The notes under the pieces: model-generated
Database searches by the model: none
Told to the model about the DNA's origin: nothing
What the model saw: only the letters and a program-made list of their open reading frames with translations
In this document: positions 1 through 64,000 of the stretch, piece by piece
Layout: each line of letters starts with the position of its first letter
Position numbering within the stretch: the first letter of the stretch is position 1
Translations under genes and position numbers: made by a program
Virus record (IMG/VR): IMGVR_UViG_3300026519_000009
Span: 12,607 to 76,606 of that record
DNA length: 64,000 nucleotides
Reading direction: 5' to 3' (one strand)
DNA from: a virus

Positions 1-7
1 AGATTAT

Positions 8-3000
8 ATGATAAAATTTATGGATTTACTGGAATTATTACCAGAGCCATATCAATCTGATGTTAATATAAGTGTAGTTAATAACCTTTTTAATCGTTTT
101 TTAACGAAAAAAGAGACGGTGCGCGTCTCTGGTTATATTGGTGTTGGTAATCAAAATGCTCTTACCCCTAGACGAATTAAAGAAAATGATATTCATCGTC
201 AAGCGTTTCAACTTCAACCAATATTATATGACAAAATTGGTACAATTGAACACATGGCATCGTGGAAGGATATTCAAAATGAAACGACACGACTTGGAAT
301 AAACATTGACGATTTTGCAACGTGGGGCGCAAGTGAAACCTTTAATTGGGTGCCACCAATTGATATCAATAAGATTATTAACTATCGTGACTATTATTGG
401 GTCGATACCGTAGGTAGTCAACCACAATATATTACCGTTCGTAGTCGCTGCGCAGTAGCGACAAGTCTGGCAAACTTTTGGGGGCAAATAATAACACAAT
501 ACGGTGAATTATTTCCAATAACTGAAATACGTGAGATTGACGACACCAGTGCATTACAAACATATTCTATTGTGTCGATTAATACAGGCACTGGTAATGT
601 TGTTATTACAGGTGATGCCACAACCGATATTGTTAATGGTAATTTTTTTAACATATCATCAACATTAAACAACAATGGTACCTACCAAGTAAATATGGCA
701 CCGGTATATGATGGTGTTACAAACACTACAACATTAGACGTAAGTGGTTTAATTGCGGATGAAAATATTGGATTAGTAACACTTAGACGATATGATAAGC
801 TGGTGATTGGTCCAAATGACAATACACCTACCGGTGATTATAGTACGCTATTTGAAGAAGGGTTTGTTTTTTTTATGAGGCAACCAACAAACCCAGAACA
901 AAATAATCAATTTGTAACGGTAATTAGTTCAACGTTTGACCCAAACAATGCAAACACAATAGTTAAGATCGGATTAACAACTACCGATAATACTGTGGCA
1001 GCTAGTAGTATGGTTTCATTGGTTGAACAAAATGCAATATATGTCGATGCCCGAAATTGTCAATGTGGCGTTGGGGTAGATGGCTGGGATGATGGTGTTT
1101 TATGGGACGATAACCCATCTAATCCAATATGGGGGGATGCGGAAGGTGCATTAGGGTCACCCATCCCTGATGGAATTTCGGATTATCAAAATTTAATTAA
1201 TCGCATATCAAATGCCGGTCCACCTGCTTTGCCGGGAATTCAAAATGAATTATGGTTTGATACCATTGGTGATATATTATATCAATATGATACGGTAGGC
1301 GGTTGGAAGATCATTTGGAACTCTTTTAGTACATTACTATCCGATGTAACCGGACAAGTATTATGGGATTTATCGCAAAATTGCGACGAAGCCATTCGTA
1401 TACCAGCCATGGATCAATGGATTCTTGAAAATAAATGGGTTCATAAAAATGATATAACTAACTTTGCTTCGGTACGTAGAGCCACCCAACCTATTATAGA
1501 ATATGACTGGGACTTAGAGTTAAACGAATGGACATTTACCAAATATCGCTGGGGATACCGTAGTGAAACAAATGGTACCTTCATAGAAACAACAGAACTT
1601 CCACCTTTTATAGAATTAGAAGAAATAGTATGGTGGGAACTGGATACTACTGATATTACGAATAGTACTGTAATCCTTGACTCGCGTTATGGTGATCAAA
1701 GTGCCTGTTTCGCAGCAAACACCCGATTTCATATTGGTAACACTATTATTAATGAAGTTGACTATGTTGAATATAAAAAACCGTCAATTGCCAGTATGTT
1801 CCCATATAGAACATATGTGAAATTTAAAACACCAATCGTAGGGTCAACCGGTGACTTTAGTATAGGAACCCCTAATAGTTTGTCATTAACACCAGTTGTA
1901 ACAAAACAAGGTGATCTTTGGGGAGGATACGGTGTTCATTGGATATTTTTAGGCGCAAATGATACAGTACCTGTTCCACACCAAACGGATAATCCTGATG
2001 TTGCAATTCTGGATACTGCGTTGGTGTCTACTATTGGAAGTCCTCCTATATATGAAACACGCGAATCATTATATGCGCAAGAATTTCAATTATTAGCACC
2101 ATCTACAACAATATTGGAATTAAGTAATATTGTTCCTACTAATGATACTAGATCATTACAAAGAAAGGCATTGTATAATTTCGATGATATTCGTGTTTAT
2201 TTAAGCGATATCACAAATGGAAATATTGTTCGTCAATTCGGAACGTATGAAGAAATAGGAGAAGTTGTTGTCGATATTATCGGAATCGATGACGTATTAA
2301 ACGAATTTATAATAGGTGAAGACTATTCAACATTATATACAGCAGGGGATACAATACGATTACAGGAAAATAATACGGTTGGTACACAAGACTATACGGT
2401 TGCGGGCGGTGCGTCAAATCCTAATCGTATTCGCGTAACAACCGCGCTTGCCGGAATATCCATAACCGGACAAATAGTGAATATATCGAATCCTGTTACT
2501 ACCGAATTATATCCAAATATCGATTTCGTAAATACACGAAATATTTCAATTTATGTTCGAGGGATACGCTTCTTAACCCCTGTGTTAGGCGGACAAAATG
2601 TTACAATAGAAGTCGGTGAAGCATCAATAAATGAATTAGACCGTCATGCACTTAGAGTGCGCACTATTGAGGATGAAGCACAATATAATATTGTTGGTGA
2701 CTTAGCTATTAGTACAATAAAATATAGAAAAGTTGAACAAGTAAAAACAAGTGACAATCAATATCCTTTATTTGATATTTTTACAGCAACGGGCGAAGCT
2801 GCAAATCGTGCCAATCCTATATTTGGATATAAAACGTCAAACACCGCTCCTATTAATCAAACAGGACTACGAATAGTTTTCGATGCAAGCACGCTGGTAT
2901 ATGAATTTGATCAATTTATTTTAGATGCAGATAATAGTGAATTATTTGCATATCGTGACTATTCTAATAAAAAAACAGATTTTTGGTATAATCCAGAAAC

Positions 3001-6000
3001 AAATGAAATGTTGTTCTGGCACGGCACCGAATGGAGCAGTCGCACGGCGATGTCTGAGCATTATAGAAATGCTGTTATTAGTAGTATTGAACCGTCATTA
3101 ATTGACCGCGCAATCAATGGCCTATATTGGTATAACACTACAACAAATACGCTATTTATTAGATCAATAGACCCAATATCCAATATTGGTACGTGGAATC
3201 CAATATTGGATATTGATACCACGACGACTGATACCAATTTACAAACAATATGGAAAGGCGGGTTGAACAATGATCAATATGTGCCTGAACGTGTTGATTG
3301 GTTAAATAGAACAAATAGTGAATATAATACTGAAATGTCTGCCTTTATTGACGGTAGAGTTAATACTTTATTGACGGGTGACACAACCCTAAGTATCGCC
3401 GACGCAACAACGCAAGCATCCATTGATTGGTTTACTAGTCAGGAAAATGTGTTGTCACCGACCGGCATATGGGTCGGTGATTGGGAAATACCTGATCCCT
3501 TATATCATAATAATTTACACGAAAATAAGAAATGCATTACAAGTAGGGACTTGTTAACACATTTCACCACCATTATTGAAAGTCAACCGACGATTCCCGG
3601 ATTTAATGGTGATAAAAACGCAATGTTCAATTTAATTCCAACGACGGGTGTTAATTTTGCACTAGGCGGTACAATAAAAGAATTCAATGATGGTTTCGAT
3701 ACTTTTCTATCTTCAACCTTCGTAAATAATGTAACACCTAGACGATTAATTGAGTTCGCGCATGATCAATATGAAAGTTTATTGAATAGCATTAAAGAAA
3801 GTTATCGGGCAAATGCGGTGCGCCTATTTACCGATTTATCCCCTAATAATATAGTAAACATATCTGGTTATATTTCAAATGAAATAATAGCTATACACGA
3901 GTTAAATGATGCGGCGGCATTTATATATGGGGATAGTACGACATTCAATGATATCCCCGGTGCCAATGATCTTGGTGTTCGGAATTGGATAGCAACATTA
4001 CCGTATTTGCGTCTATTGCATCGAAGATTGCCCGTTAGAATAATTAACGAGGTATTATCGCTGGATGAGATAATACATCACGATGGTCATCGGGGGGCAT
4101 ATTCATTAACCGATACTGCGGAAAATGTAATTGTTCAATTAATTATTAATACTGATGATAATCGAAATGGGATTGATACTTTAGGTAGAAATTCAATAGC
4201 AAACCCACCGAATAATATAGCTGATTTTGCTGCCGAATTTAATACCGATGCGAATAATCGCGGTGGTGTTTATTGGTGGAACACGACAACAAGTATATTA
4301 TATCGCTATACCGTAGCTGAATCTGGAACAAATACACCTATATTAGATTATCCTGATGGAACGCTATGGATGGATTTAACGCTTGGTAATGAAGTACTAC
4401 GCATAAAATCAACAAGTACGAGTGGTGTGATATCTTGGGATGTCGCTGATGGATTATCGGTAGGCGATGGAAGATTTCATAATGGCACAACGGTTAATGA
4501 TTTTAACACGGCAACAGTATCCACATGGCAAGAAGTTAACTTAAATAATTTATTGGGTGACCTTATATTCGAGCTTGAAACCCGTCTGTATAATAATGCA
4601 CCCAATAATCCGCAACTTAGCTATAATACCTCATTAGTGGAAACAACGTATCCGAATGACCACGCATTATATTTAGAGCAGGCATTTTTAGATCATGTAT
4701 CCCAACTAAATATACAAACCCCATATCAAAATACAGCGTTCAATATTTCTGATCCATTTACATGGAATTATAAGCATTCAGCAGGAGGCGGTGGGTTCGC
4801 TATACTCGAGGCGGATGGACTTACGAACTCTTTTTTAATATCGGGTAATCAATTATTCTTTTTTGATCCATGTTCGGCCTCCGCCACCGGATCACCGATA
4901 ACATATCCTGCATGTGTTCCAGGGGGGACAACAGCTACATTTTATATTAAAAACTCAGGCGGAAATGATGGAATTTGGACAACATTAAGTTCAACCGTCG
5001 GTGATTTTACCGCATTCTATGATATATTAACCAATACCACCAGGATTTTTGTCCAAGGCAATGTGATGGATGATGCTACAGGTATTATTCATATTGGATT
5101 ATTACCAAGTCAAATATCATCAACAACGCCAAACAATCTAAATGATGGTTCGGAATCTGGTGGTGACTGGCGCGACTTGTATACCAAGTTATACAATACA
5201 CCATATCCAAATTTAGAACCATGGAAATTACAGGGCTATATCGATAAACCAACGTGGTGGGATGCGGAATATCTTAACACAAATGCATTACAATGGGGCG
5301 ACCGCGTATGGAAGTATAAGCACGGGTTTGAACTTATAAGTGCCGACAACTTAAGTAATGATAGTGTAGATGGTATACACGGTTCATTTAATATTTCTGG
5401 AAACTTTAATACTGTTTTTACAACAGGTCATTCGTTTACCATAGATTCATCAATCGGATCACCGAATAACGATGGTACGTATATCACAGGTATGCGCGAA
5501 ATAATTACTAATGTTAATATAGGTAGTGCTGGTACTGCATCTATAGAAATCGATGATGTCAGCAATTTAGCAACTGCGATATATCTACCGTCAATGATAT
5601 TTTCTGTAATTCAAACACCTGTTCTACCAGCAATAAATAATACAATTACAAAAACATATTCAATTACCAGCGTAAATAAAATAGGCTCCATATTTACAAT
5701 AGCGGTAGCGGAAGAAATATTGGTTGGAGATATTATTCCAGCAACAAGTGTTATTAATGGAGCATTATACTTACCAACGTCCAACATCACTAAAGTGAAA
5801 ATAGCTGGTGCCGTGACAACCAGTAGTGGGAATGGAAGACTAATAAAATCCGATAGTTTTGGACTTGGAATGTGGGAGAACATAAGGATTGGTGTAATTC
5901 CTCCTAACCGTGAATATCCAAATGGTATAGTTGGTGTCACCGGCAATCCATCAATAGATACATTAAATGGTTTGTCGGTACCTGATTTACCAAGATTTAG

Positions 6001-9000
6001 TTACTTCAGTGTCAATATTGATAATAGTAATGTTAGTTCGGATGGAGGAATGACTACGTATGCACCTGATGGATTACTCCCTCCGTTTTGGGATCATACC
6101 CAGCAATTTGGAACTACATTAATATCGTTCGATAATTTGATTCGAACAGTATTTTTTAACTTTAGCACAGAAATAATAACACCTAATATTGATTTTATAT
6201 TTGGTGATGCCGGGCCAGTTGAATGGGAATGGAGAGTTTCATCACAATTTTTATATGATCAGTTAACTATAGCGTATAGAATTGATCCGGTCAGATATGT
6301 GTCATCAACGTTCGGCTTCAATTTAACAACAATTGCTGGATTACAAATAGACCGTAATATAAGAAACACTCCCAGTCATACGCGAACTACATTTCATGGT
6401 GATATTGCAAATAATACACCAGTAGTAAGCAATGGAACGAATCAATGGTATGTCAATTTTAATCGTTTTACCGGTTATGACTCTAATTTTTCCGATTTTA
6501 ACCAGTTATGGACGCAATGGACCGCACCACTTAGTTACCAGTTTGCTTCGTTTATTGATACGCCATCTTTAAGTATTGGACATCGGTTTGTGTCAATTTC
6601 TGAGTTCGACTATAATATAGCGGCAAAACGCTCACCCGGTGTTAATGATTATTGGTTAGACGCATTTAATGTTAATATTATACAGATACCGTTTGATATT
6701 CAACGATATGATAATCAGTTGGAATGGCGATTTGAACTATCTACTAATATAAATATTAGTAGAGAAATCAACTATTACGATGTACGAAATTATCAATTCT
6801 ATGCCAATCCTATAACAAATGAATGCTTGTTATACACATGGGAAATTGAGTCTGTAAATGCATTCAATAAAGAATTTACAATATTGGGCGATCAAACCTA
6901 TGTGTTTTCCGCAGGAAGGGAATTCACAATTTCGACATCGAGTGGTAATGATGGTACATATACAACAACACGGGCAAGATATGATGTAAATTCAAACACC
7001 ACTACAATAACCGTTAATTCCATAATTACATCAACTGTTGCGAATGGATTGATAACAGCAAAATATCGTTCTTATATGTGGGATACCGGTGATAGTATTT
7101 ACCTGTCCACCGCTGAAACCCTTCCCATACCATTAAGGGGCGATAACGCAAATGGCCTAACCGAATATTTTATTATAAAAATATCTGATACCGTATTTAA
7201 AATTGCAAATACTCCACAAGATGCAATAACAAATACCCCTATTGTAATTACATCAACAGGAAGGCGCGATCAATTCGTAGGCGAAATAACAAGCACATTC
7301 CTTGCGCCTAACTCAACCACTAATTGGAGAATATATCGCATAGATGAATCATCTTCACGAAAATTTAATACACCATATCAAGTGCAAGGATTTCAAACAC
7401 TTATTGATATAGTTCGTGGCTATGCAACATTTGCAAATGATGTTGGGTGGGTATTCAATGAAGACAACTCACTTCGTGATCCCGATACTACGCGAGTCGT
7501 AAATTGGCAGGTCGAATTGGAACGACTAATTACATATGCTTACGGTAATCGTCAATTGCGCAGAAGCATTAATGATAGGTATGAGGTATCCGTAAATTCA
7601 TCAACCGATATTTGGACATTTATTGAACCGAATCAATCGTTTATAACGGGCGATATAATTACTGTATTATCTTCTAATTCTATATTTCCGGTGCCGATTG
7701 CAAATGGTCTCAATTACTTCATAATCCGAGATTCCATAACTACATTTAGAATATCTGCAACTAGGCAAGATGCGCTAAATGGTATAGCACTTAATATTTC
7801 GGCATCAAGTGGCGTAGGAACATTACAAATATCAACACCGAATACCAACGCTAATATCATTCAGCCTTTTGAATTAAATGCGTTTAGAAATGCGGCATGG
7901 TTGAATACGCCTACCGGAATTGTTTCCAATGTAATTACCGGTCCAAGTGAAGATATTAGAACCAATCAAACTATTTTTAATCAGAATGGTCAACAGATCA
8001 GCGAATCGCATTTGAGGGTGTATCGCCAAGATAAACAAACAAAAATACAAATAATAGATGTTGATAATCCGGTATCAAATAATAATAACCCATTACTTTC
8101 ACAAGAATATAGTAATATTAATTTAGGTGGATTGCATTTGTTTACCGATTCATACGAACACATCATGATATTCAACAATTATAATACTGATGGCGTATTG
8201 CTGTATGATCCATTTATTGGGTTAAATGTATCGAAGTATGAAATGTTATTCAATAAACAGCCAGAATTTCTACATAGACCATCGGTTGGTGGGTATACTA
8301 TTGAAACATTTTTCAATCAAGGTACAAATTTAACCGAAAATATAGAAGCAAGCATTGAGAATCTTAGGTTTGCACATGATACCTATACTAATTTAGAAAG
8401 TAATTTAATGACTACACATTCAAGATTATCATTGGGGTATGAAGGAATAACCGATTATTTACTTAATCTAAATCTTTCCGAAAAATCACAATTTATTTTT
8501 TGGCGTGGTCTTATTCAGTATAAAGGTTCGCGCAATGCGGTACAAGCATTTACACATTCAAGACGGTTTATTGATGCACAGATTGACGACTTCTGGGCAA
8601 TAAAAGTTGGTGAATTTGGTAGTGTAAAGGAAAAAGAATATCCTGAGATATTTGTAACAACTTCCGATGCGCGATCAAATGAGCTTCGCCTCGAATTTAT
8701 AGATAATGATGCATTAGATACAAGCGTAGAAAGTACATTTACGCCAATTAAACTATCAAACGAAGAACGATGGTATAACCAGCCTGATCAAGTGCATATT
8801 TTACGTGATAAAGGAAATGCATTATTTTTTGATATGATTGTGAATAATTCAATAGTATGTTCGTTAACCCCTGGATCGCCCTCTAACTTAATTGAATCAC
8901 CGGGTACATTCAATAACAAACTATACATTCGACATGATCTAGATGCAGATGCAATTGCAATTACTCATTTTAATAACACAACCAATTTATTAGAAACGTT

Positions 9001-11026
9001 GGTATTGGGGGTTGACTATAATATTATTAACAATAACATAATTGAATATATTATTGGACCACCAAGAGATTCAATTACAATCTGGGGAATGTTACAGAAT
9101 AATGATGCACAATCACCTGCACGAATTATTGATCACGCCTCGGAAACGCAAATTTCTCCCATTCAATTCTTTGATCCGGCACGGGGTATACATTATTCTA
9201 ATGCTATTCATAATATTGATTTGTTGAATGATACCGATCCCGCGCAATATACGAATACCATTAAAAATCAACCAATGGGTTCACCAGCAACCACAGTTAT
9301 AAATTCCACAATTTGGGAAAAATCATTTATTGGAACGACTTGGTGGAACACCAATAATTTAGACTATGTTCCTTATTATAGTAAAGAAATGCTACCTAAC
9401 ACAACCGAACGATTCCGCAATTGGGGTGCGTTGGCTGATTGGTCAACCGTTTCCATATTTGAATGGGTTGAGTCAAACGTTCCACCGGATGAATGGGATA
9501 TTCTAGCGTTAAGTGAAGAAGGTGATTTATCAATACCAGAACACATACGCAAGTCAGGAACCGCTCGGCGCGTGTTATTTGAACAAAATAATGCAGGGGG
9601 TTTTATTGTTGCAGTTGATAAAATCGAAGAACAATATGTGGCGACTGAAGGAACAGAAACAGCAACCACGTTTGAATTTTCAGTTCCAGTTGGAAACTTT
9701 AAAGAAACGGGTAGTCCGCTCATGTATATTGTTGATGTATATATTAATGGAAAATTATATAAAGAGAATGATATCTTAACCTTTCCATATATTGTCGATA
9801 AGGTAAACATTAAAGAAGCCGATATTATTCACTTCGTTCAACCGATTCCAACCGATCAGACTATAATTGATGCTGAAATAATAGCGGGTAATATGCGACA
9901 GGAGTATGAATTTTCCAGAATAACAACCTTTAATGAAATAGGCACGGAAGTAACAACATATTATTTTTGGGTAGAAAATAAGAAAACTAGACCCATTAAT
10001 CGGAATCGTTCAATGTCAATATCTGAGGCCGCAACCCAATTAATAGACATTCCTTCGGCACATATGTTTTTTCAAGAAGTACGACCGACCGAAACAATAA
10101 CATTGGATGATACAATACTACCACGAACCGAATTACATACGGTAATTGGTGGTAGTCCGATAGCTACCTTTTATCCGACAGATTTGCCAATTGCGTCAAC
10201 CACCAATCTTTTAGTGGAAGTTAATGGCGTGGATTTACCGAATAATGGTATATATTTTACAGTGGGGGGGTCGCCCAATGGAATTACAATGATAAACCCA
10301 CTCCCAAGTGGTAACAATTTAATGGCAGGTGACATTATACGCATATCATATAATGGAGTGAATACCAATTCACTAATATTACCATATCGTCAAACCCAAT
10401 GTATTATTCGTGGATTGCAAGGTATAGTGAATGCGGATCGTAGATATACTATTAGGTTCACGCGAGACTTCACTTTGCGTGATAACTTAACTATTGTTGA
10501 TAATGATGAACATATACAATTAAACAACGTACACGAAGAATGGAAGTTATTCAGGGAAAGTCAGCAATTTAACATTGATCGATATATGTGGGATAATATA
10601 ACGGAATCCATTGTTAAATTTAAGCTATTGCAACCAAGCGTGCGCGTTCCATCATTTGAGCGCGAATTATATGATTTACAATACAACACTGATACACAAT
10701 ATGGTCTGGAAGACGGACAAGCCTTCGTAAATGGTGAGTTGGCGCTGGGTAGCGTATTGGGATATTTAAATGATCCAAATGTGGACTTTTCGCCAATAGA
10801 TATTAATGCCTTTTTTAATAACAATAGTTTTGATACACCTGCTGAAATAATTATTGCGATGGATACTATATATAATACATTTTTATTCACCGATGTGAAT
10901 CGAATATTCTTCTCTGTGTTGGCTGATGCTTTTAGTACAAAATCTAAATACCCAGGATTGTTTAAAACATCAATGGTAAGTTTACATGGGGTGCAACCAT
11001 TTCAAACCGCGTTATTTGATGATTAA
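8..11026 (+). CDS. Giant virion structural protein (baseplate/tail-associated, jumbo-phage type), 3672 aa
   Basis: Uninterrupted 11-kb ORF rich in T/N/G/D/W. Recurring S-x-x-N-[DN]-G-x-Y and W-x-[DN]-T-T motifs typical of large myovirus baseplate/tail proteins; lies among structural genes. Confidence 0.7.
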   Translation: MIKFMDLLELLPEPYQSDVNISVVNNLFNRFLTKKETVRVSGYIGVGNQNALTPRRIKENDIHRQAFQLQPILYDKIGTIEHMASWKDIQNETTRLGINIDDFATWGASETFNWVPPIDINKIINYRDYYWVDTVGSQPQYITVRSRCAVATSLANFWGQIITQYGELFPITEIREIDDTSALQTYSIVSINTGTGNVVITGDATTDIVNGNFFNISSTLNNNGTYQVNMAPVYDGVTNTTTLDVSGLIADENIGLVTLRRYDKLVIGPNDNTPTGDYSTLFEEGFVFFMRQPTNPEQNNQFVTVISSTFDPNNANTIVKIGLTTTDNTVAASSMVSLVEQNAIYVDARNCQCGVGVDGWDDGVLWDDNPSNPIWGDAEGALGSPIPDGISDYQNLINRISNAGPPALPGIQNELWFDTIGDILYQYDTVGGWKIIWNSFSTLLSDVTGQVLWDLSQNCDEAIRIPAMDQWILENKWVHKNDITNFASVRRATQPIIEYDWDLELNEWTFTKYRWGYRSETNGTFIETTELPPFIELEEIVWWELDTTDITNSTVILDSRYGDQSACFAANTRFHIGNTIINEVDYVEYKKPSIASMFPYRTYVKFKTPIVGSTGDFSIGTPNSLSLTPVVTKQGDLWGGYGVHWIFLGANDTVPVPHQTDNPDVAILDTALVSTIGSPPIYETRESLYAQEFQLLAPSTTILELSNIVPTNDTRSLQRKALYNFDDIRVYLSDITNGNIVRQFGTYEEIGEVVVDIIGIDDVLNEFIIGEDYSTLYTAGDTIRLQENNTVGTQDYTVAGGASNPNRIRVTTALAGISITGQIVNISNPVTTELYPNIDFVNTRNISIYVRGIRFLTPVLGGQNVTIEVGEASINELDRHALRVRTIEDEAQYNIVGDLAISTIKYRKVEQVKTSDNQYPLFDIFTATGEAANRANPIFGYKTSNTAPINQTGLRIVFDASTLVYEFDQFILDADNSELFAYRDYSNKKTDFWYNPETNEMLFWHGTEWSSRTAMSEHYRNAVISSIEPSLIDRAINGLYWYNTTTNTLFIRSIDPISNIGTWNPILDIDTTTTDTNLQTIWKGGLNNDQYVPERVDWLNRTNSEYNTEMSAFIDGRVNTLLTGDTTLSIADATTQASIDWFTSQENVLSPTGIWVGDWEIPDPLYHNNLHENKKCITSRDLLTHFTTIIESQPTIPGFNGDKNAMFNLIPTTGVNFALGGTIKEFNDGFDTFLSSTFVNNVTPRRLIEFAHDQYESLLNSIKESYRANAVRLFTDLSPNNIVNISGYISNEIIAIHELNDAAAFIYGDSTTFNDIPGANDLGVRNWIATLPYLRLLHRRLPVRIINEVLSLDEIIHHDGHRGAYSLTDTAENVIVQLIINTDDNRNGIDTLGRNSIANPPNNIADFAAEFNTDANNRGGVYWWNTTTSILYRYTVAESGTNTPILDYPDGTLWMDLTLGNEVLRIKSTSTSGVISWDVADGLSVGDGRFHNGTTVNDFNTATVSTWQEVNLNNLLGDLIFELETRLYNNAPNNPQLSYNTSLVETTYPNDHALYLEQAFLDHVSQLNIQTPYQNTAFNISDPFTWNYKHSAGGGGFAILEADGLTNSFLISGNQLFFFDPCSASATGSPITYPACVPGGTTATFYIKNSGGNDGIWTTLSSTVGDFTAFYDILTNTTRIFVQGNVMDDATGIIHIGLLPSQISSTTPNNLNDGSESGGDWRDLYTKLYNTPYPNLEPWKLQGYIDKPTWWDAEYLNTNALQWGDRVWKYKHGFELISADNLSNDSVDGIHGSFNISGNFNTVFTTGHSFTIDSSIGSPNNDGTYITGMREIITNVNIGSAGTASIEIDDVSNLATAIYLPSMIFSVIQTPVLPAINNTITKTYSITSVNKIGSIFTIAVAEEILVGDIIPATSVINGALYLPTSNITKVKIAGAVTTSSGNGRLIKSDSFGLGMWENIRIGVIPPNREYPNGIVGVTGNPSIDTLNGLSVPDLPRFSYFSVNIDNSNVSSDGGMTTYAPDGLLPPFWDHTQQFGTTLISFDNLIRTVFFNFSTEIITPNIDFIFGDAGPVEWEWRVSSQFLYDQLTIAYRIDPVRYVSSTFGFNLTTIAGLQIDRNIRNTPSHTRTTFHGDIANNTPVVSNGTNQWYVNFNRFTGYDSNFSDFNQLWTQWTAPLSYQFASFIDTPSLSIGHRFVSISEFDYNIAAKRSPGVNDYWLDAFNVNIIQIPFDIQRYDNQLEWRFELSTNINISREINYYDVRNYQFYANPITNECLLYTWEIESVNAFNKEFTILGDQTYVFSAGREFTISTSSGNDGTYTTTRARYDVNSNTTTITVNSIITSTVANGLITAKYRSYMWDTGDSIYLSTAETLPIPLRGDNANGLTEYFIIKISDTVFKIANTPQDAITNTPIVITSTGRRDQFVGEITSTFLAPNSTTNWRIYRIDESSSRKFNTPYQVQGFQTLIDIVRGYATFANDVGWVFNEDNSLRDPDTTRVVNWQVELERLITYAYGNRQLRRSINDRYEVSVNSSTDIWTFIEPNQSFITGDIITVLSSNSIFPVPIANGLNYFIIRDSITTFRISATRQDALNGIALNISASSGVGTLQISTPNTNANIIQPFELNAFRNAAWLNTPTGIVSNVITGPSEDIRTNQTIFNQNGQQISESHLRVYRQDKQTKIQIIDVDNPVSNNNNPLLSQEYSNINLGGLHLFTDSYEHIMIFNNYNTDGVLLYDPFIGLNVSKYEMLFNKQPEFLHRPSVGGYTIETFFNQGTNLTENIEASIENLRFAHDTYTNLESNLMTTHSRLSLGYEGITDYLLNLNLSEKSQFIFWRGLIQYKGSRNAVQAFTHSRRFIDAQIDDFWAIKVGEFGSVKEKEYPEIFVTTSDARSNELRLEFIDNDALDTSVESTFTPIKLSNEERWYNQPDQVHILRDKGNALFFDMIVNNSIVCSLTPGSPSNLIESPGTFNNKLYIRHDLDADAIAITHFNNTTNLLETLVLGVDYNIINNNIIEYIIGPPRDSITIWGMLQNNDAQSPARIIDHASETQISPIQFFDPARGIHYSNAIHNIDLLNDTDPAQYTNTIKNQPMGSPATTVINSTIWEKSFIGTTWWNTNNLDYVPYYSKEMLPNTTERFRNWGALADWSTVSIFEWVESNVPPDEWDILALSEEGDLSIPEHIRKSGTARRVLFEQNNAGGFIVAVDKIEEQYVATEGTETATTFEFSVPVGNFKETGSPLMYIVDVYINGKLYKENDILTFPYIVDKVNIKEADIIHFVQPIPTDQTIIDAEIIAGNMRQEYEFSRITTFNEIGTEVTTYYFWVENKKTRPINRNRSMSISEAATQLIDIPSAHMFFQEVRPTETITLDDTILPRTELHTVIGGSPIATFYPTDLPIASTTNLLVEVNGVDLPNNGIYFTVGGSPNGITMINPLPSGNNLMAGDIIRISYNGVNTNSLILPYRQTQCIIRGLQGIVNADRRYTIRFTRDFTLRDNLTIVDNDEHIQLNNVHEEWKLFRESQQFNIDRYMWDNITESIVKFKLLQPSVRVPSFERELYDLQYNTDTQYGLEDGQAFVNGELALGSVLGYLNDPNVDFSPIDINAFFNNNSFDTPAEIIIAMDTIYNTFLFTDVNRIFFSVLADAFSTKSKYPGLFKTSMVSLHGVQPFQTALFDD

Positions 11027-11092
11027 CCAAATAGCCGAAATGCCACCACCAATTCAGCAAGCCGAATTGGTGGTGGCATTTCGGAAAATTAG
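11027..11092. mobile_element. Mini hairpin element, two left ends head-to-head
   Basis: CCGAAATGCCACCACCAATTC-N8-GAATTGGTGGTGGCATTTCGG; both flanks resemble CCAAGTTG; abuts GATAAATA at 11092-11099. Confidence 0.8.
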
Positions 11093-11099
11093 ATAAATA
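11092..11099 (+). promoter_or_regulatory. Putative T4-type late promoter GATAAATA
   Basis: NATAAATA recurs just upstream of structural genes throughout the window; the T4 gp55 consensus is TATAAATA. Confidence 0.65.
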
Positions 11100-11134
11100 T
11101 AATATGCAACATATAAAATAACCGGATATTCTAA

Positions 11135-13153
11135 ATGACTGATAATATTAAAACATTAGACCCAGTACAGGGATTAATTGATTATGTAAATGATGTAAAA
11201 CCATTTCATACTAAAGTTATAGAAACGTTGGTAGAATATGTTGGGTTTGAATCGGTTAATACTACCATAAGTGAACAATACATAATGGAAATCGGGTTAA
11301 ATTATGGATATAATACACCCATAAGCGAATGTATTAATGCGATAGACGGACAAACCATTATTAATACTACGATACCAGTTCGTTCCAATATTACGTTTAT
11401 TGGCAGCCCACCGCTGCAATTATATGATTTTAATGATACTATAGTGTATGTTAATGGCATATTACAAGCGGAGTCATTAGACGGTGGCAGCCCACCCACG
11501 GGTGATTACACTATATCCGGTCCAAATCAAATAACGTTTACCAATCCTCTTATGGATGGTGATGAGGTAAAAATATATACGTTTACACATTTACAACAAG
11601 CACCAGATCAATGCTTGTTGGGTGGGTATGGTACAAATGGATTTGACTTTCCAACTAATATTCCAGTATTGTCGCCTGATATGTCAATATCATTACCGGC
11701 ATTCCCAGCAATTAGCGCCAATACACTAATTGTGTTGGGTGATCAAACAAAATTATTCAATCCAAATAAAAATTTAACGTTTCAATTAAATAGCTATATT
11801 GAAAATCCAATACTTGGAACTATGGTTAGTGATGCTAGCAATACAGGTTCTTTTATTGTAATTAACGCAACGGTAACGCCACGCACACTGGTGACAACAG
11901 AATATACTACCATAACACTTTCCGGTTTGACATTGATACCACCAGCAGTGCCCGCTGATCCAAATGAAAAATATGTTTCCATAATATCACTCGGCGGAAT
12001 ATCATATAACGGTATATTATCCTATAGTAATACCTTCGAGACAATAAATGCTGGTTCGCCACCGAATGAGGTACAAGTGCCGGACGAAGGGCATATATCC
12101 ATACCTATTGTGGGTATTAATGGTGGTTCGCCCGGTTCGTTTGTAATATCTGGTGATTTTAGAGGGAGTAATCTATTTGAACAAGATACCTTTATTGTAT
12201 CAAACTCAATAGGTAATGATGGTACATATGTTATATCTAATATATCATATGATATGGTAATGAATGAAACAACATTAACCACCTCAAGTACTATCACCGA
12301 GTTAACGATTAGTGGAAATATATCGTTAATAATACCGGCAAATGTATTTTTAATTTCAGGCGATTACACAGAATTTTTTAAACAAGGAACGGTAATTCGT
12401 GTACTATCAGGGAGTGTAATTGGTATATACACAACATTAATATCCTTTTTCAACAATAACAAAACATACATTAGGGTATTTGAAGATATTATTAATGATC
12501 CCGGCGCTGATATAATAGGAACAGTTACATCACCCGATGGAATTATAGTGAGCGGTGATCAATCAGGAACATATCTTACAGGTACCGCGTTTAATATATC
12601 GTCATCGCTGTTAAATAATGGTAGCTTTACCACAACCACTAATTCTACATATGATATAATAAATGATGAAACTACAATCCTTGTCAATGAGGCGTTAGAT
12701 ACAACGGATATTACCGGGAATATCCATGAATTTATAAGCGGTAACTTAGAAATCCTATCACCAGGATTTGGACAAACTTCACTTATTTGCGAAGAACTTC
12801 CAGACACTTTAATTAAAATAGGATTCATCGATACTCTTACAGTACAAACTACAACGGGTGGATCACCAAGTATACCAATGTTTCAATATGTTATTATAAA
12901 TACGTCTAATACAATTGGAAGCCCAATAGGCGTGAATTCAATATCAGTGCATGGGGATGCAACAAATGACATTATTAATGGAAACACGATAACTATTATA
13001 CATTCTACTTTTTCACCAAGTAATGATGGAATATATACGATATCATCCAACCCAACATATAATATCGGTGAGAATTTTACAACGTTTAATGTGTTAGAAG
13101 GTATAAATAATGTAGGTAATTCAGGTGGTTGGATTGAAGGAATTTTGCAATAA
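11135..13153 (+). CDS. Virion structural protein with repeated beta-rich modules
   Basis: 672-aa ORF with the same S-x-x-NDG-x-Y modules as the giant protein; late-promoter motif upstream. Confidence 0.65.
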   Translation: MTDNIKTLDPVQGLIDYVNDVKPFHTKVIETLVEYVGFESVNTTISEQYIMEIGLNYGYNTPISECINAIDGQTIINTTIPVRSNITFIGSPPLQLYDFNDTIVYVNGILQAESLDGGSPPTGDYTISGPNQITFTNPLMDGDEVKIYTFTHLQQAPDQCLLGGYGTNGFDFPTNIPVLSPDMSISLPAFPAISANTLIVLGDQTKLFNPNKNLTFQLNSYIENPILGTMVSDASNTGSFIVINATVTPRTLVTTEYTTITLSGLTLIPPAVPADPNEKYVSIISLGGISYNGILSYSNTFETINAGSPPNEVQVPDEGHISIPIVGINGGSPGSFVISGDFRGSNLFEQDTFIVSNSIGNDGTYVISNISYDMVMNETTLTTSSTITELTISGNISLIIPANVFLISGDYTEFFKQGTVIRVLSGSVIGIYTTLISFFNNNKTYIRVFEDIINDPGADIIGTVTSPDGIIVSGDQSGTYLTGTAFNISSSLLNNGSFTTTTNSTYDIINDETTILVNEALDTTDITGNIHEFISGNLEILSPGFGQTSLICEELPDTLIKIGFIDTLTVQTTTGGSPSIPMFQYVIINTSNTIGSPIGVNSISVHGDATNDIINGNTITIIHSTFSPSNDGIYTISSNPTYNIGENFTTFNVLEGINNVGNSGGWIEGILQ

Positions 13154-13163
13154 GGAATATAAT

Positions 13164-13397
13164 ATGGAACGATTTAATACAACAGATATTATTTTAGCAT
13201 CGGTGCTTGACTTAGCAGGGGCTGAATTAATTGATATTGAAATAAACGGTAACAAGGGAACGTTTATTTTTTCAAACGTAAACGATGAACTTATTTTCAA
13301 ATATGACCTTGCCAAATGCATGGTTGAACCAATTGCGTTTAATAACAAAATAAAACAATTAACAACAAGCGTTCGTCGAAAATTAAAACGTAAATAA
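13164..13397 (+). CDS. Small hypothetical protein (DUF5659-like)
   Basis: AAGGA RBS before ATG 13164; F-x-T-T-D-I-x-L-A-S-x-L N-terminus. Confidence 0.55.
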   Translation: MERFNTTDIILASVLDLAGAELIDIEINGNKGTFIFSNVNDELIFKYDLAKCMVEPIAFNNKIKQLTTSVRRKLKRK

Positions 13398-13455
13398 TTT
13401 TAAAAATGTTTAAGTAAGTCAATTCAAAAACACTTTTTATGGATTAAAAAAATCA

Positions 13456-13463
13456 CATAAATA
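13456..13463 (+). promoter_or_regulatory. Putative late promoter CATAAATA
   Basis: Upstream of GGAG RBS and ORF 13491. Confidence 0.55.
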
Positions 13464-13490
13464 TAATGAAATATAGGAGCGTTCGCCATA

Positions 13491-14678
13491 ATGCACAGTA
13501 ATATACCAGTTTTAATATCAGGACATGTCCTGATTGAAGATGATCTTGGAAACGTTTTGTTAGATAAAGAGAATGCCGTTCACCCACAAAATATGTCAAG
13601 AATAATTGCACGTGCATTAAGTAACGAAAGTAATTTTCGCATTAATCGTATTGCATATGGGAACGGTGGGACAAATATAGATGCCGCATTTAATATCACA
13701 TTTAACCCACCTAATGATGGCCAGCCACCCGATGTGCAAACGTGGGAATCCCGATTATACAACGAAACTTATTCCGAAATAGTAGATGATAGCAATACAG
13801 CATTGTTGGGTACCGATCCAGGTAGTGCCGGTCCAAGCGTAGGAACACGTCCAGGAGGAGGGGCAAATCCAAGTGGTGACCCAGCATCAATCACACATGT
13901 TTCCGGCCCCGGAACACGAAGTAGGGAACTTGGTCTAACTTCTGAGGTTCTAATAGTATCAGTATTAAATCCATCCGAACCAACCGGTCAGTTTGCAAAT
14001 GATCAAACATTAAGCAATATTAATTCACCGTTTACATTCGATGAATTGGCGCTATTTACAACTGGTCAACAAGCCGCCGCCTCATCCGGTTCACAAGATA
14101 TTGATGTTGGTAATAAAACTTCAACCGATCTTACTAATCTAGTAATGGGTACCACATATACCTTTCAAATCGCCGTAGATGCAGCTACCTCCGCGCCCAT
14201 ATCATATACCACAGTCTCATTAACACCACCAACCGCCACCACCACCTTCGGTGAACTATGCGAAGCATTAAATAATATTACGGGTGCTACAGGTATTGCG
14301 TGGGGTGTATCAACACCACTACCCAGCTTAACCACTTGTTCAATTACAGATACAACATTTGGTACGTACCCATCAATTGAAGGGCTACAGACCTTTGGCT
14401 TTTTAAGGTTTACTAGTGGAACCGCTGGAAATACATCGAAAATTAGGGTTATTGGGGATGGTAGTCCTACCGATTTGTTCGTTGGTTTAGCAGGCACAGT
14501 GGTAACACCAGCAGCCGATGGAAATGATAAGGGTGTTCAAAATAACGCAACCAATCCATCAACAGAACAAGAGCGAATGTTAACACATTTAATATTCGCA
14601 CCTATAATTAAGGCGGCCAATAGAACACTTACGATAACGTATACACTCACGGTTGCGGTTGGACGAACGCAAACCTAA
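13491..14678 (+). CDS. Virion structural protein
   Basis: 395 aa, G/T/P-rich; GHVLIED...NAVH N-terminus and FDEL...LTHLIFAPIIKAANRTLTITYTL C-terminus, typical of tail/baseplate-associated phage proteins. Confidence 0.6.
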   Translation: MHSNIPVLISGHVLIEDDLGNVLLDKENAVHPQNMSRIIARALSNESNFRINRIAYGNGGTNIDAAFNITFNPPNDGQPPDVQTWESRLYNETYSEIVDDSNTALLGTDPGSAGPSVGTRPGGGANPSGDPASITHVSGPGTRSRELGLTSEVLIVSVLNPSEPTGQFANDQTLSNINSPFTFDELALFTTGQQAAASSGSQDIDVGNKTSTDLTNLVMGTTYTFQIAVDAATSAPISYTTVSLTPPTATTTFGELCEALNNITGATGIAWGVSTPLPSLTTCSITDTTFGTYPSIEGLQTFGFLRFTSGTAGNTSKIRVIGDGSPTDLFVGLAGTVVTPAADGNDKGVQNNATNPSTEQERMLTHLIFAPIIKAANRTLTITYTLTVAVGRTQT

Positions 14679-14701
14679 ATTCGCAGTGATATGGAACAGA
14701 T

Positions 14702-14761
14702 TTGAAGCGAGCACTTCCAATTCGGTAAGCTGAATTTGGTTGTGCTCGCCCGGTAATTTAG
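14702..14761 (-). mobile_element. Mini hairpin element (degenerate)
   Basis: Minus strand TTAT|CTAAATTACCGGGCGAGCACAACCAAATTCAGCTTACCGAATTGGAAGTGCTCGCTTCAA, between convergent genes. Confidence 0.75.
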
Positions 14762-14779
14762 ATAATGCGTTAGCAATCG

Positions 14780-14980
14780 CTATTTCAACAATGCGTTGTG
14801 AATTGTTTTGGCAGTAGTATATCCATCTACCCATTTATCGAATAAATCACGTTCCGAGCAGCAATTATATATATTACATGATAAACCATGTTCTTCAAAA
14901 AAAGCAACCCACCCAAGATTATAAGCATGTTCTTCTGGTGTTGGTGTAATCGGTTCATTATTTAAACTATTCATGCGCAT
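14780..14980 (-). CDS. Small Rmf/CrpP-like protein
   Basis: A-Y-x-x-G-W...C-x-x-Y...W-x-x-G-Y pattern resembling ribosome modulation factor; coupled to the prs stop. Confidence 0.45.
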   Translation of the reverse strand: MRMNSLNNEPITPTPEEHAYNLGWVAFFEEHGLSCNIYNCCSERDLFDKWVDGYTTAKTIHNALLK

Positions 14981-15933
14981 ATCTCACTGACTGATGTTCC
15001 TAAATGGATTCTCCTTATTGTTTCCGCTAACAAAGAGGCAATTGATATCACCCGAACTTTAGACTGTGAATCAATATCAATATTTAATATAGTATCAGTT
15101 ATTACTACTTCTGACAATATCGAATTTTCGATATTATCGAACGCACTACCCGATAACACTCCATGCGTGGCATATGCACACACCGATGCAGCGCCCTTTT
15201 CATGTAATGCGGCTGCCGCTTTCACAAGCGTACCTGCGGTATCTACAATATCATCTACAATGATACAGTCCTTACCTTGAACATCGCCGATTACATTCAT
15301 AACCTGCGACACATTTGGTGATGGTCTGCGTTTATCTATTATGGATAAATCCGCATCATTTATTTGCTTAGCAATAAATCGGGCACGCGCTACGCCACCT
15401 GTGTCAGGACTAACAATAACCACATTATTAATATTAGCTTGATACTTTCGCCAGATATCACCAACAATAATTGGCATTGCGGAAATATTGGTTACTGGTA
15501 TGGAGAAAAAACCTTGTTGTTGTTCCGAATGTAAATCAACTACAACAAGTTGCGATATGCCGGATGATTCAATTAAGTCCGCTACTAGTTTTGATGTTAT
15601 GGCTACCCTACTATAACTCGGACGACGATCTTGCCTTGAATATCCATAATATGGAACAACACCTATGATATCACTAGCTCCTGAACGTTTGGCAGCATCC
15701 GCGATTATAAGCAGTTCCATTATATTATCATTAGCAGGGGCACTTGTCGGTTGGATAATAAAAACAGATTGTTTTCGAACTGGCTCATTCAATTCAACAC
15801 ACGTTTCATTATCACTGAAAGAACTAACATCTATTTTACCAAGTCGATGTTGTAATGTCGCTGCAATATTAGTAGATAGTGCAATATTTGCAGTTCCTGA
15901 AAAAATAATGGTATTTGTTAAATCCTTATTCAT
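14971..15933 (-). CDS. prs: Ribose-phosphate pyrophosphokinase
   Basis: PYYGYSRQDR, VDLH, SPDTGG and VDDIVDTAGT (PRPP-binding loop) motifs. Confidence 0.97.
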   Translation of the reverse strand: MNKDLTNTIIFSGTANIALSTNIAATLQHRLGKIDVSSFSDNETCVELNEPVRKQSVFIIQPTSAPANDNIMELLIIADAAKRSGASDIIGVVPYYGYSRQDRRPSYSRVAITSKLVADLIESSGISQLVVVDLHSEQQQGFFSIPVTNISAMPIIVGDIWRKYQANINNVVIVSPDTGGVARARFIAKQINDADLSIIDKRRPSPNVSQVMNVIGDVQGKDCIIVDDIVDTAGTLVKAAAALHEKGAASVCAYATHGVLSGSAFDNIENSILSEVVITDTILNIDIDSQSKVRVISIASLLAETIRRIHLGTSVSEICA

Positions 15934-15957
15934 TATAGCACTTTTGTTTCAAATATA

Positions 15958-16632
15958 TCAATTTTCATCATTTTCACCATTCATTATGTTTTCTATTATT
16001 AAATCAAGTACCGAACTAATTTCGGTACGCACATCCTCAATTGAACCGGTTGCATCAATAACATGATATCGGTCGGTGTTTGCTGCTGCACGACTGAGGT
16101 ATGTGGTTCTAACACGTTCAATAAAGTCGGTTGGTTCGCGTTCAATACGATCCTTTTCCTCTTCCACTCTGCGCACCTGTCTAACGCTGGCAGGTAAATC
16201 CATAATAAAAGTAAGGTCTGGGCGTAATTCACCAAGCACCCAATCTTCTAACAACGCAATTCTATTATGTGGAATCCCGCGCCCACCACCTTGATATGCA
16301 TATGTAGAATCGGTGAATCTGTCACATAACACCCAGTCGCCCATAGATAATGTTGGTTCAATTACGCTTTGAATATGTTGCGCCCTCGCTGCAAACAACA
16401 TTAATAATTCGGCATCATTTACAATATTAGGTTGATCAGCGTTTAGTAGTATTGCCCGCAACTGTTCACCTAACAGTGTTCCACCTGGTTCACGGGTATG
16501 CCTTATATTAATTCCCATAGGCGCTAAGCGGGCCGATAAATATTCTATAGCATATCCCATTTGTGTACTTTTACCACCACCATCCCCGCCATCTATCGTT
16601 ATAAACATACCACGCTTAATTGTACTATTCAT
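15958..16632 (-). CDS. tmk: Thymidylate (dTMP) kinase
   Basis: P-loop DGGDGGGKST, TREPGGT, CDRFTDSTYAYQGGGRG. Confidence 0.96.
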   Translation of the reverse strand: MNSTIKRGMFITIDGGDGGGKSTQMGYAIEYLSARLAPMGINIRHTREPGGTLLGEQLRAILLNADQPNIVNDAELLMLFAARAQHIQSVIEPTLSMGDWVLCDRFTDSTYAYQGGGRGIPHNRIALLEDWVLGELRPDLTFIMDLPASVRQVRRVEEEKDRIEREPTDFIERVRTTYLSRAAANTDRYHVIDATGSIEDVRTEISSVLDLIIENIMNGENDEN

Positions 16633-17747
16633 AAACTTAATTCATCCAAAATTGTTTTGTCCACATCTTGTTTTATGTCAGAAATCAAATATGAAGATAA
16701 TTCCACTTCTTGTGGTGCCACTTGTACATCACCACCACTAATCCACTGCTTAGTCCATGGTAAAGGATTAGAAGTTGGGTGTTCAAAATCCACATCAATT
16801 CCAACCGAACGCATTCTTCTACTAGCAATGTATTCAATATATTGTCCAAGAATTTCTTCACTGAGACCAATCATAGATCCATACTTAAATAAATATCGCG
16901 CCCAATCCTTTTCTTGTGTAATTGCGTCATGAAACATTTCCAGAACATCATTATAACATTCCTGTTTTATTTTTACAAAATCTTTATCGTCTTTAGGTAA
17001 TGTTCTTAAAAAATATTGGGTTGACCCAAGGTGAATATTTTCATCACGGCATATTAGCTTAATTTCTTTTGCATTTCCTTCCATTAATTTTAATTCAGAA
17101 AAGTTCCAAGAACAAGCAAATGATACATAAAAACGAATACCTTCTAAAATATTAGCACTATTCATTGCCAACCAAAAAGCTTTTTTATGCTCATACTCAT
17201 CATATTTAAGTTTATCAATAATACCACACCGGGAAGCATCGCGTAGGGTATTATGATATGCGAGAATATTATAATATTTAGATATAGATTCAATAAAGGT
17301 TGTTATTTCTGGAATCTTCATGATGTTATCAAAAACTTCGGAAGGGTTTGAATATATATTCTTAATTATATGGGTATACGCCCGACTATGTATCGTTTCA
17401 TTTGCCCCCCAAGTTTCAATCCATACCTCAACTTCAGGAAGACTGGCTAATGGAAGAAACACTAAGTTTGGACCACGGCCATTTACCGTATCTGCCGCAA
17501 TCTGTCTAAATAAATTACTGGTAAATATATGTTGTTGTTCTTGTGGTAAACTATGAAAATCGCGCTTATCCTTTGTTAAATCGAGTTCCTCTGGTCGCCA
17601 AAAAAAGGAAAGTTGGGTATTCGTAAAATTGTCAAATTGTGAATATTTTACTTCTTCATATCTTGCAATTTGTGGCCCACCATTTTCATCAAAAAACATT
17701 TTTGATTTTAAATGGTGTGTAGCCTTATGATTAAATACTTTATCCAT
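16629..17747 (-). CDS. nrdB: Ribonucleotide reductase class Ia beta subunit
   Basis: FFWRPEE, ETIHSRAY, LEGIRFYVSFACS, RDENIH and VAPQEVELSSY motifs. Confidence 0.98.
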   Translation of the reverse strand: MDKVFNHKATHHLKSKMFFDENGGPQIARYEEVKYSQFDNFTNTQLSFFWRPEELDLTKDKRDFHSLPQEQQHIFTSNLFRQIAADTVNGRGPNLVFLPLASLPEVEVWIETWGANETIHSRAYTHIIKNIYSNPSEVFDNIMKIPEITTFIESISKYYNILAYHNTLRDASRCGIIDKLKYDEYEHKKAFWLAMNSANILEGIRFYVSFACSWNFSELKLMEGNAKEIKLICRDENIHLGSTQYFLRTLPKDDKDFVKIKQECYNDVLEMFHDAITQEKDWARYLFKYGSMIGLSEEILGQYIEYIASRRMRSVGIDVDFEHPTSNPLPWTKQWISGGDVQVAPQEVELSSYLISDIKQDVDKTILDELSL

Positions 17748-17757
17748 TATGATTTAC

Positions 17758-18777
17758 CGTTGTTAAAATAGTAACAAAATGTAACAAGTGTTTTTTGTTA
17801 CTGATTATTCACAATGTCAACGAGCTTGCCAAGATGATCTTTGGACTGACGGCTCTCTTTTGTGCGTTTTTGGCCTCCTTGCAACGCATGGCGACCATAC
17901 TCTTTTAAATTATTTGCTGCATTAAAATCACGATCCATATTAACACCACAATCACAACTATACAACCGTTCCGACAATGTTAAATCGTTTTTTAATTGTC
18001 CGCAGCCACTACATACCGCGATTGCTTCCTTTCTTCTTTCGTGCCATTTCCGTTGCAACCGTGCCAACCGATTAAGATTGGATTTAAGGCATTGATTAGC
18101 TGGGAAAATTGTCCCATTGCTAATCACTGCCAATTCTTTAATTCCTAAATCAACGCCACCAATTGCTTCGCGGTTATGATCCTGTGGATCATATTCGTTG
18201 GTTTCAACCAAGATCGATGCGAAGTATTTTCCGGCGTGTTTACTAATAGTAACCTGCTTGGTCTGCCCGGCAAATCGTAATCGTTGCCGCATTTTTATCT
18301 TGGTCTTTAACTTTTCAATCCGTAGTTCTCGGCCAGCCACATCAAACTTTTCCGCTTCGCGCAAGGCAAATGAGTCACGAACACCCCGTCGTTTGAATCG
18401 GGAAAAGCCCGGTGTCTGTCCCTTCTTCACCCGACGAAAGAAATGACTAAAGGCATTATCCAAATCATCAATCGCATTGCGCGTAACACGCGATGACACC
18501 TCATTGTACCATGGAAACGTAGGTCTAATAACTCTCATGAAATGCTGATAACCAGCAGCTTTCGACCACTTATTCTCTGGATGACTAAAATGCGCCAGCA
18601 ATTGATTATAGCAATGCCGCCGATGACCACAGGCCATATCCAAATATTGGATATGGCCTGCTGTAGGTCGCAATTCAATTTTGTGTGCTAGTAACATAGT
18701 AGTATTTATCTACAAAATGTAACACGACTTGTTACATTTTGTCAAGTTTAGTTACATTTTAATCAACTGTTGGCAGC
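17758..18777 (-). mobile_element. IS607-like non-autonomous element (tnpB only) inserted at the GG of the nrdB RBS
   Basis: Minus strand: AATAATAA-GG-CTGCCAACAGT...tnpB...TTACTATTTTAACAAC-GG-TAAATCATAATG. Short repeats (AAAATGTAAC/GTTACATTTT) at both ends and no terminal inverted repeats. Confidence 0.7.
17798..18697 (-). CDS. tnpB: TnpB-family protein with an internal in-frame deletion (RuvC-II region absent)
   Basis: HTH-type N-terminus (AHKIELRPT), RuvC-I GVDLGIK, Zn finger CSGCG...CDCG, RuvC-III DRDFNAANNL. The bridge helix runs directly into the Zn finger. Confidence 0.88.
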   Translation of the reverse strand: MLLAHKIELRPTAGHIQYLDMACGHRRHCYNQLLAHFSHPENKWSKAAGYQHFMRVIRPTFPWYNEVSSRVTRNAIDDLDNAFSHFFRRVKKGQTPGFSRFKRRGVRDSFALREAEKFDVAGRELRIEKLKTKIKMRQRLRFAGQTKQVTISKHAGKYFASILVETNEYDPQDHNREAIGGVDLGIKELAVISNGTIFPANQCLKSNLNRLARLQRKWHERRKEAIAVCSGCGQLKNDLTLSERLYSCDCGVNMDRDFNAANNLKEYGRHALQGGQKRTKESRQSKDHLGKLVDIVNNQ

Positions 18778-18829
18778 CTTATTATTATTATTGCACTATT
18801 ATGGTTAATATATATTTATATGTTTATCA

Positions 18830-21187
18830 TCACAATACACATGAATCGCATTGATCATCGACATCAACATCATCATCCTTTTCTAAAATAACTTCACCAG
18901 CACCATCACTTGTATTTTGATAATACAACGTCTTAATTCCAAGCTTATATGCATAAATTATGTCCTTCAACAATTCTGACATCGGTACTTTACTATCGGC
19001 ATAGTTCTTAGGGTTATATGTTGTATTTGTTGATATCGACTGATCCGCCCACTTTTGAAATATGGCGGCTATTTCTAAATATCCACGTGTATGCGGCATG
19101 TCCCACAGGTATTCATATTTGTTTTTTAATTTATGGAACTCTGGTACTACTTGCTTCAGTGTACCATCCTTAGAACTCTTTATTGATACCGCCGCCCTTG
19201 GTGGTTCTATGCCATTCGACGAATTGATGACTTGGCTGGAACTTTCAATTGGCATCAATGCCATGACGGTTGAATTGCGCATTCCATGTTCTAATATTTC
19301 TTTTCGCAATGGTTCCCAGTCTATATGTGATGTTACCGTCAATAAACTATCTACTTCTTTTTTATAAGTATCAATCGGCAATATACCATCTGAATATTTA
19401 GTTTCATCGAACCAATCACATTTACCCTTTTCTTTAGCAAGGTTAACTGACGTGTTAATTAAGTGATATGATATCTTTTCGGCATATTCATTAACTAATT
19501 CATTTGCAGAACTGTCTGAATATTTAACACCATTTTTTGCAAGGAAGTATGCAAGATTACCAATCCCTACTCCCAATGTTCTGCGTTTATGCGCAGGAAT
19601 CGCGGCGGCAATCATTGGATAATCCTGATAGTCAAGTAATTCATCCAAACCACGAATAATAAGGTCACATGCAAGTATAATGTCTTCATCCGTCCGCATC
19701 ATGCCCATGTTTATTCCACCTAATGTACAAAGTGCGATTTCACCATATTTTTCACGAAAATCTTTCGGGGTAACATCTTTGAATTCTTCTAAATGGGTTT
19801 CCGATTCAAATGCTATGCGACTATTGCGTGTCAAAGGGGCGGTCGAAAGTGTAATTTCTGCACATAAATTTGACATTCTTACCGGACTAGTTTCTTCTTT
19901 AAATGAACTATGTGTATTCGAATGGTCAACATTGTGTATATAAATTCGACCGGTGTTGTTTCGTTCCATTATGACATTAGAAAAATGTTCTAATGCAGAT
20001 AGTGTTTTTTTCTTAATGGAATACGCACGTTCATATTTTTCATATAATTCACCGAACAGTTTCTGATCTTCAAAGAATGCGGCATATAAGTCTGGAACAT
20101 CATATGGATTAAATAATGTAATTTTTTCTCCCTTCAATAACCGTGTATATAGATACCCATTTATTTGGACACCATAGTCCATATGGCGAACACGGGTTTC
20201 TTCGGTTCCTTTATTATTTTTCAACACTATTAAATCTTCTGCTTCTAAATGCCAAATGGGGAAATATACGGTCGCGGATGCCCCCCGAATTGCACCTTGA
20301 CTACAACTCTTCAATGCGGCGTTAAAGTATTTGTAGAACGGAATATTACCGGTATGGAACGCTTCGCCCTCACGTATCGGCGATCCTTTAGCACGAATGG
20401 CACCCGCACCAATCCCAATCCCCGCACGCCGTGACGCATAGTCTACGATGCTACTCGCAACTTCATTAATACTACTTAGGCTATCACCTGTTTCGATCAA
20501 TGTACATGAACTAAATTGTCGTGTTGGTGTACGCATTCCTGCTATTAATGGCGTAGGTAAGGTGAATAATGATTTTGGACCTTTTGATATTGCATCATAA
20601 TAAGAACGAATATACCGCATTTTTGTATCTTCGGGATATTTACTAAATAATATGGCAGCAATAAGAATATACGCCATTTGTGGCGTTTCATAATATCTGC
20701 CTGTTATTCGGTCCTGCACCAAATATTTACCACGAAATTGTTCAACGCCCGCATATGATAATAACATATCGCGTTCATGTTTTACTATTTTATCTAATTT
20801 CATCCATTCATCTTCGGTAAATAATGATATAAGTTCGGAATCATATACACCTAACCTAATACATTTCTTAACATGTTCGATTAATACAGGAGGCTCGAAG
20901 CAATCATATGCCGTCTTACGCAACGTGAATATTGCTAACCGTGCAGCAACCCACTGATAGTTTGGATATTCTTCGGATATTAAATTGGCTGCGGATTTTA
21001 TTAAAGTTTCATGTATTTCTGATGTAGGGATTTTATTATACAGCTGCATTTTAGTTTTTATTTCAATTTCTGAAACTGAAACATTTGATATATTTTCGGT
21101 GCCCCAAAAAAGAACTGTGTGGATTTTGTCAAAATCCAATGGTGCTGTTTTACCATTCCGTTTAGTTACGTGAAGAAGATCGGTCAT
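18830..21187 (-). CDS. nrdA: Ribonucleotide reductase class Ia alpha subunit
   Basis: ATP-cone (VTKRNG), QFSSC, SNLCAEI, KTLYY and C-terminal CDSC. Confidence 0.98.
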   Translation of the reverse strand: MTDLLHVTKRNGKTAPLDFDKIHTVLFWGTENISNVSVSEIEIKTKMQLYNKIPTSEIHETLIKSAANLISEEYPNYQWVAARLAIFTLRKTAYDCFEPPVLIEHVKKCIRLGVYDSELISLFTEDEWMKLDKIVKHERDMLLSYAGVEQFRGKYLVQDRITGRYYETPQMAYILIAAILFSKYPEDTKMRYIRSYYDAISKGPKSLFTLPTPLIAGMRTPTRQFSSCTLIETGDSLSSINEVASSIVDYASRRAGIGIGAGAIRAKGSPIREGEAFHTGNIPFYKYFNAALKSCSQGAIRGASATVYFPIWHLEAEDLIVLKNNKGTEETRVRHMDYGVQINGYLYTRLLKGEKITLFNPYDVPDLYAAFFEDQKLFGELYEKYERAYSIKKKTLSALEHFSNVIMERNNTGRIYIHNVDHSNTHSSFKEETSPVRMSNLCAEITLSTAPLTRNSRIAFESETHLEEFKDVTPKDFREKYGEIALCTLGGINMGMMRTDEDIILACDLIIRGLDELLDYQDYPMIAAAIPAHKRRTLGVGIGNLAYFLAKNGVKYSDSSANELVNEYAEKISYHLINTSVNLAKEKGKCDWFDETKYSDGILPIDTYKKEVDSLLTVTSHIDWEPLRKEILEHGMRNSTVMALMPIESSSQVINSSNGIEPPRAAVSIKSSKDGTLKQVVPEFHKLKNKYEYLWDMPHTRGYLEIAAIFQKWADQSISTNTTYNPKNYADSKVPMSELLKDIIYAYKLGIKTLYYQNTSDGAGEVILEKDDDVDVDDQCDSCVL

Positions 21188-21235
21188 TTAACTACCTTAT
21201 TATTGTTGTTATTATTGTAATTATAATTATAATTA

Positions 21236-21481
21236 TTGTTGCACAGTATCAATATCTATAATATATGTCAATATATAATCGACATATATATCATTATGAC
21301 GATGAACGAAAAAGATGCATTATTGGCATATTTAGAAATCAAATTATTTGAATTATATTCAAACACTGAACGATATATATATAGCCCTGGGTTGCATATT
21401 CTACATGAAGAAATTTATAACCTATTATTAGAAATAGATGATAGTATCATATGTAGCGATATCGACATTACTTCACATTAA
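21236..21481 (+). CDS. Hypothetical protein (true start probably a downstream ATG near 21297-21303)
   Basis: Short ORF filling the gap between nrdA and the gp5-like gene. Confidence 0.35.
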   Translation: MLHSINIYNICQYIIDIYIIMTMNEKDALLAYLEIKLFELYSNTERYIYSPGLHILHEEIYNLLLEIDDSIICSDIDITSH

Positions 21482-21487
21482 GCGTTG

Positions 21488-21547
21488 TTGAAGCGACTAC
21501 CACCAAATCAGCAAGCTGAATTTGGAAGTGGTATTCCGGCAACTTGG
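21488..21547 (-). mobile_element. Mini hairpin element
   Basis: Minus strand CCAAGTTGCCGGAATACCACTTCCAAATTCAGCTTGCTGATTTGGTGGTAGTCGCTTCAA. Confidence 0.88.
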
Positions 21548-21552
21548 GTATT

Positions 21553-23094
21553 CTATCTGTGCCAACGTGGATTCCTTGCAATAGGAACACCACGTTCTAC
21601 ACGTCCTACATTCGCATCGTTATAATTATGTTCACTGGAACCCATGTGACTATTGCCAGAATCAAGGTCCGTGGCCGATGCTAGTGTCATTGTCCTTGCC
21701 CATGGTTCATGTTCAGGAACACGGCTGGTTAACCATGCTTCAAGTGTTTCACTGGCGGACATACTGGCCGTTGCAGGTGTTGCGGGTGGGCCATTCAAAT
21801 GTATAGAGGTGCCCGTTACGATCACATCCGCTGCCGCTAATATATTGGTGGTAGCACCCGATTGTAAATTCAACATACCGCCACTCGCGGTAAGATGTAT
21901 ATCGGCAGTGGCCGTTAAAAATAAGTTGGGCATTGATATTCCCATATCACCAATTGAATCAATATTTGTTGACCCATTTGAACGAATATTTAGATTCCCA
22001 CTAGAATGTATTCGCATTTCGCCCTCAGTTGCCAAATGAATACCTTCTTTTGCAGTAACCCTAAATGCGCTGCCTGCCGTAAAATTTATATCCTTCTCGG
22101 CGTGCATCGAAATATTTCCTGCACCATACATATCAATATTTCCATTTTCGTCCATTTCAATCCAAGTGTTACCACCGGCTGTACTAATGTATATCCTTTC
22201 ATTAGTATCATCCATTATTATTTGATGACCATGTGTTGAACGTACACGAATTCTACAATTATCCGCATTATCAGACATTGAATATGAATGGAAGCCAGGT
22301 GTTGTCCAAGAATATACCTGTGGATCGTATACAAATTCGGTGGCACTAGATGCAAGCCCTTCTTGCACCCGACTTCTATTGTATCCCTGAGTGTTATTTA
22401 ATATATTTCCATCTTCTTCAGTGAAGTCAACTTCCTGATCATCTGCAACGCTGGTATAAATAACATCATTATTCGCAATATAAACTGCTGATAATCCAGC
22501 AACACCAACATCGGCACCTCGTGTTCTATATTCAAAATTCTTTCTAGGTGTTGGGATTGCTTGGCCGGTAACTGATTCATATTTTGTGAACGCATTGGTT
22601 TGGCTTGAATACAATGGTTGGATAGGGTCATCCGTTGAACTTAGTGGGCCGGTAGGTTCTTCGTTAGAAGCAGCTGTTTTATTATAAGTATATCGTCCAT
22701 GTGGCATTGTATGTGGAAGAAATTGATCATGCATTGCACCAAGATATATACGAAACCGTGGATCTGCATCAATACACCCCACCAACACGGTTGCCCCCAC
22801 TTTCGGAACATTGAACATACCATAGGCGACCGGGCCAAATGTTCTATCGTCACCACGACCACGACTGGCGGATTCATTAATTCCTGCTAATGGTGAAATT
22901 GGTGTTGCCCAAGGTATATCCTCAACCACAGTATTATTTAGATCACCAAATCGTGGACATGCTACGCGAATCCTACCCATTTGCTGTGGGTCATTTGTAT
23001 CCACGACCTCACCCAATGTTAAGTGATCAAAATTACCATTAGTTGTATTTATTTCATCGAAAATAGACATTACGTTCTTCCAGCTACTGGCCAT
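21553..23094 (-). CDS. Baseplate hub/central spike protein (gp5/VgrG-like)
   Basis: OB-fold start GEVVDTNDPQQMGRIRV, TPGFH/THGHQIIMDD motifs, beta-helix repeats and C-terminal RVPEHEPW. Confidence 0.85.
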   Translation of the reverse strand: MASSWKNVMSIFDEINTTNGNFDHLTLGEVVDTNDPQQMGRIRVACPRFGDLNNTVVEDIPWATPISPLAGINESASRGRGDDRTFGPVAYGMFNVPKVGATVLVGCIDADPRFRIYLGAMHDQFLPHTMPHGRYTYNKTAASNEEPTGPLSSTDDPIQPLYSSQTNAFTKYESVTGQAIPTPRKNFEYRTRGADVGVAGLSAVYIANNDVIYTSVADDQEVDFTEEDGNILNNTQGYNRSRVQEGLASSATEFVYDPQVYSWTTPGFHSYSMSDNADNCRIRVRSTHGHQIIMDDTNERIYISTAGGNTWIEMDENGNIDMYGAGNISMHAEKDINFTAGSAFRVTAKEGIHLATEGEMRIHSSGNLNIRSNGSTNIDSIGDMGISMPNLFLTATADIHLTASGGMLNLQSGATTNILAAADVIVTGTSIHLNGPPATPATASMSASETLEAWLTSRVPEHEPWARTMTLASATDLDSGNSHMGSSEHNYNDANVGRVERGVPIARNPRWHR

Positions 23095-25067
23095 CGGACC
23101 GTACTTTTCTTAACATCACCTACAGCAACGGTTTCACTATTCTTTACATTACCGGAATTGGACAAGGTAAATAGACCGGTTATTTCACGATGCACCGCTG
23201 TTCGATTCTGATCCTTGTCAACTATAACGTCACTCGTGGTATCTGTGTGTTGTTCTAATTTATCTGATACAGGTAAGCTCATCAAATCCAACTCTTGTGT
23301 AAATTCACCATTATTGAATATTTGTTTTACCCCAAATAACGTATAAAATCCGGTATACCAAAAATCACGATATTCAGTATTAACATCATTTGTATCAACT
23401 GGCATTTTAATATTTATTTTAACCAACGTAGGTGTATTCAACCAACTTGGGTTAATTGTTTGACCATCCCGCACAGGCTCTGTTTCTTGTCGATCTAATT
23501 CACTAGGCAATACTTGCATTTCATTTAATAATTGTGGGTTGCCATAAATCACCATCTTAGCTTCAATAGTTTCCAATGCTGCGTGACGGTTTAATAATGC
23601 TTGAAACGATGCACTATCTATAGGATTTCGTGTATTTCTTGCCATTGGTTGTTCTATTTTTGAACCAAGAAACAATGGTGTTGCGCTTCTACGTGTTTGA
23701 CCATTTGATGCAACAACGGTTGAGCCAGTGGTTTTTACTTGATATGAACGATTTCCTTCTTTGGTTGTTTGTTGGGTGGGGATGGTATCTGTTGTTGCTG
23801 CAATTTGAAAAAAGGCCATTCCCATTTCCATTTTAATATCAAACGACTTTATATCTACATTATTACCAGTAAATATATAGTCAAACGTAATTGATTGGCC
23901 GGGCAATGGTTCGAATACCGCACCATTAAACGCGGCTTCGTATGGGAGCATTGTCATTGCATATCGTTTTATATGATATTCAACAATAAACTGCGTCGAT
24001 GTGGAGTTTAGTCCCGACGTTATTTTGTAAATAAATTTTGTTCCGTCCTCCCGACCCTTACCATCATTAATGACACCATTACAGCTTGCCATTATTCGTT
24101 TAATAATTTCTTCAACACCTACTTTCGGTCCAAAGTTAAATGCACCATCCGCATTGATATTACTTATCCGAACATGTTCATTGTCACCCGCACTATACAC
24201 CGCACCATCCGCATAGTCAGGTGCAAAAATACGGTATTCAACCGGACGATAGTTTGCATCAAAAAACTTAGTGGCGCTATCAACACTTTCCTGAGCTGTT
24301 AATGGATTTCCTTCAAGCACGGATGCGTCATATAGTGTTTTTGCAAACTCTATTTTAGCTTGTTCAAGATATGCAGAGTATGATGTATTTATTTTGGTGG
24401 CTAATGATGCAAACGTTTCCGCCAAGCTATCTGATTGACCAATCTTAAATGAAAACCCTTTAAATATTTGTTGCGTTTGCGGTAGTTTACCCATACCATT
24501 TGTTGCACCCACAAAACTCATTTTATATTTAGCACCAGATGTATCAAAAATCGCTGATATATCATAATTAATAAACAACAATGGTCTAATATTAGATATC
24601 ATTTCCGTAGTGCCCTGTGTAGTATGTCCTACAAAAACGGTTTTCAATACAAAAACCAAACCAACCGGATCAGTGTTCAACTCATCGCACGCATTCGTAA
24701 GGACGTTCAGGAAGTTTGCGCCAAGTGGTTCTATAATATCAAGTTCACCATCTAATGCCATTGAAGTCGATTGTGGAATATTACCGTATCCTATAAAGTT
24801 TTCCATGGCAATAATATTTTCCCACGTAGCAGCGGTAATATAAAATCTAGCATCGGTCATTCCATCAATTAAAGTAATATATCGATTCTCGGTGCTGGTG
24901 CCGGTTGGACGGGAAGCGTAACGCGCACGATCACTTGGCTGTTGAAATACAACAATTTCACTAGTATTTGCCAGCTCTTCCGCAGCAGTACTATTATTAC
25001 ACACTAAAAGAATGTGATGATAGGAATATGATCTAAATTGCCCAAGTATATTTCGTGGTGTTGACAT
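23070..25067 (-). CDS. Baseplate hub protein (gp27-like)
   Basis: Immediately upstream of the gp5-like gene; C-terminal GNP...TGFY...F..GEFTQEL motif typical of hub proteins. Confidence 0.65.
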   Translation of the reverse strand: MSTPRNILGQFRSYSYHHILLVCNNSTAAEELANTSEIVVFQQPSDRARYASRPTGTSTENRYITLIDGMTDARFYITAATWENIIAMENFIGYGNIPQSTSMALDGELDIIEPLGANFLNVLTNACDELNTDPVGLVFVLKTVFVGHTTQGTTEMISNIRPLLFINYDISAIFDTSGAKYKMSFVGATNGMGKLPQTQQIFKGFSFKIGQSDSLAETFASLATKINTSYSAYLEQAKIEFAKTLYDASVLEGNPLTAQESVDSATKFFDANYRPVEYRIFAPDYADGAVYSAGDNEHVRISNINADGAFNFGPKVGVEEIIKRIMASCNGVINDGKGREDGTKFIYKITSGLNSTSTQFIVEYHIKRYAMTMLPYEAAFNGAVFEPLPGQSITFDYIFTGNNVDIKSFDIKMEMGMAFFQIAATTDTIPTQQTTKEGNRSYQVKTTGSTVVASNGQTRRSATPLFLGSKIEQPMARNTRNPIDSASFQALLNRHAALETIEAKMVIYGNPQLLNEMQVLPSELDRQETEPVRDGQTINPSWLNTPTLVKINIKMPVDTNDVNTEYRDFWYTGFYTLFGVKQIFNNGEFTQELDLMSLPVSDKLEQHTDTTSDVIVDKDQNRTAVHREITGLFTLSNSGNVKNSETVAVGDVKKSTVRWPVAGRT

Positions 25068-25105
25068 GTATTAATTATTCCAATTATTATTATTATTATT
25101 ATTAT

Positions 25106-25166
25106 CCAAGTTGCCGGAATACTACTTCCAAATTCAACAAGCTGTATTTGGAAGTAGTCGCCTCAC
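25106..25166 (+). mobile_element. Mini hairpin element
   Basis: TTAT|CCAAGTTGCCGGAATACTACTTCCAAATTCAACAAGCTGTATTTGGAAGTAGTCGCCTCA; compensatory CTAC/GTAG stem. Confidence 0.88.
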
Positions 25167-25180
25167 GTATACTAATATGA

Positions 25181-25540
25181 TTAAACTACGTTATTTCCAC
25201 CTTCCGATTTGGTAATTATATCCAATATTAATCTTGACTGTGTTGGAAGTCTGATAGCAACACCCGCTACTAATTCGGTTACCGGATCAACAATACTGTT
25301 ATATTGCAATACCAACCATGCAAATGTTGCCTTTCCATACACCCTATTTGAAATTAAATCGGGACGACCGGCTTCGTGTTCAAGAACAACAAGCAGGAAA
25401 TCATTTTCTTGTTGTGGTAGGGTACGTTTTTCCCACCATCCAAGTCTATTATTATAGATGTCCGTGGTTCCGCCCTGAACCAAACGTGAATTTCTATTTT
25501 CAACCGAGCTTGTACTAATGTTTTGAGTATTAAATGGCAT
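25181..25540 (-). CDS. Baseplate wedge protein (gp53/LysM-like)
   Basis: GRPDLISNRVYG...WLVLQYNSIVDP...G..IRLP motif. Confidence 0.8.
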   Translation of the reverse strand: MPFNTQNISTSSVENRNSRLVQGGTTDIYNNRLGWWEKRTLPQQENDFLLVVLEHEAGRPDLISNRVYGKATFAWLVLQYNSIVDPVTELVAGVAIRLPTQSRLILDIITKSEGGNNVV

Positions 25541-25542
25541 AA

Positions 25543-26265
25543 TTAAAATCCTTGTAGTCGGCCAGTTCTAAATGCGTCTAAATCAAATGATTCAAATGCA
25601 TCAGGACTGGGTGCTTCCAATAAACTAATATCAATATTCATTATAATTGGCATAGGCACGCCACTTGTTGTGGTAATATAATCAACATCATTTGGATATG
25701 GTATCGTAAGTTGTTGTATAACCACTGGAATCCGGTTAATATGCTGTGCTATTTGCCAAACATTGGTTGCCCCCGTGGTCGCACCAGTGGGTTCGGTTCC
25801 GATAGTTCTTGAATACGCACTTAGGTATAAAATAGCGGGTGGTGCCCCCAATAACTCACTACCTAAAAAGCTTGCACGTTCTTGTGGCGTTAAATCTAAA
25901 CTATCCAACTCATCCGCCGTAAAATTAGCTTCCCTTGCCGCACGCTGCTCACTATTTAATGTGGAGCTATTTCCAAATCTGGGCATACACCAACCACGAA
26001 GTCGCCATAATCTTCTTAAATTTCGATCCGCTTCTTCAATTGTTCTGGAAATTAACTTAATATCTGATAATTGAAAATTGCGGGAGGATGTATTTTTATA
26101 AACTTGTATTTGTCCCGGAGCATGTAATGGTTCAAGTGAATTATAATTCACATTTCTATTTTCAGAAACAACAGGACTTGCATCAAAACTAACGGTACCA
26201 CCACCGCTATTTGCATTTGTTAATTTTACACGATAAGGATTTGATATTCTGTTACGATCCGACAT
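25543..26265 (-). CDS. Baseplate/tail-tube initiator-like protein
   Basis: GAPPAILYLSAY and IPVVIQQLTIPYPNDVDYI...P..MNIDISLLE motifs; within the baseplate operon. Confidence 0.65.
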   Translation of the reverse strand: MSDRNRISNPYRVKLTNANSGGGTVSFDASPVVSENRNVNYNSLEPLHAPGQIQVYKNTSSRNFQLSDIKLISRTIEEADRNLRRLWRLRGWCMPRFGNSSTLNSEQRAAREANFTADELDSLDLTPQERASFLGSELLGAPPAILYLSAYSRTIGTEPTGATTGATNVWQIAQHINRIPVVIQQLTIPYPNDVDYITTTSGVPMPIIMNIDISLLEAPSPDAFESFDLDAFRTGRLQGF

Positions 26266-26305
26266 TTAGTATCCATTGATAATCATACATTGTATTGTTA
26301 TTTAT

Positions 26306-26751
26306 CCAATTTGCCGGAATACCACTTCCAAATTCAGCTTGGTGAATTTGGAAGTGGATGGATAGGCACCATTAGGACGATCTTGCACTTGTATATATTG
26401 CTTTAATATTTCAATTGGGGCAATAATTAAGTGAATTTAGTTCTTGAATTGATATTTAACTATGGTACACTGTTTATATGAAAAGAGCAATCATTCCCGA
26501 CAAAATAAAGCCATGAAGACTTTAAAAATTCGCGTCAATGACATCAAGCACACGGTTGCCAACAGTATTGAACCAAAGGGGGGGGTTGCGGTTGCCAACA
26601 GTCAATCGGGTGTTGATGGACACAAAACATAAATGATCAACAAAAATAGTAAGTGAAAACGAATTAGTGAAAACACCGAAGACATAATGAGCGACCATTG
26701 TGCGAATCCACGTTCAAGCGCAGATCGCTGATTTGGTGGTGGTCGCTTCAA
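26306..26751 (+). mobile_element. Internally deleted IS200/IS605-type element with tnpB fragments
   Basis: Full left end (hairpin then GGATGGATAGG), ATGAAGACTTTAAAAATTCGCGTC (MKTLKIRV, TnpB-like start), segments matching 47029-47078 and 47408-47448, and right end ...GGTGGTGGTCGCTTCAA. Confidence 0.85.
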
Positions 26752-27326
26752 TAGTTAACAATTCCTGCGTGATTTAGTGCTTTAACGAGTGATAGTAGGT
26801 GCTTACATACCCCAGGAACTTGTTTTGGATTAACCGGTCCCCTATTTGAACCTTGAACTTTTTGGTATGGTTTGGGTGCTCTTCCTATTAGGCTTTTATC
26901 CTTAGCATTGAAATAACTAAATCGGTAATAGAAATCTAAACAATTACATCTAACCCGGCATGTATGTGCCGTTAAATGTATTGCATTCATATTGTATTCT
27001 TCACCATCTTTTGCGGTGAACGTCACGTTGTCCGGTAAATTTTCGTTTGAAAATTCAACGTTATTGAATATAATTGAAGTGTTATAATTGGTACCATCGC
27101 TACTTGCGAGACCTATCACGTTTAAATTTTTGGTGCCTATAAATGGCAATAATTCCAATTTAACTATTCTAACCGGGTCGATTGCATTTTGGCGCTTTGC
27201 AGATACCGGGATAAAATTCAGCACATTTTGTTCTAAATCCGAAAATGTTGATTGTTCACATAAAACAAATTTATCAAGTTGATTGTGTATTCGTTGGCCA
27301 CGTATAAGGTAATGATCATTTTTCAT
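26748..27326 (-). CDS. SWIM-type zinc-finger protein
   Basis: CNCLDFYYRF...CKHL; start at ATG 27326, 5 nt after GATAAATA. Confidence 0.75.
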   Translation of the reverse strand: MKNDHYLIRGQRIHNQLDKFVLCEQSTFSDLEQNVLNFIPVSAKRQNAIDPVRIVKLELLPFIGTKNLNVIGLASSDGTNYNTSIIFNNVEFSNENLPDNVTFTAKDGEEYNMNAIHLTAHTCRVRCNCLDFYYRFSYFNAKDKSLIGRAPKPYQKVQGSNRGPVNPKQVPGVCKHLLSLVKALNHAGIVNY

Positions 27327-27338
27327 AGTGGTATTTAT

Positions 27339-27487
27339 CCAAGTTGTCATTAAAGCGGTTGCCAACGGTCGCCAACTGTGCAATCACTTTTCAATTTTCG
27401 GTGAAATTATTTTAAATTTTTAAAAATTAGTGGAACTTTTTTGAATATACAGCGTCTTTACTATTTTAACAACGTGTGTACGTTCAA
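27339..27487 (+). mobile_element. Degenerate IS605-type mini element interrupted by an IS607-like MITE
   Basis: TTTAT|CCAAGTTG at 27334-27346 and GTTCAA at 27482-27487 flank the nested unit. Confidence 0.5.
27357..27474 (+). mobile_element. 118-bp MITE of the IS607-like element
   Basis: Starts GGTTGCCAAC like the left end at 18766-18778; ends TTACTATTTTAACAACG, 17/17 identical to the reverse complement of 17758-17774. Confidence 0.75.
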
Positions 27488-27488
27488 A

Positions 27489-29087
27489 TTAAATAAATAA
27501 TAATTTCCCAATAGTCCGACCTTCTACCGCAGCGTTAAGTGTGTCAGTTATTTGAAAACTAATATCATTAGAATTAATTACAGTGGGATTTAACACCCTT
27601 GCCGTACCATTATACAATACTAATAGTGCAAATCCTGGTTCGGTAGATGCTAAATTATGAGTGATTGTAAAATTCCCTACACCAATATATGTAGTTGTCC
27701 ATCCAATAGGCAAGGTATTATTAGTCATTACCGCCCCTGTTGTATCAACATCAATAAAAAAAGATTCGGAATGTAACGCAGTTGTTGTATCTACATATGA
27801 CTTCGAGGCCGCTTCATCGGGTGCTACTGGTAATAGTGGTACCCCAGTAATGGTTCCACCGCCAGTTATAACAATATCAGAACCATTTGTTATCTGTAGT
27901 TGACCACCGTCTAATGTAAACGTAGCGGCCAAATCCATTGTATCACCACTTCTACTAATTTTTAAGTCAGAATATTGTTTTGTCGCGAATTCCGCATCAA
28001 GCACAGGTGTTATTCCTTGTACTGAACCTGTAAATGTTGCAGCATTCCCCGTGATATTTCCTGTAAAAATAGGATTATTTAAAGGAGCTTTTTCTACGTC
28101 TAACTCATTAATTGCTGCTTGTATATCAATTGCACTTATATTTCCAGCTGGGACATTAGTCAAATCACTTGCGGTATGTGTATGTCCTACGCGCGAAATA
28201 CCTTCTACCGTTAATGTGTTAGTACTGGGTGGTGAACCTGGAACGAGTACCGTAAATTCTAAAGTAGTATCGGATACTACAAATGGACCGGGTGTCGCGG
28301 CAACAAAGTTAGCACTATTTAATACACCATCACCTGAACTTACACCACCGGTTAATACAGAAAAATCAACATATGCCTTTGATGCAACCTCATCCGCTAA
28401 TGTAGGGAGGGCGGGTATGCCTGTGATTATACCACCAGAAATAACTAAATTTCCAGCAATAACACCTCCCGATAAATTTAATTTATTATTAAGTTGTAAC
28501 TGTACATTGCTTGTAATTCCTTCTAATTGATTAACATCACTTGCTGTGAGTGTAGTCGGTGAACCAGTCAGTGATAAATTGTCTAAGAACGTGTTTTGTA
28601 TGGGTGATAAGTGTAATGCATTATCTGAAATATGGGTATCCACATATTGTTTTGGTACTGCACCCAAATTCGTAGTTGGATTACCAAACAATAATAGTTC
28701 ACCTTGCATTGGTGTTGAACCTGTGGCGGTTATTATTCCATCCCACCCTGGACCACCAGCGGTATCATCGGGTGAATTATTCCGTATAAACAAGGAACTA
28801 CTAGGCGGACTACCGTTATTAGTAGAATACCATAATTGTCCTTCTATAGAATTAACCGGGCGTGTTGGACTAGCAAAGTTTTCTATCATATATACAAAAT
28901 TTTGCGCAACCGCTTCCCCAAAATTAGATAAGCCACGGCCATATAACTTCAATGTGGTTCTTGCAGTAACAGCATTTTCTATGAGCGTGGGATTGGATGG
29001 ACTAATCGGACCATTTGTTGTAAATGGAAAAATAGAAAATCCTGGTTTAGTCGTATCCGAAAATAATAAGTTATATGTTAGAGCCAC
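27489..29087 (-). CDS. Tail fibre-like protein
   Basis: N-terminal LKLYGRG...GE..AQNFVYMIENFAS...GQLWY attachment domain and repeated A[AV][ST]K.YVD fibre motifs. Confidence 0.8.
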   Translation of the reverse strand: MALTYNLLFSDTTKPGFSIFPFTTNGPISPSNPTLIENAVTARTTLKLYGRGLSNFGEAVAQNFVYMIENFASPTRPVNSIEGQLWYSTNNGSPPSSSLFIRNNSPDDTAGGPGWDGIITATGSTPMQGELLLFGNPTTNLGAVPKQYVDTHISDNALHLSPIQNTFLDNLSLTGSPTTLTASDVNQLEGITSNVQLQLNNKLNLSGGVIAGNLVISGGIITGIPALPTLADEVASKAYVDFSVLTGGVSSGDGVLNSANFVAATPGPFVVSDTTLEFTVLVPGSPPSTNTLTVEGISRVGHTHTASDLTNVPAGNISAIDIQAAINELDVEKAPLNNPIFTGNITGNAATFTGSVQGITPVLDAEFATKQYSDLKISRSGDTMDLAATFTLDGGQLQITNGSDIVITGGGTITGVPLLPVAPDEAASKSYVDTTTALHSESFFIDVDTTGAVMTNNTLPIGWTTTYIGVGNFTITHNLASTEPGFALLVLYNGTARVLNPTVINSNDISFQITDTLNAAVEGRTIGKLLFI

Positions 29088-29114
29088 AATCGTATCCTTT
29101 TTTTAAATAAATTT

Positions 29115-31079
29115 TTACCCAAATACCCGCAATTCTTTAAACCTTCGTCGAATCAAGGTACCACCAGAACTAAATAAAATCGCTCGCGCGTTCGTTCCAT
29201 CCGATATAATAGTGTACATACGCTGTGAATGTGGGAGGTTTCCGGTCCCCGTGGCAGGGGGTGTGGATGAGACATTATTACCATCAAAAATTTTAGTCCA
29301 GGCACTATCTATAAATACTTCAAATATAACTTGACCATTTATCAAATCTTCGTTTACTACCTGATACATTCCAGCTGGAAATACGTATGTAGAGCCAGGG
29401 ACATTTGCTAATGTTCGTAAAGTATATACATTAGTAAAACTAAAACCACCAGCAATAAGATTATCAACATATTGCTTATTTGCAGCATCCGAATTATTAG
29501 TCGGTGTGTCCACGTTAACAATTTTAGCGTTTGTCATATCTAATTCACTATCAAATTGAACTGGCCCTGTAATTCTGGCATCGCCAACCACATGTAACTT
29601 ATTTCCTGGTGCCGGTGTTCCTATTCCAACGTCACCAGTCGTGGTTATTCTAAACTGTTCGGTTGCTACACCAGCACTTCCGGTTTCTATTACAAAGTCC
29701 CCATAATTTGCACGTAGTCGTAGTATATCGCCAAAATCATTGTGCTGTATAAGACTACGAGGTAGAACATTTCCAGCTTGATGGAATTGTATTGCAACAT
29801 TTCCATTCGAGTTATTGTTCTCTAGGCGCAATGCTTCACCATTGCCGCCCGCTAAGGTTAGGACGTGTAACTTTGCGGCTGGTGCTGTCACCCCCATTCC
29901 AATATCACCACTAGACGTTATAACTAGATTTTTATTACCATTTGTTGAAAAACTAAGTGTTTGTCCAAGGTCAAATTCAATTGAATTATCACCACCTGCG
30001 GAATTACCAAAGTTTATTAATCCGGTGGAAGGGTCGGTTAACGCATTAGTAGCCCGTATTGCGCCATTAATAGTAACTTCACCACTAGGCGCTATAAGTA
30101 GTTTTTCATTACCATTTGTTGAAAAACTAAGTGTTTGTCCAAGGTCAAATTCAATTGAATTATCACCACCTGCGGAATTACCAAAGTTTATTAATCCGGT
30201 GGAAGGGTCGGTTAACGCATTAGTAGCCCGTATTGCGCCATTAATAGTAACTTCACCGGTGGTCTCAAAAATATTTAGACGTATTTGATTATTTTTAACT
30301 ATATCGAAACTATTACTATTATTAATTATATAATCACTGGCACCTAACCCGAAATTAATTCGACCATCCCCACTATTGTTAACTGTCAGGTCATCATTGA
30401 TTGTAGTTGCACCATTCAATTCAGTATCACCAACTACTTCAAATGCTGTGGATGGTGATGGTTGATTAATTCCAACTGACCCATTACTTAACGCGGTTAG
30501 TACACTCCCCCCTGCACTTTGTAAATCAATAATAGCACCTGCCCCCTGTTGATTTACAATAAGCAATGTTCCCGGTTCATTCGCTTGCATAATATCAGCA
30601 ACATCGCTGCGTAAAAATTGAGTACTATCAAGGCCGTCCAACAACGTTGCATCACCACCAGTCGGAATTGACCATATATTACCTAATGAAAAGGTATAAG
30701 TAACATTTGCAGAAGTATTGAACCATTGTTGTCCAATAACAGGATTAGTTATTCCATTACCAAGACCAAGATCATTTTCATCTTTTGGAAGAACCGGATC
30801 GGTCACAGGGTCATAATCCATTAACATCGTAGCTGGATTATAATCACCGAAAACCTTTGCTGGGCAAGCATAATTCTCCAACAATCTGAATATATTTTGA
30901 TTTACGCCCTGTCCCCAACTTACAGTACCAAATCCATATAATGATAAGTCGGAATCCCGCGCAATCCCGCCTGCACCATTTAATTCACCAGAACCAATAG
31001 TAAATGATGATGAAGTACGATTTGCAACTGATTCTGAATCATCATATGCTGTATGTTTTATTAAATATGTTTCAGCCAT
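29115..31079 (-). CDS. Tail fibre-like protein
   Basis: LSLYGFG...QNIFRLLENYA...GQQWF head domain, DATLLDGLDSTQFLRSD, G.VGIG...P...LHV repeats and DAANKQYVD. Confidence 0.82.
   Translation of the reverse strand: MAETYLIKHTAYDDSESVANRTSSSFTIGSGELNGAGGIARDSDLSLYGFGTVSWGQGVNQNIFRLLENYACPAKVFGDYNPATMLMDYDPVTDPVLPKDENDLGLGNGITNPVIGQQWFNTSANVTYTFSLGNIWSIPTGGDATLLDGLDSTQFLRSDVADIMQANEPGTLLIVNQQGAGAIIDLQSAGGSVLTALSNGSVGINQPSPSTAFEVVGDTELNGATTINDDLTVNNSGDGRINFGLGASDYIINNSNSFDIVKNNQIRLNIFETTGEVTINGAIRATNALTDPSTGLINFGNSAGGDNSIEFDLGQTLSFSTNGNEKLLIAPSGEVTINGAIRATNALTDPSTGLINFGNSAGGDNSIEFDLGQTLSFSTNGNKNLVITSSGDIGMGVTAPAAKLHVLTLAGGNGEALRLENNNSNGNVAIQFHQAGNVLPRSLIQHNDFGDILRLRANYGDFVIETGSAGVATEQFRITTTGDVGIGTPAPGNKLHVVGDARITGPVQFDSELDMTNAKIVNVDTPTNNSDAANKQYVDNLIAGGFSFTNVYTLRTLANVPGSTYVFPAGMYQVVNEDLINGQVIFEVFIDSAWTKIFDGNNVSSTPPATGTGNLPHSQRMYTIISDGTNARAILFSSGGTLIRRRFKELRVFG
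29934..30257. repeat. Intragenic tandem duplication: 150 identical bp, 174-bp period
   Basis: 29934-30083 equals 30108-30257 (58-aa period). Confidence 0.92.
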
Positions 31080-31115
31080 GGTATCCTCGTGTTTATTGAT
31101 TATATTATTATTTAT

Positions 31116-31259
31116 CCAAGTTGCTGAAATACCATTTCCAAATCAACAAGCTGAATTTGGAAATGGATGGATAAGAAGAATTTTGGTTGGATTCCAATTG
31201 AAGCTACCATCACCAAATCGTCTCGCTCATTTGGTGATGGTCGCCAACAGTAGCTTCAA
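31116..31259 (+). mobile_element. Two-hairpin mini element (left end plus right end)
   Basis: TATTTAT|CCAAGTTGCTGAAATACCATTTCCAAAT...ATTTGGAAATGGATGGATAAG, then CCATCACCAAAT...ATTTGGTGATGGTCGC(CAACAGTA)GCTTCAA. Confidence 0.85.
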
Positions 31260-31283
31260 GTATTAATCATAACAATTAGCACG

Positions 31284-31952
31284 TTAATGTATTGTTGTTC
31301 CTTTTTTAACGAAAGGAACTGTCGTTATTGATTTATTATCAATATTTTCTTGTTCGGTCAATTTACTTGGGGGTGTATCATATAAGTTTGATAATATTTC
31401 ACGTATTTTACTGTCTTTCGAGGATGATTTACTATTCTCTTTAACCGGTTCTTTTACCTTCTTAACCGGTTCTTTTACCTTCTTAACCGGTTCTTTTACC
31501 TTCTTAACCGGTTCTTTTACCTTCTTAGCCGGTTCTTTTACCTTCTTAATCGGTTCCTTAATTGATTCGTTATCCGTCTTAATAGGTTCTTTAGCTTGGT
31601 TAATAGATTTATTGACATTGGATGGATTCAATACCAACTTCGGACGCGAAACATAAACATCATGCGTTCCTACCACATTAATATTTCCGTTCATTGGACA
31701 AAAATGGTATCCATCTACAATAATATCAATATGGAAGTTATATGTGGTAGTTTCCAGCATTTCTAATGGCGGAATTATTACTGTCCATGAACGCTTGCTA
31801 TTCTCGACTCGTTTACATTCAAATTTAAGGTCCATTTCGGAGGCTTCTATAACAAAATAAACACACATATCTTTCGTTTCGATATTAGTTATGTCTACTT
31901 CAAAATCCAAAATATTTTCTTTTACGTTTGAAATTGATATTAAATTATCCAT
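31284..31952 (-). CDS. Hypothetical protein with KKVKEPV repeats
   Basis: 222-aa ORF with a basic low-complexity repeat. Confidence 0.7.
   Translation of the reverse strand: MDNLISISNVKENILDFEVDITNIETKDMCVYFVIEASEMDLKFECKRVENSKRSWTVIIPPLEMLETTTYNFHIDIIVDGYHFCPMNGNINVVGTHDVYVSRPKLVLNPSNVNKSINQAKEPIKTDNESIKEPIKKVKEPAKKVKEPVKKVKEPVKKVKEPVKKVKEPVKENSKSSSKDSKIREILSNLYDTPPSKLTEQENIDNKSITTVPFVKKGTTIH
31441..31560. repeat. 21-bp tandem repeat (~5.5 copies)
   Basis: TTAACCGGTTCTTTTACCTTC units. Confidence 0.92.
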
Positions 31953-31956
31953 AATA

Positions 31957-32409
31957 TTAGTTATCCGTTCGTTTTCTTGTTAAATTTTTAATCAAAATGC
32001 GCATGTTATGCAACTTCTTTCGTATCGTGGATACCCCAATTTTTACCCTAGATTTCGATATATTGGCAAAATTCAAAATAGTGACTATCGTATCCGCTTT
32101 CTCTATTGGCACCATATATATTTTTTCCATATGGAAGTTACCTAGTTCAACACGAATTATTACTTCTTTTTTATAGCGTGGAAATCGTGTAGGATCATAA
32201 AAGTCTTCAGCAACCGGTTTGAAAAAATCCTGTATATTGTTTACTTGATTCTGAGCACCCATATTTTCCGGGTATGGTCCACCACCGCCCGTTGGTTGAA
32301 CCACCACACCAAGGCAATATAGTGAAAAATGCGTAGTAATTAACCCTTCACATGCCCCACCACATAGTCCCTTTGTTATTATTCGCTGACCACCAACACC
32401 AATACTCAT
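31957..32409 (-). CDS. Hypothetical protein (start MSIGVGG)
   Basis: ATG at 32409 follows the stop of the upstream gene. Confidence 0.6.
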   Translation of the reverse strand: MSIGVGGQRIITKGLCGGACEGLITTHFSLYCLGVVVQPTGGGGPYPENMGAQNQVNNIQDFFKPVAEDFYDPTRFPRYKKEVIIRVELGNFHMEKIYMVPIEKADTIVTILNFANISKSRVKIGVSTIRKKLHNMRILIKNLTRKRTDN

Positions 32410-32416
32410 ATTATGC

Positions 32417-33079
32417 CTATGGGCATACCGCCTTGCCATCCGTACCACCAGCAACAGGTCTACGTTCACACACTTCAGACGTACTAGGCGTGCCACTCTG
32501 ATCCAATAAGTTAAATACCCGCAATGGTGTAACGCAATCATCATCGTATACAGTTAATGTGTTTGCGGTAGAATCAACACGGGTGCGGTTCGTTTCATAT
32601 TTACACAATAATTCTACAATATCGGTTACCGCCTGAATGTCCAAAAATAATTGTGTAGTGTTCGCATTAATCATGCTTAATGTAGCACCAGTGGAGCCGG
32701 TTATTTGATGGTCAGGGAGCAATACTTCGTCAAGAACATTTGGTTCAATTTTTGCGGTTTGATACCGGTCTATATTCGATACAGAGGGACCAGCATCCGT
32801 CCGTATAACGTAATTACTACTTTGGTCATACCCGAGTAATGGGGTAAAGTCAAAGGTGTAGAAACCATCTTGTGATGGTGGTGAACCAGTACCGATAATT
32901 TCAAGCATAACACCATCCGTAGCTTGTCCTGTGCCATTGGGGGCACCAACAATCAGCGTTTGAGTCGATCCATTTACTTCCCATATACGAACCCGAGGAT
33001 ATCCGGGGGTGGTTGTTCCTATGTTTATTGCGGGAACGCCTGCATCTGAAAAGAAGCTATTAATTTCCGTTTGTGCCAT
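32417..33079 (-). CDS. Putative virion structural protein
   Basis: 220 aa; AATAAATA motif and AGGA RBS upstream. Confidence 0.55.
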   Translation of the reverse strand: MAQTEINSFFSDAGVPAINIGTTTPGYPRVRIWEVNGSTQTLIVGAPNGTGQATDGVMLEIIGTGSPPSQDGFYTFDFTPLLGYDQSSNYVIRTDAGPSVSNIDRYQTAKIEPNVLDEVLLPDHQITGSTGATLSMINANTTQLFLDIQAVTDIVELLCKYETNRTRVDSTANTLTVYDDDCVTPLRVFNLLDQSGTPSTSEVCERRPVAGGTDGKAVCP

Positions 33080-33117
33080 ATGTACAACATCCTATTAACT
33101 ATTATCTTATTATTTAT

Positions 33118-33160
33118 TCAAGTTACCGAAATACTACTACTGGTGGTTGGTCGTTTCGAA
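33118..33160 (+). mobile_element. Degenerate mini element (loop deleted)
   Basis: TATTTAT|TCAAGTTACCGAAATACTACTACTGGTGGTTGGTCGTTTCGAA. Confidence 0.65.
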
Positions 33161-33243
33161 CCGTTAATTTGACATTATATATCAATATCGCTTCAATCTT
33201 TTTTTTTATGTATGATAAATATACTAAACTAGGGAATATAATT

Positions 33244-33486
33244 ATGCATGATTTTTCACTAATTAAACAGTTAAATACCGTTGACGTTAAGCAACCGTGT
33301 GGATTGGCGGAAGGAATTGTGTACCAGCAATATGAGCTAAAGATTGAAGGTGGTTTAGTGACTGTCAATATCCCATTACGCGAAAGCGAACATTTTGAAA
33401 CAGCATTGTCTAAACACGACAGCGAAATAACACGTCAATCATTAAAATTATTATTAAGAGAATTTCGCGGAATCCGCGAACGCTAA
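33244..33486 (+). CDS. Hypothetical protein
   Basis: GATAAATA at 33214 and AGGGA RBS before ATG 33244. Confidence 0.6.
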   Translation: MHDFSLIKQLNTVDVKQPCGLAEGIVYQQYELKIEGGLVTVNIPLRESEHFETALSKHDSEITRQSLKLLLREFRGIRER

Positions 33487-33501
33487 TACTGGATATTAAA
33501 T

Positions 33502-33996
33502 ATGGGATTTGTTCTAACACAACCAACAACAGGTAACATAGGCGGCGGGGGAATACCCGGACTAACGGTATCCATGATAAATGGGCAAAACGTTCTAACA
33601 TTGGAAGATACTACACGTGGTAATAAAATATTATCTGTTTCGGATAATCCAGTCGTTTTTTCCGAAAATGTATTATCAAACCTTGACTGGTTGGCCGTTG
33701 GTGGGGCAAGGGATGCGGATAGTGGTTTTATCACAACATTAGATGCAACTATTGTTGGCATTTCGGCACATTGTGAAAATACTGGCGGAAATTCTAAAAA
33801 TATTCATCTTTTTGTTGATGGTGCCGACCTTGGCTCACTTGGAACACTAGGTGGCGGTACAAATGCAGTGATTAATGATACTATTTTGGATATAGATATT
33901 AATCAGGGACAACGTGTAAGATTACGCGCAGTGGACGGTATACCGGGAAATATCCAAGATACCGTAATTAAACTAACATTAAAGTGGCGCGGCTAA
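33502..33996 (+). CDS. Putative structural protein
   Basis: 164 aa, G/D/T-rich, beta-type composition. Confidence 0.55.
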   Translation: MGFVLTQPTTGNIGGGGIPGLTVSMINGQNVLTLEDTTRGNKILSVSDNPVVFSENVLSNLDWLAVGGARDADSGFITTLDATIVGISAHCENTGGNSKNIHLFVDGADLGSLGTLGGGTNAVINDTILDIDINQGQRVRLRAVDGIPGNIQDTVIKLTLKWRG

Positions 33997-34232
33997 ACTT
34001 GAGTTATAATGACTTTTAATTCGTTTAATGTTTTTTCTTCACCATTAACTACTATAATCGGAACGGTTCTTGGTGTACGGTCTATAATATCCGTTATTTC
34101 TTCTATTGAAATATTGGTACCAATCGTCAAATAATTATACGGGATTCCCTTATCTGTAAGCATAGCTTCTAATTTACGACAATTGCCACACACTTTTGTA
34201 CCAAATATATCAATTTTCATCATTTTCACCAT
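33993..34232 (-). CDS. Glutaredoxin
   Basis: CGNC active site and RTVP.I..NG motif. Confidence 0.9.
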   Translation of the reverse strand: MVKMMKIDIFGTKVCGNCRKLEAMLTDKGIPYNYLTIGTNISIEEITDIIDRTPRTVPIIVVNGEEKTLNELKVIITQV

Positions 34233-34248
34233 TAATTAATTTTGTTAT

Positions 34249-34306
34249 CCAATTTGCTGAATCCACTTCCAATTTCAGCTTACTGATTTGGAAGTGATCG
34301 CTTCAA
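34249..34306 (+). mobile_element. Mini hairpin element overlapping the 3' end of ORF 34275-34724
   Basis: TTAT|CCAATTTGCTGAATCCACTTCCAATTTCAGCTTACTGATTTGGAAGTGATCGCTTCAA. Confidence 0.85.
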
Positions 34307-34724
34307 ATTTAAGATAAATTGTTTGAATTGTTGTATTAAACCGTAGACAGAAAATAAAAGTACTAATAACTGTCGCATTCATTACACTCCAGCCTACGCT
34401 GAAAATCGCCCATGTGTTTTCATTTGTCACAACAGGTAATATCAAAAGCGTTATAATATTAAAAAATATAGCGCAGGCGGAAAACCGAAGTAATGAACGA
34501 TATCCGGTAATAACGGAGTTAATAAAGTTATTTTCTGCCCGCCATAATAATATTTCTGATTCGTTCGTCACACCGGTAGTCTTGTCCATGGCAGCGTGAA
34601 TTAGCAACCGTGTTCGTAATGCACACTTAATAGTGGTAATATATGAACGACATATGACTACACACATGACACACAGCAACAATATTAATAATATAATCCC
34701 ATATTCATCCATTACATTCTCCAA
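34275..34724 (-). CDS. Membrane protein
   Basis: Three hydrophobic segments; GGAG RBS. Confidence 0.65.
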   Translation of the reverse strand: MENVMDEYGIILLILLLCVMCVVICRSYITTIKCALRTRLLIHAAMDKTTGVTNESEILLWRAENNFINSVITGYRSLLRFSACAIFFNIITLLILPVVTNENTWAIFSVGWSVMNATVISTFIFCLRFNTTIQTIYLKFEAITSKSVS

Positions 34725-34743
34725 ATGCCTATAATATAGTTAT

Positions 34744-34804
34744 CCAAGTTGCCTGAATACTACTTCCAAAGTGGGCTAGCTGAATTTGGAAGCGGTCGCT
34801 TCAA
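34744..34804 (+). mobile_element. Mini hairpin element
   Basis: TTAT|CCAAGTTGCCTGAATACTACTTCCAAAGTGGGCTAGCTGAATTTGGAAGCGGTCGCTTCAA. Confidence 0.88.
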
Positions 34805-35232
34805 TTAACTATGTTTTTTGTGATCCATCGCGTAGCAGCCTCTACAATAGGACGATGCAATAGTCTACCTTCCTCATAAAATTCGGAAGGTGTCATCCAT
34901 CGCGTTGATGCAATTCCGGGTTCAGGATCACCAAACAACAATGGATCATTTACTTCTGCCACAAAAACAGTAGTTCGTCCAAGAAAAATCCCAAGTGAAT
35001 AAATGTCACCAATTATATTGGGTACAAACAGACCAACTTCTTCTTGGGCTTCGCGAATAGCAGCATCAATCGCCGATTCATTGTTTTCAATTTTACCCTT
35101 ACATAATTGATAAGTATTACCCCCGAAAGTATGCGAGGCTGGACGTTGAAATAACATTTTAAATGTATTTGAATCTTCACTTAAATGATAGGGTATCAAT
35201 CCAGCTCTATATATTTTTTTTTTATTTCTCAT
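34801..35232 (-). CDS. Nudix hydrolase
   Basis: Nudix box GKIENNESAIDAAIREAQEEVGL. Confidence 0.93.
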   Translation of the reverse strand: MRNKKKIYRAGLIPYHLSEDSNTFKMLFQRPASHTFGGNTYQLCKGKIENNESAIDAAIREAQEEVGLFVPNIIGDIYSLGIFLGRTTVFVAEVNDPLLFGDPEPGIASTRWMTPSEFYEEGRLLHRPIVEAATRWITKNIVN

Positions 35233-35267
35233 AATAGTGATCGTTCCAATATATTATAGATATTTAT

Positions 35268-35331
35268 CCAATTTGCCAAAATACCATCACCCAATTTTGC
35301 AAGCAGAATTTGGTGATGGCATTCGCGTCAA
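35268..35331 (+). mobile_element. Mini hairpin element
   Basis: TATTTAT|CCAATTTGCCAAAATACCATCACCCAATTTTGCAAGCAGAATTTGGTGATGGCATTCGCGTCAA. Confidence 0.8.
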
Positions 35332-35339
35332 CGTCTGCA

Positions 35340-35573
35340 TTAATGTGCGATATGTTTTTCATTAAACATATTATATTCTTTTAAATATCGTTGGGCACGC
35401 TTATCGTTTTCGCTACTACCAAGTTGCTTGCGCACCACATCAGAATCTTCAATCAACGATGCTTTAATTTTAATCGTATTCCTGCAAAAATTAATTAAGT
35501 CATTCGCTGACGTATTTGTTCGGACGAATATAATAGTTGACGTATTATCGTGTTCCATTAGTTCAATTAACAT
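35340..35573 (-). CDS. Hypothetical protein
   Basis: ORF coupled to the upstream small ORF. Confidence 0.5.
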   Translation of the reverse strand: MLIELMEHDNTSTIIFVRTNTSANDLINFCRNTIKIKASLIEDSDVVRKQLGSSENDKRAQRYLKEYNMFNEKHIAH

Positions 35574-35763
35574 GTTTGGTCACCACCATACGAACAGGCA
35601 AACGTTTTTCGACAATTTTATATTGTTTCATGATAAGCTTATTTGCCACACTACGCATATCAGGTGTCATATTTTTGTCATTGCGTGTCATTATTAATAA
35701 GTCGGAGGTAAGCTTATCTAATTGCCGATGCGTTTTTACTGATGAAAAATCTAAAATATTCAT
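35563..35763 (-). CDS. Hypothetical protein
   Basis: 66-aa ORF co-oriented with its neighbours. Confidence 0.45.
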   Translation of the reverse strand: MNILDFSSVKTHRQLDKLTSDLLIMTRNDKNMTPDMRSVANKLIMKQYKIVEKRLPVRMVVTKHVN

Positions 35764-35942
35764 AATATATGTACTATCTCTGGTATAATTTATGGGAGAT
35801 TAGGTAGATGTTAAAACAACTACCGCCCAACGTTGGTGTTCCGGCACAACAGTTCCACGATCAATAAATGTGTAGTTACTATTTCTTTCGGAAAAGATTA
35901 ATGCCATTGCCTTATTCCTGAAAAACATCATAATTAAATTCC

Positions 35943-36311
35943 TTAAAGTGAAAGCATTTCGGTTACCCTGATTTTCCGGCGCAACGATTCAACATATAAA
36001 CGCTTAGCGCCGTCTATATCACTGGCTGAGTTTTCGGGGGGTGTAAACGTGTTAATTACCTTAATGTAGGGTGCGACAGGTTTACCTTCGCGGATATCAC
36101 GAACTACATATACAATCGACATTTTACCAGATTGTTTATTAATCGTTCGGTGGGCGGCATGTAATGACTGTGCGTATGGGATACCGATTTGAAACTGTTC
36201 ACAAAGCATTTTAATTGCGGTATTGCGCTTAATATGTTTAATTTCATCGAGATATGCGAATGCCAGCTGTCGTTTACTGTTTGGGTTAGATGGTCTTGCC
36301 ATATTAATCAC
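35943..36311 (-). CDS. Hypothetical basic protein
   Basis: AGGT RBS; MARPSNPNSKR start. Confidence 0.6.
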   Translation of the reverse strand: MINMARPSNPNSKRQLAFAYLDEIKHIKRNTAIKMLCEQFQIGIPYAQSLHAAHRTINKQSGKMSIVYVVRDIREGKPVAPYIKVINTFTPPENSASDIDGAKRLYVESLRRKIRVTEMLSL

Positions 36312-36402
36312 CTGTTGTTGTAAGTCATCAGCATTATTACTGATTTAAACAAACTATATCATAATTATTCAACAACTGTCAACCATTTTTTAATGGTTGT
36401 GA

Positions 36403-36783
36403 TTAGAATCCAGGTTTAATTTTCTTCAACTCCCAATATTTCCTATTCCCTATATGTCTAACACGATGAATTTTAAACTTCTTTGATGCTACCATAGCAT
36501 CTACCATTTTTGTAGTCATCCGTTTGCTATACGCATCCGTGGCGAACAAACTCACAATATTTCGTCGATTTGTCTTATATTGCGAATATGCAGAAAGCGC
36601 ATTTATACTAGCTGCCATGGTTAAATTAGAATTCGATTTCATAAAATCCTTAACCATTTTATCAGTAATGTTTTTGCCACGTTTAGACACCTTCAATTCC
36701 CGAATTGAACGGGATATCGCTTCCATCAAATTAATGGCTTCAATATTAAGATATTCTTCCGTTATTTCTTTAAGTAAATCCAT
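36403..36783 (-). CDS. Hypothetical protein (possible head-internal protein)
   Basis: GAGG RBS; MDLLKEITEE start. Confidence 0.6.
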   Translation of the reverse strand: MDLLKEITEEYLNIEAINLMEAISRSIRELKVSKRGKNITDKMVKDFMKSNSNLTMAASINALSAYSQYKTNRRNIVSLFATDAYSKRMTTKMVDAMVASKKFKIHRVRHIGNRKYWELKKIKPGF

Positions 36784-36796
36784 TTTCGCCTCAATA

Positions 36797-37150
36797 TTAT
36801 TCTACCGGTAATTCCTCGGGTGGTAGACCAAGCTTTTTCTGTAATTCATCCCGCTGCTCGGTATATGCTTTATTTATCACATCGTACTCTTTTAACGCAC
36901 GCTCTAGTTCACGCGCATATCCCAATAACACTTCCAGTGTGGCATGATAATGCTTTACTAAGGCACCGGGTTGAAGAATTTCTTCCTGCGTCATATCATG
37001 TATGGGAAGACTGGGGCGTGGTATGTGTGGCGGCTTTGGACTATACAATATAGGAACCAATGTTTCTTGAACTTCGGTCTTTACCGTTATTAATTTTCCA
37101 CCACAGCCAACCATCAATGTCATTAATATAATAATAATTATTTTTCCCAT
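36797..37150 (-). CDS. Outer-membrane spanin (Rz1-like lipoprotein)
   Basis: Lipobox LMVGC, Pro-rich segment; overlaps the end of the i-spanin. Confidence 0.8.
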   Translation of the reverse strand: MGKIIIIILMTLMVGCGGKLITVKTEVQETLVPILYSPKPPHIPRPSLPIHDMTQEEILQPGALVKHYHATLEVLLGYARELERALKEYDVINKAYTEQRDELQKKLGLPPEELPVE

Positions 37151-37584
37151 GATATCCCCTTTCGAATATTGCGTAAGTATTCAATACTAGCTTCGCATGT
37201 TGTTGGTGTCTTATTGGCAAGAATTTCATTTACCCTTTTATCGGTATTCACGCGGCTATCCCGTAGTGTATTTTTCAAACTTTTAATATTGTTTGCAAGG
37301 TTTTTTGATATCATTCGCCATTTATCAACTTCATTATTTCTATCAACAATACTGTCGGCAAGTGTATCATTCCCTTTTTTACAAATATCAATCGCATTAT
37401 CCGCAGCAGCAAGTCTCTTCGTCAAGCTAGGTATGGTTTCAGCGCCAAAAAATATTCGGGCTTCAAACACATTTTGATATACTATTATAGCCATCATACC
37501 ACCAATGGCAATTGTTTTCCAGTTTGTTATGATAAACGGAACTATACTTTTAAAATTTAAAAGTTTTAATAAGAATAACGGCAT
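37138..37584 (-). CDS. Inner-membrane spanin (Rz-like)
   Basis: N-terminal TM helix, coiled coil, C-terminal P-x-T-C; paired with the lipoprotein gene. Confidence 0.78.
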   Translation of the reverse strand: MPLFLLKLLNFKSIVPFIITNWKTIAIGGMMAIIVYQNVFEARIFFGAETIPSLTKRLAAADNAIDICKKGNDTLADSIVDRNNEVDKWRMISKNLANNIKSLKNTLRDSRVNTDKRVNEILANKTPTTCEASIEYLRNIRKGISWEK

Positions 37585-37634
37585 AACAGATTCTCCACTT
37601 GATATAATTATATATCAAGTGGAGAATCTGTTAT
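37583..37634 (-). promoter_or_regulatory. Perfect 24-bp inverted repeat covering the spanin RBS
   Basis: ATAACAGATTCTCCACTTGATATA-ATTA-TATATCAAGTGGAGAATCTGTTAT. Confidence 0.75.
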
Positions 37635-37658
37635 TTTTTGAATTTACTGTTGGCAACC

Positions 37659-37718
37659 CTAAATTTCCGAAATGCCACTTCCAAATTTGGTTTGCTGAAT
37701 TGGAAGTGGTCGCGTCAT
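37659..37718 (+). mobile_element. Mini hairpin element
   Basis: CTAAATTTCCGAAATGCCACTTCCAAATTTGGTTTGCTGAATTGGAAGTGGTCGCGTCA, preceded by an IS607-like left-end motif (37646-37658, minus). Confidence 0.8.
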
Positions 37719-37918
37719 TTTCCTAGTTTTTGGTGGATATTCATAAGGTCTGATGAATTTTTTCGTGTAGAATGATATGTTCTATCCAGCTTTACACCAG
37801 TTTTTTGAAGTTGCTTCTGCAACTGACGCATTACTTTTTCTATTTTCCTAATTTGATCAGCCTGTTTTGATATCAGTTCCGATTGTAGTTTTAGTTGTTG
37901 TTCGATATTAATTTTCAC
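37715..37918 (-). CDS. Small coiled-coil protein
   Basis: Q/K/L heptads; overlaps the stop of the upstream gene. Confidence 0.55.
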   Translation of the reverse strand: MKINIEQQLKLQSELISKQADQIRKIEKVMRQLQKQLQKTGVKLDRTYHSTRKNSSDLMNIHQKLGK

Positions 37919-38267
37919 TATAAAGTTCCCAAAAGTTGATTATAACGTAGCTATTCCATAGGACAACTATCATGTATATTATCGTTACCGCTAACATAGT
38001 CCAAAACACAAGGGGTCGCTGACACAGTGCCCAGCGGCGATACGCGATGCCACATACCCAAGATAATCCAATTAGTTTGACTACCAATATAACCCAAATA
38101 GTATTGGTTATGTCCATCAGATATACTAAAACTGGGTTTACCTCACGGCCATCCATTTTCTCTAAAATAATATATGTTGTGACGAAATCCAATAAGTTAA
38201 GAACAACAATGGCACCTATCATTGCAATGATGCCAATGCGGAGTGTATTAGCAGACAACAACATCAA
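37908..38267 (-). CDS. Membrane protein (DUF5658-like)
   Basis: LNLLDFVTTY...E.NP motif and three TM segments. Confidence 0.75.
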   Translation of the reverse strand: MMLLSANTLRIGIIAMIGAIVVLNLLDFVTTYIILEKMDGREVNPVLVYLMDITNTIWVILVVKLIGLSWVCGIAYRRWALCQRPLVFWTMLAVTIIYMIVVLWNSYVIINFWELYSEN

Positions 38268-38731
38268 TGACCGGTGGGCATTAAAATATGATTTGTTAAT
38301 ACAATTGCAGTATCAATATCCGATACTACAAATGGACATGCTTCAAGCAACATTGGGTGTTCATGTATATTTCCATGCGGTTCCATAATCAATACGATTG
38401 GAATATTTGCTTGTTTGGCCCACGCAATTTCCATTACAGTACCAATACTAACAGTAGTGGCGTTCAGTAAATTTACTAGAAGTAAGTCAGAACGATGAAC
38501 ATCAAAATTGTCACGTGTATATATACCACGCTGGGTAGATAATGGCCAATCATTATTGTCATAAGAACCAACTATTTTGTCAAGCGTACCTAAGTATTCC
38601 TTACCACGTAATGGGGACACGCCGCTGATATGCGAATCTAAATTTTCAATAGCATACTGTCGCCAGTCAATAGATTCGTTGAACCCGAGTCCTGAAATGG
38701 GCCCGGCCAAGTATACAAAAAACGATTTCAT
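38264..38731 (-). CDS. Nucleoside 2-deoxyribosyltransferase / nucleotide N-hydrolase family
   Basis: VYLAGPI...D...SD...SIGTVMEIAWA motifs. Confidence 0.88.
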   Translation of the reverse strand: MKSFFVYLAGPISGLGFNESIDWRQYAIENLDSHISGVSPLRGKEYLGTLDKIVGSYDNNDWPLSTQRGIYTRDNFDVHRSDLLLVNLLNATTVSIGTVMEIAWAKQANIPIVLIMEPHGNIHEHPMLLEACPFVVSDIDTAIVLTNHILMPTGH

Positions 38732-38977
38732 TTTTGCCTCCAGTAATGATATTATATTAAAGCGTTATCCATCAATATCAGGAAGTTCAGCATTCTGTTT
38801 CACCAATTCGTCAAACACAATAGAAATCCGATTAGATAATGTAGTTTCCAAGGCGGATAATGACGTAAGTTCTGATAGTCGAACGGTTGCTTCAATTAAG
38901 CTATCCATGATATATTCTCTCTAATATTATTGAAACATGACAATATCATGCGATAACGAATAAATCAAGCATTTTAT

Positions 38978-38992
38978 CCAATTTGACTAAAT
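38978..38992 (+). mobile_element. Left-end fragment of the mini element
   Basis: TTTAT|CCAATTTGACTAAAT. Confidence 0.5.
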
Positions 38993-39160
38993 TTCGGATG
39001 GCTTTCCAAATATTCGTTCAACTGCATGTAAGAACTCCTTTTCGGGGTCTAATGCCCGTGCGAGCATCTCTTCTTGTTCGGGTGTTAATGGTTGGGTTTC
39101 GGTAAATCCCATGTCGGCTAAAACGGTGATAATCGCTGAATCTTGGTTTTCTGTCTTCAT
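38987..39160 (-). CDS. 57-aa hypothetical protein (not in the ORF track)
   Basis: MKTENQDSAIITVLADMGFTETQPLTPEQEEMLARALDPEKEFLHAVERIFGKPSEI; ATG 5 nt after GATAAATA. Confidence 0.55.
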   Translation of the reverse strand: MKTENQDSAIITVLADMGFTETQPLTPEQEEMLARALDPEKEFLHAVERIFGKPSEI

Positions 39161-39172
39161 GTGTATATTTAT

Positions 39173-39236
39173 CCAAGTTGTCGGAATACCACCAAATTAG
39201 CAAGCTGAATTTTGAAGTGGTATTCTGGCAACTTGG
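39173..39236. mobile_element. Mini element, two left ends head-to-head
   Basis: TTTAT|CCAAGTTGTCGGAATACCAC...GTGGTATTCTGGCAACTTGG|ATAAA. Confidence 0.88.
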
Positions 39237-39242
39237 ATAAAA

Positions 39243-39276
39243 AAAGCAGTGATATACCGAAAAATATCACTGCTTT
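39243..39276 (-). terminator. Intrinsic terminator
   Basis: AAAGCAGTGATAT-N8-ATATCACTGCTTT with an A-run on the left (U-tract on minus), downstream of ORF 39301-39567. Confidence 0.65.
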
Positions 39277-39300
39277 GGTTTAAACAACCACCGGTTGTCG

Positions 39301-39567
39301 CTAGTCGGCGGAGGGAGAATCTTCTGCGTCAGCAGAAGATTCTCCCTCCGCACTAAGCTCTGCACGTACTTTATTGATAATTTGTTGCGAAAGTGTTTCT
39401 TTTGCCGCAATATATCGAGTCAATTCATCCCGTACCACCACTTCCTGCCGTTGCCAATCATTATACATTTCGACCAATCCTTGAATTTCTTCACTCAGAC
39501 TATCAACCGCATATGGCTTTTCATCAATTGTAAGTACCTTAATATCCACTACTTTTTGCATCTTCAA
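39301..39567 (-). CDS. Hypothetical coiled-coil protein
   Basis: LTIDEKPYAVDSLSEE motif; AGGAG RBS. Confidence 0.7.
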   Translation of the reverse strand: MKMQKVVDIKVLTIDEKPYAVDSLSEEIQGLVEMYNDWQRQEVVVRDELTRYIAAKETLSQQIINKVRAELSAEGESSADAEDSPSAD

Positions 39568-39648
39568 TCTCCTAATATTATAATTATATATTCAACGCTT
39601 TATTTTACCACTGTATTGCTACAAATATCAATCTTTTTTTTTCATTTA

Positions 39649-40968
39649 TTACACATTCGGTAACGTGTTAAACATATGGTCGGCATCCGACAAATCAACA
39701 CCAGGCGGTGCATCGGATGGTTTTTTCTTCTTAAAAATAAGTTGATCGGAGGCGGCTGTATCATCATCCACTATCCTTAAATATTTATTATCCCATTTTA
39801 AATGAATATGATCACCAACACCATCGCTATTTCGTGTTTTTTGTAAAATAAATATAATTTTTTCCATTGCACGCATCTCATCCGTCATTATTATTGAGAA
39901 ATAAGTATCAGCGACCTGTATTTTACTAAGACCACCAGCAATTTGACTATGATTATGTGATGGTGCTTCAATTGCACTACGATTAAGTTGGGAAGCGGTT
40001 GCAATAAACATATCGTAATCTATACCAATTTGTCGTAACTGTTCGGAACATAATTTATCTTTTTGAAACACATTATCAGCGGATATTGCTTCATTTGCCC
40101 CCATATTATCAAGATAATCAAGAACGATCATATCCGGTATTCGTTTGTTTCTTAACTCAAATTCTTTTAAATATGCACGAATATCATTGGCGCTAGTTTC
40201 GGTTGGCATCTGTACGATATCTAACGCCCCGATGTTTTTACCGGCCTTTGTTACCGTTTTGGTTATTTCATCTACATGTTCTTTCCAAACTTTCCTAGAA
40301 ATACCGGTGTACATTGTGTCAAATCTACTGCCTATTACATCTTCTGATAATTCAAGTGATATGTATAAAACGTCAAGTCCTCTATTTACAAAATTTAATG
40401 CTAAATTGGCCAAAGTAATAGACTTACCGCCACCGGAATTCGCGGAAACTAATAATAATTCTTTTCGTGAAATACCACCAAATAATGCATCATCCAGTTT
40501 AGACCATCCGGTCGGTGATGTCTGCGTGCCTATTAAATTTCGTTGTAGTCGTTCTTCTACGCTTGAAAAATATGATAATCCAAGATTTTTTGACAGTGAT
40601 ATTTGTGACGCGGCTAACATTACGGCAGCTGCTTCTGCATGTTTCGCATCGTTAGTAATTAGTTCAACGGCAATAATTACTGCTTCTTCCATCGCTCGCT
40701 TTTGGCAAAACTCTTCTATTTCATCTGCACAATATGAAACTTGATCCGTTGTTATTTCATGCATTCGCAACAACATGCCAGTTTCCGCTTCAATTTGTTT
40801 TGTATTAGGTGTAGTGGAATACTCATTAAAGTATTTAACTATAAACATAATGACCCTTTGATATTCAGGATCAAAGTAAGTTGCTTTGATTATCCCTTGA
40901 CACATAGCATATGTGTCCGGTGATGAAATCAGCAATTCTATTAAGAATTTTTGTTTAGTATTATCCAT
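39649..40968 (-). CDS. Replicative DnaB-like helicase (T4 gp41-like)
   Basis: Walker A ANSGGGKS, YISLELSE, LDYLD, TASQLNR and KTRNS. Confidence 0.95.
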   Translation of the reverse strand: MDNTKQKFLIELLISSPDTYAMCQGIIKATYFDPEYQRVIMFIVKYFNEYSTTPNTKQIEAETGMLLRMHEITTDQVSYCADEIEEFCQKRAMEEAVIIAVELITNDAKHAEAAAVMLAASQISLSKNLGLSYFSSVEERLQRNLIGTQTSPTGWSKLDDALFGGISRKELLLVSANSGGGKSITLANLALNFVNRGLDVLYISLELSEDVIGSRFDTMYTGISRKVWKEHVDEITKTVTKAGKNIGALDIVQMPTETSANDIRAYLKEFELRNKRIPDMIVLDYLDNMGANEAISADNVFQKDKLCSEQLRQIGIDYDMFIATASQLNRSAIEAPSHNHSQIAGGLSKIQVADTYFSIIMTDEMRAMEKIIFILQKTRNSDGVGDHIHLKWDNKYLRIVDDDTAASDQLIFKKKKPSDAPPGVDLSDADHMFNTLPNV

Positions 40969-40985
40969 TTTTTATTATTTTTTAT

Positions 40986-41044
40986 CCAAGTTGCTGGAAT
41001 ACCACTTCCAAATCGGCGATCTGATTTGAAACCGACCACTTCAA
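40986..41044 (+). mobile_element. Mini hairpin element
   Basis: TTTAT|CCAAGTTGCTGGAATACCACTTCCAAATCGGCGATCTGATTTGAAACCGACCACTTCAA. Confidence 0.82.
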
Positions 41045-41047
41045 TTT

Positions 41048-42055
41048 CTAAATATTTCGTATAGCGGGATATATAGTTTTTATAGCTGCCTCATCGATGA
41101 AAAATTCACCATTATCGTAAACCAGTGCAAATTGATTCATTGTTGGGGTTATATCAGTAACATCTACATATATACCGGTATCCTTATCTACCGTAGCAAA
41201 GGGTGGATTTGACATAAGCAACAACACCTCATTTTTCTCTATACTTCTGGTATTCGGCGGACTACCCGAACATTCGGTTATGGTATCATATGTAAACGTA
41301 GAACCATTACCAACAATATCATCTTGTATTGATTGATATATCCCTTGATAGCTCCGCACCGTATATATTTTACCCTTAATGACCACACTATCAAAATCAC
41401 TCCATGGTGATACCGAATTAAGCAAGGATTCGCTTACATTTGAATACAGGTGCTGTTCCGTATTTCCCGTTGCGGTAGTAAAGGATACCATTATTCCGAC
41501 ATTTGCGCAAGTGCCTATGGTAGGGACTCGCGTGGCGATAGTGATTTCGCCACCAATGGAAATTTGTCGGCGCGACCGTATGGAGGCTGATTCTATAGTA
41601 GTGGAAGATAATATATCGGGGGGGGACTGTCTAGCCACAAGCTGTGCAACCCCAGACCATTGACGATCAAATACCAACATAATATTATTTGAATCGACTA
41701 TTATGACATCTGTCGGTGATATTTCAACCATATTATTAATATCCGTTTCTGTTGGTATATTAACAAATACCGAAATTGCGGGCGTGGTACCAAGATTATG
41801 TGGAATAGTCCATGTGGAGCGTGCAATAACTTGTGTATGATCATATAAAACACGACGGGGAAGCCACTCGTCCAGTCCAAATACGGGGGTTGATACACCA
41901 GCTTGGGTAAAGTCGGACATTAAATCAATTTGATACAATGAACCACGACAACCATGCGTAATAGTACAACGATTTATATTTTCAATACCATCGATGATAC
42001 GAACGTATTCCTTTTCCCGTTTACACACATCGCATCTATATAAAACAACTGCCAT
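41048..42055 (-). CDS. Hypothetical, probably structural, protein with an N-terminal Cys cluster
   Basis: CDVC...C..THGC; WTIPHNLG fibre-type motif. Confidence 0.6.
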   Translation of the reverse strand: MAVVLYRCDVCKREKEYVRIIDGIENINRCTITHGCRGSLYQIDLMSDFTQAGVSTPVFGLDEWLPRRVLYDHTQVIARSTWTIPHNLGTTPAISVFVNIPTETDINNMVEISPTDVIIVDSNNIMLVFDRQWSGVAQLVARQSPPDILSSTTIESASIRSRRQISIGGEITIATRVPTIGTCANVGIMVSFTTATGNTEQHLYSNVSESLLNSVSPWSDFDSVVIKGKIYTVRSYQGIYQSIQDDIVGNGSTFTYDTITECSGSPPNTRSIEKNEVLLLMSNPPFATVDKDTGIYVDVTDITPTMNQFALVYDNGEFFIDEAAIKTIYPAIRNI

Positions 42056-42066
42056 ATTTCCCCCAA

Positions 42067-42369
42067 TTACGCCAATACAATATCGGACACTTGCTGTAAA
42101 TAAGCATCAATCATTGGCTGTGGAACTGTTGTTACTTCTGACATAATTGCGGTCTTTAACATTTTTACCGTAGTTTCCGTAGTAAACTCTGGATTATTTG
42201 CACTTACCATAAATGGTAACATGCCCAATGATACAGAACCATCTGGCGACTGCTGCATAACCAATACCCTAGCCCTTTCAAGCATATAGTAAGTACTATT
42301 ATCTTCTACGAGAGTTGCAATTACTTCTTCACCGCTGATTGTTTTAAGTGCCAATACTGTTGTTGTCAT
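42067..42369 (-). CDS. Sm-like phage protein
   Basis: LKTISGEEVIA...Y.QQVS.IVL pattern; AGGAG RBS. Confidence 0.7.
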   Translation of the reverse strand: MTTTVLALKTISGEEVIATLVEDNSTYYMLERARVLVMQQSPDGSVSLGMLPFMVSANNPEFTTETTVKMLKTAIMSEVTTVPQPMIDAYLQQVSDIVLA

Positions 42370-42410
42370 CCTTATCTCCTATTTATTATTATAAACATAT
42401 AATATCAATT

Positions 42411-42977
42411 CTAACTATTGGTTGTCAAGTGCGCATAGTTACTAATCGTGGTGACACGGAGCGCATAGTAATATGGTATCCCATATAATATTATTTCAGC
42501 ACCGCTGGATATTCCTTCGGATAGCTGTTCGGTTGAATAATTAAACCGCAATAAATCTTCAAATATCATCGTTCCGCTTGTTTCACCAAGCTTATTGAAT
42601 ATTGATTCAAATATTGGTTCGTAACAGTTGGTTGAATCGTTAACCGCCTTGCTGTACATATATCGAAACCCATTGGGTGGAAACACATAAAACAACTCAT
42701 TTTCATTTTCATAAATATCTTCCACCCCACCAATGGCAAATACTGCTCGTTCTCTCAGGTTATACAGTTGTTCCTTAAATACTGAATTAAAAACCTTACC
42801 GAATTTCGTCGTATTATTGTGCTTACGGACTTTGATTTTTTGAAAGTCATCGTGTGTATTGGGTAAGTACTTGAACAATGGCATACCATTTGCTTCCAAT
42901 AAAAACTGGGAACAATTGGTTTTGATTCGACGAATGTTGCTAATTTCGTTTATTTGTAATAATGGTTGTACGCGCAT
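42411..42977 (-). CDS. Hypothetical phage protein
   Basis: R...FA, Y.FPPNGF.Y.YS and EI motifs; follows GATAAATA. Confidence 0.6.
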   Translation of the reverse strand: MRVQPLLQINEISNIRRIKTNCSQFLLEANGMPLFKYLPNTHDDFQKIKVRKHNNTTKFGKVFNSVFKEQLYNLRERAVFAIGGVEDIYENENELFYVFPPNGFRYMYSKAVNDSTNCYEPIFESIFNKLGETSGTMIFEDLLRFNYSTEQLSEGISSGAEIILYGIPYYYALRVTTISNYAHLTTNS

Positions 42978-42990
42978 AAAACCTATTTAT

Positions 42991-43057
42991 CCAAGTTGCA
43001 GCAATACCACTTCCGATTTCAGCTTGCCGATTTGGAAATGGTATTGCTACAATTTGG
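42991..43057. mobile_element. Mini element, two left ends head-to-head
   Basis: TATTTAT|CCAAGTTGCAGCAATACCACTTCC...GGAAATGGTATTGCTACAATTTGG. Confidence 0.82.
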
Positions 43058-43098
43058 GTAACTAACAATAGTCAATCAAACACTAATCCAGACAACGA

Positions 43099-43560
43099 TC
43101 ACTTCCAACGCAACTCACCACCAATATTTTTGGGCATCCCATCTAAAGATTTAAGATGATTATTCATACACAAGAACGTTCCTCCCACTGAGGTCGGCGC
43201 ACCGTCTAATGTTATTAATTCATTATCATAGCAAAAAAAACTACCATTAACCTCATATGGTGAATATTCTAAGCTGGATAATAAGTTAAATGAACAATTA
43301 AAACCACCTTCTACTTCGTGCGGGCTACCTTTTAATGATGTCAATTTGTTACCTGAGCAGTTAAAATCACCATACACCGTTCGAAATTGCACTGGGATTT
43401 CGGTCAAATAACGATGACAAATGTTTACGTTACCATTTACGATAACACTACCGTTATCGCAAATAATATAGTTTTTTATTTTCATATTTTCAAGCCAGCG
43501 CATAATATCGCACACTGGCTTGAAATCCGTTCCGGAGGTATCAGGCATGTTCATCATCAT
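43099..43560 (-). CDS. Short LRR-like repeat protein (paralogue of 46252-46752)
   Basis: 22-aa repeats G.F.CS.N.L.SL.G.P..V. Confidence 0.8.
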   Translation of the reverse strand: MMMNMPDTSGTDFKPVCDIMRWLENMKIKNYIICDNGSVIVNGNVNICHRYLTEIPVQFRTVYGDFNCSGNKLTSLKGSPHEVEGGFNCSFNLLSSLEYSPYEVNGSFFCYDNELITLDGAPTSVGGTFLCMNNHLKSLDGMPKNIGGELRWK

Positions 43561-44542
43561 GCTCTTTCATTCCCCCAAAGTGTCTGGATTCTGTCACAGA
43601 TATATTATGCTTTTTGAAATATTTTCGAATATCAGCATGGTGTTTGGTAACAATGGTACTACCATGTTTACCCTTTACCTGCGTTGCCTTTCCGTTAACC
43701 AGCTCAATTGTTGCGATTGGGACCATTAGTTTATTCCGAGCACTGTAAATTTTTGCCTTGCCCTTTTCAATATCAGAACCATACGAAGCAACGCAATGTT
43801 TCATTAATGTACCTTCGACCTTAGCACTCTCCCGTGTCAGTAATTTTACAACTGTTATTGTTTCAAAATCATCATCTTCAACCGTAAAGTCTTTGCCTTC
43901 AACCAAGTTATCTATCATTTCTTGTGCCAGCGCAGCGTCAACTATTTCGGATTGTTGCACCGTGTATTCGTGCCATGCTATTGACCGCTTTAGCGCTTCC
44001 GGGAAATGTAGTTTTGATATATCACGAACTTGAAAGGCTAATGGACAAATAACACTTTCCTCATATCCCGCCTGTGCGTTTGCTAATAAAAAATCATGCA
44101 CGTTACTGATGACATTTGTTAGTTTTAATATTCTGAACATTCGTCCTGCTGAAAACACAACAACATCATCAATCGCTTCTTGTGCAAATTCAGGAAATAA
44201 TGCCAAAGCGGTTTGCATTGAAATGTTGTTGCTTTTTGTTGAAACTAATGTGGTCAGATATTCCTTTAATGGGACAAAAAACATTTCTTGAAATTTTTCA
44301 GGGTTCATCATGTCATTCGTGATATCAATTGCACCACGTCTGACCCAATTATAAAAATTGTGTTTAAACCAATATCGTACATCATCAGTTGTTCGAGAAT
44401 TACAAATTTTATTGTCAATAAAGCGTTCTATAATATGTTGACACGTATTGATATGGTCGATTTCAATGCCATCGTTATTTGCTATTGTGATTTTTACATT
44501 ACCAGAATTGACAATATTCGGACATTTTTTCATAGCTTTCAT
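43541..44542 (-). CDS. PcfJ-like domain protein
   Basis: C-terminal EG..MKHCVASY...IYS.R...ATIE...Q.KG. Confidence 0.75.
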   Translation of the reverse strand: MKAMKKCPNIVNSGNVKITIANNDGIEIDHINTCQHIIERFIDNKICNSRTTDDVRYWFKHNFYNWVRRGAIDITNDMMNPEKFQEMFFVPLKEYLTTLVSTKSNNISMQTALALFPEFAQEAIDDVVVFSAGRMFRILKLTNVISNVHDFLLANAQAGYEESVICPLAFQVRDISKLHFPEALKRSIAWHEYTVQQSEIVDAALAQEMIDNLVEGKDFTVEDDDFETITVVKLLTRESAKVEGTLMKHCVASYGSDIEKGKAKIYSARNKLMVPIATIELVNGKATQVKGKHGSTIVTKHHADIRKYFKKHNISVTESRHFGGMKEHDDEHA

Positions 44543-44571
44543 AGATACATTCCATAAGTAGTTGAATTAAA

Positions 44572-44913
44572 TTGAAGTGACCACCATCAAATCAGCGAGC
44601 TGTGTTTGGTGGTGGATTCGCACAACGGTCGCCCATTGTGTTTTCTGCATTTCCACAGACCCCTGCTAGTAGCGCTTGGTTTCCCAAGCTGAGAATGTTC
44701 GTTGCTACATTTACATTGCAATCATGCATTGTTTCACACCCGGAGCATGTACATTCTCTTATTCCAAGACCTGAACTACCTTACTGATAATAACATAGTT
44801 AAATGTCAAGTCAAGAATTAAATTCACTTAATCATTGTGTGTTTAATATGTTGCCTGTCCAACCACCATCAAATCAGCACGATGATTTGATGGTGGTTGG
44901 ACAGGCAACTTGG
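44572..44913 (-). mobile_element. IS200/IS605-type element reduced to left end, promoter, tnpB 3' tail and right end
   Basis: Minus-strand 44572-44780 aligns by eye with 47280-47482; left end TATTTAT|CCAAGTTGCCTGTCCAACCACCATCAAAT. Confidence 0.88.
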
Positions 44914-45274
44914 ATAAATATTCAATAACAGCCTCTTCGTCTATTGTTAGTGATCCACTTGCATTGGCGCGGCGCAACGTAGTTTCAAAGGTCATTATCA
45001 TTTCTTTTGAGTTTATATATTCTAATATGATTTCACACGCGGCGCGTGTGAAATCATATTGTGAATTGTCCTCATCATGTTTGTAGTCAATTGCCAACGC
45101 CGCCATAAACATGATATTTTGTACCACTGGCACCGTGGTTGGCATTAAAGTGAACCATCCAGGATCATTTTTAATAAAATTGGTGTATAAAATTTTATCA
45201 TCATCCGTTAATGGCACGCAGCTTGACATTTGTTTAACAAATCGTTCTTCATATGTTTTTTGCAATGCAGTCAT
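44843..45274 (-). CDS. Hypothetical protein whose C-terminus is encoded by the element left end
   Basis: Last ~23 codons (SKLPVQPPSNH...) lie inside the element. Confidence 0.6.
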   Translation of the reverse strand: MTALQKTYEERFVKQMSSCVPLTDDDKILYTNFIKNDPGWFTLMPTTVPVVQNIMFMAALAIDYKHDEDNSQYDFTRAACEIILEYINSKEMIMTFETTLRRANASGSLTIDEEAVIEYLSKLPVQPPSNHRADLMVVGQATY

Positions 45275-45393
45275 ATTATATCCGATAGTTGCATTTTGAA
45301 TATGAATATATTGTAAACTATTACAATATATTATTCAATGGTTTTGGACTATATATTTCACTTGTTCTACTAGATTCCAATAAAATCCATTAT

Positions 45394-45453
45394 CCAAGTT
45401 GCCGAAATACCACTACCAAATCAGCAAGCTGAATTTGGAAATGGTCGCTTCAA
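45394..45453 (+). mobile_element. Mini hairpin element (near consensus)
   Basis: TTAT|CCAAGTTGCCGAAATACCACTACCAAATCAGCAAGCTGAATTTGGAAATGGTCGCTTCAA. Confidence 0.9.
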
Positions 45454-45463
45454 TATGTCAATA

Positions 45464-46240
45464 TTAATGTTTTGGTTGCCAACGTTCTAAATACTGCCCG
45501 ATATCGAATAACACCGAATTTACATTGTGAAATAACCAACTGTTGTTATTGGGTTGGCGTGACCCATGTTGGTCTAATGCACCGAACACGGCTGTGCTTT
45601 GTTCAGCATCCCATATATACCATTGCACTATTTCTAGGTTCCGTTCGGTTATTATTTTATGTAGTTCAGTCTGACCGGTTTTATGAATAAAGACCCCTAT
45701 TATATTGGGCGAACTAGATTTCATTCTATATAAAATGAATATGGGCGTGATTTCCTTAGCCGCGTTGATTTTAGATTGCACGGTTTTGCCCAAAAAACCG
45801 GGCCAACCACCATTTTTCGTAAAATCACGATAGCCACGAATTGGATTTCTTGGTATCCCTTCGGGTATGTTACCCTTGTCAAATTCTATTTTGAATTCTT
45901 CGATTGTTTTTAGGCCAAGTTTATGTATTAAGGCCACCGCATCCCAATATGGCATTCGCTTGGCGCGTGTAACCGCGTGTGGCGCGTCCGCTGAGAATAT
46001 GTTGTTGGTATCTAAAAACGTATTCCAGTTATCCCATTCTATATAAACCTCACTTGGATTTGCAGGCATTCCACCCGGTTTATAGTTACGTATCCATGTC
46101 CGGTATTGGCGGTATGATTTAATGCCTACCCGTCTTGCATATTGCGCAGCAAGGTCATATGGCATCCACCTCCAGTCTTTTGGTTTGCTATTTTCCAATG
46201 CTTTGGGAAGATATGTGCGTGATTTGCGTTTTTTAACCAT
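45464..46240 (-). CDS. Protein with two phage integrase-repeat-like units
   Basis: Two M-P-Y..A......G.K[ST]..[EQ][YF].....P..P...Y....W..FL units. Confidence 0.65.
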   Translation of the reverse strand: MVKKRKSRTYLPKALENSKPKDWRWMPYDLAAQYARRVGIKSYRQYRTWIRNYKPGGMPANPSEVYIEWDNWNTFLDTNNIFSADAPHAVTRAKRMPYWDAVALIHKLGLKTIEEFKIEFDKGNIPEGIPRNPIRGYRDFTKNGGWPGFLGKTVQSKINAAKEITPIFILYRMKSSSPNIIGVFIHKTGQTELHKIITERNLEIVQWYIWDAEQSTAVFGALDQHGSRQPNNNSWLFHNVNSVLFDIGQYLERWQPKH

Positions 46241-46251
46241 ATAATTACCAA

Positions 46252-46752
46252 CTAATTGTTGTGTGAATTAATGAACAGTCCGCCAATAATTGTGGTTGCG
46301 CGATGTGATTGTGGTAGTATATTAAATGAACAGTCAAAATCACCATCAATTTCTTGTGGTGATCCTGTCAACGATCTTAGGTTATTAGCATATACATGAA
46401 AAAACTTTCCGACTTCGGATGGACCGCCAACTAATGAAGATATCATATTCATAGAACAATCAAAGCCACCAGCAACTTCCTTCGGCGCACCTAATAATGA
46501 GTTCAGTTCGTTAAATGAACAATCAAAATCGCCACCGACTTCACGCGGTGAACCTTTTAGTGTGGTCAAGCTATTATTTGAGCAATTAAAATTACCATAA
46601 ACAATTCGGAACTGTACTGGTATTTCGACTAATCCTTTAAAATCTAAATAAACATCACCTTTCACCGTTACCGTACTTGTATCATTAATAGTATAATTTA
46701 TAATACCCATTTCATCAAGCCATCTTATAATTTCTTTTTTATTAGTCATCAT
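46252..46752 (-). CDS. Short LRR-like repeat protein
   Basis: Same repeats and EIPVQFR.VYG.FNCS motif as 43099-43560. Confidence 0.8.
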   Translation of the reverse strand: MMTNKKEIIRWLDEMGIINYTINDTSTVTVKGDVYLDFKGLVEIPVQFRIVYGNFNCSNNSLTTLKGSPREVGGDFDCSFNELNSLLGAPKEVAGGFDCSMNMISSLVGGPSEVGKFFHVYANNLRSLTGSPQEIDGDFDCSFNILPQSHRATTIIGGLFINSHNN

Positions 46753-46764
46753 ATTGATATTTAT

Positions 46765-47482
46765 CCAAGTTGCCGAAATACCACTTCCAAATTCACGTGG
46801 TCGGTGGTATCTTTCGGTTCAAGTACTTGTTGACAAACAAGTATCAACTGGCACCGGACATATAGGAATTGACTTGGGGTTAAAGACCATTGCTACGTGT
46901 TCAAATGGCGAAATATTAGAACGTAAGGAATATTATCGTAAATCCGAAAGCAAGTTGGGCATTGCCCAACTTGCAAAAAAGAAACGCCAAGTAAAAACAA
47001 TTCATGCGAAAATCAAGAACCAACGGATGGACACAAATCATAAATGGTCAACCAAGATAGTAAAAGAAAAACGAATTAATAGCGATTGGTAATGTTAGTG
47101 CGTCTAAATTAGCAAAGACTAAGATGGCTAAATCCGTATTAGACGCAGGTTGGTATCAACTAAAGAACATGCTCGATTATAAATCGAAAGCGATGCGATG
47201 CATGTTTGTTGAAGTCAACGAATCGTACACCACCCAGACCTGTTCGTCGTGTCAGGAAATAACTGAAACGAGTCCGAAAGGTAGGACAGGTCTTGGAATA
47301 AGGGAATGGACGTGTTCCGGGTGTGGCACATTGCATGATCGTCATATCAATGCAGCAACGAACATTCTCCGCTTGGGAAGTCAAGCGCTCGATGGAGGAG
47401 TCTGTGGAAACACAGAAGACACAATGGGTGACCATTATGCGAATCCACTTCCAAATCAAAGATTTGGAAGTGGTCGCTTCAA
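46765..47482 (+). mobile_element. IS200/IS605-family element remnant (longest copy)
   Basis: TTTAT|CCAAGTTGCCGAAATACCACTTCCAAATTC left end, then tnpB remnant, then right end GCGAATCCACTTCCAAATCAAAGATTTGGAAGTGGTCGCTTCAA. Confidence 0.92.
46795..47400 (+). pseudogene. tnpB: tnpB pseudogene (5' truncated, frameshifted)
   Basis: RGRWY...GIDLGLK (RuvC-I); frameshift near 47070; then AKSVLDAGW...VNESYTTQTCSSC...WTCSGCGTLHDRHINAA (RuvC-III Asp changed to His). Confidence 0.9.
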
Positions 47483-47506
47483 CAGTAATAATAAAGGAAA
47501 CGGCTA

Positions 47507-47719
47507 ATGCCTACATATCAATATAAATGTTCAAATAAAAAGTGTGACATTCATAATGTTATTATAGAAGTAAAGCAAAAAATGACTGAAGAACCATTAC
47601 AAATATGCCCCGACTGTTCTGAACCTACCTTAACAAAAAGGATATCAGGCGGTGGTGGATTCCGCATAGGTGGCCAAGGCGTTCATAAACCAACCGCACA
47701 CTGGGGTGATCTAAGCTAA
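47507..47719 (+). CDS. FmdB-family zinc-ribbon protein
   Basis: MPTYQYKC...C...CPDC...KRIS...F..GG.G. Confidence 0.88.
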   Translation: MPTYQYKCSNKKCDIHNVIIEVKQKMTEEPLQICPDCSEPTLTKRISGGGGFRIGGQGVHKPTAHWGDLS

Positions 47720-47985
47720 TGTCAACCACCACGAAAGAGATTGAAACAATAATTAATAAAAAAATATCATTACTTTCGTGGAATTATTTATTGAACTTCT
47801 TTGAAGAATTCAAGTCAGAGCTTTCAATCAATGAAATTGAAATACTAAATGCACATTCAGAAAAATGCAGGCATTTCTTAAATACTAAATATGAAAAAAC
47901 GTATGGTTGGAAACATATTTCAAAAAAAGATATGAGAGTTGATATATTATATTATTTAAAAGAAAGAAAGAAAAAACGATTGTAA
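47719..47985 (+). CDS. Hypothetical protein
   Basis: TAATG coupling to the upstream gene. Confidence 0.6.
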   Translation: MSTTTKEIETIINKKISLLSWNYLLNFFEEFKSELSINEIEILNAHSEKCRHFLNTKYEKTYGWKHISKKDMRVDILYYLKERKKKRL

Positions 47986-47989
47986 AAGT

Positions 47990-48545
47990 TTAACATTCGT
48001 GTAATATCCATAATACAGAAGTGATGATCAAGCCCCCAATTTGGGCACTATTGTTGCACATCACCAACAATTCGATGTACGTTGCCCAATTTATCGAAAG
48101 ACGTTGAGGTTAGTCCATTGTTAGGTAGATTTTTATATTTACCAGAAGGTAGAAAACAAACATGCTGTAGTGTTCCAGTTTTCAAACGCTATGGTGGTAG
48201 TTCCCCACTAGGCCCGCGAAACCCCCCGTGACCGGCCTGGATAGATATATATCTATCCGAACGGAGGGGGGCCAGCTCTCATGGTTTTAAATGGTTAAAA
48301 AAAATAATTTAATAATGAATGTTTATTAGTTCTTTCTGCCTTGCGAGGCTTTATCCGCAAGGCAGAAGAATAATTGATATTACATTTTCGCGCCTTGGTG
48401 CGAAGATTATAGATAATCCATTATTACGTTATTATATTATTATGGAAATTGAAAATGTAGGCAATAATTGCAAAAAATGTGGTTTTGTTGTTGTCATGTC
48501 CCATTCATAACATTGGCACCAGACAAGTGCTTTCACGCAAGCGCT
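47990..48545. other. Long structured non-coding region (possible ncRNA or origin)
   Basis: No credible ORF. GC-rich stems at 48190-48275, perfect palindrome 48239-48258, hairpin 48334-48367. Confidence 0.4.
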
Positions 48546-48547
48546 TC

Positions 48548-48562
48548 TTGAACGCAACTTGG
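48548..48562 (-). mobile_element. Hairpin-less 15-bp remnant of the mini element
   Basis: Minus strand TTTAT|CCAAGTTGCGTTCAA. Confidence 0.65.
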
Positions 48563-48654
48563 ATAAAAAATACAAGTCGTCAATAGTGACGAATAAATAT
48601 ATTCTTAAAAAATAATCCATTGATGATTTATAAAAAACATGATACAATCATAGG

Positions 48655-50253
48655 ATGAATAATAAATCAAAAATATTTGAATCATGGCCCACGCCAGAAT
48701 TCACACCTCGTACAAATCAAATAATTGCATTGGAATGGATTGAAAAACAAACCGCAAAATATTTGATTTTGGAAGCACCGGTTGGTAGTGGAAAATCACA
48801 TACAGCACTTACATTTGCAACCTCTATATCAACACATCTAAAACACTCATTTGTATTAACACCACAGATAATTTTACAACAGCAATATGAAGTTGACTTT
48901 AAAAAAAATGGTAGTGCATTTTTAGCATCATTGCGTGGTAAATCAAATTATAAGTGTATTAATAAAAAAACATCATGTAATGTTGGTTCTTTAGTCAAAC
49001 CAAAATGTGCTGTCTGCCCCTATATTAAAGCAAAACAACGGGCATTATACTCCAAAAATACGGTTCTTAATTACAAGTTGGCACTAACTACCTTCACGTA
49101 TACAGATACGTTTGCAAAACGAAAGCTATTAATAATGGACGAAGCACATACCCTTGAGCGACATTTAGTTGATTTTGATTCCGTTGATATCAAATCTTTT
49201 ATATGCGAGAAATACAATATTAAATTTAAAGTTAATACTAATATTAAATCAGCAAAAGAATGGGTAACAAAAGAATATTTACCTAACATACAAGACGCAT
49301 TAAATACACTTGAAGAAGATAGTGAATATTTATATGAAAAAACAGGAGCAGAAATAACAAAAAAGGAATTAAAATTATTATCAGAAATTGATGAATTAAG
49401 CGCACATGTGAATGATGTTTTGGAATTGTCAATACGAAATGTTAAGTATTTAGAAAAACACTTCGTACTAGTACACGATAAAACGATGATTCAATTTAAA
49501 CGTATTACAGGCGCGTATTCATTTAAAAAAATATTTGAACCACAAGCTGAACGTTTTTTATTCATGTCCTCAACCATATTAAATAAAAACCAATTCTGTG
49601 CAGACTTAGGTATTGATGAAAAAGATACCGCGTTTTTATCACTTGAAAGTGACTTCCCTGTTGAAAACAGGCCAATATATTATATGCCCATTTTAAAAAT
49701 GAATGCTGCTTGGAACAAACCAGAACAAGCAAATGGTAGAAAACAAATGATTACCAGAATATGCGAACTGCTTGATATTCATAAAACCGAGTCGGGAATA
49801 ATCCACACAGCAAATTATCAAATAGCAATATGGTTAGTACAGGAACTTTCGAAGTTAAAGTCACACGACATTTATCATCATAATCCAAAAACCAAGCATA
49901 ATCGAAATACCACAATTGATATGTTTATAGAGTCAACCGTACCATCTATTCTTATAAGCCCATCATGTACCGAAGGACTTGACCTAAAAGATGATTTGTC
50001 ACGGTTCGCAATGATTGTTAAGACACCGTTTGGATACTTAGGTGACCAGTGGATAAAGAAACGGTTAGATATGTCGGCTGAATGGTACAGGCGCAGAGCT
50101 ATGACCGATATCATACAAGCTGGTGGACGAATTGTGAGAAGTTCAAATGATAGTGGCACAGTATATATTCTGGACGGTAGCTTTGGATACCTATATTCGC
50201 AGTCATCTTCCATGATACCAAAATGGTGGAAAGATTCATTAGTGTTTATGTAG
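48655..50253 (+). CDS. DinG/YoaA-like SF2 helicase
   Basis: APVGSGKS, Cys cluster, DEAH, EGLDL and QAGGRIVRS..D.G..YILD. Confidence 0.92.
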   Translation: MNNKSKIFESWPTPEFTPRTNQIIALEWIEKQTAKYLILEAPVGSGKSHTALTFATSISTHLKHSFVLTPQIILQQQYEVDFKKNGSAFLASLRGKSNYKCINKKTSCNVGSLVKPKCAVCPYIKAKQRALYSKNTVLNYKLALTTFTYTDTFAKRKLLIMDEAHTLERHLVDFDSVDIKSFICEKYNIKFKVNTNIKSAKEWVTKEYLPNIQDALNTLEEDSEYLYEKTGAEITKKELKLLSEIDELSAHVNDVLELSIRNVKYLEKHFVLVHDKTMIQFKRITGAYSFKKIFEPQAERFLFMSSTILNKNQFCADLGIDEKDTAFLSLESDFPVENRPIYYMPILKMNAAWNKPEQANGRKQMITRICELLDIHKTESGIIHTANYQIAIWLVQELSKLKSHDIYHHNPKTKHNRNTTIDMFIESTVPSILISPSCTEGLDLKDDLSRFAMIVKTPFGYLGDQWIKKRLDMSAEWYRRRAMTDIIQAGGRIVRSSNDSGTVYILDGSFGYLYSQSSSMIPKWWKDSLVFM

Positions 50254-50255
50254 TG

Positions 50256-50277
50256 TTGAATAATTCAGGCAACTTGG
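50256..50277 (-). mobile_element. Hairpin-less 22-bp remnant of the mini element
   Basis: Minus strand TTTAT|CCAAGTTGCCTGAATTATTCAA. Confidence 0.7.
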
Positions 50278-50292
50278 ATAAAGGAAAAAAAA

Positions 50293-50598
50293 ATGCGAAG
50301 CATATTAAAATTAATGTTACAGATTGTCGCGTATGCAGTAATAGTGATGTTAACAGTATATTGGATATCGGCAGAACAACTAAACTACATTCTTATTGAA
50401 ATACCAACATTAATATTTGATACGTTGGTTAAGTTAATGCCGACTAATGGCCACGAATCAACAACAGTTGACGTTGCGTTAATGGGGATATACACATTCC
50501 TTGCACTAACCTTACCCGTTCTTTGGTGGTTATTTGTATTTTTTACACCATTTATGCTATTACGTAATGTTTCCAACAAATATATTAATGGTTGTTGA
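50293..50598 (+). CDS. Membrane protein
   Basis: Two hydrophobic segments; AAGGA RBS. Confidence 0.65.
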   Translation: MRSILKLMLQIVAYAVIVMLTVYWISAEQLNYILIEIPTLIFDTLVKLMPTNGHESTTVDVALMGIYTFLALTLPVLWWLFVFFTPFMLLRNVSNKYINGC

Positions 50599-50658
50599 AG
50601 CGCCACACACCACCAAATCAGCAAGTTGAATTTGGTGGTGTGGTAGTGGTAACTTCAA
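50595..50658. mobile_element. Mini element with TTCAA-type ends on both sides
   Basis: TTGAAGCGCCACACACCACCAAATCAGCAAGTTGAATTTGGTGGTGTGGTAGTGGTAACTTCAA. Confidence 0.8.
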
Positions 50659-52286
50659 TTCGTCCAATGTAGTTTTACTTTTCCACTATCCCATATAGTA
50701 TCGTAACCAATTGATTCAAGGATTTTGGATTTACTTAAATGTGCGGGATGCCCCTTCGCCACTAAATCTTTTTTAGATATAAACCTCCGATGTTGTCGAT
50801 TTGTGTAATCTGTCCACCATAATGCCGGTTTAGTATATCCGACACGCACAAATCCAATATGTTGTTTTACCAGTCCGGTAAACCAACGTCGATCAACATA
50901 TGCTATTATTTCATTATATCCAAAGGTGCGTATTGCATGTTTGAACATTTTAGACCCCAGGCCGGGATTATTTTTTTTATTAGTAACAAACCGCTTTAAT
51001 TCCACCACACTCGAATCGCCATGTTCATTATTGGTCTGCCCAAATACCATTACGCCAATTAAATTATCATTATTATCATAAGCACCAATTCGTTTATTTC
51101 CACAGCTTCCTGCATTCAATAAATGATATTGATTTAAAAATTTCCTAGCGGTAGGCCAATTAATTTCACGAATAGTAGTATTTCGTGCGTATACGCCCTT
51201 TTTACTCCGATTCATTAAATGTAGTAAGGTATCTTTGCATTTTTGTTGTTGATCACGCCATTCATCCTCAAATATATGAATAAGACGAATTCCTTGCGCT
51301 TCGCATAATTGGGTCTTGTTCAAATGATAGTTAGAATCCTTACCTTGTGCTGTAGAATGATAATACAAACCATTATATTCTATTGCTAACTTATATTGCG
51401 GAATATATATGTCCAACTCCAAGCCAATTATCTTTTTTGTGTTCGTTACAATATCAATTCCTAATGATTCTATCCATGTTGCAATATCGCGTTCCGCAAT
51501 TGATCGTGAATGTGTAATTGTCGCAATTTTATGTTTCTTAAAATATGTGGTAATTGTATCATTACATACCCCTAATCCAAGTGCAATTTGTCCAATTGTT
51601 TGCTTATGTACATTATGTTGTTCGGTTAACCATTCCTTATTTAATAAAAATACCATTGCTTCTTTGTTTTGATTAGCATGTTCGGTGCCATATCGGTGCC
51701 ATGATGTTTCTTTTATTTTATCTCGTATCGCATTATTTTGAAAAACATTTTCAACACCATATCTCATTAAATTAGTATTCCTAAGAGTTTCCATAACAAT
51801 AGGTGATTTGAGTGGGACGGTAACGCCGAAATTTCGTTTACATGTATCCTTTTTTCTGTTTTTTATTTCGTCAAGTTGTGAAATATTATCCACACCATAT
51901 TTTTGCTGAACCGTTACTTTTGCTTTTTCCTGTACTTTTTTGTTACCGAATGGTGATTCTGAACCATATTTTTTTAAGTTAGTTTCTTTGATTTTTTTCA
52001 TTCTTTTTGGATTTAACATAGCACATTTGACGGAGCAACATTCACGATAATCGCCGCCTTTTAGTTTGTTCCATGTCGCATCATTGCCACATACCACACA
52101 ACTTGGTAGCGAATATATATTGTTAGTAACATGCCAAATGCGCTGTTTTATACTAGCAGTTTTGGGTAAAAAAGCAGTTAATGTAAGCAATGCTGGATAT
52201 TGATCATGATATATTAATGCACCCAAACGCTTTAAAGATTTTGCGTGTTCTATTAAATCCGAAATTTCATTTTTTTTTGTCACCAT
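50655..52286 (-). CDS. Hef-like homing endonuclease-type protein (KYG repeats, PD-(D/E)xK/Vsr-like domain, acetyltransferase-like C-terminus)
   Basis: T...[KR]YG repeats; ELDIYIP..KLAIEYNGLYYH...LIHIFEDEW; ELKRF...YVDRRW...IWDSG. Confidence 0.8.
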   Translation of the reverse strand: MVTKKNEISDLIEHAKSLKRLGALIYHDQYPALLTLTAFLPKTASIKQRIWHVTNNIYSLPSCVVCGNDATWNKLKGGDYRECCSVKCAMLNPKRMKKIKETNLKKYGSESPFGNKKVQEKAKVTVQQKYGVDNISQLDEIKNRKKDTCKRNFGVTVPLKSPIVMETLRNTNLMRYGVENVFQNNAIRDKIKETSWHRYGTEHANQNKEAMVFLLNKEWLTEQHNVHKQTIGQIALGLGVCNDTITTYFKKHKIATITHSRSIAERDIATWIESLGIDIVTNTKKIIGLELDIYIPQYKLAIEYNGLYYHSTAQGKDSNYHLNKTQLCEAQGIRLIHIFEDEWRDQQQKCKDTLLHLMNRSKKGVYARNTTIREINWPTARKFLNQYHLLNAGSCGNKRIGAYDNNDNLIGVMVFGQTNNEHGDSSVVELKRFVTNKKNNPGLGSKMFKHAIRTFGYNEIIAYVDRRWFTGLVKQHIGFVRVGYTKPALWWTDYTNRQHRRFISKKDLVAKGHPAHLSKSKILESIGYDTIWDSGKVKLHWTN

Positions 52287-52357
52287 TGAATAAATACCTA
52301 TAGTTAGTTAAATGACACGTTTCTTATTATGAAACATTATATTGGAGTATTTATACG

Positions 52358-52942
52358 ATGGCAACTATTAATGATATTGGAATACCGGGGGTCGGAACAG
52401 GTATTTTACAACCTAAACAAAAGAATAGGTGGCGCATCACATTTGCCAATCTAGGAGGTGGTGTAGATTCGCAACCATTAAGTCTCCAAGCAATTACGGT
52501 AACACGTCCTGTTACTTCGTTTGATGAAATTCAATTAGATCGTTACGTATCACGTGCATATATTGCCGGAAAATATACGTTTGAACCAATAACACTTACA
52601 TTTGAGGATGACGTAACTGGTACCGCATCACAGATCATACAAGAGCAGCTTCAATCACAGCAATGGTTAATTGGGGCGGAAGGGCAATTTTTAGCTGCAT
52701 CCGGTGAAGGTTCTAATTACAAATTCATTACTTATCTTGATATGTTAGATGGTGCCGAGCAGGTAATCGAACGTTGGACCGTAGAAGGGTGTTGGTTACA
52801 GCAAGTTGATTATACAGATTTGGACTATGCAAGTGGCGAAGTTGTTATAATTACAACTACGATCCGCTACGATCATGCGCGGCAGAATATCGGTGGCTAT
52901 GATCAAGGCGAAGGTATTGCACTTGGTGGCGCTGGCGCGTAA
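52358..52942 (+). CDS. Tail tube protein (gp19-like)
   Basis: QPKQKNRWRITF, RP..SF, AGK..FEPITLTFEDD and W..EGCW....Y..LDY motifs; AATAAATA at 52289. Confidence 0.9.
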   Translation: MATINDIGIPGVGTGILQPKQKNRWRITFANLGGGVDSQPLSLQAITVTRPVTSFDEIQLDRYVSRAYIAGKYTFEPITLTFEDDVTGTASQIIQEQLQSQQWLIGAEGQFLAASGEGSNYKFITYLDMLDGAEQVIERWTVEGCWLQQVDYTDLDYASGEVVIITTTIRYDHARQNIGGYDQGEGIALGGAGA

Positions 52943-52966
52943 TCGCATATTTTTTGAAATATATGT

Positions 52967-52992
52967 AAGGGGGACGTGGGTTCCCCTTTTTT
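52967..52992 (+). terminator. Intrinsic terminator after the tail tube gene
   Basis: AAGGGGGA-CGTGGGT-TCCCCTT followed by a T-run. Confidence 0.7.
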
Positions 52993-53025
52993 ACGTATAT
53001 GATAAATATATCATATTAGGAGTAT

Positions 53026-54357
53026 ATGATGGCTCTCGATCCACGAAGATTCACCGTAAAAAATTGTCCACAATCACAAAACACATTAATTACGCAAGAT
53101 GCCGAGCGTAGAGAATTTTTCGATTCATTAGGTAAAATAGGGAATATTGAAGTTGCCAATCGATTTGGCGCAGGGAATATAACGGCTGGACTTCGTACCT
53201 TAGCGCAAACCTCAAATTCAATTAGAACAGGTGATGTTGATTCAGCCATTATCCCGAATAGTGCTGGATATGTATTTGCAACTGTGGGCATTGACAACAA
53301 TGCGGCGCAACAGGCTGGTGAATTTAATCCTGATGTTCTTAATCGTGCAACAGGACAGGCGGAATCCATTATATCGGATGTTCGTGCTGGACGATTTGAA
53401 TTTAATGATATTCCCACTGTTGTTAGTGAATTACAAAATTTAAACACATTAATTGGTGGTATTCAAAACAGCGGGAATGGTGAAGAAAATACTACCTCAC
53501 GTGAAATCTGTGGCGCATCGCCGTATGCTATTGATCTTATTCAATATGCACCTAAATATAAATTTCTATTCGTTGTGCAAATAACACTATCACCCGCATA
53601 CCAAAGTGGTTTAGCTGACTCCGCTAATAGATTAGCATTTGTTGTTAAAACGAGTACGCGCCCCAATATTAACATAGAACATGAAGAAGTAAACCATTAT
53701 AACTTTTGGACAAGAATACCAAAACGTGCAGTATATGAGCCAATCACAATGCGTTTTTATGACGATAATCAAGGGTTAGCACATCTTTTTTACACCGCAT
53801 ATTTGGAAAGTATCAGTCCCGTAGCACGTTCATTTGGTAGGGAACAAATTTCATCTGCTGGTGGTACTGAATGGCTACAAGCAAATAGTATGAATTTCAA
53901 TAGTAGCAATAACGCTGGGGCGGCATCAATATCAGCACTTGAAGGTGGTGCAGTATCTATTATTTCACAAATTAAACTGTTTCACTTATATGATTTCGGA
54001 AAACTAATGAATGTGTATCAGTTTCACAATCCAAAGTTTTTAACAATGAATCTCGATGATTTAGATATGTCTGAGTCGGGTAATGGGAGTGAAATAGAAT
54101 TTCAATTTGCATACGATGCGTTACATATTACGCCTAGTGAGCGCGTAATTGATAACTCACAGCGTCTAACGGATATTTCGGGTGGAAATATTGGTGCATT
54201 GTATCCAATTAAGCCCAACTTCCTATCAAATGATCCAACCCCTTCGACAGAAGGGGTTGACGGCGTTGGAATGCCTCCTAGACCCGAACGTACTAATATA
54301 TTAAGTAGTGCGTTCAGTAGTGTCTCAGACTTCACAGGCTCTATATTTACCGGTTAA
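53026..54357 (+). CDS. Tail tube-like / baseplate-tail junction protein
   Basis: PKYKFLFVV, RP.I......N.YN, YEPITMRFYDD and LDMS...F.YD tube-fold motifs; GATAAATA at 53001. Confidence 0.72.
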   Translation: MMALDPRRFTVKNCPQSQNTLITQDAERREFFDSLGKIGNIEVANRFGAGNITAGLRTLAQTSNSIRTGDVDSAIIPNSAGYVFATVGIDNNAAQQAGEFNPDVLNRATGQAESIISDVRAGRFEFNDIPTVVSELQNLNTLIGGIQNSGNGEENTTSREICGASPYAIDLIQYAPKYKFLFVVQITLSPAYQSGLADSANRLAFVVKTSTRPNINIEHEEVNHYNFWTRIPKRAVYEPITMRFYDDNQGLAHLFYTAYLESISPVARSFGREQISSAGGTEWLQANSMNFNSSNNAGAASISALEGGAVSIISQIKLFHLYDFGKLMNVYQFHNPKFLTMNLDDLDMSESGNGSEIEFQFAYDALHITPSERVIDNSQRLTDISGGNIGALYPIKPNFLSNDPTPSTEGVDGVGMPPRPERTNILSSAFSSVSDFTGSIFTG

Positions 54358-54361
54358 TATC

Positions 54362-54808
54362 ATGGCTAGAAAAGGAGTACGCAAGGGATACTTTATTCCA
54401 AAACACCCAGCAAAATATGTTGGTGATTTGAAAAATATAGTGTATAGGTCATCATGGGAATTGGACTTTATGCGGTTTCTGGACTCAAATACATCGATAA
54501 TAAAATGGGGTTCAGAAATAATATCAATTCCATATCGAAAACCAACCACAGGTAGAATACATAAATATTATCCAGATTTTTGGATAAAATATAAAAACAA
54601 AAATGGTGAAATAATACAAGAGTTAATCGAAGTTAAGCCAGAAAAAGAAACCAAACAACCAACTACCGTTGGTAAGAACAAAAAAACACAAATATACGAA
54701 ACGCTAACATATGCGATAAATATTAGTAAGTGGAAAAGTGCTAAATTATTCTGTGATAAATATGGTATTAAATGGCGTATATTAACGGAGCGTAATATTT
54801 TTAAATGA
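54362..54808 (+). CDS. Head completion nuclease (T4 gp4-like)
   Basis: P.KY.GD..NIVYRSSWE, WGSE...IPY, YYPDF and IEVKP. Confidence 0.92.
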   Translation: MARKGVRKGYFIPKHPAKYVGDLKNIVYRSSWELDFMRFLDSNTSIIKWGSEIISIPYRKPTTGRIHKYYPDFWIKYKNKNGEIIQELIEVKPEKETKQPTTVGKNKKTQIYETLTYAINISKWKSAKLFCDKYGIKWRILTERNIFK

Positions 54809-55269
54809 AAACTAAAACTAATAACGTCGAAACTACGATTGACCATCCTCTTGAAGATATTTTTGATATCGAAAGACACACAACCGTAATATCGAAAACA
54901 GAAACGACTACGGAAATAGAGGTGTCGGAAATATACGATGATAAAGATCGTGAAATAGAATCACAATTACTAAATATACACGACCTTGCCCTAGATGCAT
55001 TTACTGATATTTCATCCGAGGTTGAAACGGTTGAAGGAAAATATAAGGCAAGATTGGCCGAGGTCGCTAATCAAAGTCTAAATACGGCACTTAATGCTAT
55101 TAAAGAACAAGCAACCGTAAAGCAAAACAAAGATAAAAATAACATAGCAAAGGGAAAACTAGGTAATAAAACCGTAAACAATAATTTAATTGTAGCGGAT
55201 AGAAATGATATTCTTAAATCGATTATAGGAAATAATGTTGAATCGACCACCACCAACTTGGATGATTAA
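54805..55269 (+). CDS. Terminase small subunit (gp16-like)
   Basis: Helical protein with AR.AEVA and TVNNNLIVADRNDIL C-terminus; near TerL. Confidence 0.72.
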   Translation: MKTKTNNVETTIDHPLEDIFDIERHTTVISKTETTTEIEVSEIYDDKDREIESQLLNIHDLALDAFTDISSEVETVEGKYKARLAEVANQSLNTALNAIKEQATVKQNKDKNNIAKGKLGNKTVNNNLIVADRNDILKSIIGNNVESTTTNLDD

Positions 55270-55826
55270 CTATTATCATTTTTAATAATTTGCATTGCGT
55301 TATTTATTAAAGTGTCCTCGCTTTCCCATGGCGATTTTCTTACCATATTCTCAATATTACGGCGCGTAGCGTCAACATTTTTCATTTTTGGTTTACCAAG
55401 GGTTGTATATGCAGCGCTAACAATTTTACCAACTAATCGTTTAATTTCAACAGGATCACGCTTACCCGGATTTCGTGGCTTTTCGTTATTATCTGGTAAT
55501 ATTTCAATATTGTTCTTTGCCGCAAAATCTGCCATAGCAAAACCATTTTTAATACGAACAATATTACCAAACTGACCACCTTCCAGTGTTCGGTGTAAAT
55601 GTAGATTATTAACTATTATTTTCCATCTTGGTATATTACGACTTGGTACATTAGCTAAGTCGGCACCCGTAAATTGATCACCAAGCATTAGTTCAACATA
55701 CGCATATATATCATTCCAAGTGGCAGCACCTTCATTTTTTATAAATTCAGCAACCGTTTTTGCATAAAAAGATTCGGGATGATAGTCATTTTTCCCAACA
55801 GCTTCAAATAATTCTCGCAATAGCAT
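55266..55826 (-). CDS. Hypothetical protein (possible winged-helix, possible head-internal protein)
   Basis: MLLRELFE start; GATAAATA at 55849-55856 and AGGAGG RBS. Confidence 0.55.
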   Translation of the reverse strand: MLLRELFEAVGKNDYHPESFYAKTVAEFIKNEGAATWNDIYAYVELMLGDQFTGADLANVPSRNIPRWKIIVNNLHLHRTLEGGQFGNIVRIKNGFAMADFAAKNNIEILPDNNEKPRNPGKRDPVEIKRLVGKIVSAAYTTLGKPKMKNVDATRRNIENMVRKSPWESEDTLINNAMQIIKNDNS

Positions 55827-55847
55827 ATATGATGCCCTCCTTCGGTG

Positions 55848-57284
55848 TTATTTATCTAAATTACCAATAATGCTCTCATTTATTTGTAATTGGATATCAC
55901 GTGGTCGCCAGTGTTTATAATCCCACGCAAAGGCATCTGCACATACAATATTATGATTTATGATTGTTCGATATTCATCTTTATTGCCAACTAAATCCAA
56001 AATCCGCTCCTTACAATGTTCAATATTATCGGGCATAATATCCAGTCCATATACAGCATTTAAGGTATCTACGGTAGAACAACCGGATTCGATCTTACGT
56101 GAAATAACTTCCACTAAAAAATTACCATTACCACAAGATGGTTCTAACACAGTCTGATTAGTGCTAAAAGCATTATTCTCCTCCAATTTATTCATAATAT
56201 CATCAATATAATATGAAGGTGTAAATATTTCACCCGTTCGTTTCACCCGTTCAAGTGAACGGGTGATTTTATTAACGGTAGTGTCATGTTTTAGACTAAT
56301 TAATTTTCCATCTTTTTTTCCATCTATTACTTGTTCATCCGCCGCATATCGCCAACCTACCAATTTTATCCATTCGATTAATTTTTTTGAGAACCCTTTT
56401 TTTTGATAATATGCACGTTCATACTCTTCTTTACTATCGTATTTATCCTGCAATACATCATATGGCAGTTTACCTATTGTATAGTCACTGACATGTGAAA
56501 TAGTGTTAGTCATACTTAATAATAAACCAAAAACACGCATCGATAAGTGAAAAAAAGTGTTTTTTGCTAAATGTTCTTCATTTTTATTAAACTCAAGCAT
56601 ATACCGTTTTGCGCTATTACTTTTTTTGTCCACCTTATCTTTTTTTGTAGTTGGCACCCAAGGATTGCTACCATCGAGGTCTAATTGTACACCCGTCAAT
56701 AGGCTGCGTCCTGTTAGATTAGCTAATGATTTAGATGTTCCTAGGTATGCTAGGTCTAATTTACTATTAAAATGAACTTTAGGCTTGTCCGAATTGGTGT
56801 ATGGTATTAATGGTATGGTGGGCACCCCCAAATTGGTAACACCGCAGATATTCCATAACTCCTTACCTTCATCGCCTATAAATAATGGGGTTCCTTGTGC
56901 TGACATATTAGTTGTGGTATAGTATGGTATATCATTAAAATACCGACACAGTTCAATTTCATCATTTTGCCGACTTCCATTCTTTAATATTATACATGCA
57001 CCAATAGCCTTAATTGGTTTATCGTTAACCGGATCAAAAAAAACACCAGCAGGGTATGTGAATAAATGCGTTATATTAGTATTATTACTTAATATTTCCC
57101 GCACTTCTTTATTACGGTGGGCACCGCCATTTAAGTAACTTGCTGACGTTATTATTGCCATTAATCCATTTTTTTTCAATAATTTTTGTTTAATTTGTAG
57201 TAAAAATTTAAGATCAATCCCACGATCCCAAGGCACATTGCCTACTACAATATCAAATTCACCCATTTCGTTCGACAAGTTCAA
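55848..57284 (-). CDS. Amino-DNA methyltransferase with permuted motif order
   Basis: N-terminal FDIVVGNVPW (motif IV-like); C-terminal GEIFTP...VLEPSCGNGNFL...YGLDI (motifs X, I, II). Confidence 0.78.
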   Translation of the reverse strand: MNLSNEMGEFDIVVGNVPWDRGIDLKFLLQIKQKLLKKNGLMAIITSASYLNGGAHRNKEVREILSNNTNITHLFTYPAGVFFDPVNDKPIKAIGACIILKNGSRQNDEIELCRYFNDIPYYTTTNMSAQGTPLFIGDEGKELWNICGVTNLGVPTIPLIPYTNSDKPKVHFNSKLDLAYLGTSKSLANLTGRSLLTGVQLDLDGSNPWVPTTKKDKVDKKSNSAKRYMLEFNKNEEHLAKNTFFHLSMRVFGLLLSMTNTISHVSDYTIGKLPYDVLQDKYDSKEEYERAYYQKKGFSKKLIEWIKLVGWRYAADEQVIDGKKDGKLISLKHDTTVNKITRSLERVKRTGEIFTPSYYIDDIMNKLEENNAFSTNQTVLEPSCGNGNFLVEVISRKIESGCSTVDTLNAVYGLDIMPDNIEHCKERILDLVGNKDEYRTIINHNIVCADAFAWDYKHWRPRDIQLQINESIIGNLDK

Positions 57285-57453
57285 TTCTCCTGTTTCTCAT
57301 ATTATCAATGCGGTCCAACAAACGTTAGGAACCAATACATTAAACCTAAAAAAAATACAACAGTTAGCAACCGCCAATTTCTTGATCGAAGAGACTTGCT
57401 TTCACATTGCGCACTGTGTGAATTTCTGCGTGAATATCAACCCCGGTTTCCAT

Positions 57454-57512
57454 TTGTGTGAACACCACAAAATTCAGATTTCTGATTTGGTGGTGATATT
57501 CCAGTAACTTGG
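57454..57512 (-). mobile_element. Mini hairpin element
   Basis: Minus strand TATTTAT|CCAAGTTACTGGAATATCACCACCAAATCAGAAATCTGAATTTTGTGGTG. Confidence 0.82.
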
Positions 57513-57519
57513 ATAAATA
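57512..57519 (+). promoter_or_regulatory. Putative late promoter GATAAATA for terL
   Basis: 36 nt upstream of the terL ATG; its first G belongs to the element. Confidence 0.65.
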
Positions 57520-57555
57520 GTACATACCATATCATAACACAACGGAAATAACAAT

Positions 57556-59106
57556 ATGGCACGTGCCAAAAATAATAACCTTAAAAAACCTAATGAAGAA
57601 ATGGAATACACCCATTATCAGGTGCAAGAATTAAAACGGTGCGCCCAAGACCCCATTTACTTTATTAAGACCTATGTAAAAATTCAACATCCTATTAGAG
57701 GTTCTATTCCGTTTGAATTATATGAATATCAAGAAAATATGATAACAGGATTTCTTGAAAATAGACATATTGTAGTATTATCCGCAAGGCAGACCGGAAA
57801 GTCAACCACTTCCGCGATGTATCTATTATGGTACGCAATGTTTAATTTTGATAAAACAATATTAATTGCCGCCAATAAAAATAAAAATGCAATTGAAATG
57901 ATCATGCGCATTCGATATGCGTATGAAAATTTACCAATGTGGATTAAACCAGGCGTAAAGGATGACGGTTGGAATAAGCATGAAATAGGTTTCGATAACG
58001 ATTCCAGAATCGTATCAACCGCAACATCCGAAGATTCAGGGCGTGGCATGAGTATATCATTACTGTTCCTTGATGAATTTGCATTTGTAAAATCCAGCAT
58101 TCAAGACGAATTTTGGACTGCAATAGAACCAACATTATCGACTGGTGGTGCATGTATTATGACATCTACGCCGAATGGCGATATGAATATATATGCCCAA
58201 ATCTGGCGTGGTGCCGAGTTAGGGGCAAATGGTTTTATCCCAATAAAAATCGATTGGGATCAACCACCAGGACGCGATGAGCAATTTAAAGAAGAGGCAA
58301 TTGGACGAATTGGGCAACGTAAGTGGAATCAAGAATACGAATGCGAATTCTTATCTTCAGATGCACTGTTGATTGACTCGTTATATCTTTCAAATATTAC
58401 ACCAGCAATATCAAAAATAAAACCCGTTACCACTGTGAATGAAGTTATATTATTTGAACATATCGTGCCAGCAATGACTTATCTTATTGGCGTTGATCCT
58501 GCAACCGGAAACGGGGAAGACTTTAGTGTGATTACAATATATAATTTTCCGCAATTAAAACAAGTGGGTCAATATCGTTCTAATACAATGACAACTAATG
58601 ATCTGTATAATACGTTAAAAAATATATTAAGTCATATTGACAAAGCAAACGCAAGCGCTTATTTTTCAATCGAAAATAATGGGGTGGGACAAGGATTAAT
58701 TGCACTACTTGAAGCGGACGAAACACCACCTAACAGTGCGCAATTTGTGTCAGAAGATGGTAAGAATAAACGAGGGATGACAACTACCGCTAGCAACAAA
58801 ATGCGTGCTTGTGTTAATTTTAAAAATATGTTTGAACGCGGTGATATAATTGTTCAATCAAATATACTACTGTCCGAATTAAAGTCATATATAAGGTCAA
58901 AGGGTGCGTATGCCGCGCAAGTGGGTGCAACGGATGACTGCATCGCCGCAACATTAATTGTAATTAGACTAGTAGAAGAAATAGCAACGTATGAACAGGC
59001 GGCATTTGATAAATTATATTCAACAGATGACCAACTCTGGGATGAATCCGTGTGGGAAAACACTGACGACGATAGCGACGAAACTTACGACCCTATCGTT
59101 TTTTAA
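57556..59106 (+). CDS. terL: Terminase large subunit (T4 gp17-like)
   Basis: ARQTGKST, LFLDEFAFV, TSTPNG, QEYECEF, GVDPATG..EDFS and DDCI motifs. Confidence 0.97.
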   Translation: MARAKNNNLKKPNEEMEYTHYQVQELKRCAQDPIYFIKTYVKIQHPIRGSIPFELYEYQENMITGFLENRHIVVLSARQTGKSTTSAMYLLWYAMFNFDKTILIAANKNKNAIEMIMRIRYAYENLPMWIKPGVKDDGWNKHEIGFDNDSRIVSTATSEDSGRGMSISLLFLDEFAFVKSSIQDEFWTAIEPTLSTGGACIMTSTPNGDMNIYAQIWRGAELGANGFIPIKIDWDQPPGRDEQFKEEAIGRIGQRKWNQEYECEFLSSDALLIDSLYLSNITPAISKIKPVTTVNEVILFEHIVPAMTYLIGVDPATGNGEDFSVITIYNFPQLKQVGQYRSNTMTTNDLYNTLKNILSHIDKANASAYFSIENNGVGQGLIALLEADETPPNSAQFVSEDGKNKRGMTTTASNKMRACVNFKNMFERGDIIVQSNILLSELKSYIRSKGAYAAQVGATDDCIAATLIVIRLVEEIATYEQAAFDKLYSTDDQLWDESVWENTDDDSDETYDPIVF

Positions 59107-59111
59107 ATTAT

Positions 59112-59170
59112 CCAAGTTGCCTGAATACCATCACCAAATCAGCGAGATGAATTTGAAAGTGGCAACTTTA
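59112..59170 (+). mobile_element. Mini hairpin element
   Basis: TTAT|CCAAGTTGCCTGAATACCATCACCAAATCAGCGAGATGAATTTGAAAGTGGCAACTT, between convergent terL and neck genes. Confidence 0.82.
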
Positions 59171-62100
59171 GCCTAAGATAAACGTACCAACTTGACCAAC
59201 ATCTTCGGGCGTGTCCACCACAAAATCATCAATCTGCTGCATTAATTCGTCCCGATAGGATTGTGCTAAACTCATTAGTTCACTTGAATTTAATGATATG
59301 CCACCACCTGCACCCGGAAGTGAAGCGAACTTTCCGCGAATATGACTTAGCATCATCATTGATTCCGCTAGTGCATATCGTTCTAACCAAGTTTTAATCA
59401 ACCTATCCTTTAATAAGTCCTGTTCTGTACGTTCTATCATACAATCAAGTAGAACACGTTCTGGACGGACAAAAGAACTATAAAACGAAAGTATTCTTTC
59501 GTTTTCATGCCACCCAAATGTTAATCGTGTTGCAAATAAATCTTCCAGTTGTTCGATATACTGGGACACTAGAAAAAAACTGGTTAGGTCATATGTTCCC
59601 ATGTTATATAGATGTTGCAGCACAACCTGTCCATATACACCTGCACCAGCCGCTGAACTTAAGAACGCACTATTAAACCGAAAGGCTGCCATAACATTAA
59701 CAATTTTATTATACCCCATTGTTTTATTAGTAAGGAGATATTGTTGTTTTTTGGGTTCGATATTTAAAAAGTAGAATCCACGCCGAACTGAAGCACTAGA
59801 ACGTTTTCTAAACGATTCCAACGCACGTGAGATCGCAATGTCAATTTGTGAATTAGTCAATTCGACTTCAACAACAGGATAACCCAATTGTTGTCTAATA
59901 CTATCCGCCAACTCCCGCCGTTCATCAGGTGTTCCATCTGTACCAACGCCTAATTCAAGATACGAAGGAATACCAGTTTTACCATCATTTCCCGGAATTG
60001 GTGTAAGGATATTGGGAATAATACTTAACTGGTTCCATAAAAATGAATTATCAGGAATATCACGTGTTGGATACGTTGTTACCAATCCATTATTAAGAAA
60101 CTCACATTGTGTTCCCGCAACGTCATTAACACCGGCATACGCGAAACCTGTTCCTATTGAGCAAGTGCTGGTACTAGATATCGCACTTTCCGAAGCCGGT
60201 ATTAAAATAGCATGGTCACTACCCAAACCCGTCGTTGAAAATGTTATTCCGCCATTTTCATTGAACGCCGCGATAGCGCATGGAATAGCGGCTACCCATG
60301 CGCTACCATTCCAAGTATTTAATACTTCAGAGGCGGTATCATACCAATGGCTTCCCCTTACTGGATTAAACGGAACAGTGGAGAATATCATATTTGTCCA
60401 CATTAAACCATTACGAACAAATAATGCATTATTTGACGTATCAAACCAATACACGCCAGTTGGTATATTCGTTGGATCGGTAGCAGAGTCAATTGGATCA
60501 ACGATATTCCAGCCCATGGCTGGCGTATCCCAAATCCGCCAAGTATTTGTAGATGGCATAAACCATGCTTCGCCTAATGCTACTTGCGTTGGATCAGTAC
60601 TACGGAAAATAGACGTAACCGTCACCCAATCGCCGCCATCCCAACGAAGTAATATATTATTGATAGTATCATTCCATATTGTGTTCACTATTATTGGGGC
60701 TGGCTCCGCTGGGTCTAATAATGATTGTATGAAATTAGATACCAGTGTCCAAGACAGATTAATACTATCCCAAGTGTACAATAAATCAGCGTTTGAATCC
60801 CACCATAACTCACATGATGTTATATCGGTTGGATCTTCAGGCCAGAATAATACAGATAATAAAACAAATCCATTTGGTGAGGTGGCCGAGTATTCCCGTA
60901 ATTCTTCTGTCACTGGATTGAACCATAATAATCCATCAGTAGGTGAAGTGGGTTCTATTTCTTGAAAAATGACAGTTGTAGTGATATCATTCCACACACC
61001 AGCGTTTCGAATTGACAATGTTGAATTAGTATCATTAAACCAATACGTTCCATTTAATAGTTGATTTGGTGCCTGTGGCCAAAAAATTGCATTTGTTGTA
61101 TTCCATTGCGTATCGTCAACATTCCATACCAATAATTCATTTATATTTTCATCATACCAATGGGTACCACATGGAACGGTAGGGCAATCACTAGGGTCTG
61201 TTGCTGAACTTAAAGTAACTTGTTCACACCATGTAGTGCCATTCCATTCTCTTGCGATGTTGTTATCAAACCAATATAACCCACAAGCAGGTGCGGTAGG
61301 ATCTGTTTCGCTTTCAATAAAAGGAATTACATTAAATCCGGTGGGCGTCGGTACATTCCAGCGATTTAGAATTTTATTTGTAGTGTCGTACCAGTATCCA
61401 CCAACCGTAATATTACTGGGATCAGTCGGTTCAATAAGAACAGGAATACTATTATATACCGTACCATCAAATTGAAATAGTTCTTGCTTTGTTACGTCCC
61501 AAAAAAAGGAATCAGCATTTGGTGGAAGTGGTGATTGTAACGGATTGCCAACTAATAAGATTTGTCGATTAATTTCATCTATTAAATCTTGATACGTACC
61601 AAGATTAATACCATCAGCTATGAATTCTACTGTTTTGTGTGTGTTGGGTTGTGCAAACTTATCATCAATTATGATATCAAACTCATAGTCTATTCCAGGA
61701 ATAAGCCCTGTTCCATCGGTTGGTAATACCCCACCCCCCGCGTTACCAAGGTTTATTATTTGTGTGGCTGGAACATCCGTTTGAATATTCCCAAATTTAT
61801 CGGAATACGCACGCACGCCATCCGCGTGATAACGGGTTTGGCAATCAACAGCGTATCCAGCTACATAATATGTGGTGTTGGGTTGTAAATCATTAATGAT
61901 AACAGACATGGTGAATGGTTCACCGTTACATTTCTTTTCACATTCGTAAAACGCACCTACTACTAATGCGGTGCCGATACGGTCAGCCGTGCTTAGATCA
62001 AAATCAGCGGTTGGATCACTAATATAAGTAACACCATCCTGAGGAATGTTGGTTGCATCTAACGGGGTTGAACTAAGAAGTAATACAATACCTGCATATA

Positions 62101-62263
62101 CACTATCAATGCCGGATGCACAACCTAACGCAGGCCCGGGTATATTCCATTCGATTGTTCCTTGACCAGCCGCTGGACATCCTTGCTTAAAGGATAATTT
62201 AATCTCTTGTCCTTCTGTTCGTAACGCATTTGCTGTATCAGCAATTGGATCAAACACACCCAT
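59168..62263 (-). CDS. Neck protein (T4 gp13-like C-terminal domain) with a long Trp-repeat extension
   Basis: LGYPVVEVELT..QID and IRGKFASLPGAGGGISLN motifs; about ten P...W[FY]DT....L..W.G..W repeats. Confidence 0.85.
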   Translation of the reverse strand: MGVFDPIADTANALRTEGQEIKLSFKQGCPAAGQGTIEWNIPGPALGCASGIDSVYAGIVLLLSSTPLDATNIPQDGVTYISDPTADFDLSTADRIGTALVVGAFYECEKKCNGEPFTMSVIINDLQPNTTYYVAGYAVDCQTRYHADGVRAYSDKFGNIQTDVPATQIINLGNAGGGVLPTDGTGLIPGIDYEFDIIIDDKFAQPNTHKTVEFIADGINLGTYQDLIDEINRQILLVGNPLQSPLPPNADSFFWDVTKQELFQFDGTVYNSIPVLIEPTDPSNITVGGYWYDTTNKILNRWNVPTPTGFNVIPFIESETDPTAPACGLYWFDNNIAREWNGTTWCEQVTLSSATDPSDCPTVPCGTHWYDENINELLVWNVDDTQWNTTNAIFWPQAPNQLLNGTYWFNDTNSTLSIRNAGVWNDITTTVIFQEIEPTSPTDGLLWFNPVTEELREYSATSPNGFVLLSVLFWPEDPTDITSCELWWDSNADLLYTWDSINLSWTLVSNFIQSLLDPAEPAPIIVNTIWNDTINNILLRWDGGDWVTVTSIFRSTDPTQVALGEAWFMPSTNTWRIWDTPAMGWNIVDPIDSATDPTNIPTGVYWFDTSNNALFVRNGLMWTNMIFSTVPFNPVRGSHWYDTASEVLNTWNGSAWVAAIPCAIAAFNENGGITFSTTGLGSDHAILIPASESAISSTSTCSIGTGFAYAGVNDVAGTQCEFLNNGLVTTYPTRDIPDNSFLWNQLSIIPNILTPIPGNDGKTGIPSYLELGVGTDGTPDERRELADSIRQQLGYPVVEVELTNSQIDIAISRALESFRKRSSASVRRGFYFLNIEPKKQQYLLTNKTMGYNKIVNVMAAFRFNSAFLSSAAGAGVYGQVVLQHLYNMGTYDLTSFFLVSQYIEQLEDLFATRLTFGWHENERILSFYSSFVRPERVLLDCMIERTEQDLLKDRLIKTWLERYALAESMMMLSHIRGKFASLPGAGGGISLNSSELMSLAQSYRDELMQQIDDFVVDTPEDVGQVGTFILG

Positions 62264-62295
62264 ATTAAACTCCAGTTAAATATGGTAGTATTTAT

Positions 62296-62354
62296 CCAAG
62301 TTGACTAAATACCATCTCTAAGTAAATGCACTTACTTAGAGATGCGGGCGACAA
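62296..62354 (+). mobile_element. Mini element with a divergent but intact stem
   Basis: TATTTAT|CCAAGTTGACTAAATAC-CATCTCTAAGTAA-N6-TTACTTAGAGATG-CGGGCGACAA. Confidence 0.7.
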
Positions 62355-62362
62355 TAATAAAA

Positions 62363-62764
62363 TTAAAGATTTAGTATAAAGTCTACGAGAATTTCAATAT
62401 TTTCATCACTCACACGCGGTGAATATGGTGGCATAGCTGCATTTCCAGTTGTTTCTCCCCAGTTTCCTCTCCCGCCCTTCTTAATCTTTGTTATCAATAA
62501 GGATTTAGCATCTGTTTTATTGTGATATCGAATGGCCACGTCAGTCCAACTTGGGCCAACTATTTTCTTTTTTACGCCGTGGCACGCGAGGCAGCCACTT
62601 TTCTTAGCCAGCTGCAACGTATCTTGTTGGATAGGTGATACGGTTGTTGACACTACAACAACCGTATCGGGTGGTAATATATGTATAGGTGCTGGCTCAT
62701 TATCAATGCAACCAACCAATAACATTCCCATTGCTGCTATTACTATGTATTTTGTATGTTTCAT
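62363..62764 (-). CDS. Class I cytochrome c (c551/c552-like), lipoprotein
   Basis: Lipobox LLVGC; GCLACH haem motif, VGPSW, IKKGG.GNWG, and the MPP axial Met. Confidence 0.9.
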   Translation of the reverse strand: MKHTKYIVIAAMGMLLVGCIDNEPAPIHILPPDTVVVVSTTVSPIQQDTLQLAKKSGCLACHGVKKKIVGPSWTDVAIRYHNKTDAKSLLITKIKKGGRGNWGETTGNAAMPPYSPRVSDENIEILVDFILNL

Positions 62765-62806
62765 ATAATGCAGTATACTGATTTTTGTTTAAGTGTCAAA
62801 TGGAGT

Positions 62807-63739
62807 TTAATCGCCCACTGTTTTTTGACGATAAATTTCAATCAGTACCGAAGCCGACCAGGTTGAATTTGATTGATTATGGCATATTAATTCCAAATAA
62901 TATGGTTGTCGCAACTCAGTTGTTTCATTAGACGACATAGTAAAATAGTTAGAAGCTGTACCCTTACATGGTATCCTATTAATATACTTATGTAAATTTG
63001 TCTTCACGTTTTTGATTTTATACAGTCCGGTACCCGCCATATTTGGTGTTAAATTAGTTCCATCATAGTCCCAATCACCATCTTTGGTATATGTTCGTGG
63101 TATCAACACTGGGGTAGCGGCAAAACCATGTGTACCAGTACCGGCTCCACTTGGTGAATATTTAATATCATTCACGTCCAATATTAAGTCTAAATTTACT
63201 GTGGTTTGCAACGCGGTGGGTGGCGCAACAACACACGCCGATATACAATCGCCAATTCCACCATTATTAAACTTCAAATAACCCTCATGTATCCATACTC
63301 TACCGCATGATGATAGAAAATTTATACTTTTGGAAACCGTAGCAACACCGGGCACCATATCAAATTCTAATAGGTCACCTTCACCAATCTTTTCATTTAT
63401 AATATCATCACCTGCGCCAGTCCATACTGCATATACGGATGAATCTGATACGTTAGGTTTATATGATGTATGCACCGCAAGTTTCTTGCCATCAATTTCT
63501 GATTTTGGAAAGATATCACCCACGAGAAAGTTCCAACCTTCTATAGGATTTGTGAAACTTTCGGTCGCACTTTCTACTACTAAATCGCCCTGCGCAACTG
63601 CTGCCATTACCTCCTGATCGTTTCTGAATACTTCTAATTCACCCTTGCTAATTAGATATACCTCACCATTGACGATTGTTTGACCTGCCCATTCACCATC
63701 TACACCTGATACATTTTTTATTTTAAAAATAGCACTCAT
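62807..63739 (-). CDS. Putative virion structural protein
   Basis: 310 aa, beta-rich composition, structural neighbourhood. Confidence 0.5.
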   Translation of the reverse strand: MSAIFKIKNVSGVDGEWAGQTIVNGEVYLISKGELEVFRNDQEVMAAVAQGDLVVESATESFTNPIEGWNFLVGDIFPKSEIDGKKLAVHTSYKPNVSDSSVYAVWTGAGDDIINEKIGEGDLLEFDMVPGVATVSKSINFLSSCGRVWIHEGYLKFNNGGIGDCISACVVAPPTALQTTVNLDLILDVNDIKYSPSGAGTGTHGFAATPVLIPRTYTKDGDWDYDGTNLTPNMAGTGLYKIKNVKTNLHKYINRIPCKGTASNYFTMSSNETTELRQPYYLELICHNQSNSTWSASVLIEIYRQKTVGD

Positions 63740-63748
63740 ATTAGTTCA

Positions 63749-64000
63749 CTACAGGGTAGCAGCGCCACCCTCTCCCGTTGTTTGAATCGTATATTTGTAT
63801 TCGATGTTAACCATTGCCCATGTTGCTTCAATCGTGCCTACTTGTTTAATATAAATACTAATAGTATCACCAGTTTCAAACTGCATACTGGCCAATCCAT
63901 TAGTTTTAAATGCATATCGTTTATTTCGAATTTCCCATGTGTATAATTCTACCGAATTTTTATAAATTATAATGTCAACATTAACACCATCTACTAAATT
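63749..64000 (-). CDS. Partial CDS running off the window
   Basis: Open frame NLVDGVNVDIIIYKN...GEGGAATL ending in TAG. Confidence 0.55.
   Translation of the reverse strand, partial: NLVDGVNVDIIIYKNSVELYTWEIRNKRYAFKTNGLASMQFETGDTISIYIKQVGTIEATWAMVNIEYKYTIQTTGEGGAATL

Follow-up and report, generated by a model that had tools for sequence, protein, structure and literature searches.

The short intergenic repeats scattered through the 64,000-nt stretch of phage DNA analyzed here (the window; positions 12,607 to 76,606 of the IMG/VR record IMGVR_UViG_3300026519_000009) are very probably non-autonomous, PATE-like derivatives of a single IS605-type insertion sequence (IS), whose copies would have been inserted by a TnpA acting in trans, survived at the edges of a promoter-like box, and been reduced to minimal units by recombination between hairpins. 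The minimal unit is 58 to 64 bp long and consists of 16 nt of the left end (LE), one hairpin of 12 to 15 bp, and 9 nt of the right end (RE) that terminate in TCAA. This LE(16)-hairpin-RE(9) organization was found in 19 units from contigs G000, G002, and G003, all of which, like PATEs, retain both IS ends and lack genes.

The stem word CCACTTCCAAAT, with at most one mismatch allowed, was counted 21 times, whereas 0.47 occurrences were expected. A covariance model (CM) trained on 18 copies recognized, at a locus threshold of E ≤ 0.01, 24 distinct loci within the window and a further 8 in the 12.6 kb that precede it on the same contig, giving 32 loci in the 76.6-kb contig; another ∼17 loci were found in the sibling contigs G002 and G003. 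With the same model, no copies were detected in the complete 363.5-kb genome of the relative G004, in G005, or in four other relatives, so the repeats are not an ancestral promoter/terminator system of this phage family. The ∼60-bp hairpin units have a mean density of about one per 2 to 2.4 kb. The original prediction, made from the window alone, was correct in its consensus, in placing copies on both strands at about one per 2 kb, and in 21 of its 25 listed starts, which are strong CM matches; the other four (27339, 38978, 48548, and 50256) are short remnants similar to the family only at their ends. The hairpin itself shows covariation, with 9 of its 15 pairs altered on both sides, a result matched by none of 500 shuffles. 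A known RNA family was rejected, as Rfam searches of the window returned nothing at the gathering score and only a chance miRNA match in the 46.7- to 48.7-kb region.

Minimal units include the best match to the model (45394..45453, plus strand, 84.5 bits), a unit that separates two genes found side by side in all relatives (25106..25166, plus, 81.7 bits), and those at 34249..34306 (plus, 71.4 bits) and 34744..34804 (plus, 73.6 bits). Others are found upstream of the genes for a DnaB-like helicase (40986..41044, plus, 67 bits) and the large terminase (57454..57512, minus, 65.3 bits). The unit at 35268..35331 (plus, 66.9 bits) carries a compensated stem variant, CCATCACC/GGTGATGG, and the copy at 62296..62357 (plus, 60.3 bits) has a conserved LE but a stem that is wholly different and still self-complementary. 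The unit at 37659..37717 (plus, 63 bits) has a degenerate LE and is not flanked by TTAT. The copy at 59112..59170 (plus, 61.6 bits) lies between convergent genes, with its LE toward a gene 3′ end and a flanking TTAT that is not accompanied by the remainder of the promoter-like box.

Several longer copies link these units to a transposon with tnpA and tnpB, and the window contains a graded series of internal deletions that leads down to the 58- to 64-bp unit, reproducing the predicted sizes of 718, 446, 342, 144, ∼60, and 15 to 22 bp. The 718-bp derivative (46765..47482, plus) comprises an LE with half of the hairpin, a broken tnpB gene split over two frames (46754-47092 and 47124-47507), and an RE; the presence of tnpB, suggested earlier, was verified by matches to Pfam families PF01385 (4.6e-10) and PF07282 (2.6e-21). 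Nucleotide similarity to this copy likewise confirmed tnpB sequence in copies 44572 and 26306. The 342-bp derivative (44572..44913, minus; CM matches at 44569 and 44851) consists of the last ∼210 nt of tnpB and the RE, with 79% identity to 47278-47482 and a trace of PF07282. The 446-bp derivative (26306..26751, plus) retains the LE, the 3′ end of tnpA, the start of tnpB, and the RE, having lost tnpA and most of tnpB; it shows 94% and 85% identity to the blocks that flank tnpA in G002. The 144-bp composite (31116..31259, plus; CM matches at 31112-31177 and 31196-31240) starts with an LE with its hairpin and LE interior, followed by a second hairpin with RE-like sequence on each side. At the lower end of the series are a 22-bp remnant with 16 nt of the LE and TTCAA (50256..50277, minus, CM E value of 0.014) and a 15-bp remnant, lacking the hairpin, in which the LE start is fused to the RE end (48548..48562, minus). 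The remnant at 27339..27401 (plus) retains the first 12 nt of the LE, exactly CAACTTGGATAAATA, and a TCAA-type end, with neither the family hairpin nor a CM match, and 38978..39012 (plus) is a weak LE remnant with a CM E value of just 0.073. A decayed copy at 33118..33196 (plus, CM E value of 0.0027) has kept both ends and lost the hairpin; G005 reads TATAAATA at the matching spot.

The window encodes no TnpA, as had been noted, and neither does the rest of the 76.6-kb contig. An apparently intact TnpA of the IS608-like Y1 HUH type was, however, found in the sibling contig G002 (positions 49915-50394, reverse strand, 159 aa, uninterrupted, PF01797 at 6.6e-40); a longer assembly carrying TnpA, a 51.6-kb contig, is listed for protein P0001. 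Its gene sits between blocks with 94% and 85% identity to window positions 26298-26557, and the left end of this tnpA-bearing copy is 94% identical to that of copy 26306. Among solved structures, the best match is the IS608 TnpA (7e-22), and the alignment covers both the HUH motif and the Tyr helix; in the protein collection, the closest TnpA is only 64% identical. Contigs G000, G002, and G003 form non-overlapping tiles on the G004 map, and it is only from this complementary coverage that we infer G002 to be part of the same genome as the window contig. In the approximately half of the genome sampled, this is the sole Y1 enzyme found, and it is encoded inside an IS copy, next to the tnpB start and between IS ends; no single-copy RAYT flanked by its REPs was seen there. 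No intact tnpB of the family was seen among the copies found, and the tnpB passenger, a RuvC-type gene related to Cas12, is represented by the Pfam-matching remnants between IS ends. Protein scans of the metagenome gave no matches, and scans with an LE-interior pattern returned only the contig of G002 itself. A search for a host or donor bacterium among genome representatives produced a lone LE-pattern match, in a Gemmatales MAG, which lacks the hairpin and was dismissed as chance.

The ends of the copies have the anatomy expected of IS200/IS605 elements. The left end reads TTAT, predicted cleavage point, 16 nt, and hairpin, and the right end reads hairpin and 9 nt ending in TCAA at the other predicted cleavage point. 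Long copies carry both subterminal hairpins, LE and RE, which are near-identical in sequence; the termini, CCAAG... and ...TTCAA, do not form an inverted repeat. The tetranucleotide at the foot of the LE hairpin, AATA, is the predicted left guide, and GAAT precedes the RE hairpin in all five long copies. TTAT directly precedes 28 of the 33 left ends, and alignment of the copies revealed no flanking duplication, in agreement with the original prediction of insertion 3′ of a short motif without target duplication.

The earlier reader missed that this target belongs to a promoter-like motif, and this location accounts for the strand pattern of the copies. In about half of them, the flanking TTAT belongs to an ATAAATA box read on the opposite strand; the box sequence adjoining the element is GATAAATA. 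Left ends abut TATTTAT in 16 cases of 33, compared with 8% of the intergenic TTAT sites in G004 (p = 1e-9), an excess that could reflect either target preference or survival. ATAAATA is sense biased in the element-free relatives (79:23 in G004 and 16:5 in G005) and peaks 20 to 40 nt upstream of start codons. This position, the orientation bias, and a resemblance to the T4 late box make it promoter-like. Judging from sequence comparisons with relatives, the box is older than the element and is not part of it: in 8 of the 11 orthologous genes where an LE abuts the box in the window, G004 has ATAAATA equally far from the start codon. As the left junction is TATTTAT, an asymmetric target, the orientation of the elements tracks the gene strand.

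Relatives hold the empty sites that insertion predicts. At the site of copy 25106, the spacer is 17 to 20 nt long in 16 of 16 relatives versus 114 nt in the window, and the left junction falls right after TATTTAT in all eight promoter sites where the empty allele could be resolved. Pairwise alignment with G004 matched both flanks of copy 40986 to an empty site, the only one at which the right-end junction was resolved. Metagenome scans found no closer relative with presence/absence polymorphism. Elements of the IS608/ISDra2 type follow a lagging-strand rule; replication-strand bias was discarded as an explanation for the orientation of the copies, which flips with every small gene block, e.g., at 57454 (minus), 59112 (plus), and 62296 (plus). 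Together, the TnpA in the sibling contig, the tnpB remnants, the IS608-like ends, and the empty sites support the proposed derivation from IS200/IS605.

The unit could also be, or have become, a regulatory cassette of the phage, akin to PeSLs, in which the hairpin acts at the RNA or DNA level as a terminator, processing site, stabilizer, or protein-binding site, is coupled to the ATAAATA promoter, and is maintained by phage selection. Most copies, in gene orientation, indeed read stop codon, hairpin, GGTATTCCGGCAACTTGG, ATAAATA, 6 to 36 nt, and start codon; even where gene blocks are small, their orientation follows that of the neighboring genes, substitutions in the stems are compensated, and ∼70% of the gene-upstream ATAAATA boxes in the contig bear an element. 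However, the asymmetric target already accounts for orientation, and relatives that share these genes and boxes manage without the element. An intrinsic terminator was rejected: in gene orientation, the stem is followed by TATTCCGG, and no family hairpin in the 24- to 44-kb region is terminator-like. The hairpins lack a T tract, whereas canonical terminators are found beside some copies. About seven copies face a gene 3′ end or nothing, many stems are decayed or chimeric, and a cassette would have no role for the sharp TCAA boundary or for long copies that carry tnpA and tnpB sequence. Such a cassette is quite improbable.

Under the preferred reading, a transposon family, the parent element would have had the order LE, tnpA (on the reverse strand), tnpB, and RE. 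TnpA supplied in trans would cut the top strand 3′ of both TTAT and TCAA, guided as in IS608 by the 4 nt located 5′ of each hairpin foot (AATA at the LE and GAAT at the RE), and the resulting single-strand circle would be inserted 3′ of TTAT. In a genome that is 91% coding, survival would be limited to intergenic insertions, and copies would pile up at the upstream edge of ATAAATA, in one orientation relative to the gene, because the box stays intact there. Recombination of the LE hairpin with the nearly identical RE hairpin would generate minimal units, some of them clearly in place, and the repeats would afterwards provide homology for inversions and reshuffling.

The predicted recombination of LE and RE hairpins into a minimal unit is supported by several units whose two stem arms, in the alignment, come from different variants, as is expected of in situ LE × RE recombination. 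Examples are 14702..14765 (minus, 64 bits) and 21488..21547 (minus, 79.5 bits), the latter at a synteny breakpoint and with ATAC instead of TTAT at its left flank. The further claim that this unit kept spreading is weakened by the age of the copies, with a mean identity of 69% and 88% for the best pair of minimal units, and by the chimeric hairpins, which fit an origin in place. No near-identical minimal units were found, no copy indicates recent movement, and some of the units look dead on arrival. The sequence signals for mobilization in trans by TnpA are mixed: many TTAT sites, yet old copies and some chimeric stems.

These observations raise the possibility that most copies were spread or reshuffled by homologous or hairpin-centered recombination during phage replication (including gene conversion, template switching, and PeSL-like modular shuffling), with few original insertions by TnpA. 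Frequent exchange at the hairpin is evident from the chimeric stems and from palindromic forms, in which the hairpin lies between an LE and an inverted LE (11027..11092, matched by the CM on both strands with 64 and 63 bits, fold of −26 kcal/mol, z of −10; 39173..39236, matched on both strands, −21.5 kcal/mol, z of −7.4) or between RE-like sequences (50595..50658, 39.8 bits); copy 42991..43057 is also palindromic and matched on both strands. At the junction corresponding to copy 11027, G004 has 17 nt. The lack of near-identical minimal units is likewise consistent with this scenario, and elements are present at 17 of 23 synteny breaks versus 7 of 24 colinear junctions (Fisher p = 0.003), a comparison confounded by the larger gaps at broken junctions. 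However, recombination leaves unexplained both the TTAT beside 28 of 33 left ends at many unrelated loci and the single-element insertions between genes that remain adjacent. As the main source of copies, it is highly improbable.

A bolder and rather unlikely version of the transposon reading would make the 60-bp unit a working minimal transposon, with one hairpin acting as both ends. This could be achieved because the GGAATA 5′ of the hairpin foot holds overlapping guides, which would be GAAT for TCAA and AATA for TTAT. With its extended target, TATTTAT, as the template strand of the putative late promoter box, such an element would home to promoters and rebuild a tolerated NATAAATA box. If so, the unit would be a living intermediate that connects IS200/IS605 PATEs with REP elements, and copies with tnpB and omega-RNA might add RNA-guided homing between co-infecting phages.

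Phage genomes are usually almost devoid of insertion sequences because nearly all of their bases are coding. Here, a single-strand transposon family comprises ∼5% of the sampled contig, as inferred from copy coordinates, and occupies most copies of one promoter-like box. Such crowding is unusual for a phage, although the type of mobile element (PATE) is already known; no near match was found in GenBank phages, and a literature search yielded no report of PATEs or MITEs in phage genomes. The family offers a natural case of how mobile elements find safe sites in packed genomes, of the lower size limit of an IS200/IS605 substrate, and of repeats as possible drivers of the heavy gene-order reshuffling that sets this phage apart from its colinear relatives. 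Another yield is a compact TnpA/TnpB pair whose predicted target motif is TTAT.

REP elements, short intergenic repeats with a single hairpin and a conserved 5′ tetranucleotide that are linked to a Y1 HUH enzyme (RAYT/TnpA-REP), resemble the family in all these respects. Unlike REPs, the units described here have recognizable IS ends (TTAT lies outside the unit and TCAA within it) and a complete deletion series that connects them to a tnpA/tnpB element; among the solved structures compared, the enzyme groups with the IS608 TnpA. The dominant form differs from PATEs in having a single hairpin and, at 58 to 64 bp, is to our knowledge smaller than any described PATE. PATEs are gene-less IS200/IS605 derivatives known from haloarchaea, cyanobacteria, and Geobacillus (PMC3119063; PMC10055086). 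They share with the family the non-autonomous, protein-free structure, the retained IS ends, the many copies per genome, and the presumed mobilization in trans by a TnpA encoded elsewhere; the distinctive traits here are the jumbo phage replicon and the clustering of sites at one promoter-like motif. PeSLs, the promoter/stem-loop cassettes of T4-like phages (PMC2839356, PMC4122927), are also repeated intergenic modules with a promoter and a hairpin that mark the borders of shuffled modules in large myoviruses, but they lack transposase ancestry and use early promoters, whereas in this family the promoter-like box predates the element and lies outside it.

IS608 (ISHp608) of Helicobacter pylori has, like this family, a Y1 HUH TnpA, a tnpB passenger gene, subterminal hairpins without terminal inverted repeats, and duplication-free insertion 3′ of a tetranucleotide. 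Its left cleavage site, TTAC, lies 19 nt 5′ of the hairpin and its right one, TCAA, 10 nt 3′ of the hairpin, with AAAG and GAAT as the respective guides (PMC3201880, PMC5934647). The predicted right cleavage site and right guide are identical to those of IS608, and GAAT would pair with TCAA just as it does there; the spacing of the cleavage sites from the hairpins is similar (16 and 9 nt here). The left guide and target differ (AATA and TTAT here), yet they would pair position by position as AAAG and TTAC do. The family also differs from IS608 in the almost identical sequences of its LE and RE hairpins, in its residence in a phage, and in the orientation of tnpA, which is opposite in strand to tnpB, as in IS605 and IS606.

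The stem word of the hairpin repeats occurs 21 times, compared to an expected 0.47. A covariance model built from 18 aligned copies and searched with filters off recognized 24 distinct loci in the window at E ≤ 0.01 and 8 further loci in the 12.6 kb of the contig that precede the window, for a total of 32 loci in 76.6 kb. The original prediction listed at least 25 copies; 21 of the 25 starts proved to be strong matches to this model, and the other four (27339, 38978, 48548, and 50256) are short remnants. In element orientation, the unit follows TTAT and consists of CCAAGTTGCCGGAATA, a 12-nt stem, a loop with an inner 3-bp stem, the second 12-nt stem, and TCGCTTCAA. TTCAA and CCAAG, one on each side, mark abrupt limits of the similarity between the copies. 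Both sides of the stem have changed in 9 of its 15 pairs, a level reached in none of 500 shuffles, and slid controls collapse.

The window represents bases 12607 to 76606 of a 76.6-kb IMG/VR virus record with a completeness of 24% (CheckV). Its genes include those for the large terminase, head-tail adaptor, baseplate hub, tail fibres, ribonucleotide reductase, and a DnaB-like helicase, as well as a 3,674-aa ORF, and amino acid identity to relatives in gene content is 50 to 83%. Because these relatives include a complete genome of 363.5 kb (G004), the window comes from a jumbo phage. Orthologues of genes from this contig (G000) and two sibling phage contigs (G002 and G003) tile the G004 map in adjoining, non-overlapping stretches (311 to 314 kb, G000; 314 to 317 kb, G003; 317 to 320 kb, G002; 320 to 329 kb, G000 again), which would fit a single genome or population whose assembly was broken at the repeats. 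The covariance model found ∼8 loci in G002 and ∼9 in G003 and had no match at E ≤ 0.1 anywhere in G004, in a further relative (G005, 61.7 kb), or in four other relatives.

The predicted derivation of the repeats from IS200/IS605 elements is supported by tnpB remnants, a Y1 transposase in a sibling contig, and the anatomy of the ends. Two ORF fragments inside the copy at 46765-47482 match OrfB_IS605 (4.6e-10) and the Cas12f1-like TNB domain (2.6e-21). Copies 44572 and 26306 hold fragments of the same tnpB gene, and a second internally deleted copy, 93% identical to copy 46765-47482 in its tnpB part, lies outside the window at contig positions 3059-3723. No TnpA had been seen in the window, and its contig indeed has no Y1 transposase. 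An IMG/VR scan with the left-end pattern returned three other records, which have nothing in common with the window except the repeats and the interior of the element. One of these records, G002, has an uninterrupted 159-aa Y1_Tnp ORF (PF01797, 6.6e-40) on the reverse strand, placed exactly between blocks 94% and 85% identical to window positions 26298-26422 and 26421-26557, respectively. These flanking matches make copy 26306 a tnpA-deleted derivative of an element with the order left end (LE), tnpA (reverse), tnpB, right end (RE); G002 ends 137 bp into tnpB, and the parent element is known there only up to that point. The closest solved relative of the G002 protein is the IS608 TnpA (7e-22), with the HIH motif and the catalytic Tyr helix aligned. 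At G002 positions 49915-49990 (L057), the tnpA frame reads through the LE hairpin, the flanking TTAT target supplying the TAA stop codon; the resulting tail exceeds that of relatives (132 to 139 aa) by ∼20 aa. Metagenome and genome scans added nothing.

In IS608, 19 nt separate the left hairpin from the CL sequence TTAC on its 5' side, 10 nt separate the right hairpin from the CR sequence TCAA on its 3' side, and the guides are AAAG and GAAT (PMC3201880, PMC5934647). The phage element has TTAT, 16 nt, and a hairpin at its LE and a hairpin followed by 9 nt ending in TCAA at its RE. AATA lies 5' of the LE hairpin, and all five long copies have GAAT 5' of the RE hairpin. The TTAT/AATA combination would keep the position-wise pairing of TTAC/AAAG, both partners having changed at the fourth position. 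Mid-sized deletion derivatives (window 46.7-47.5 kb, 44.57-44.78 kb, and 26.6-26.75 kb; L009:1621-1851; L061:3520-3775) keep 60 to 210 nt immediately 5' of the RE hairpin, where the TnpB omega RNA would be encoded; a conserved CTGTG-GAAA-CACAG stem-loop lies within these nucleotides.

Relatives provide empty sites, and left junctions fall at TTAT, as expected from the original prediction; the repeats do not occupy all orthologous sites, nor are their left junctions displaced from TTAT. All 16 relatives compared have the genes flanking site 25106 next to each other, with spacers of 17 to 20 nt, compared to 114 nt in the window. At site 40986, both flanks can be aligned to G004, and the window has ∼55 to 60 extra nt. 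Most copies, in gene orientation, show the order stop codon, hairpin, CAACTTGG, ATAAATA, 6 to 36 nt, and start codon. This layout resembles a promoter/terminator cassette. In element-free relatives, ATAAATA is itself sense-biased (79:23 in G004 and 16:5 in G005 in the 70 nt preceding start codons, with a peak at 20 to 40 nt). The base preceding the box is unconstrained (T, 24; A, 13; C, 13; G, 11). The box resembles the T4 late promoter, TATAAATA, and may act as a promoter in this phage. Eleven genes preceded by an element in the window could be compared with their G004 orthologues. For 8 of them, ATAAATA is found in G004 at a matching distance from the start codon (within 0 to 3 nt in the seven cases with a defined G004 start, e.g., 23 versus 23 and 6 versus 5), and in each of those 8 cases the left end directly abuts the box in the window. 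The box therefore predates the insertion, and the junction follows TATTTAT on the element top strand. The box is asymmetric, and its first bases read TTAT in reverse complement, so that insertion at this target fixes the orientation of the element relative to the gene and leaves the box intact.

Among 33 left ends, 28 are at TTAT and 16 at TATTTAT, whereas in G004 only ∼8% of the TTAT sites between genes fall in an ATAAATA box (binomial p, 1e-9). This excess could reflect either target preference or survival, which are inseparable from sequence. Copies facing a gene 3' end (21488, 14702, 43057, 59112, and 39236) have only TTAT, TTAC, or ATAC. Replication strand was ruled out as an explanation of orientation, which flips with each small gene block. 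A co-opted regulatory role of the element is not needed and is unlikely: the hairpins lack T tracts, none was called terminator-like, canonical terminators are present beside some copies, and the relatives do without the element.

The same LE(16)-hairpin-RE(9) build is found in 19 units across the three contigs. Spread mainly through recombination is very improbable, as it does not account for so many unrelated sites sharing a TTAT junction. Recombination could nevertheless have generated the minimal ∼60-bp units (minis), as originally proposed. Several of them (21488, 14702, G003 6064, and G002 22719) have 5' and 3' arms that belong to different stem variants, which would be the expected product of an exchange between the LE and RE hairpins of a long copy, and long copy 26306 carries exactly such unlike hairpins. 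Palindromic LE-hairpin-LE' forms (11027, 39173, and 42991) show that the hairpin is also a site of inverted exchanges. Together, these forms indicate that at least some of the minis arose in place. Minis with fully compensated variant stems (25106, 35268, and 62296) could have descended from variant masters or been repaired in place. The further proposal, that the 60-bp unit kept spreading, describes a possible course and fares less well, given the divergence of the copies: mean pairwise identity among 36 copies is 69%, and the best mini pair reaches 88%. The closest pairs overall (90 to 97%) are long-LE copies, the tnpA-bearing copy among them. A separate motif, GTTGCCAACAG, occurs 6 times compared to 0.8 expected (window 26555, 26591, 27358, 31240, 37647, and 18767), mostly inside or beside the hairpin copies, as if inserted into them.

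Gene order is colinear between G004 and G005 and heavily reshuffled in the window relative to both. Across 47 consecutive orthologue-bearing gene pairs, an element is present in the gap at 17 of 23 synteny breaks versus 7 of 24 colinear junctions (Fisher p, 0.003); this association is suggestive only, as broken junctions also have larger gaps.

Other TnpB-like sequences on the contig belong to different families. An uninterrupted 299-aa ORF at window positions 17798-18697 (minus strand) has HTH_OrfB_IS605, OrfB_IS605, and TNB domains, a PHROG transposase match (3e-53), and a sigma-70-like promoter upstream; it lies within a block (14.8-21.2 kb) without a counterpart at that place in relatives. 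Upstream of the window, a homologue of ribosomal protein bS21 (PF01165, 1.6e-15; L085:2435-2650, plus strand) is directly followed by a C-terminal TnpB-like fragment (L085:2654-2998; PF07282, 5e-11). A second repeat of ∼110 nt (GGATTTTATTGGAATCTAGTAGA...TTGTAATGGTTTACAATATAT...) is found after this fragment (L085:2920-3040) and beside element 45394 (window 45274-45390) and may be the end of the element to which this fragment belongs. A ∼400-nt non-coding stretch at window ∼47990-48400 (plus strand), conserved between the same two genes in G004 and G005 and rich in complementary segments, had no Rfam match except a chance miRNA and may represent a structured phage RNA. Genes at 50655-52286 and 55848-57284 (both minus strand) encode Mom-family/REase-like and N6-methylase/Eco57I-like domains; the former has no orthologue in G004, and the orthologue of the latter is elsewhere on the G004 map.

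The repeats are a PATE-like family, PATEs being gene-less IS200/IS605 derivatives, of an IS608-like element. Literature searches found no described case of such elements in phages. The new features of this family are the dominant single-hairpin 60-bp form, the jumbo-phage host with ∼1 copy per 2.4 kb, and the concentration of copies along the edge of a single promoter-like box. By position, the nearest phage analogue is the promoter/stem-loop cassettes (PeSLs) of T4, which, however, are themselves without a transposon origin.

Follow-up and report, generated by a model that had tools for sequence, protein, structure and literature searches.

The window analysed here is a stretch of 64,000 nucleotides of viral DNA (positions 12,607 to 76,606 of IMG/VR record IMGVR_UViG_3300026519_000009), taken from a 76.6-kb jumbo phage contig. 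A repeated element recurs about 30 times within 76 kb of this phage DNA. The element is a non-autonomous derivative of the IS605 type (IS200/IS605 family). Five long copies align from a left end through a tnpB remnant to a right end, all internally deleted; long copies A and E match the TnpB TNB domain (E = 1e-21 to 1e-24), D does so weakly, and some copies have neither tnpA nor most of tnpB. Others are single-hairpin mini-elements of 60-65 nt. The left end reads TTAT, then, from the element's first base, CCAAGTTGCCGGAATA and a hairpin; the right end, in the long copies, reads a hairpin and then TCGCTTCAA. Hairpins are subterminal at both ends, with no terminal inverted repeats, and the copies examined had no direct repeat or target duplication at their flanks (TTAT ... 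TCAA). Measured from the hairpin foot, TTAT is 16 nt away on the 5' side and the end of TCAA 9 nt away on the 3' side. Nearly all left ends, in the contig and in related phage contigs, carry TTAT (rarely TTAA or TTAC), and the four bases 5' of the hairpin foot, AATA, are its position-wise complement. TTAT is best read as the flanking target of the element. A guide/target covariation among copies with variant guides was also considered; it was not consistent, as AATG copies lack the predicted TTAC.

We did not find a TnpA transposase in the 76.6-kb contig. An autonomous copy of the same element is present in the related phage contig G001: its Y1 transposase (Y1_Tnp, PF01797, E = 1.5e-41) has ISHp608 TnpA as closest solved structure (E = 6.7e-22, with HUH and Tyr aligned), and the 3' end of its tnpA overlaps the left-end hairpin. 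Between fragments G000 and G001, copies of the element are 90-97% identical, and the few shared genes are ~70% identical. An Rfam scan of the window at gathering thresholds returned nothing, and a 10-kb megablast query matched none of the public phage records.

The closest well-described relative is IS608 (ISHp608) of Helicobacter pylori, with which the element shares a Y1 HUH transposase, hairpins at both ends without inverted terminal repeats or target duplication, a TCAA at the right end and, as a putative feature here, insertion 3' of a tetranucleotide that is matched by four bases just 5' of the hairpin foot. In IS608, 19 nt separate the target TTAC from the hairpin foot on the 5' side, and TCAA lies 10 nt beyond it on the 3' side (PMC3201880); here the putative target is TTAT and the linkers are 16 and 9 nt. 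The element differs further in its divergent tnpA and tnpB (the IS605 arrangement), in its jumbo phage host and in that most copies are gene-less with a single hairpin; it is known from sequence, its transposition being suggested by analogy. The mini-elements are of the kind of PATEs, short IS200/IS605 copies that keep the end hairpins only, sometimes with the last part of tnpB (PMC7290912). Both have ends-only copies and the loop motif AAGCT. Unlike PATEs, many copies here consist of one hairpin with a left linker on one side and a right or second left linker on the other, and about half of the copies, crowded into 76 kb, lie at one putative regulatory motif.

This motif is TATTTAT, read on the other strand as ATAAATA. 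The first-pass annotation had listed 12 copies preceded by TATTTAT, with a gene starting 5-36 nt downstream in 11 of them, and both statements were borne out, with 12/12 coordinates correct. TATTTAT is followed by a CCAAGTTG-type sequence, or the reverse complement of this ends in GATAAATA. We give below the distance from box to start codon at each site in order. The first, at 11028..11099 (- strand), is a single-hairpin copy with a left-end linker on both sides: its right side adjoins ATAAATA (octamer 11092-11099, + strand), 35 nt before a 672-aa gene, and its left side adjoins the TAA stop of a giant gene. Long copy C (26299..26751, + strand) comprises TATTTAT, left end, a tnpA 3' remnant, a tnpB remnant and a right end whose TCAA ends at 26751; its box, conserved in element-free relatives, faces a 240-aa virion protein gene starting at 26265 (33 nt). 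At 27332..27385 (+), a truncated left end lies beside TATTTAT, with the box 5 nt before a 192-aa gene, a leaderless spacing; the sole difference in a 96%-identical strain (run X2) over 25000-44999 is found here, ~550 extra bases at 27359-27378. The copy at 31109..31259 (+) has two hairpins, a left-end one at 31132-31166 and a right-end one at 31206-31241, with TCAA ending at 31259; its box, present in a relative, lies 29 nt before a 654-aa tail-fibre-like gene. In the degenerate copy at 33111..33196 (+), the left end starts with T, so that the octamer is AATAAATA; the box lies 31 nt before a 220-aa gene.

A single-hairpin copy with one left end and one right end (35261..35331, +) has its box 28 nt before a NUDIX gene. 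Two others carry left-end linkers on both sides. The one at 39166..39243 (+) adjoins on its left a box 5 nt before what is only a 57-aa ORF, and on its right TTAT at the end of a T-tract terminator (39243-39276); the one at 42984..43062 (+) adjoins on its left a box 6 nt before a 188-aa gene, and on its right TTAC. Long copy D (44572..44920, -), with a tnpB 3' remnant, is the exception noted above and the only box-type junction outside a promoter position: its TATTTAT (44913-44920, GATAAATA) faces no gene. Long copy E (46758..47482, +) consists of a left end, a deleted tnpB (TNB domain, E = 2.6e-21) and a right end with TCAA ending at 47482, and its box lies 5 nt before a 166-aa gene; the empty site at 46765 had been correctly reconstructed as TATTTAT followed by the C after the right end. 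The single-hairpin copy at 57455..57519 (-) places its box 36 nt before the terminase large subunit gene, whose start codon retains a degenerate ancestral box (GGAAATA, 5 nt, ATG). Finally, a diverged, still-paired hairpin copy at 62289..62352 (+) has its box 25 nt before a 1031-aa head-tail adaptor gene; an 88%-identical relative carries the element at this site too, and 4/4 element-free relatives have the box. Five further TATTTAT junctions lie outside the window or are degenerate.

Six octamers had been reported as free of the element. All six are present, and the status of one is uncertain. The boxes at 13456..13463 (+, CATAAATA, 27 nt before a 395-aa gene), 33214..33221 (+, GATAAATA, 23 nt before an ATG), 52289..52296 (+, AATAAATA, 61 nt before the tail tube gene) and 53001..53008 (+, GATAAATA, just past a T-tract terminator and 17 nt before a 443-aa tail-tube-like gene) are unoccupied. 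The box at 18703..18710 (-, GATAAATA), 5 nt before a compact 299-aa TnpB-like gene, is preceded by a hairpin different from that of the element. The uncertain one, at 55849..55856 (-, GATAAATA, 22 nt before a 186-aa gene), shares sequence with the stop of the upstream gene. Before it comes GGTAATTTAG, which matches the left-end linker at 11/14 positions and is also the coding end of that upstream gene. Close to the tail tube box, the other strand carries TATAAATA at 52348-52355, 61 nt before an HNH endonuclease gene.

About 15 left ends adjoin TTAT (or TTAA/TTAC) without TAT before it. In the window they include single-hairpin copies at 25102..25165 (+, 35 nt before a 665-aa gene), 14702-14768 (-), 21488-21554 (-), 34245-34306, 34740-34804, 40982-41044, 45390-45453 and 59108-59171; a left-end remnant lies at 50268-50284 (-). 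Beyond GGATAA, these box-less left ends have three bases unrelated to ATA.

The association between element and box exceeds chance. The octamer GATAAATA occurs 20 times in the window, compared to 8.5 +/- 2.9 in shuffles. In the whole contig, TATTTAT adjoins 17/32 left ends and 6.3% of unoccupied noncoding TTAT (binomial P = 9e-13). The enrichment of occupied boxes that the first-pass annotation had proposed to examine was found: 17 boxes are occupied and 12 unoccupied, compared to 15 and 179 of the other noncoding TTAT (odds ratio 16.9, P = 1e-9).

Such numbers could in principle reflect pure survivor bias: a transposase that reads only TTAT would land anywhere, and the TTAT of the box would be nearly the only site where insertion does no harm, with neither preference for nor benefit from the promoter. 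Because the intergenic spacers are tiny, this is a possible reading, if a somewhat unlikely one. It fits the finding that, in 7/14 occupied regions, the noncoding DNA upstream of the box contains no further TTAT/ATAA, that TAT precedes TTAT at 1/16 non-promoter left ends (the chance rate), that the base at position -5 is unconstrained, and that other ends adjoin stop codons, which are also harmless places. Against it stand the occupancy of ~60% of boxes versus 8% of other noncoding TTAT, and the same skew in the contigs of the related phage, with TATTTAT at 8/24 left ends (P = 7e-5). Across 14 regions, only 9 other TTAT lie upstream of the boxes in question where insertion would be harmless, and none was used; the probability of all insertions falling at the box is ~0.005, a weak excess from a small sample. 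We saw no clean filled/empty polymorphism: all copies are retained at their sites in both the 96% strain and the 88% relative, and the contigs of two DNA runs compared to 25000-44999 gave no clean excision joint, the skips in these contigs being most simply other copies of the repeat.

The ATAAATA box exists as an upstream motif in its own right, whether or not the element is present. When only occurrences not touching the element are counted, 33% lie in sense orientation <=68 nt upstream of a start codon, compared to 7% for heptamers of the same composition (OR = 6.5, P = 1.5e-6), and ATAAATA stands out among 21 such heptamers. Element-free relatives have it before the adaptor gene in 4/4 cases (at 24-30 nt, compared to 25 here), before the 240-aa virion protein gene in 3/4 and before the giant gene in 3/3. 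Because these relatives keep the same boxes, the element landed on existing promoter-like boxes. For the 672-aa gene, the orthologue comparison gave N-terminal homology only and no box. The association with virion genes is a tendency only (boxes on 7/12 structural and 3/10 metabolic genes, by manual tally).

The box was predicted as the late promoter of jumbo phage CBB, with an identical heptamer (PMC5259590). It resembles the T4 late promoter TATAAATA, a box some 6-8 nt upstream of the start site, and the CBB/GAP32 motif: all are short A/T boxes that precede structural genes and lack conserved sequence directly upstream. The promoter function of the box here is a prediction. The first-pass annotation had suggested looking for a gp55-like sigma; two PHROG families around T4 gp55 (phrog_234 and phrog_12791) gave no match in G000 or G001, fragments that are 24% and 14% complete, so that absence from them is uninformative. 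Homologues of gp55, gp33 and gp45 were not found in the available fragments. The lack of a late sigma in these fragments would fit a reading in which the boxes are not promoters and ATAAATA is an RNA-processing, translational or packaging-related signal, with the link to the element a by-product of AT-rich 5' regions. We consider this very improbable: the box matches the T4 late box at 7/8 positions, it is the motif predicted before structural genes in CBB, it stands out among its permutations as described, and the 5-6 nt spacing to ATG that recurs both here and in relatives agrees with transcription starting on the A of that codon.

The proposal that these are lone boxes with no -35 did not hold in general. 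Unlike T4 and CBB, the relatives show a second class as well, which is leaderless and bipartite: GGTAAC(C)-N~15-nTAAATA-N5-6-ATG, with GGTAAC(C) ~16 nt upstream. An insertion at the edge of the box would split such a promoter. This class is absent from the contig, and GGTAAC is missing from every box here. The linker as a stand-in for that motif was rejected, as its similar GGCAAC lies 5 nt, not 17 nt, from TAAATA; so was a reading of linker and box together as a sigma-70 or extended -10 promoter, for which the hexamers and spacings do not fit.

That the insertion target overlaps a promoter-like box is supported: the TTAT at the left end is the first half of ATAAATA on the other strand. The further suggestion that the element rebuilds the promoter has to be dropped: the base before ATAAATA varies in unoccupied boxes, in reconstructed empty sites and in relatives, and therefore the element's G restores nothing. 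Nor does the element appear to add a terminator, as had been proposed; its hairpins have no T-tract, and none passes a T-tract terminator scan.

Repeated stem-loops between phage genes are known from T4-type phages, whose PeSLs are intergenic units of stem-loop and promoter and possible recombination points (PMC2839356, PMC4122927). PeSLs have early promoters of the sigma-70 type and working terminators, and they are not transposon ends; here the promoter-like box lies outside the repeat, the hairpin has no T-tract and the anatomy is that of a transposon. One may nevertheless ask whether linker, hairpin and box form one PeSL-like regulatory unit, so that the element brings or seeds promoters, spreading by recombination or inverted duplication, or with new boxes arising beside the GATAA of the junction. 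A copy at 8366-8860 of the contig, between divergent genes, has ATTCTATTTAT on both sides, inverted (the box and five further identical bases), which implies that box and left end can be duplicated jointly without transposition. The terminase box points the same way, lying 31 nt upstream of the degenerate ancestral one; in relatives, the terminase box is 5-6 nt from the ATG, not 36 nt, and thus the junction here is not an insertion at the ancestral box. Also in favour are the 5/8 octamer bases supplied by the junction, the absence of GGTAAC from every box and the covariation of the hairpin stem. We consider such a cassette quite unlikely: the boxes of the adaptor, virion protein and giant genes are conserved in place in element-free relatives, similarity is lost sharply right after TTAT in half of the copies, linkers are no better conserved in box-adjacent copies than in the remaining ones, and we found no sigma-70-type consensus tied to the repeat and no T-tract, unlike in PeSLs.

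We favour, with a probability of roughly 0.7, the reading that IS605-type derivatives persist at the TTAT of pre-existing promoter-like boxes because insertion there is near-neutral. If the element works as IS608 does, it would be inserted in single-stranded form 3' of TTAT by a Y1 transposase acting in trans. This tetranucleotide would be offered as the reverse complement of the first four bases of ATAAATA, a box found ahead of many genes, among them several virion genes. Insertion would bring the left end flush with the upstream edge of the box, leaving heptamer, leader and gene untouched; such insertions would persist because this class of box appears to need nothing fixed immediately upstream, and spacers of 0-40 nt would leave almost no other harmless landing place. 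The data show what the element is and how it is built, its junctions, the enrichment and the presence of the boxes in element-free relatives; the role of the boxes as late promoters, the near-neutrality of insertion and the recognition by the transposase of TTAT alone, not the whole heptamer, are inferences.

A stronger version, which we regard as unlikely, would have an IS605 lineage specialised on the late-promoter core as its landing motif, probably as the adjacent motif of TnpB too, making the box a safe harbour; the left end, here at the position of the relatives' -35-like GGTAAC, would perhaps have taken over part of the promoter architecture. If so specialised, the transposon would have a guaranteed harbour in phages using this core, which cannot be mutated away and is present in dozens of copies, and it could hop between co-infecting phages. 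IS200/IS605 elements within virulent myophage genomes have a precedent in ISCaje1-4 of the T4-related Campylobacter phages CP220 and CPt10, mostly tnpB-only and apparently moving between phages (PMC2853527). The ISCaje elements are few full-length copies, with no miniature derivatives or link to promoters reported, and in the literature we found no paper on transposon ends at phage promoter boxes.

The near-neutral reading bears on how a transposon can live in a compact phage genome. Transposons are rare in virulent phages, because these have almost no dispensable DNA. A four-base target within the phage's own multi-copy late-promoter box would account for ~30 copies being accommodated in 76 kb with no broken genes, and the element would in turn be a marker for such boxes in uncultured giant phages. 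The hairpins, many and nearly identical, lie at gene boundaries and could also act as crossover points for the exchange of modules, as proposed for PeSLs. Finally, if the preference is intrinsic, this would be a natural case of a transposon targeted to a transcriptionally melted, single-stranded site.

The whole contig spans 76,606 bp (37% G+C), of which the window comprises bases 12607-76606. CheckV puts its completeness at 24%, which makes it part of a genome of ~320 kb. It encodes a giant protein of 3681 aa, whose relatives are virion or hypothetical proteins of the jumbo phages XacN1, Xoo-sp13, RAS14 and RsoM2USA, along with terminase, head-tail adaptor, tail tube proteins, baseplate hub, ribonucleotide reductase and helicases. 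The best-matching DNA dataset among public runs was a hydrothermal-vent metagenome. We also observed a 543-aa HNH homing-endonuclease-like gene (window 50655-52286, opposite strand) between helicase and tail tube genes, with a 72%-identical stretch in G001, a related phage contig with the same repeats, and internal tandem repeats in a 222-aa gene (31420-31613; about eight 21-nt units) and in the tail-fibre-like gene (29905-30252; two 174-nt units, 97% identical).

The first-pass annotation had reported twelve junctions between TATTTAT and the hairpin-bearing element, with a start codon 5-36 nt downstream at 11 of them; the coordinates of all twelve and the spacing were verified on the sequence. 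On the opposite strand the junctions read GATAAATA, or AATAAATA at 33111, and GATAAATA occurs 20 times in the window versus 8.5 +/- 2.9 in shuffled sequence. Across the whole contig we recognised 32 left ends (the side of the element abutting TTAT): 17 abut TATTTAT, with 16 of these facing a start codon, and about 15 adjoin TTAT (or TTAA/TTAC) without the preceding TAT. The octamers listed as element-free all read as reported, but the one at 55849 follows an 11/14 match to the linker, and as this linker-like stretch doubles as the coding end of the upstream gene, the status of the octamer is doubtful. Element ends were also seen abutting or overlapping stop codons of upstream genes (window 11024-11030 and 26748-26753); a left end lies directly 3' of the TAA of the giant gene, and the right end of copy C shares bases with the stop of a 192-aa gene.

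The position of the heptamer ATAAATA (hereafter box; TATTTAT on the other strand) was counted only at the 42 sites without element contact. Fourteen of them lay in sense orientation at most 68 nt upstream of a start codon, the top share among 21 heptamers of the same composition (pooled share 7.1%; OR = 6.5, P = 1.5e-6). The preceding base varies, G, C, A and T all being found, and at five boxes the distance to an ATG is 5-6 nt, a spacing that fits transcription starting at the A of this codon. For the jumbo phage CBB, the same heptamer has been predicted, along with a gp55-like sigma factor, as a late promoter before structural genes (PMC5259590). From its position, its conservation and this analogy, ATAAATA is a putative promoter. 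Genes preceded by a box include those for the giant virion protein, a virion protein, a tail-fibre-like protein, two tail tube proteins, terminase and adaptor. Since a NUDIX gene and a helicase gene also have it, and five structural genes do not, boxes only tend to go with late genes and do not mark them strictly.

The element was absent from all five large relatives found through their terminase gene (G002-G006), two of which are 90-100% complete. Before the adaptor gene, ATAAATA lies 24-30 nt from the ATG in all four informative relatives (25 nt in the window), with the same GGAG ribosome site, unrelated DNA upstream of the box, and C, C, T and T as the preceding base. The gene for a 240-aa virion protein keeps the box in three of four relatives, the giant gene in three of three, conserved GTG start included, and one weak orthologue of the 654-aa gene likewise has it. 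At these loci the window differs in that the left end is flush against the box. Since element-free relatives keep boxes at the same loci, the boxes there predate the insertions.

The terminase gene is an exception to insertion on a conserved box position. Most relatives have nTAAATA 5-6 nt from the ATG and GGTAAC(C) ~16 nt further upstream; the window has a degenerate remnant (GGAAATA, 5 nt, ATG), and the element-adjacent box lies 36 nt upstream. The bipartite motif (G)GTAAC(C/A)-N~15-nTAAATA-N5-6-ATG, common to the terminase and some other genes of the relatives (loci L059-L110; e.g. L062:1467-1506 and L096:1468-1506), looks like a -35/-10 geometry with a leaderless start. The lone box proposed in the first-pass annotation describes the adaptor-type class, but not this second, leaderless class of the relatives, which was not found in the window's own contig. 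Because insertion at the box edge would split a bipartite promoter, it cannot be taken as neutral in the 5-6-nt class.

The core of the repeat is a hairpin with a covarying stem (position 5: C-G ten times, T-A eight; position 6: A-T nine times, T-A seven, G-C once), bordered by one of two linkers. Most of its loops read CAGCAAGCTGA (e.g. window 26334-26345 and 45422-45432) and contain AAGCT, also reported in end-hairpin loops of Halanaerobium IS605 elements (PMC7290912). Five long copies (contig 3055-3723 and 8403-8833; window 26306-26751, 44572-44913 and 46765-47482) align with one another. Their left end consists of CCAAGTTGCCGGAATA directly after TTAT, a hairpin and ATGGATAGGCACCAT, their interior of a tnpB gene reduced to its first ~30 and last ~100-130 codons, and their right end of GCGAAT, a hairpin and the terminal TCGCTTCAA; the ORFs inside match the TnpB TNB domain (E = 1e-21 to 1e-24). 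Copies of 60-65 nt are collapsed versions of the element, having a single hairpin between a left and a right linker, the right one being replaced in four copies by a second, inverted left linker. The contig G001 (50.5 kb, 14% complete), which shares the repeats at 90-97% identity and little else alignable, has an autonomous copy with a 155-aa Y1 transposase (PF01797, E = 1.5e-41). Its gene is divergent from tnpB, the last codons running into the left-end hairpin, and the closest solved structure is that of the ISHp608 transposase, to which both the HUH motif and the catalytic tyrosine align. IS608 is cleaved at two points, 3' of TTAC at 19 nt on the 5' side of the left hairpin foot and after TCAA at 10 nt on the 3' side of the right one, with four guide bases 5' of each foot (PMC3201880). 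Our element shares this layout and also closes with TCAA, although its distances are 16 and 9 nt; AATA, the four bases 5' of its left foot, is position-wise complementary to TTAT. Because of its ends, tnpB remnants, IS608 layout and collapsed single-hairpin copies, we class it as an IS605-type derivative that is non-autonomous and PATE-like (cf. PMC7290912). A 96%-identical strain (public DNA run X2) has ~550 extra bases at window 27359-27378, inside the truncated copy at 27332, which suggests that this copy arose by deletion from a longer element. Separately, a compact 299-aa TnpB-like gene (window 17798-18830; domains HTH_OrfB, OrfB_IS605 and TNB) lies between both ribonucleotide reductase genes, with its own hairpin, unlike that of the element, GATAAATA 5 nt 5' of its ATG, and a 220-nt stretch 91% identical in G001.

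Inverted TTAT/ATAA flanking full palindromic copies first prompted the consideration of TTAT as part of the repeat. Two arguments speak against it: IS200/IS605 elements require the target tetranucleotide beside the left end yet do not carry it, and in box-less copies similarity ends sharply past GGATAA, the next three bases being TAA, CTA, TGG, AAA, AAA, TTT, AGG, CAA, TGC and ATT, with no decayed ATA. Both argue that TTAT is the flanking target, outside the element. Box and stem-loop could instead form one unit, as in a PeSL-like cassette, which has some support. A long copy between divergent genes (contig 8366-8860; window -4240 to -3746) has a left-end linker and an ATAAATA box on both sides, and since its flanks ATTCTATTTAT are identical in inverted orientation, an inverted duplication evidently took in both box and left end there; the new position of the terminase box also favours a cassette. 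However, the conserved boxes of element-free relatives and the sharp boundary after TTAT are left unexplained by it.

Under insertion beside existing boxes, the element had been proposed to rebuild the promoter with its first base. This did not hold: the reconstructed pre-insertion base at six complete copies is A, C, A, G, G and A, and it is variable in relatives, so the element's G is tolerated, not restorative. Nor did the suggestion of an added terminator find support, as no element hairpin passed a T-tract terminator scan; stabilising or processing RNA would be a candidate role. The idea that the linker was co-opted into an upstream promoter element found no support either, box-adjacent linkers being no better conserved than others.

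The anticipated enrichment of occupied TATTTAT over other TTAT sites was observed: 17 boxes are occupied and 12 free, versus 15 and 179 of other noncoding TTAT sites (OR = 16.9, P = 1e-9; OR = 19 when the count is limited to upstream noncoding windows and sense-strand ATAA). This may reflect lethality of insertions elsewhere, and pure survivor bias is a serious alternative. As a control, TTAT/ATAA sites were counted in the noncoding DNA that precedes these boxes, in which insertion is presumed equally harmless. Only 9 such sites exist over 14 regions, 7 of which have none; in this small sample with tiny spacers, the chance of finding all 14 insertions at the box is ~0.005, a hint of box preference beyond mere survival. 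Intrinsic recognition of the whole heptamer is disfavoured, because TAT precedes TTAT in only 1 of 16 left ends outside promoter positions (copy D at 44913), which is the chance rate. No filled/empty polymorphism was found in the close relatives, an 88%-identical contig (L015) and the 96%-identical strain over 25000-44999: the former has the element at the same adaptor site, and the latter keeps all copies in that range, bar its extra bases at 27359-27378. At the convergent terminase/adaptor junction (window 59108-59171 versus L015:3150-3190), L015 carries another 32-nt sequence, with half of a hairpin arm in it, rather than the 60-nt element of the window; the element's place is taken by other DNA there, so the site does not count as empty. 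At the adaptor upstream site, the hairpin arm is canonical in L015 and diverged in the window.

IS200/IS605 elements in T4-related phages (PMC2853527), PATEs (PMC7290912) and IS605-derived free-standing stem-loops (PMC2775950) were already known; a full-text literature search found no paper that connects IS200/IS605-type elements with late promoters of phages. That the element truly targets the boxes, that its insertions are neutral and that the boxes act as promoters stays putative. Our results partly support the overall reading, in that the element sits on pre-existing promoter-like boxes, and does so because the box includes its TTAT target.

Follow-up and report, generated by a model that had tools for sequence, protein, structure and literature searches.

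Single-hairpin repeats in a hydrothermal-vent phage genome as probable fused-end relics of an IS608-like element

The ~60-base hairpin repeats that are strewn intergenically through the genome of a giant phage from a deep-sea vent probably represent a decay series of an IS200/IS605 element of the IS608 type. The single-hairpin copies among them, here called minis, are likely to be worn relics whose two ends became fused by deletion from hairpin to hairpin, and the GAATA at the foot of their stem is likely to have been inherited from the left end. The stretch analysed, hereafter the window, comprises 64,000 nt (positions 12,607-76,606) of the record IMGVR_UViG_3300026519_000009, which is 76.6 kb long and 24% complete, the expected size of the whole phage genome being ~320 kb. 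Comparative counts of minis and left ends were drawn from 178 kb of related contigs, and joints with short sides that link distant hairpins in strain contigs were disregarded as repeat cross-mapping.

Anatomy of the repeat family and its guides

The repeat family lies far above chance, with 25 matches to the stem motif against 2.6 expected and 35 matches to GAATACCAC against 16.7 expected by chance. The stem CCAC(TT/CA)CCAAAT recurs in the similar subterminal hairpins of both ends, and terminal inverted repeats are absent. Upon DNA folding the intact ends reach z-scores of -6 to -7.6, and the right-end flanks GCGA/TCGC are pairable in free DNA. A mini is composed of TTAT, CCAAGTTGCCGGAATA, the hairpin and TCGCTTCAA, with borders after TTAT and after TCGCTTCAA, and thus joins the 5' flank of a left end to a hairpin and the 3' flank of a right end. 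Within one 76-kb record the copies form a size series of 722, 665, 450, 436, 346, 148, ~60 and 24 nt, in which internally deleted copies span 722 to 129 nt and are followed by the ~60-nt minis, the LL and RR palindromes and a 24-nt scar (Table 1).

Table 1. Members of the repeat family along the window, in window coordinates
Position	Strand	Description
11023..11096	.	LL palindrome, one hairpin with the left-end 5' flank at either side; degenerate, guide AATG
14702..14765	-	single-hairpin mini, decayed; guide region GGGCGA, TCAA retained
21488..21551	-	single-hairpin mini; GGAATA, TCAA retained, left flank ATAC not TTAT
25102..25166	+	single-hairpin mini; TTAT, GGAATA, perfect stem, right end changed to TCAC
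26302..26751	+	long copy, internally deleted, 450 nt; tnpA 3' and tnpB 5'/3' remnants
31112..31259	+	two-hairpin copy, 148 nt; left-end hairpin and second hairpin between inverted right-end flanks
33114..33195	+	decayed element; TTAT...TCAA borders kept, hairpin destroyed
34245..34306	+	mini, left flank shortened; GAAT flush with stem, no AATA
34740..34804	+	mini; TTAT, TGAATA, TCAA; 3 stem mismatches, folding no better than shuffles
35264..35331	+	mini; AAAATA, variant right flank ATTCGC-GTCAA as in right end at -8922
37655..37718	+	degenerate mini; without TTAT, guide AATG, right end TCAT
39169..39240	.	LL palindrome; TTAT and left flank on both strands, without TCAA
40982..41044	+	mini; TTAT, GGAATA, TCAA; right-end-type loop (GATC), 3' arm decayed
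42987..43061	.	LL palindrome, both arms GCAATA
44572..44917	-	long copy, 346 nt; right end GCGAAT
45390..45453	+	mini reading GAAATA, without GAAT
46761..47482	+	long copy, 722 nt; two tnpB fragments (OrfB_IS605, TNB)
50258..50281	-	solo left-flank remnant, no hairpin
50595..50658	.	RR palindrome; one hairpin bordered on each side by the right-end 3' flank (TTGAAG...CTTCAA)
55238..55261	-	24-nt scar: CCAAGTTG + GTGGTGG + TCGATTCAA, hairpin itself deleted
57462..57516	-	left flank and hairpin; other side weakly right-end-5'-like
59108..59162	+	left flank (TGAATA) and hairpin, without right-end flank
62292..62345	+	left flank and unrelated hairpin

The three long copies, at 26302, 44572 and 46761, have both ends and tnpB remnants without a transposase, and resemble the two-hairpin PATEs and gene-less IS200/IS605 derivatives of Geobacillus (ISGst) and Halanaerobium (PMC10055086, PMC7290912); most phage copies, by contrast, have been reduced beyond this stage to a single hairpin. 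The 450-nt copy has an intact left end (GGAATA-hairpin-ATGGATAGG) and a right end (GCGAAT-hairpin-TCGCTTCAA) with a decayed 5' arm. The guide loop at the left end of the 346-nt copy is zipped into a perfect palindrome, TGTCCAA/TTGGACA. In the 722-nt copy, the left-end hairpin has its 5' arm joined to mid-tnpB, and the right end, again GCGAAT-hairpin-TCGCTTCAA, is intact. The 148-nt copy is an intermediate stage of the decay.

An intact 159-aa Y1 TnpA, with the HUH motif and catalytic Tyr (Pfam Y1_Tnp, 136.8 bits), is encoded on the sister contig G001 (sample 3300026519, reported as differing from that of the window; gene at L021:1420-1899, minus strand), and no TnpA was found in the 76.6-kb record of the window itself. 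The left end on G001 is identical to that in the window; the 3' end of tnpA runs through it and is followed by the start of the divergent tnpB. We suggest that an element arranged as left end, leftward tnpA, rightward tnpB and right end colonised a lineage of hydrothermal-vent jumbo phages. Relatives of this TnpA among 185,579 species genomes reach at most 54% identity, with no host or named IS matched, and a megablast of 25 kb against GenBank phages returned no match. Scanning viral contigs for the right-end motif yielded 12 loci, all those outside sample 3300026519 being chance matches within genes, and none of the records holding the 12 loci has a TnpA; a scan for the left-flank pattern found additional copies in the sister sample Ga0256839 only. 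Relatives of the DnaB-like helicase, at most 52% identical in viral contigs and not found in metagenome contigs, were too distant for an empty-site comparison.

The closest solved structure to the phage TnpA is that of IS608 from Helicobacter pylori (best PDB match, E 7e-22), and the likeness extends to the right-end pair GAAT/TCAA, the pairing rule, the AT following the left-end hairpin and insertion 3' of the tetranucleotide without duplication. The phage element differs in its left-end pair, AATA/TTAT rather than AAAG/TTAC, such that guide base 3 is T, in its tnpA, which extends through the left end and is oriented divergently from tnpB, and in its spacings of 16 and 9 nt, compared with 19 and 10 in IS608. 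In IS608, guide bases 2, 1 and 4 pair with cleavage-site positions -4, -3 and -1, respectively, and position -2 stays unpaired (PMC3201880). This rule reproduces AAAG for TTAC and GAAT for TCAA, and predicts TTAT for AATA, as had been proposed in the preliminary description. Indeed, TTAT precedes 37 of 45 left-flank cores (background 1%), TCAA comes after the right-flank anchor in 25 of 34 cases, and GAAT directly abuts CCAC in all ten right ends. The placement of GAAT before the right-end hairpins of the long copies also holds, with TGCGAATCCAC present at 26701-26711 and 47438-47448 and its complement at 44612-44622; GAAATACCAC lies at 46775-46784. As judged from sequence, the guide rule fits both ends, AATA/TTAT and GAAT/TCAA. 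Copies with the variant guides AATG and AAGA are decayed, and covariation between these guides and their flanks is therefore uninformative.

Deletion between hairpins and the age of the copies

Because the two subterminal hairpins have nearly the same sequence they constitute direct repeats, and because each is palindromic they are inverted repeats too. Repeat-mediated deletion between neighbouring hairpins of the family, by replication slippage or recombination, would leave one hairpin with the outer flanks. Deletion between the left and right ends of a single copy would yield a ~60-nt mini, a tail-to-tail pair of elements would give LL and a head-to-head pair RR, and a (+) left end joined with a (-) right end would give the hybrid of precisely these ends that is found at -4188, upstream of the window. 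One process, deletion between any two hairpins, explains all of the flank combinations.

The minis carry loops of the left-end type (GCTTGC, ~14 minis), of the long right-end type (GCTCGC/GATCGC, ~6) and, on contig L038, of the short right-end type (CTTTG), as well as two variants of the right flank. They comprise at least three fusion types and therefore several independent fusions, the mini at 35264 being one such independent type. The LL, RR and L5-hairpin-R5' forms have TTAT or TCAA on both sides and would be unable to transpose as units, which argues that deletions between hairpins occur often. At L038:6118-6226 there is a tail-to-tail precursor; this precursor, and the exact termination of both sides at TTAT or TCAA, led us to reject inversion or template switching as the source of LL and RR. 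Mismatched stems (TT/TG) were likewise discarded as a mark of left-right chimeras, some true left ends being equally imperfect. Independent deletion in situ, which the preliminary description had set against its own reading, is thus largely borne out by the size series and the multiple fusion types, and is further backed by different strain deletions at one locus and by flank combinations that only deletion makes.

A precedent comes from the 52-bp terminal-only PATEs of Haloquadratum walsbyi (HqIRS46, ISHwa23), for which repeat-mediated core deletion has been documented (Dyall-Smith et al. 2011, PMC3119063). These are also of the IS605 type, with ends fused at one near-terminal palindrome by deletion between two, and are numerous and in part strain-specific; their mobilisation is suspected but unproven (PMC3119063). 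The phage family shares the fused ends, the single palindrome, the longer two-palindrome relatives and the evidence of core deletion, and its fused-end relics are of a kind already known from archaea. It differs in occupying a bacteriophage genome, at ~1 copy per 3 kb, in having an IS608-like transposase, and in adding LL, RR and mixed forms from neighbouring elements; moreover, the question of guide register was never raised for the archaeal elements.

Contigs of run X2 (~96% identity) hold most of the elements; their copy at 44572 has lost a different internal segment. In the orthologous contig L005 (88% identity), the left flank at 62292 is shared and the gap at 59108 has decayed differently. 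The mini at 45394-45453 is missing in X2, where the left border lies exactly after TTAT; 19 other bases come next and stand in place of 7 nt on the right side. This mini (45390..45453) is the only one with a presence/absence polymorphism, and it reads GAAATA, as does the mini at -5906. Among themselves the window minis share only ~75% identity, and none is free of defects when measured against IS608. Judged by these sequences, they appear to be old, mostly defective and common to related strains, and most copies in the window would be immobile.

Some observations count against a view of the minis as relics of deletion only. Minis outnumber long copies by ~26 to 10, and minis at separate sites are up to 97% identical, as seen between the mini at 21488 and one on contig L038, which fits recent spread. 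In addition, some minis on sister contigs are fully intact, such as that at L040:3598 (TTAT, GGAATA, perfect stem, TCAA), and the window mini missing in X2 has an exact left border there. A mini would be the same product whether it formed once and then transposed or formed many times, and the majority class could therefore share one founder.

The GAATA foot and other readings of the single hairpin

Under the deletion model, the foot GAATA would be the left end's own 5' flank, with its last four bases, AATA, serving as the left guide for TTAT. The minis would then retain both cleavage sites, the left guide and the hairpin predicted to bind TnpA, and would be without the right guide in its native register and without the AT dinucleotide that follows a left-end hairpin. 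The alternation of G and A before AATA would be neutral, and may be left over from homology shared by the flanks of the two ends.

The preliminary description had instead proposed that GAAT and AATA overlap at the foot of six minis, so that one stem could serve as both ends. The letters GGAATAC or TGAATAC do stand ahead of the stem at 25117, 34755, 39184, 40997 and 59123 and, on the minus strand, at 21528-21536, but the element listed at 39173 is an LL palindrome without TCAA and that at 59112 has no right-end flank. The overlap exists in the letters as well, yet GAAT lies one base off the CCAC foot and becomes flush only with a mini-specific A:T pair that closes the stem; this extra pair formed in three of the four minis folded. 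The contrast drawn between minis with GAATA and long-copy left ends with AATA only does not survive, since GGAATA-CCAC is found in the long copy at 26302 and in the left end beside the intact tnpA on G001; the sole left end cited earlier (46775) is the A variant. Across the 178 kb, base -5 is G in 16 and A in 8 minis, and G in 7 and A in 5 true left ends (Fisher p = 0.72). GAATA is therefore not a mini-specific adaptation, being the left end's own sequence with no enrichment of G in minis. The foot appears by sequence to be inherited, with no sign of a special double guide, and the dual-guide idea is possible but unsupported, the comparative data giving no evidence that one stem acts as both ends.

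We consider it unlikely that the single hairpin serves as both ends through a one-base switch of register, in which the CCAC foot would let AATA guide TTAT, and pairing of the last A of the left flank with the first T of the right flank would lengthen the stem by one pair and bring GAAT flush to guide TCAA. The extra A:T pair is confined to minis, each tetranucleotide conforms to the IS608 rule, most minis retain TTAT and TCAA, the sister phage has an intact TnpA, and Dyall-Smith et al. suspected mobility of the 52-bp terminal-only PATEs (PMC3119063). However, one A would have to alternate between service as guide base 4 and pairing in the stem, G is no better conserved in minis than in left ends, and the lone presence/absence-polymorphic mini does not read GAATA. 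The minis have TC rather than AT 3' of the foot, and altering the AT in IS608 abolished complex formation; furthermore, TnpA works only as a dimer and brings two hairpins into synapsis (PMC3201880). The circle-type junction TCAA-CCAAG is absent from the 178 kb of contigs, and the window minis are old and defective. That the 60-nt element is a complete, trans-mobilisable transposon whose foot adenine toggles between guide base 4 and stem base is very unlikely.

We regard as similarly far-fetched a mobilisation in trans, in which GAAT from the right-end hairpin of another copy pairs with the TCAA of the mini, and the AATA of the mini itself pairs with TTAT in cis. One TnpA dimer would hold the mini hairpin and the right-end hairpin of the other copy, mirroring target capture by the left guide during integration. 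Recognition of a tetranucleotide by a guide in trans is established for IS608 target capture, GAAT right ends are abundant in the same genomes, and the minis keep TCAA. Against this, the scheme is purely deduced, no such reaction having been described, the mini would end up joined to the helper flank by strand transfer unless the chemistry were tightly coordinated, and the copies are aged and decayed.

Least probable is that the hairpins are kept for use by the phage, as transcript ends, RNA-stability elements, regulatory sites or recombination sites, with their transposon features irrelevant: they are nearly all intergenic, with an orientation bias of 11:3 in the 15-47 kb block, covary at stem positions 5-6 (TT/TT 21, CA/CA 17, mixed 9) and in several cases persist in strains of 96% and 88% identity, but many stems are broken, one of them folding no better than shuffles, the stems are not followed by a T-run, related strains' copies decay differently, palindromes can keep their arms matched without function, and Rfam gave no match. 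A tRNA scan likewise gave no match.

The minis had also been put forward as intermediates towards REP sequences. REP/BIME elements with RAYT (TnpA-REP) likewise have a single hairpin with a conserved 5' tetranucleotide, and can be cleaved 5' or 3' of the hairpin (PMC3333891). In contrast, the phage family has no RAYT gene and its cleavage sites are the TTAT and TCAA of the IS ends; the conserved 5' bases of the minis are AATA. Nothing here speaks for the minis as REP intermediates: the transposase that goes with them is a TnpA of the classical IS608-like kind, and a GTAG-type motif is absent.

Implications for transposon decay

Were the toggle model true, it would provide a mechanistic bridge from two-ended IS200/IS605 elements to one-hairpin, REP-like repeats, and a dual guide would be of real interest; the comparative data favour nothing of it. 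The fused-end reading documents the decay of a single-strand transposon in a virus genome, with each stage, from gene-bearing copy to 24-nt scar, present within 76 kb. By its sequence, the window appears to supply a naturally occurring guide and target, AATA/TTAT, in keeping with the IS608 code. In addition, an apparently intact cognate TnpA can now be named for the old question of whether fused-end, one-palindrome PATEs still move.

Anatomy of the repeat family

The stem motif CCACTTCCAAATTCA is matched 25 times in the window when up to three mismatches are allowed, against 2.6 expected, and GAATACCAC 35 times against 16.7 with at most one mismatch. By repeat and hairpin scans, the record contains about 30 loci of the family, almost all intergenic, in which one kind of hairpin is surrounded by four types of flank (L5, L3, R5 and R3). 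The long copies, internally deleted but two-ended, run from L5-hairpin-L3 to R5-hairpin-R3 with tnpA and tnpB remnants between the ends, while the minis, single-hairpin repeats of about 60 nt, read L5-hairpin-R3. Stem positions 5-6 covary (TT/TT in 21, CA/CA in 17, mixed in 9), so either pairing is being maintained or the two arms homogenise one another.

Flank types and additional forms of the family (prime, flank in inverted orientation)
Feature	Layout	Position	Preliminary description
L5 flank	TTAT/CCAAGTTGCCGGAATA-hairpin		
L3 flank	hairpin-ATGGATAGGCACC...		
R5 flank	...GACCATTGTGCGAAT-hairpin		
R3 flank	hairpin-TCGCTTCAA/		
Palindromes	L5-hairpin-L5'	11023, 39169, 42987	absent
Palindrome	R3'-hairpin-R3	50595; partial at 31207	absent
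Hybrid	L5-hairpin-R5'	-4188, upstream of window	absent
148-nt copy	two hairpins	31112	absent
Solo L5		50258	absent
24-nt scar	no hairpin	55238	absent

Between 15000 and 47000, 11 elements lie on the plus and 3 on the minus strand; all genes of this block are on the minus strand and its GC skew is negative. The 5' flanks of the elements (e.g. 26295-26305, 31105-31115 and 46754-46764) often carry the longer target TATTTAT rather than bare TTAT, which could reflect a preference for an extended target or a motif of phage intergenic regions. At 44850-44909, within the minus-strand long copy, the left-guide internal loop is now fully complementary (TGTCCAA/TTGGACA), and the resulting 27-bp perfect stem is an example of a perfected quasi-palindrome.

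Guide tetranucleotides and cleavage sites

At the right end of IS608, C-3, T-4 and A-1 pair with guide bases 1, 2 and 4, respectively, A-2 is unpaired, and guide bases 1 and 2 also take part in triplets with the two bases 3' of the hairpin foot (PMC3201880). This network therefore yields the rule that the cleavage site reads complement(G2), complement(G1), N, complement(G4), so that AATA predicts TTAT and GAAT predicts TCAA; the guide/site pairs GAAT/TCAA and AAAG/TTAC are confirmed (PMC5934647). Anchored searches that leave the tetranucleotides out of the query recovered TTAT before 37 of 45 left-flank cores (background 1%), TCAA after 25 of 34 right-flank anchors, and GAAT abutting CCAC in 10 of 10 true right ends. 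Moreover, AT lies directly 3' of the left-end hairpin, as it does in IS608. On account of the rule, these counts and the shared AT, the sequences give good support to the earlier proposal of AATA as the guide for TTAT.

All strings quoted in the preliminary description are present at the positions it gave, and its observation of overlapping GAAT and AATA at the mini foot is real, but it was selectively described: the sole left-end example was an A variant, whereas the 26302 long copy is a G variant. In the 178 kb of contigs that carry the family, AATA is preceded by G in 16 minis and by A in 8, and in true left ends by G in 7 and by A in 5 (Fisher p = 0.72), so that GAATA does not distinguish the minis. 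Since G is no more typical of minis than of left ends, and GAAT sits one base out of register in the minis, the data lend no support to an overlapping double guide tailored to the minis. L5 (CCAAGTTGCCGGAATA) and R5 (CCATTGTGC-GAAT) appear to be homologous, and GAAT within L5 may be a vestige that the final A has pushed one base off the foot. A refined dual-guide version, in which this A switches GAAT into register, is a long shot. According to DNA folding, minis alone allow a pair between the final A of L5 and the first T of R3, which would set GAAT flush with the foot and is the single point in favour of this version; however, that A is also the fourth guide base for TTAT, which makes its stem-base and guide roles mutually exclusive, and minis carry TC 3' of the foot in place of the AT of left ends, mutation of which abolished complex formation in IS608 (PMC3201880). 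In free right ends, GCGA is predicted to pair with TCGC, with AT bulged out.

Parent element and origin of the minis

No Y1 transposase was found in the window's own 76.6-kb record. Contigs of a different sample (3300026519, Ga0256839) were reached through an exact left-flank pattern; they share little DNA with the window beyond the IS, which has therefore spread among different phages. One of these contigs, G001, encodes a 159-aa TnpA that is intact and retains HUH and the catalytic tyrosine. Its closest solved relative is IS608 TnpA (E 7e-22); no close relative was found in cellular genomes, where the best match is ≤54% identical. The tnpA gene (L021:1420-1899, minus strand; G001:49915-50361) is oriented toward the left end, and its frame continues through L3, hairpin and L5 to a TAA stop codon complementary to the TTAT target; thus, the element takes its tnpA stop codon from the insertion site. 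A divergent tnpB starts on the other side of tnpA. The left end beside tnpA reads TTATCCAAGTTGCCGGAATA-CCACTTCC, and GAATA was therefore already present in the master copy. Within the window, a 299-aa ORF (17798-18697, minus strand) matches HTH_OrfB_IS605, OrfB_IS605 and the TNB zinc ribbon, and this short TnpB-like protein may represent a second mobile element or a domesticated TnpB; the overlapping stretch 17742-17970 is 91-93% identical in G001 and G002, contigs that otherwise share nearly only IS sequence.

Several lines point to recurrent hairpin-to-hairpin deletion as the origin of the minis. Sizes within the one record are graded (722, 665, 450, 436, 346, 148, about 60 and 24 nt). Among 26 minis, the loop is of left-end type in about 14, of right-end type (GCTCGC/GATCGC) in about 6 and of short right-end type (CTTTG) in 1, and the right flank has two variants, TCGCTTCAA and ATTCGC-TCAA; therefore, at least three independent fusions are required. 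The palindromic forms with left-end or right-end flanks on both sides, and the L5-hairpin-R5' forms, terminate on both sides exactly at TTAT or TCAA, and would have arisen by deletion between hairpins of two adjacent elements (tail-to-tail, head-to-head or mixed); an uncollapsed tail-to-tail pair is present at L038:6118-6226. Such forms cannot move as units and so gauge the frequency of hairpin-to-hairpin deletion: the record contains about 6 of them and about 12 minis. Most elements recur in contigs of X2, an independent run at about 96% identity, and there the 44572 copy has 34 nt of the tnpB start in place of 137 nt of tnpB 3' sequence, the two versions being different deletions of one ancestral insertion. 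Contig L005 (positions 1-4466; sample 3300023368) is orthologous to 57823-62314 over 4.5 kb at 88% identity, and the phage lineage is therefore present in more than one sample; L005 shares the left flank at 62292, in a form nearer consensus, and at the 59108 gap is without L5 and most of the hairpin. The same process is documented in Haloquadratum walsbyi, where repeat-mediated core deletion between two near-terminal palindromes gives 52-bp terminal-only elements (PMC3119063).

Most window copies are probably immobile relics, and trans-mobilisation of minis somewhere in the phage community is possible. Pairwise identity among the window minis averages about 75%; every one of them is defective in at least one respect (TTAT or TCAA lost, an arm broken or the guide changed), and one folds no better than shuffles. 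The sole presence/absence case, 45394-45453, reads GAAATA and is missing in X2, with an exact left border and 7 nt on the right replaced by 19 others; its nearest sampled relative is just 89% identical. It is no less probable that X2 lost this mini than that the window gained it, and any gain would have occurred without GAAT. By contrast, sister contigs carry intact minis, with pairs at different sites up to 97% identical. Dyall-Smith et al. likewise left the mobility of the 52-bp elements open (PMC3119063).

The phage host of the family

The window spans bases 12607-76606 of the IMG/VR virus record, which is estimated to be 24% complete; among public runs, the one that best matches its DNA is a hydrothermal-vent metagenome. 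The window encodes a ribonucleotide reductase, a DnaB-like helicase, a baseplate-spike-like protein and a 3,674-aa ORF, and is therefore a jumbo-phage fragment. That ORF (2-11026, plus strand) extends past the window start and is at least 3,674 aa long. Tandem repeats of 21 nt lie at 31420-31613 within ORF 31284-31952, and a 174-nt tandem duplication (97% identity) at 29905-30252 within ORF 29115-31079. A 63-nt periodic repeat at 46322-46598 and 43286-43373 falls inside two adjacent minus-strand ORFs, and many metagenome contigs stop or diverge at 46518-46559, which suggests a hypervariable repeat protein.

As far as sequence can tell, the AATA-TTAT reading is sound. The architecture is of a known kind, the terminal-only PATE, a gene-less IS derivative, which occurs here at unusual density in a phage.

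Follow-up and report, generated by a model that had tools for sequence, protein, structure and literature searches.

Relics of an IS608-like insertion sequence on TAA stop codons of a phage: genes that probably still stop at their old place or one codon later

Several genes of a phage probably carry short relics of an insertion sequence on their TAA stop codons, and these genes still stop at their old place or one codon later. The DNA analysed here (the window, a stretch of 64,000 nucleotides) belongs to a jumbo-phage lineage from a hydrothermal-vent metagenome. The original prediction that the stops of five ORFs are the TCA/TGA of an element terminus was confirmed for all five, each stop lying on the TCA of a right end (…CGCTTCAA). 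On the minus strand, the stop TCA of ORF 26748-27326 occupies 26748-50 inside the right end 26741-26751, that of ORF 34801-35232 occupies 34801-03 inside the right end 34794-34804, that of ORF 37715-37918 is found at 37715-17, where the element ends in TCAT instead of TCAA, and that of ORF 50655-52286 is found at 50655-57; on the plus strand, the TGA of ORF 50293-50598 (50596-98) lies inside TTGAAGCG. The family identity of the repeats, their boundaries, the register and the match of the C-termini to those of element-free relatives can be read from the sequences. The five genes and the elements adjoining them are as follows.

26306-26751, plus strand: degraded IS copy of ~450 bp with left end, internal remnants and right end
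26748-27326, minus strand: conserved phage protein of 192 aa, ending ...GIVNY* (TAT TGA)
34744-34804, plus strand: 61-nt terminal-only element with one hairpin, its stem decayed, following the target TTAT 34740-34743
34801-35232, minus strand: NUDIX hydrolase gene of 143 aa, ending ...NIVN* (AAT TGA)
37657-37718, plus strand: element copy with diverged left end, preceded by the 10-nt unit CTGTTGGCAA (37647-37656)
37715-37918, minus strand: candidate ORF of 67 aa with GTG start, putative gene
50293-50598, plus strand: membrane-like protein of 101 aa, ending ...YINGC* (TGT TGA)
50595-50658, no strand assigned: palindromic R'-hairpin-R unit, in which a single strong hairpin lies between TTGAAGCG (plus strand) and the mirror CTTCAA
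50655-52286, minus strand: HNH/DUF7487/Mom-like endonuclease-type protein of 543 aa, ending ...HWTN* (AAT TGA)

As judged from sequence comparison, the repeats are remnants of an insertion sequence of the IS200/IS605 family that is IS608-like (tnpA plus tnpB). Fragments of TnpB in the window (Pfam matches to OrfB_IS605 and TNB) are bounded by the repeats' own ends, and one of these units served as reference.

46765-47482, plus strand: reference IS remnant with left end after TTAT 46761-64, TnpB fragments and right end

An OrfB_IS605 match covers 46754-47092 and a Cas12f1-like TNB match covers 47124-47507, the TNB domain being recognized there and at L010:3153-3701 with E values of 1e-21 to 1e-22; the right end of this remnant (47420-47482) has the structure M-hairpin-TCGCTTCAA. 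The TnpB ORFs run into the M-hairpin-TCAA right end, and the copies in the window are fragmented. A profile search detected no tnpA or Y1 TnpA in the window or its contig. The sister fragment G001 carries an intact tnpA/tnpB unit between the same ends, and its intact 159-aa Y1_Tnp (E 1.5e-41) adjoins the same left end and has ISHp608 TnpA as best PDB match (E 7e-22), with the HUH motif and the catalytic Tyr aligned. The best bacterial relatives of this TnpA are at most 54% identical and spread over many phyla, so that they point to no particular host. A terminator-promoter cassette had been the first idea for the repeats and was dropped on the TnpB and TnpA matches.

The element ends (CCAAGTTGCC... 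and ...CGCTTCAA) do not form a pair of inverted repeats, and their single-stranded DNA folds at -19.9 kcal/mol (z -7.5) for the right end and -19.2 kcal/mol (z -6.0) for the left end. The large majority of left ends follow a TTAT, placed 16 nt from the foot of the hairpin on its 5' side, while TCAA finishes 9 nt 3' of the hairpin foot; no relation to TTAT is seen in the right flanks, which indicates that no target duplication occurs. GAAT, a candidate guide for the putative cleavage after TCAA, is located directly 5' of the right-end hairpin, and the position of TCAA matches that in IS608. Most copies are, from their composition, ~60-nt "terminal-only" derivatives with fused left- and right-end hairpins: those of 60-65 nt consist of L, hairpin and TCGCTTCAA, contain no ORF and match the left and right IS ends. 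The modules were also seen in the mirror combinations L-H-L' and R'-H-R.

One boundary is marked by a polymorphism against strain X2, which is ~4% diverged from the strain of the window.

45394-45453, plus strand: element copy present here and absent in X2, where 45393 is joined to 45461

The X2 contig agrees with the window through the last T of TTAT (45393) and diverges after it, and the gene beside this copy (45464-46240) still ends in a TAA of its own at a distance of 10 nt. X2 shares both the element at 34744-34804 and the right end at 37718; because these insertions are kept, X2 yields no empty site for the five genes, and a true empty site was recovered for none of them. Many X1 joints represented cross-matches between repeat copies and were left out, and stretches without contig cover were not interpreted. 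As for more distant relatives, the DnaB relatives L001-L004 (40-52% identity) contain neither orthologues of the five genes nor the element, which is absent from 410 kb of relatives' loci. A megablast search of 20 kb against GenBank phages, a metagenome search with the DnaB query and a viral-contig search with the ORF 50293 alignment gave no match, and the metagenome search with the Nudix alignment returned, among the matches listed, relatives of at most 47% identity.

The proposed course of events starts from strand-specific "peel and paste" transposition, in which the element, with its TCAA end, would insert as a single strand 3' of a fixed TTAT. On the opposite strand, TTAT would read ATAA and TCAA would read TTGA, each with a stop codon in its last three bases, and where the target ATAA holds the stop of an opposing gene, insertion would set TTGA exactly in its place. 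The gene would thereby keep an in-frame stop, and the codon before it would change in its third base at most (A to T); if the preceding codon is itself the true stop, as with the tandem TAA TAA at 26748, it would become a Tyr codon and the protein would gain one residue. The swap would thus arise from TTAT (antisense TAA) and TCAA (antisense TGA) standing in one register, combined with selection in a gene-dense genome. It is best regarded as a passive by-product of a known transposition mechanism, employing the chemistry of a known family and no new mechanism, and each copy presumably arose by TnpA-mediated insertion at its spot.

The element at 26748 is a ~450-bp copy rather than the 60-nt form. 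Its left end (L plus hairpin, 26306-26358) follows the target TTAT 26302-26305, its right end (26700-26751) consists of M module, hairpin and TCGCTTCAA, and the copy shares 94% identity with the left end of the intact G001 IS. Joining the flanks gives a pre-insertion end of ...GIVN* with tandem TAA TAA. All 15 protein homologues of ORF 26748-27326 end one residue before the C-terminus in the window, and so do 16 of 16 element-free DNA orthologues, which stop at TAA (12) or TAG (4); the swap is supported here because the flank-joined TAA falls exactly where the homologues stop. The comparison of the 3' ends of element-free orthologues, proposed with the original prediction, therefore came out in its favour for this gene, with TAA or TAG and never TGA (0/16). 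The swap is not silent at this site: the native TAA is split (TA/A to TAT, Tyr), and the protein is one residue longer. The claim that only the third base of the last codon changes accordingly holds for the 34744 example (AAA to AAT) and fails at 26748, where a residue is gained.

The example originally given, the 34744 site, was reproduced by joining the flanks, which yields ...GTT AAA TAA in place of the present ...GTT AAT TGA and thus a reconstructed pre-insertion Nudix end of ...NIVK* (AAA TAA). Nudix homologues end within 0-6 residues of the end of the window protein, and nine of ten orthologues use TAA within a few residues of it. Since the closest homologues (P0002/P0003, 79% identity) are 2 aa longer, this site is consistent with the model, not proven.

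The unit at 50595-50658 supplies TGA to both convergent genes and lacks a left end; there is hence no TTAT to inspect, and its origin has to be assumed, for example as two opposed insertions collapsed across their hairpins. For ORF 50655-52286, three paralogues and the PHROG profile end at the same column, two element-free paralogues use TAA, one of them as WTK* (AAA TAA), and the sole paralogue with TGA is then followed by a right-end-like remnant. Two homologues of ORF 50293-50598 end on the same Cys, which is consistent with the model; the closest homologues of this ORF are P0089/P0090 (73-77% identity). At 37715, the left end of the 37657-37718 copy is disrupted and its right end TCAT gives AAA TGA for ORF 37715-37918, while X2 has the canonical ...GAATTTAT followed by CCAAG at 37718. 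This small ORF has no homologue in any database searched (1.84 billion representatives). Where relatives could be compared, they neither run well beyond the present ends (ORFs 26748, 50655, Nudix and 50293) nor show a native TGA without the element (ORFs 26748, 50655 and Nudix), the two outcomes that would have spoken against the prediction.

A census of hairpin-linked right ends gives ~20 for the whole contig (76.6 kb) and 17 for the window, of which six and five, respectively, form the stop of an ORF of at least 67 aa. Against a random-TGA null of 2.2%, this corresponds to P ~4e-6 for the contig and ~3e-5 for the window; against a null of any tolerated TTAT site (~9%), P is ~0.01, and the enrichment over site availability is therefore modest. 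Of the ends that touch or enter a convergent ORF, one is out of frame (34306) versus five or six in frame, an in-frame excess over the chance expectation of one third with P ~0.007-0.018. The out-of-frame end belongs to the following copy.

34249-34306, plus strand: element copy inside the 3' end of ORF 34275-34724 and out of register, the contrast case

ORF 34275-34724 continues across the right end and on into the hairpin, with ~5 native codons replaced by ~10 element-encoded ones. The genome is ~92% coding with ~8% non-coding DNA, and the excess at stops seems to reflect purifying selection rather than an evolved targeting of stops.

The prediction that a hairpin is placed directly after the gene was correct as to its physical presence, but the hairpins lack terminator features. 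None of them was among the intrinsic terminators called in 31000-50999, whereas terminators of the phage itself, at 37585-37632 and 39243-39276, were recognised there. The element hairpins have no T run, three of the five sites give RNA z-scores of just -1.4 to -1.7, and the hairpin is decayed at two of the five. The RNA folds of the 50595-50658 unit have -34 and -31 kcal/mol (z about -5).

The same in-frame stops might result from chance truncation, if the elements had landed within the coding sequence near the 3' ends of genes that were originally longer, with the right-end TGA fortuitously in frame and the C-termini shortened. This does happen in principle, as the copy 34249-34306 landed in the 3' end of a gene and rewrote its C-terminus, and the longer closest Nudix homologues also fit such an event. 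However, a TTAT target combined with an in-frame right-end TGA implies that an in-frame TAA was present before insertion, the in-frame ends outnumber the one third expected by chance, and homologues of ORFs 26748, 50655 and 50293 terminate at the ends that these ORFs have now or are reconstructed to have had. For these three, truncation is largely refuted; as a general explanation it appears very improbable. Hardly any credence is given to a reading in which the repeats are not transposon relics, but a phage regulatory cassette of stem-loop and promoter spread by recombination, TTGAAGCG being a conserved gene-end motif. Promoter-stem-loop cassettes of T4-type phages are the model for it, and it would account for ATAAATA being very frequent in the left-end flank, 8-12 nt upstream of a start codon when read on the gene strand, and for the mirror combinations of modules. 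Yet ATAAATA also occurs before element-free genes and lies outside the element, whose boundary follows from the X2 polymorphism and the IS left end; TnpB fragments, and the intact tnpA/tnpB unit of G001, are bounded by these same ends; and the hairpins, several of them decayed, are devoid of T runs and absent from the 410 kb of relatives' loci.

Another possibility accepts the insertions and takes the TTAT/TCAA pair as an adaptive design, kept by selection for stop patching, with the hairpins co-opted as 3' stabilisers or terminators. The excess of stop-coincident ends over the TTAT-availability null (P ~0.01), the strong hairpin between the convergent genes at 50595-50658 and the same property of IS608 with TTAC/TCAA (PMC3201880) would agree with this. 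It is nevertheless considered rather unlikely: purifying selection alone would give such an excess in a 92% coding genome, the hairpins are decayed at two of five sites and have no T run, and the ends of a Scytonema IS, whose TnpA is 52% identical, are unrelated, which indicates that the property is not family-wide. A more specific proposal, tentative and on the whole doubtful, is that the IS608-type pair (TTAN target, TCAA end) acts as a selected "stop-codon patch" and that later changes of the last base restore the C-terminal residue and disable right-end cleavage. Such last-base changes are TCAT, giving AAA TGA, at 37715 and TCAC, giving AAG TGA, at L010:1856. If true, the patch would allow elements to spread in genomes that contain hardly any non-coding DNA, phage genomes among them.

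Passive stop replacement, the preferred reading, gives a concrete reason how an IS608-like element may reach some twenty copies in a ~92% coding phage genome. The tolerated TTAT sites are of two kinds, either inside late-promoter-like ATAAATA motifs or overlapping TAA stops, and the latter would be harmless only because the element end reads TGA. Genes with a transposon-derived stop codon and last residue represent a trap for annotation; conversely, an in-frame TTGA followed by a hairpin may serve as a predictor for dating insertions and rebuilding native C-termini. No prior statement on stop-codon replacement by IS200/IS605 ends was found in the literature searched, which is weak evidence of novelty given its incomplete coverage.

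Harmless insertion by rebuilding the displaced 3' end of a gene is known from prophages in tRNA and tmRNA genes, which are integrated by site-specific recombinases using tens of bases of identity; here, in contrast, three bases of a transposon end happen to read as a stop. REP and REPIN sequences are short single-hairpin repeats just behind genes, which share IS200/IS605-related chemistry and are mobilised by RAYT (Y1), a domesticated single-copy enzyme, the REPs having a conserved GTAG-type 5' motif. The partner of the present repeats is instead an ordinary IS with tnpA/tnpB and IS608-like ends. The terminal-only PATEs of Haloquadratum walsbyi, 52 bp long and derived from IS605-type transposons, arise by repeat-mediated core deletion between near-terminal palindromes, which leaves a transposase-free element of ~50-60 bp; they keep the 5' target and 3' terminal oligonucleotides and can vary between strains (PMC3119063). 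The phage relics resemble them in being transposase-free, ~50-60 bp long, strain-variable and equipped with both terminal oligonucleotides, whereas PATEs reside in an archaeal chromosome and have other end sequences, and no link to stop codons is drawn for them (PMC3119063). The closest parallel in layout is IS608 (ISHp608) of Helicobacter pylori, with its Y1 HUH TnpA, tnpA plus tnpB and subterminal hairpins, in which TTAC is located 19 nt from the left hairpin and TCAA, the point after which the right end is cleaved, 10 nt from the right one (PMC3201880). Both elements share a TTAN target ~16-19 nt 5' of the left hairpin and a TCAA ~9-10 nt 3' of the right one (PMC3201880), and by simple arithmetic the antisense-stop register (GTAA, TTGA) exists in IS608 as well. 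The phage element differs from it in its target TTAT instead of TTAC, its distant TnpA (E 7e-22), its jumbo-phage host and its occurrence mostly as ~60-nt single-hairpin relics.

The DNA analyzed here spans bases 12607-76606 of a linear virus record of 76.6 kb with an estimated completeness of 24% (CheckV). The window has a G+C content of 37% and a phage gene set that includes tail-fibre and virion proteins, a DnaB-like helicase, HNH/Mom-like proteins and a second helicase whose closest GenBank relative is that of the jumbo Xanthomonas phage XacN1 (43% identity); the coding fraction of the genome is about 92%. A public hydrothermal-vent metagenome run covers the window completely, and a second run (X2) contains a strain about 4% diverged. 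Tandem repeats are present at 29905-30252 (a 174-nt duplication of 97% identity within the tail-fibre-like ORF 29115-31079) and at 31420-31613 (7-8 copies of a 21-nt unit within ORF 31284-31952).

Repeat finding and motif searches revealed a family of short repeats in the window, each roughly 60-65 nt long. The modules and the coding remnants between repeat ends are as follows:

Left module, directly after TTAT: CCAAGTTGCCGGAATA
Hairpin, middle part: CCACTTCCAAAT...ATTTGGAAGTGG
Right module, third part: TCGCTTCAA
46754-47092: OrfB_IS605 (Pfam)
47124-47507: Cas12f1-like TNB domain (Pfam)
L010:3153-3701 (outside the window): TNB domain again, in a copy of 93% identity

A terminator-promoter cassette was initially suspected because the left-module flank on the gene strand usually reads ATAAATA shortly ahead of a start codon, and was ruled out by these TnpB fragments, which are bounded by the same ends and whose ORFs continue into a right end closing in TCAA. 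The sister fragment IMGVR_UViG_3300026519_000016 (G001), which has the repeats but not the genes in common with the window, carries the complete unit, consisting of TTAT with the left end behind it, a 159-aa Y1 transposase encoded on the other strand (E 1.5e-41) and the start of tnpB. Among solved structures, the best relative of this transposase is ISHp608 TnpA; the HUH motif and catalytic tyrosine of the two align. In IS608, cleavage takes place 3' of TTAC at 19 nt ahead of the left hairpin and behind TCAA at 10 nt past the right one (PMC3201880), in agreement with the geometry found here (TTAT 16 nt ahead of the hairpin, end of TCAA 9 nt past it). As single-stranded DNA, the full-length ends form strong folds (z -6 to -7.5). 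The element is a further member of a known family. On these grounds, the short units are terminal-only relics of deletion between the two similar hairpins, the process documented for the 52-bp PATEs of Haloquadratum (PMC3119063). The copy at 45394-45453 is absent from X2, whose contig follows the window as far as the final T of TTAT and then departs from it, which supports the element boundary and a recent gain or loss. The repeat motifs were all absent from 410 kb of sequence around related phages' loci.

A 10-nt unit (CTGTTGGCAA or its complement TTGCCAACAG) lies at the left edge of the copy at 37657 (37647-37656), where X2 reads uninterrupted TTAT|CCAAG, and recurs within the right module of the unit at 31198-31259 (31244-31253). 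Away from recognizable IS ends, ORF 17798-18697 (minus strand, 299 aa) shows a partial Cas12f1-like TNB match (E 1.6e-8, G000:C1:30512-30622) and may be a TnpB-derived gene or remnant.

As originally noted, the stops of five ORFs are the reverse complement of TCA in a right module:

26748-27326, minus strand: stops in the 450-bp composite unit 26302-26751
34801-35232, minus strand: Nudix protein
37715-37918, minus strand: copy at 37718, whose end reads TCAT instead of TCAA
50293-50598, plus strand: stops in a palindromic R'-hairpin-R unit without left module
50655-52286, minus strand: 543-aa endonuclease-like protein, stops in the same palindromic unit

The TCAT end, the composite unit and the shared palindromic unit lacking a left module depart from the original description. 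Beyond the window, a 129-aa ORF stopping at a TCAC end (L010:1856) adds a sixth case. TTAT and TCAA are indeed in the same register, reading ATAA and TTGA on the opposite strand, so that insertion 3' of TTAT places TTGA exactly where ATAA had been. A right-end TGA in frame with a convergent gene thus means that the target TAA was in frame before insertion and was the stop, provided only that the target was TTAT and that insertion was precise and happened once. Once its flanks are joined, 34744-34804 yields ...GTT AAA TAA in place of the present ...GTT AAT TGA, as proposed. A change of only the third base of the last codon holds for this gene (AAA to AAT), but not at 26748, where the joined flanks of 26306-26751 read ...GTT AAC TAA TAA ATA... 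and the present gene ...AAC TAT TGA, the native stop having been split and one codon added.

TAA was expected at the 3' ends of orthologues from element-free relatives, and this is largely what was found. The 15 protein homologues of ORF 26748-27326 share 59-70% identity with it, and every one stops at the column of its Asn, one residue before the final Tyr. So do 16 orthologues with DNA in IMG/VR, none of which has the element (12 TAA, 4 TAG, no TGA). The reconstructed empty site has TAA exactly at this column, indicating that insertion split the native stop (TA|A to TAT) and that the element's TGA halts translation one codon later. ORF 50655-52286 ends in ...HWTN* (ACG AAT TGA), within three residues of the PHROG profile end and at the same column as three G001 paralogues:

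Paralogue 1: ...VWTK*, ACT AAA TAA, no element
Paralogue 2: ...HWTA*, TAA
Paralogue 3 (G001:C1:40816-40835; L009:816-835): ...KWSI*, ATT TGA, followed by right-end-like AACGACCACC

AAA TAA to AAT TGA is the change the model predicts; the sequence ending the third paralogue resembles a right end that has decayed and lost its hairpin, which suggests an earlier event of this type. Homologues of the Nudix protein end within 0-6 residues of its own end (the pair at 79% identity exceeds it by 2 aa), and 9 of 10 more distant orthologues with DNA stop with TAA. At the protein level, two homologues of ORF 50293-50598 (73-77% identity) share its final Cys and are internally one residue shorter; a homologue search for ORF 37715-37918 found none. 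In X2, a full hairpin absent from the window precedes a left-end-like motif at 50263, and the right-end motif GAAGCG follows 50565, so that the last 11 codons of ORF 50293-50598, retained by more distant homologues, are missing or replaced.

Right ends coincide with stops of ORFs of at least 67 aa in 6 of about 20 cases in the contig, versus 2.2% for random TGA (P about 4e-6). A fairer null, comparing 161 intergenic TTAT sites with 16-17 stops of the form ATAA, predicts about 9%, over which the excess is modest (P about 0.01). Among right ends touching a convergent ORF, 5-6 are in register and one is out (P 0.007-0.018 versus one third); in this exception (34249-34306), the ORF continues across the right end and on into the hairpin, exchanging about 5 native codons for about 10 element-encoded ones. 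Elsewhere, neighbouring genes have retained native stops at distances of 3-24 nt (41048, TAG; 45464, TAA; 25181, 14678 and 31284). TGA stops are not unusual in the phage, ending 18 of 65 ORFs of at least 100 aa.

The altered last bases TCAT (37715-37718) and TCAC (L010:1856-1859) change the predicted AAT (Asn) ahead of TGA to AAA and AAG (Lys), respectively; they may be compensatory, restoring a C-terminal Lys and also spoiling the TCAA cleavage site, although the cases are few. At 55227-55269, right-end-like TTGAATCGACCACCACC is joined without a hairpin to left-end-like AACTTGGATGA, which supplies the TGA of ORF 54805-55269.

The hairpin was also proposed to be placed directly after the gene. 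It does lie six bases past the stop, but nothing points to its co-option, as no element hairpin has a T run, and none scored terminator-like in 31000-50999, where native phage terminators (37585-37632 and 39243-39276) did. At 26748, 34801 and 37715, the RNA folds little better than shuffled sequences (z -1.4 to -1.7), and the only strong structure is the palindromic unit 50595-50658 (z about -5).

The motif (G)ATAAATA occurs about 8-35 nt ahead of many start codons, with or without an adjoining element (e.g., 17798-18697, 53026-54357, 55266-55826 and 42067-42369); it resembles the -10 box of T4-type late promoters, and its opposite strand includes the element's TTAT target. Most likely, TnpA would mediate single-strand insertion 3' of TTAT, and purifying selection in a genome about 92% coding would leave copies mainly at two tolerated site types, TTAT within ATAAATA promoter-like motifs and TTAT overlapping TAA stops, which coincide at 26748 (TAA TAAATA). 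Palindromic R'-H-R and L-H-L' units, such as that at 11023-11096 following a 3681-aa open frame (1-11026, starting 19 nt ahead of the window), would be best explained by two opposed insertions collapsed across near-palindromic hairpins.

No prior statement of the stop swap was found in the literature searched, and it is apparently a neat, previously unremarked corollary of a known element family. IS608 itself has the same stop-register property by arithmetic (GTAA and TTGA), whereas an IS from Scytonema with 52% TnpA identity has other ends, and the property is therefore not family-wide.
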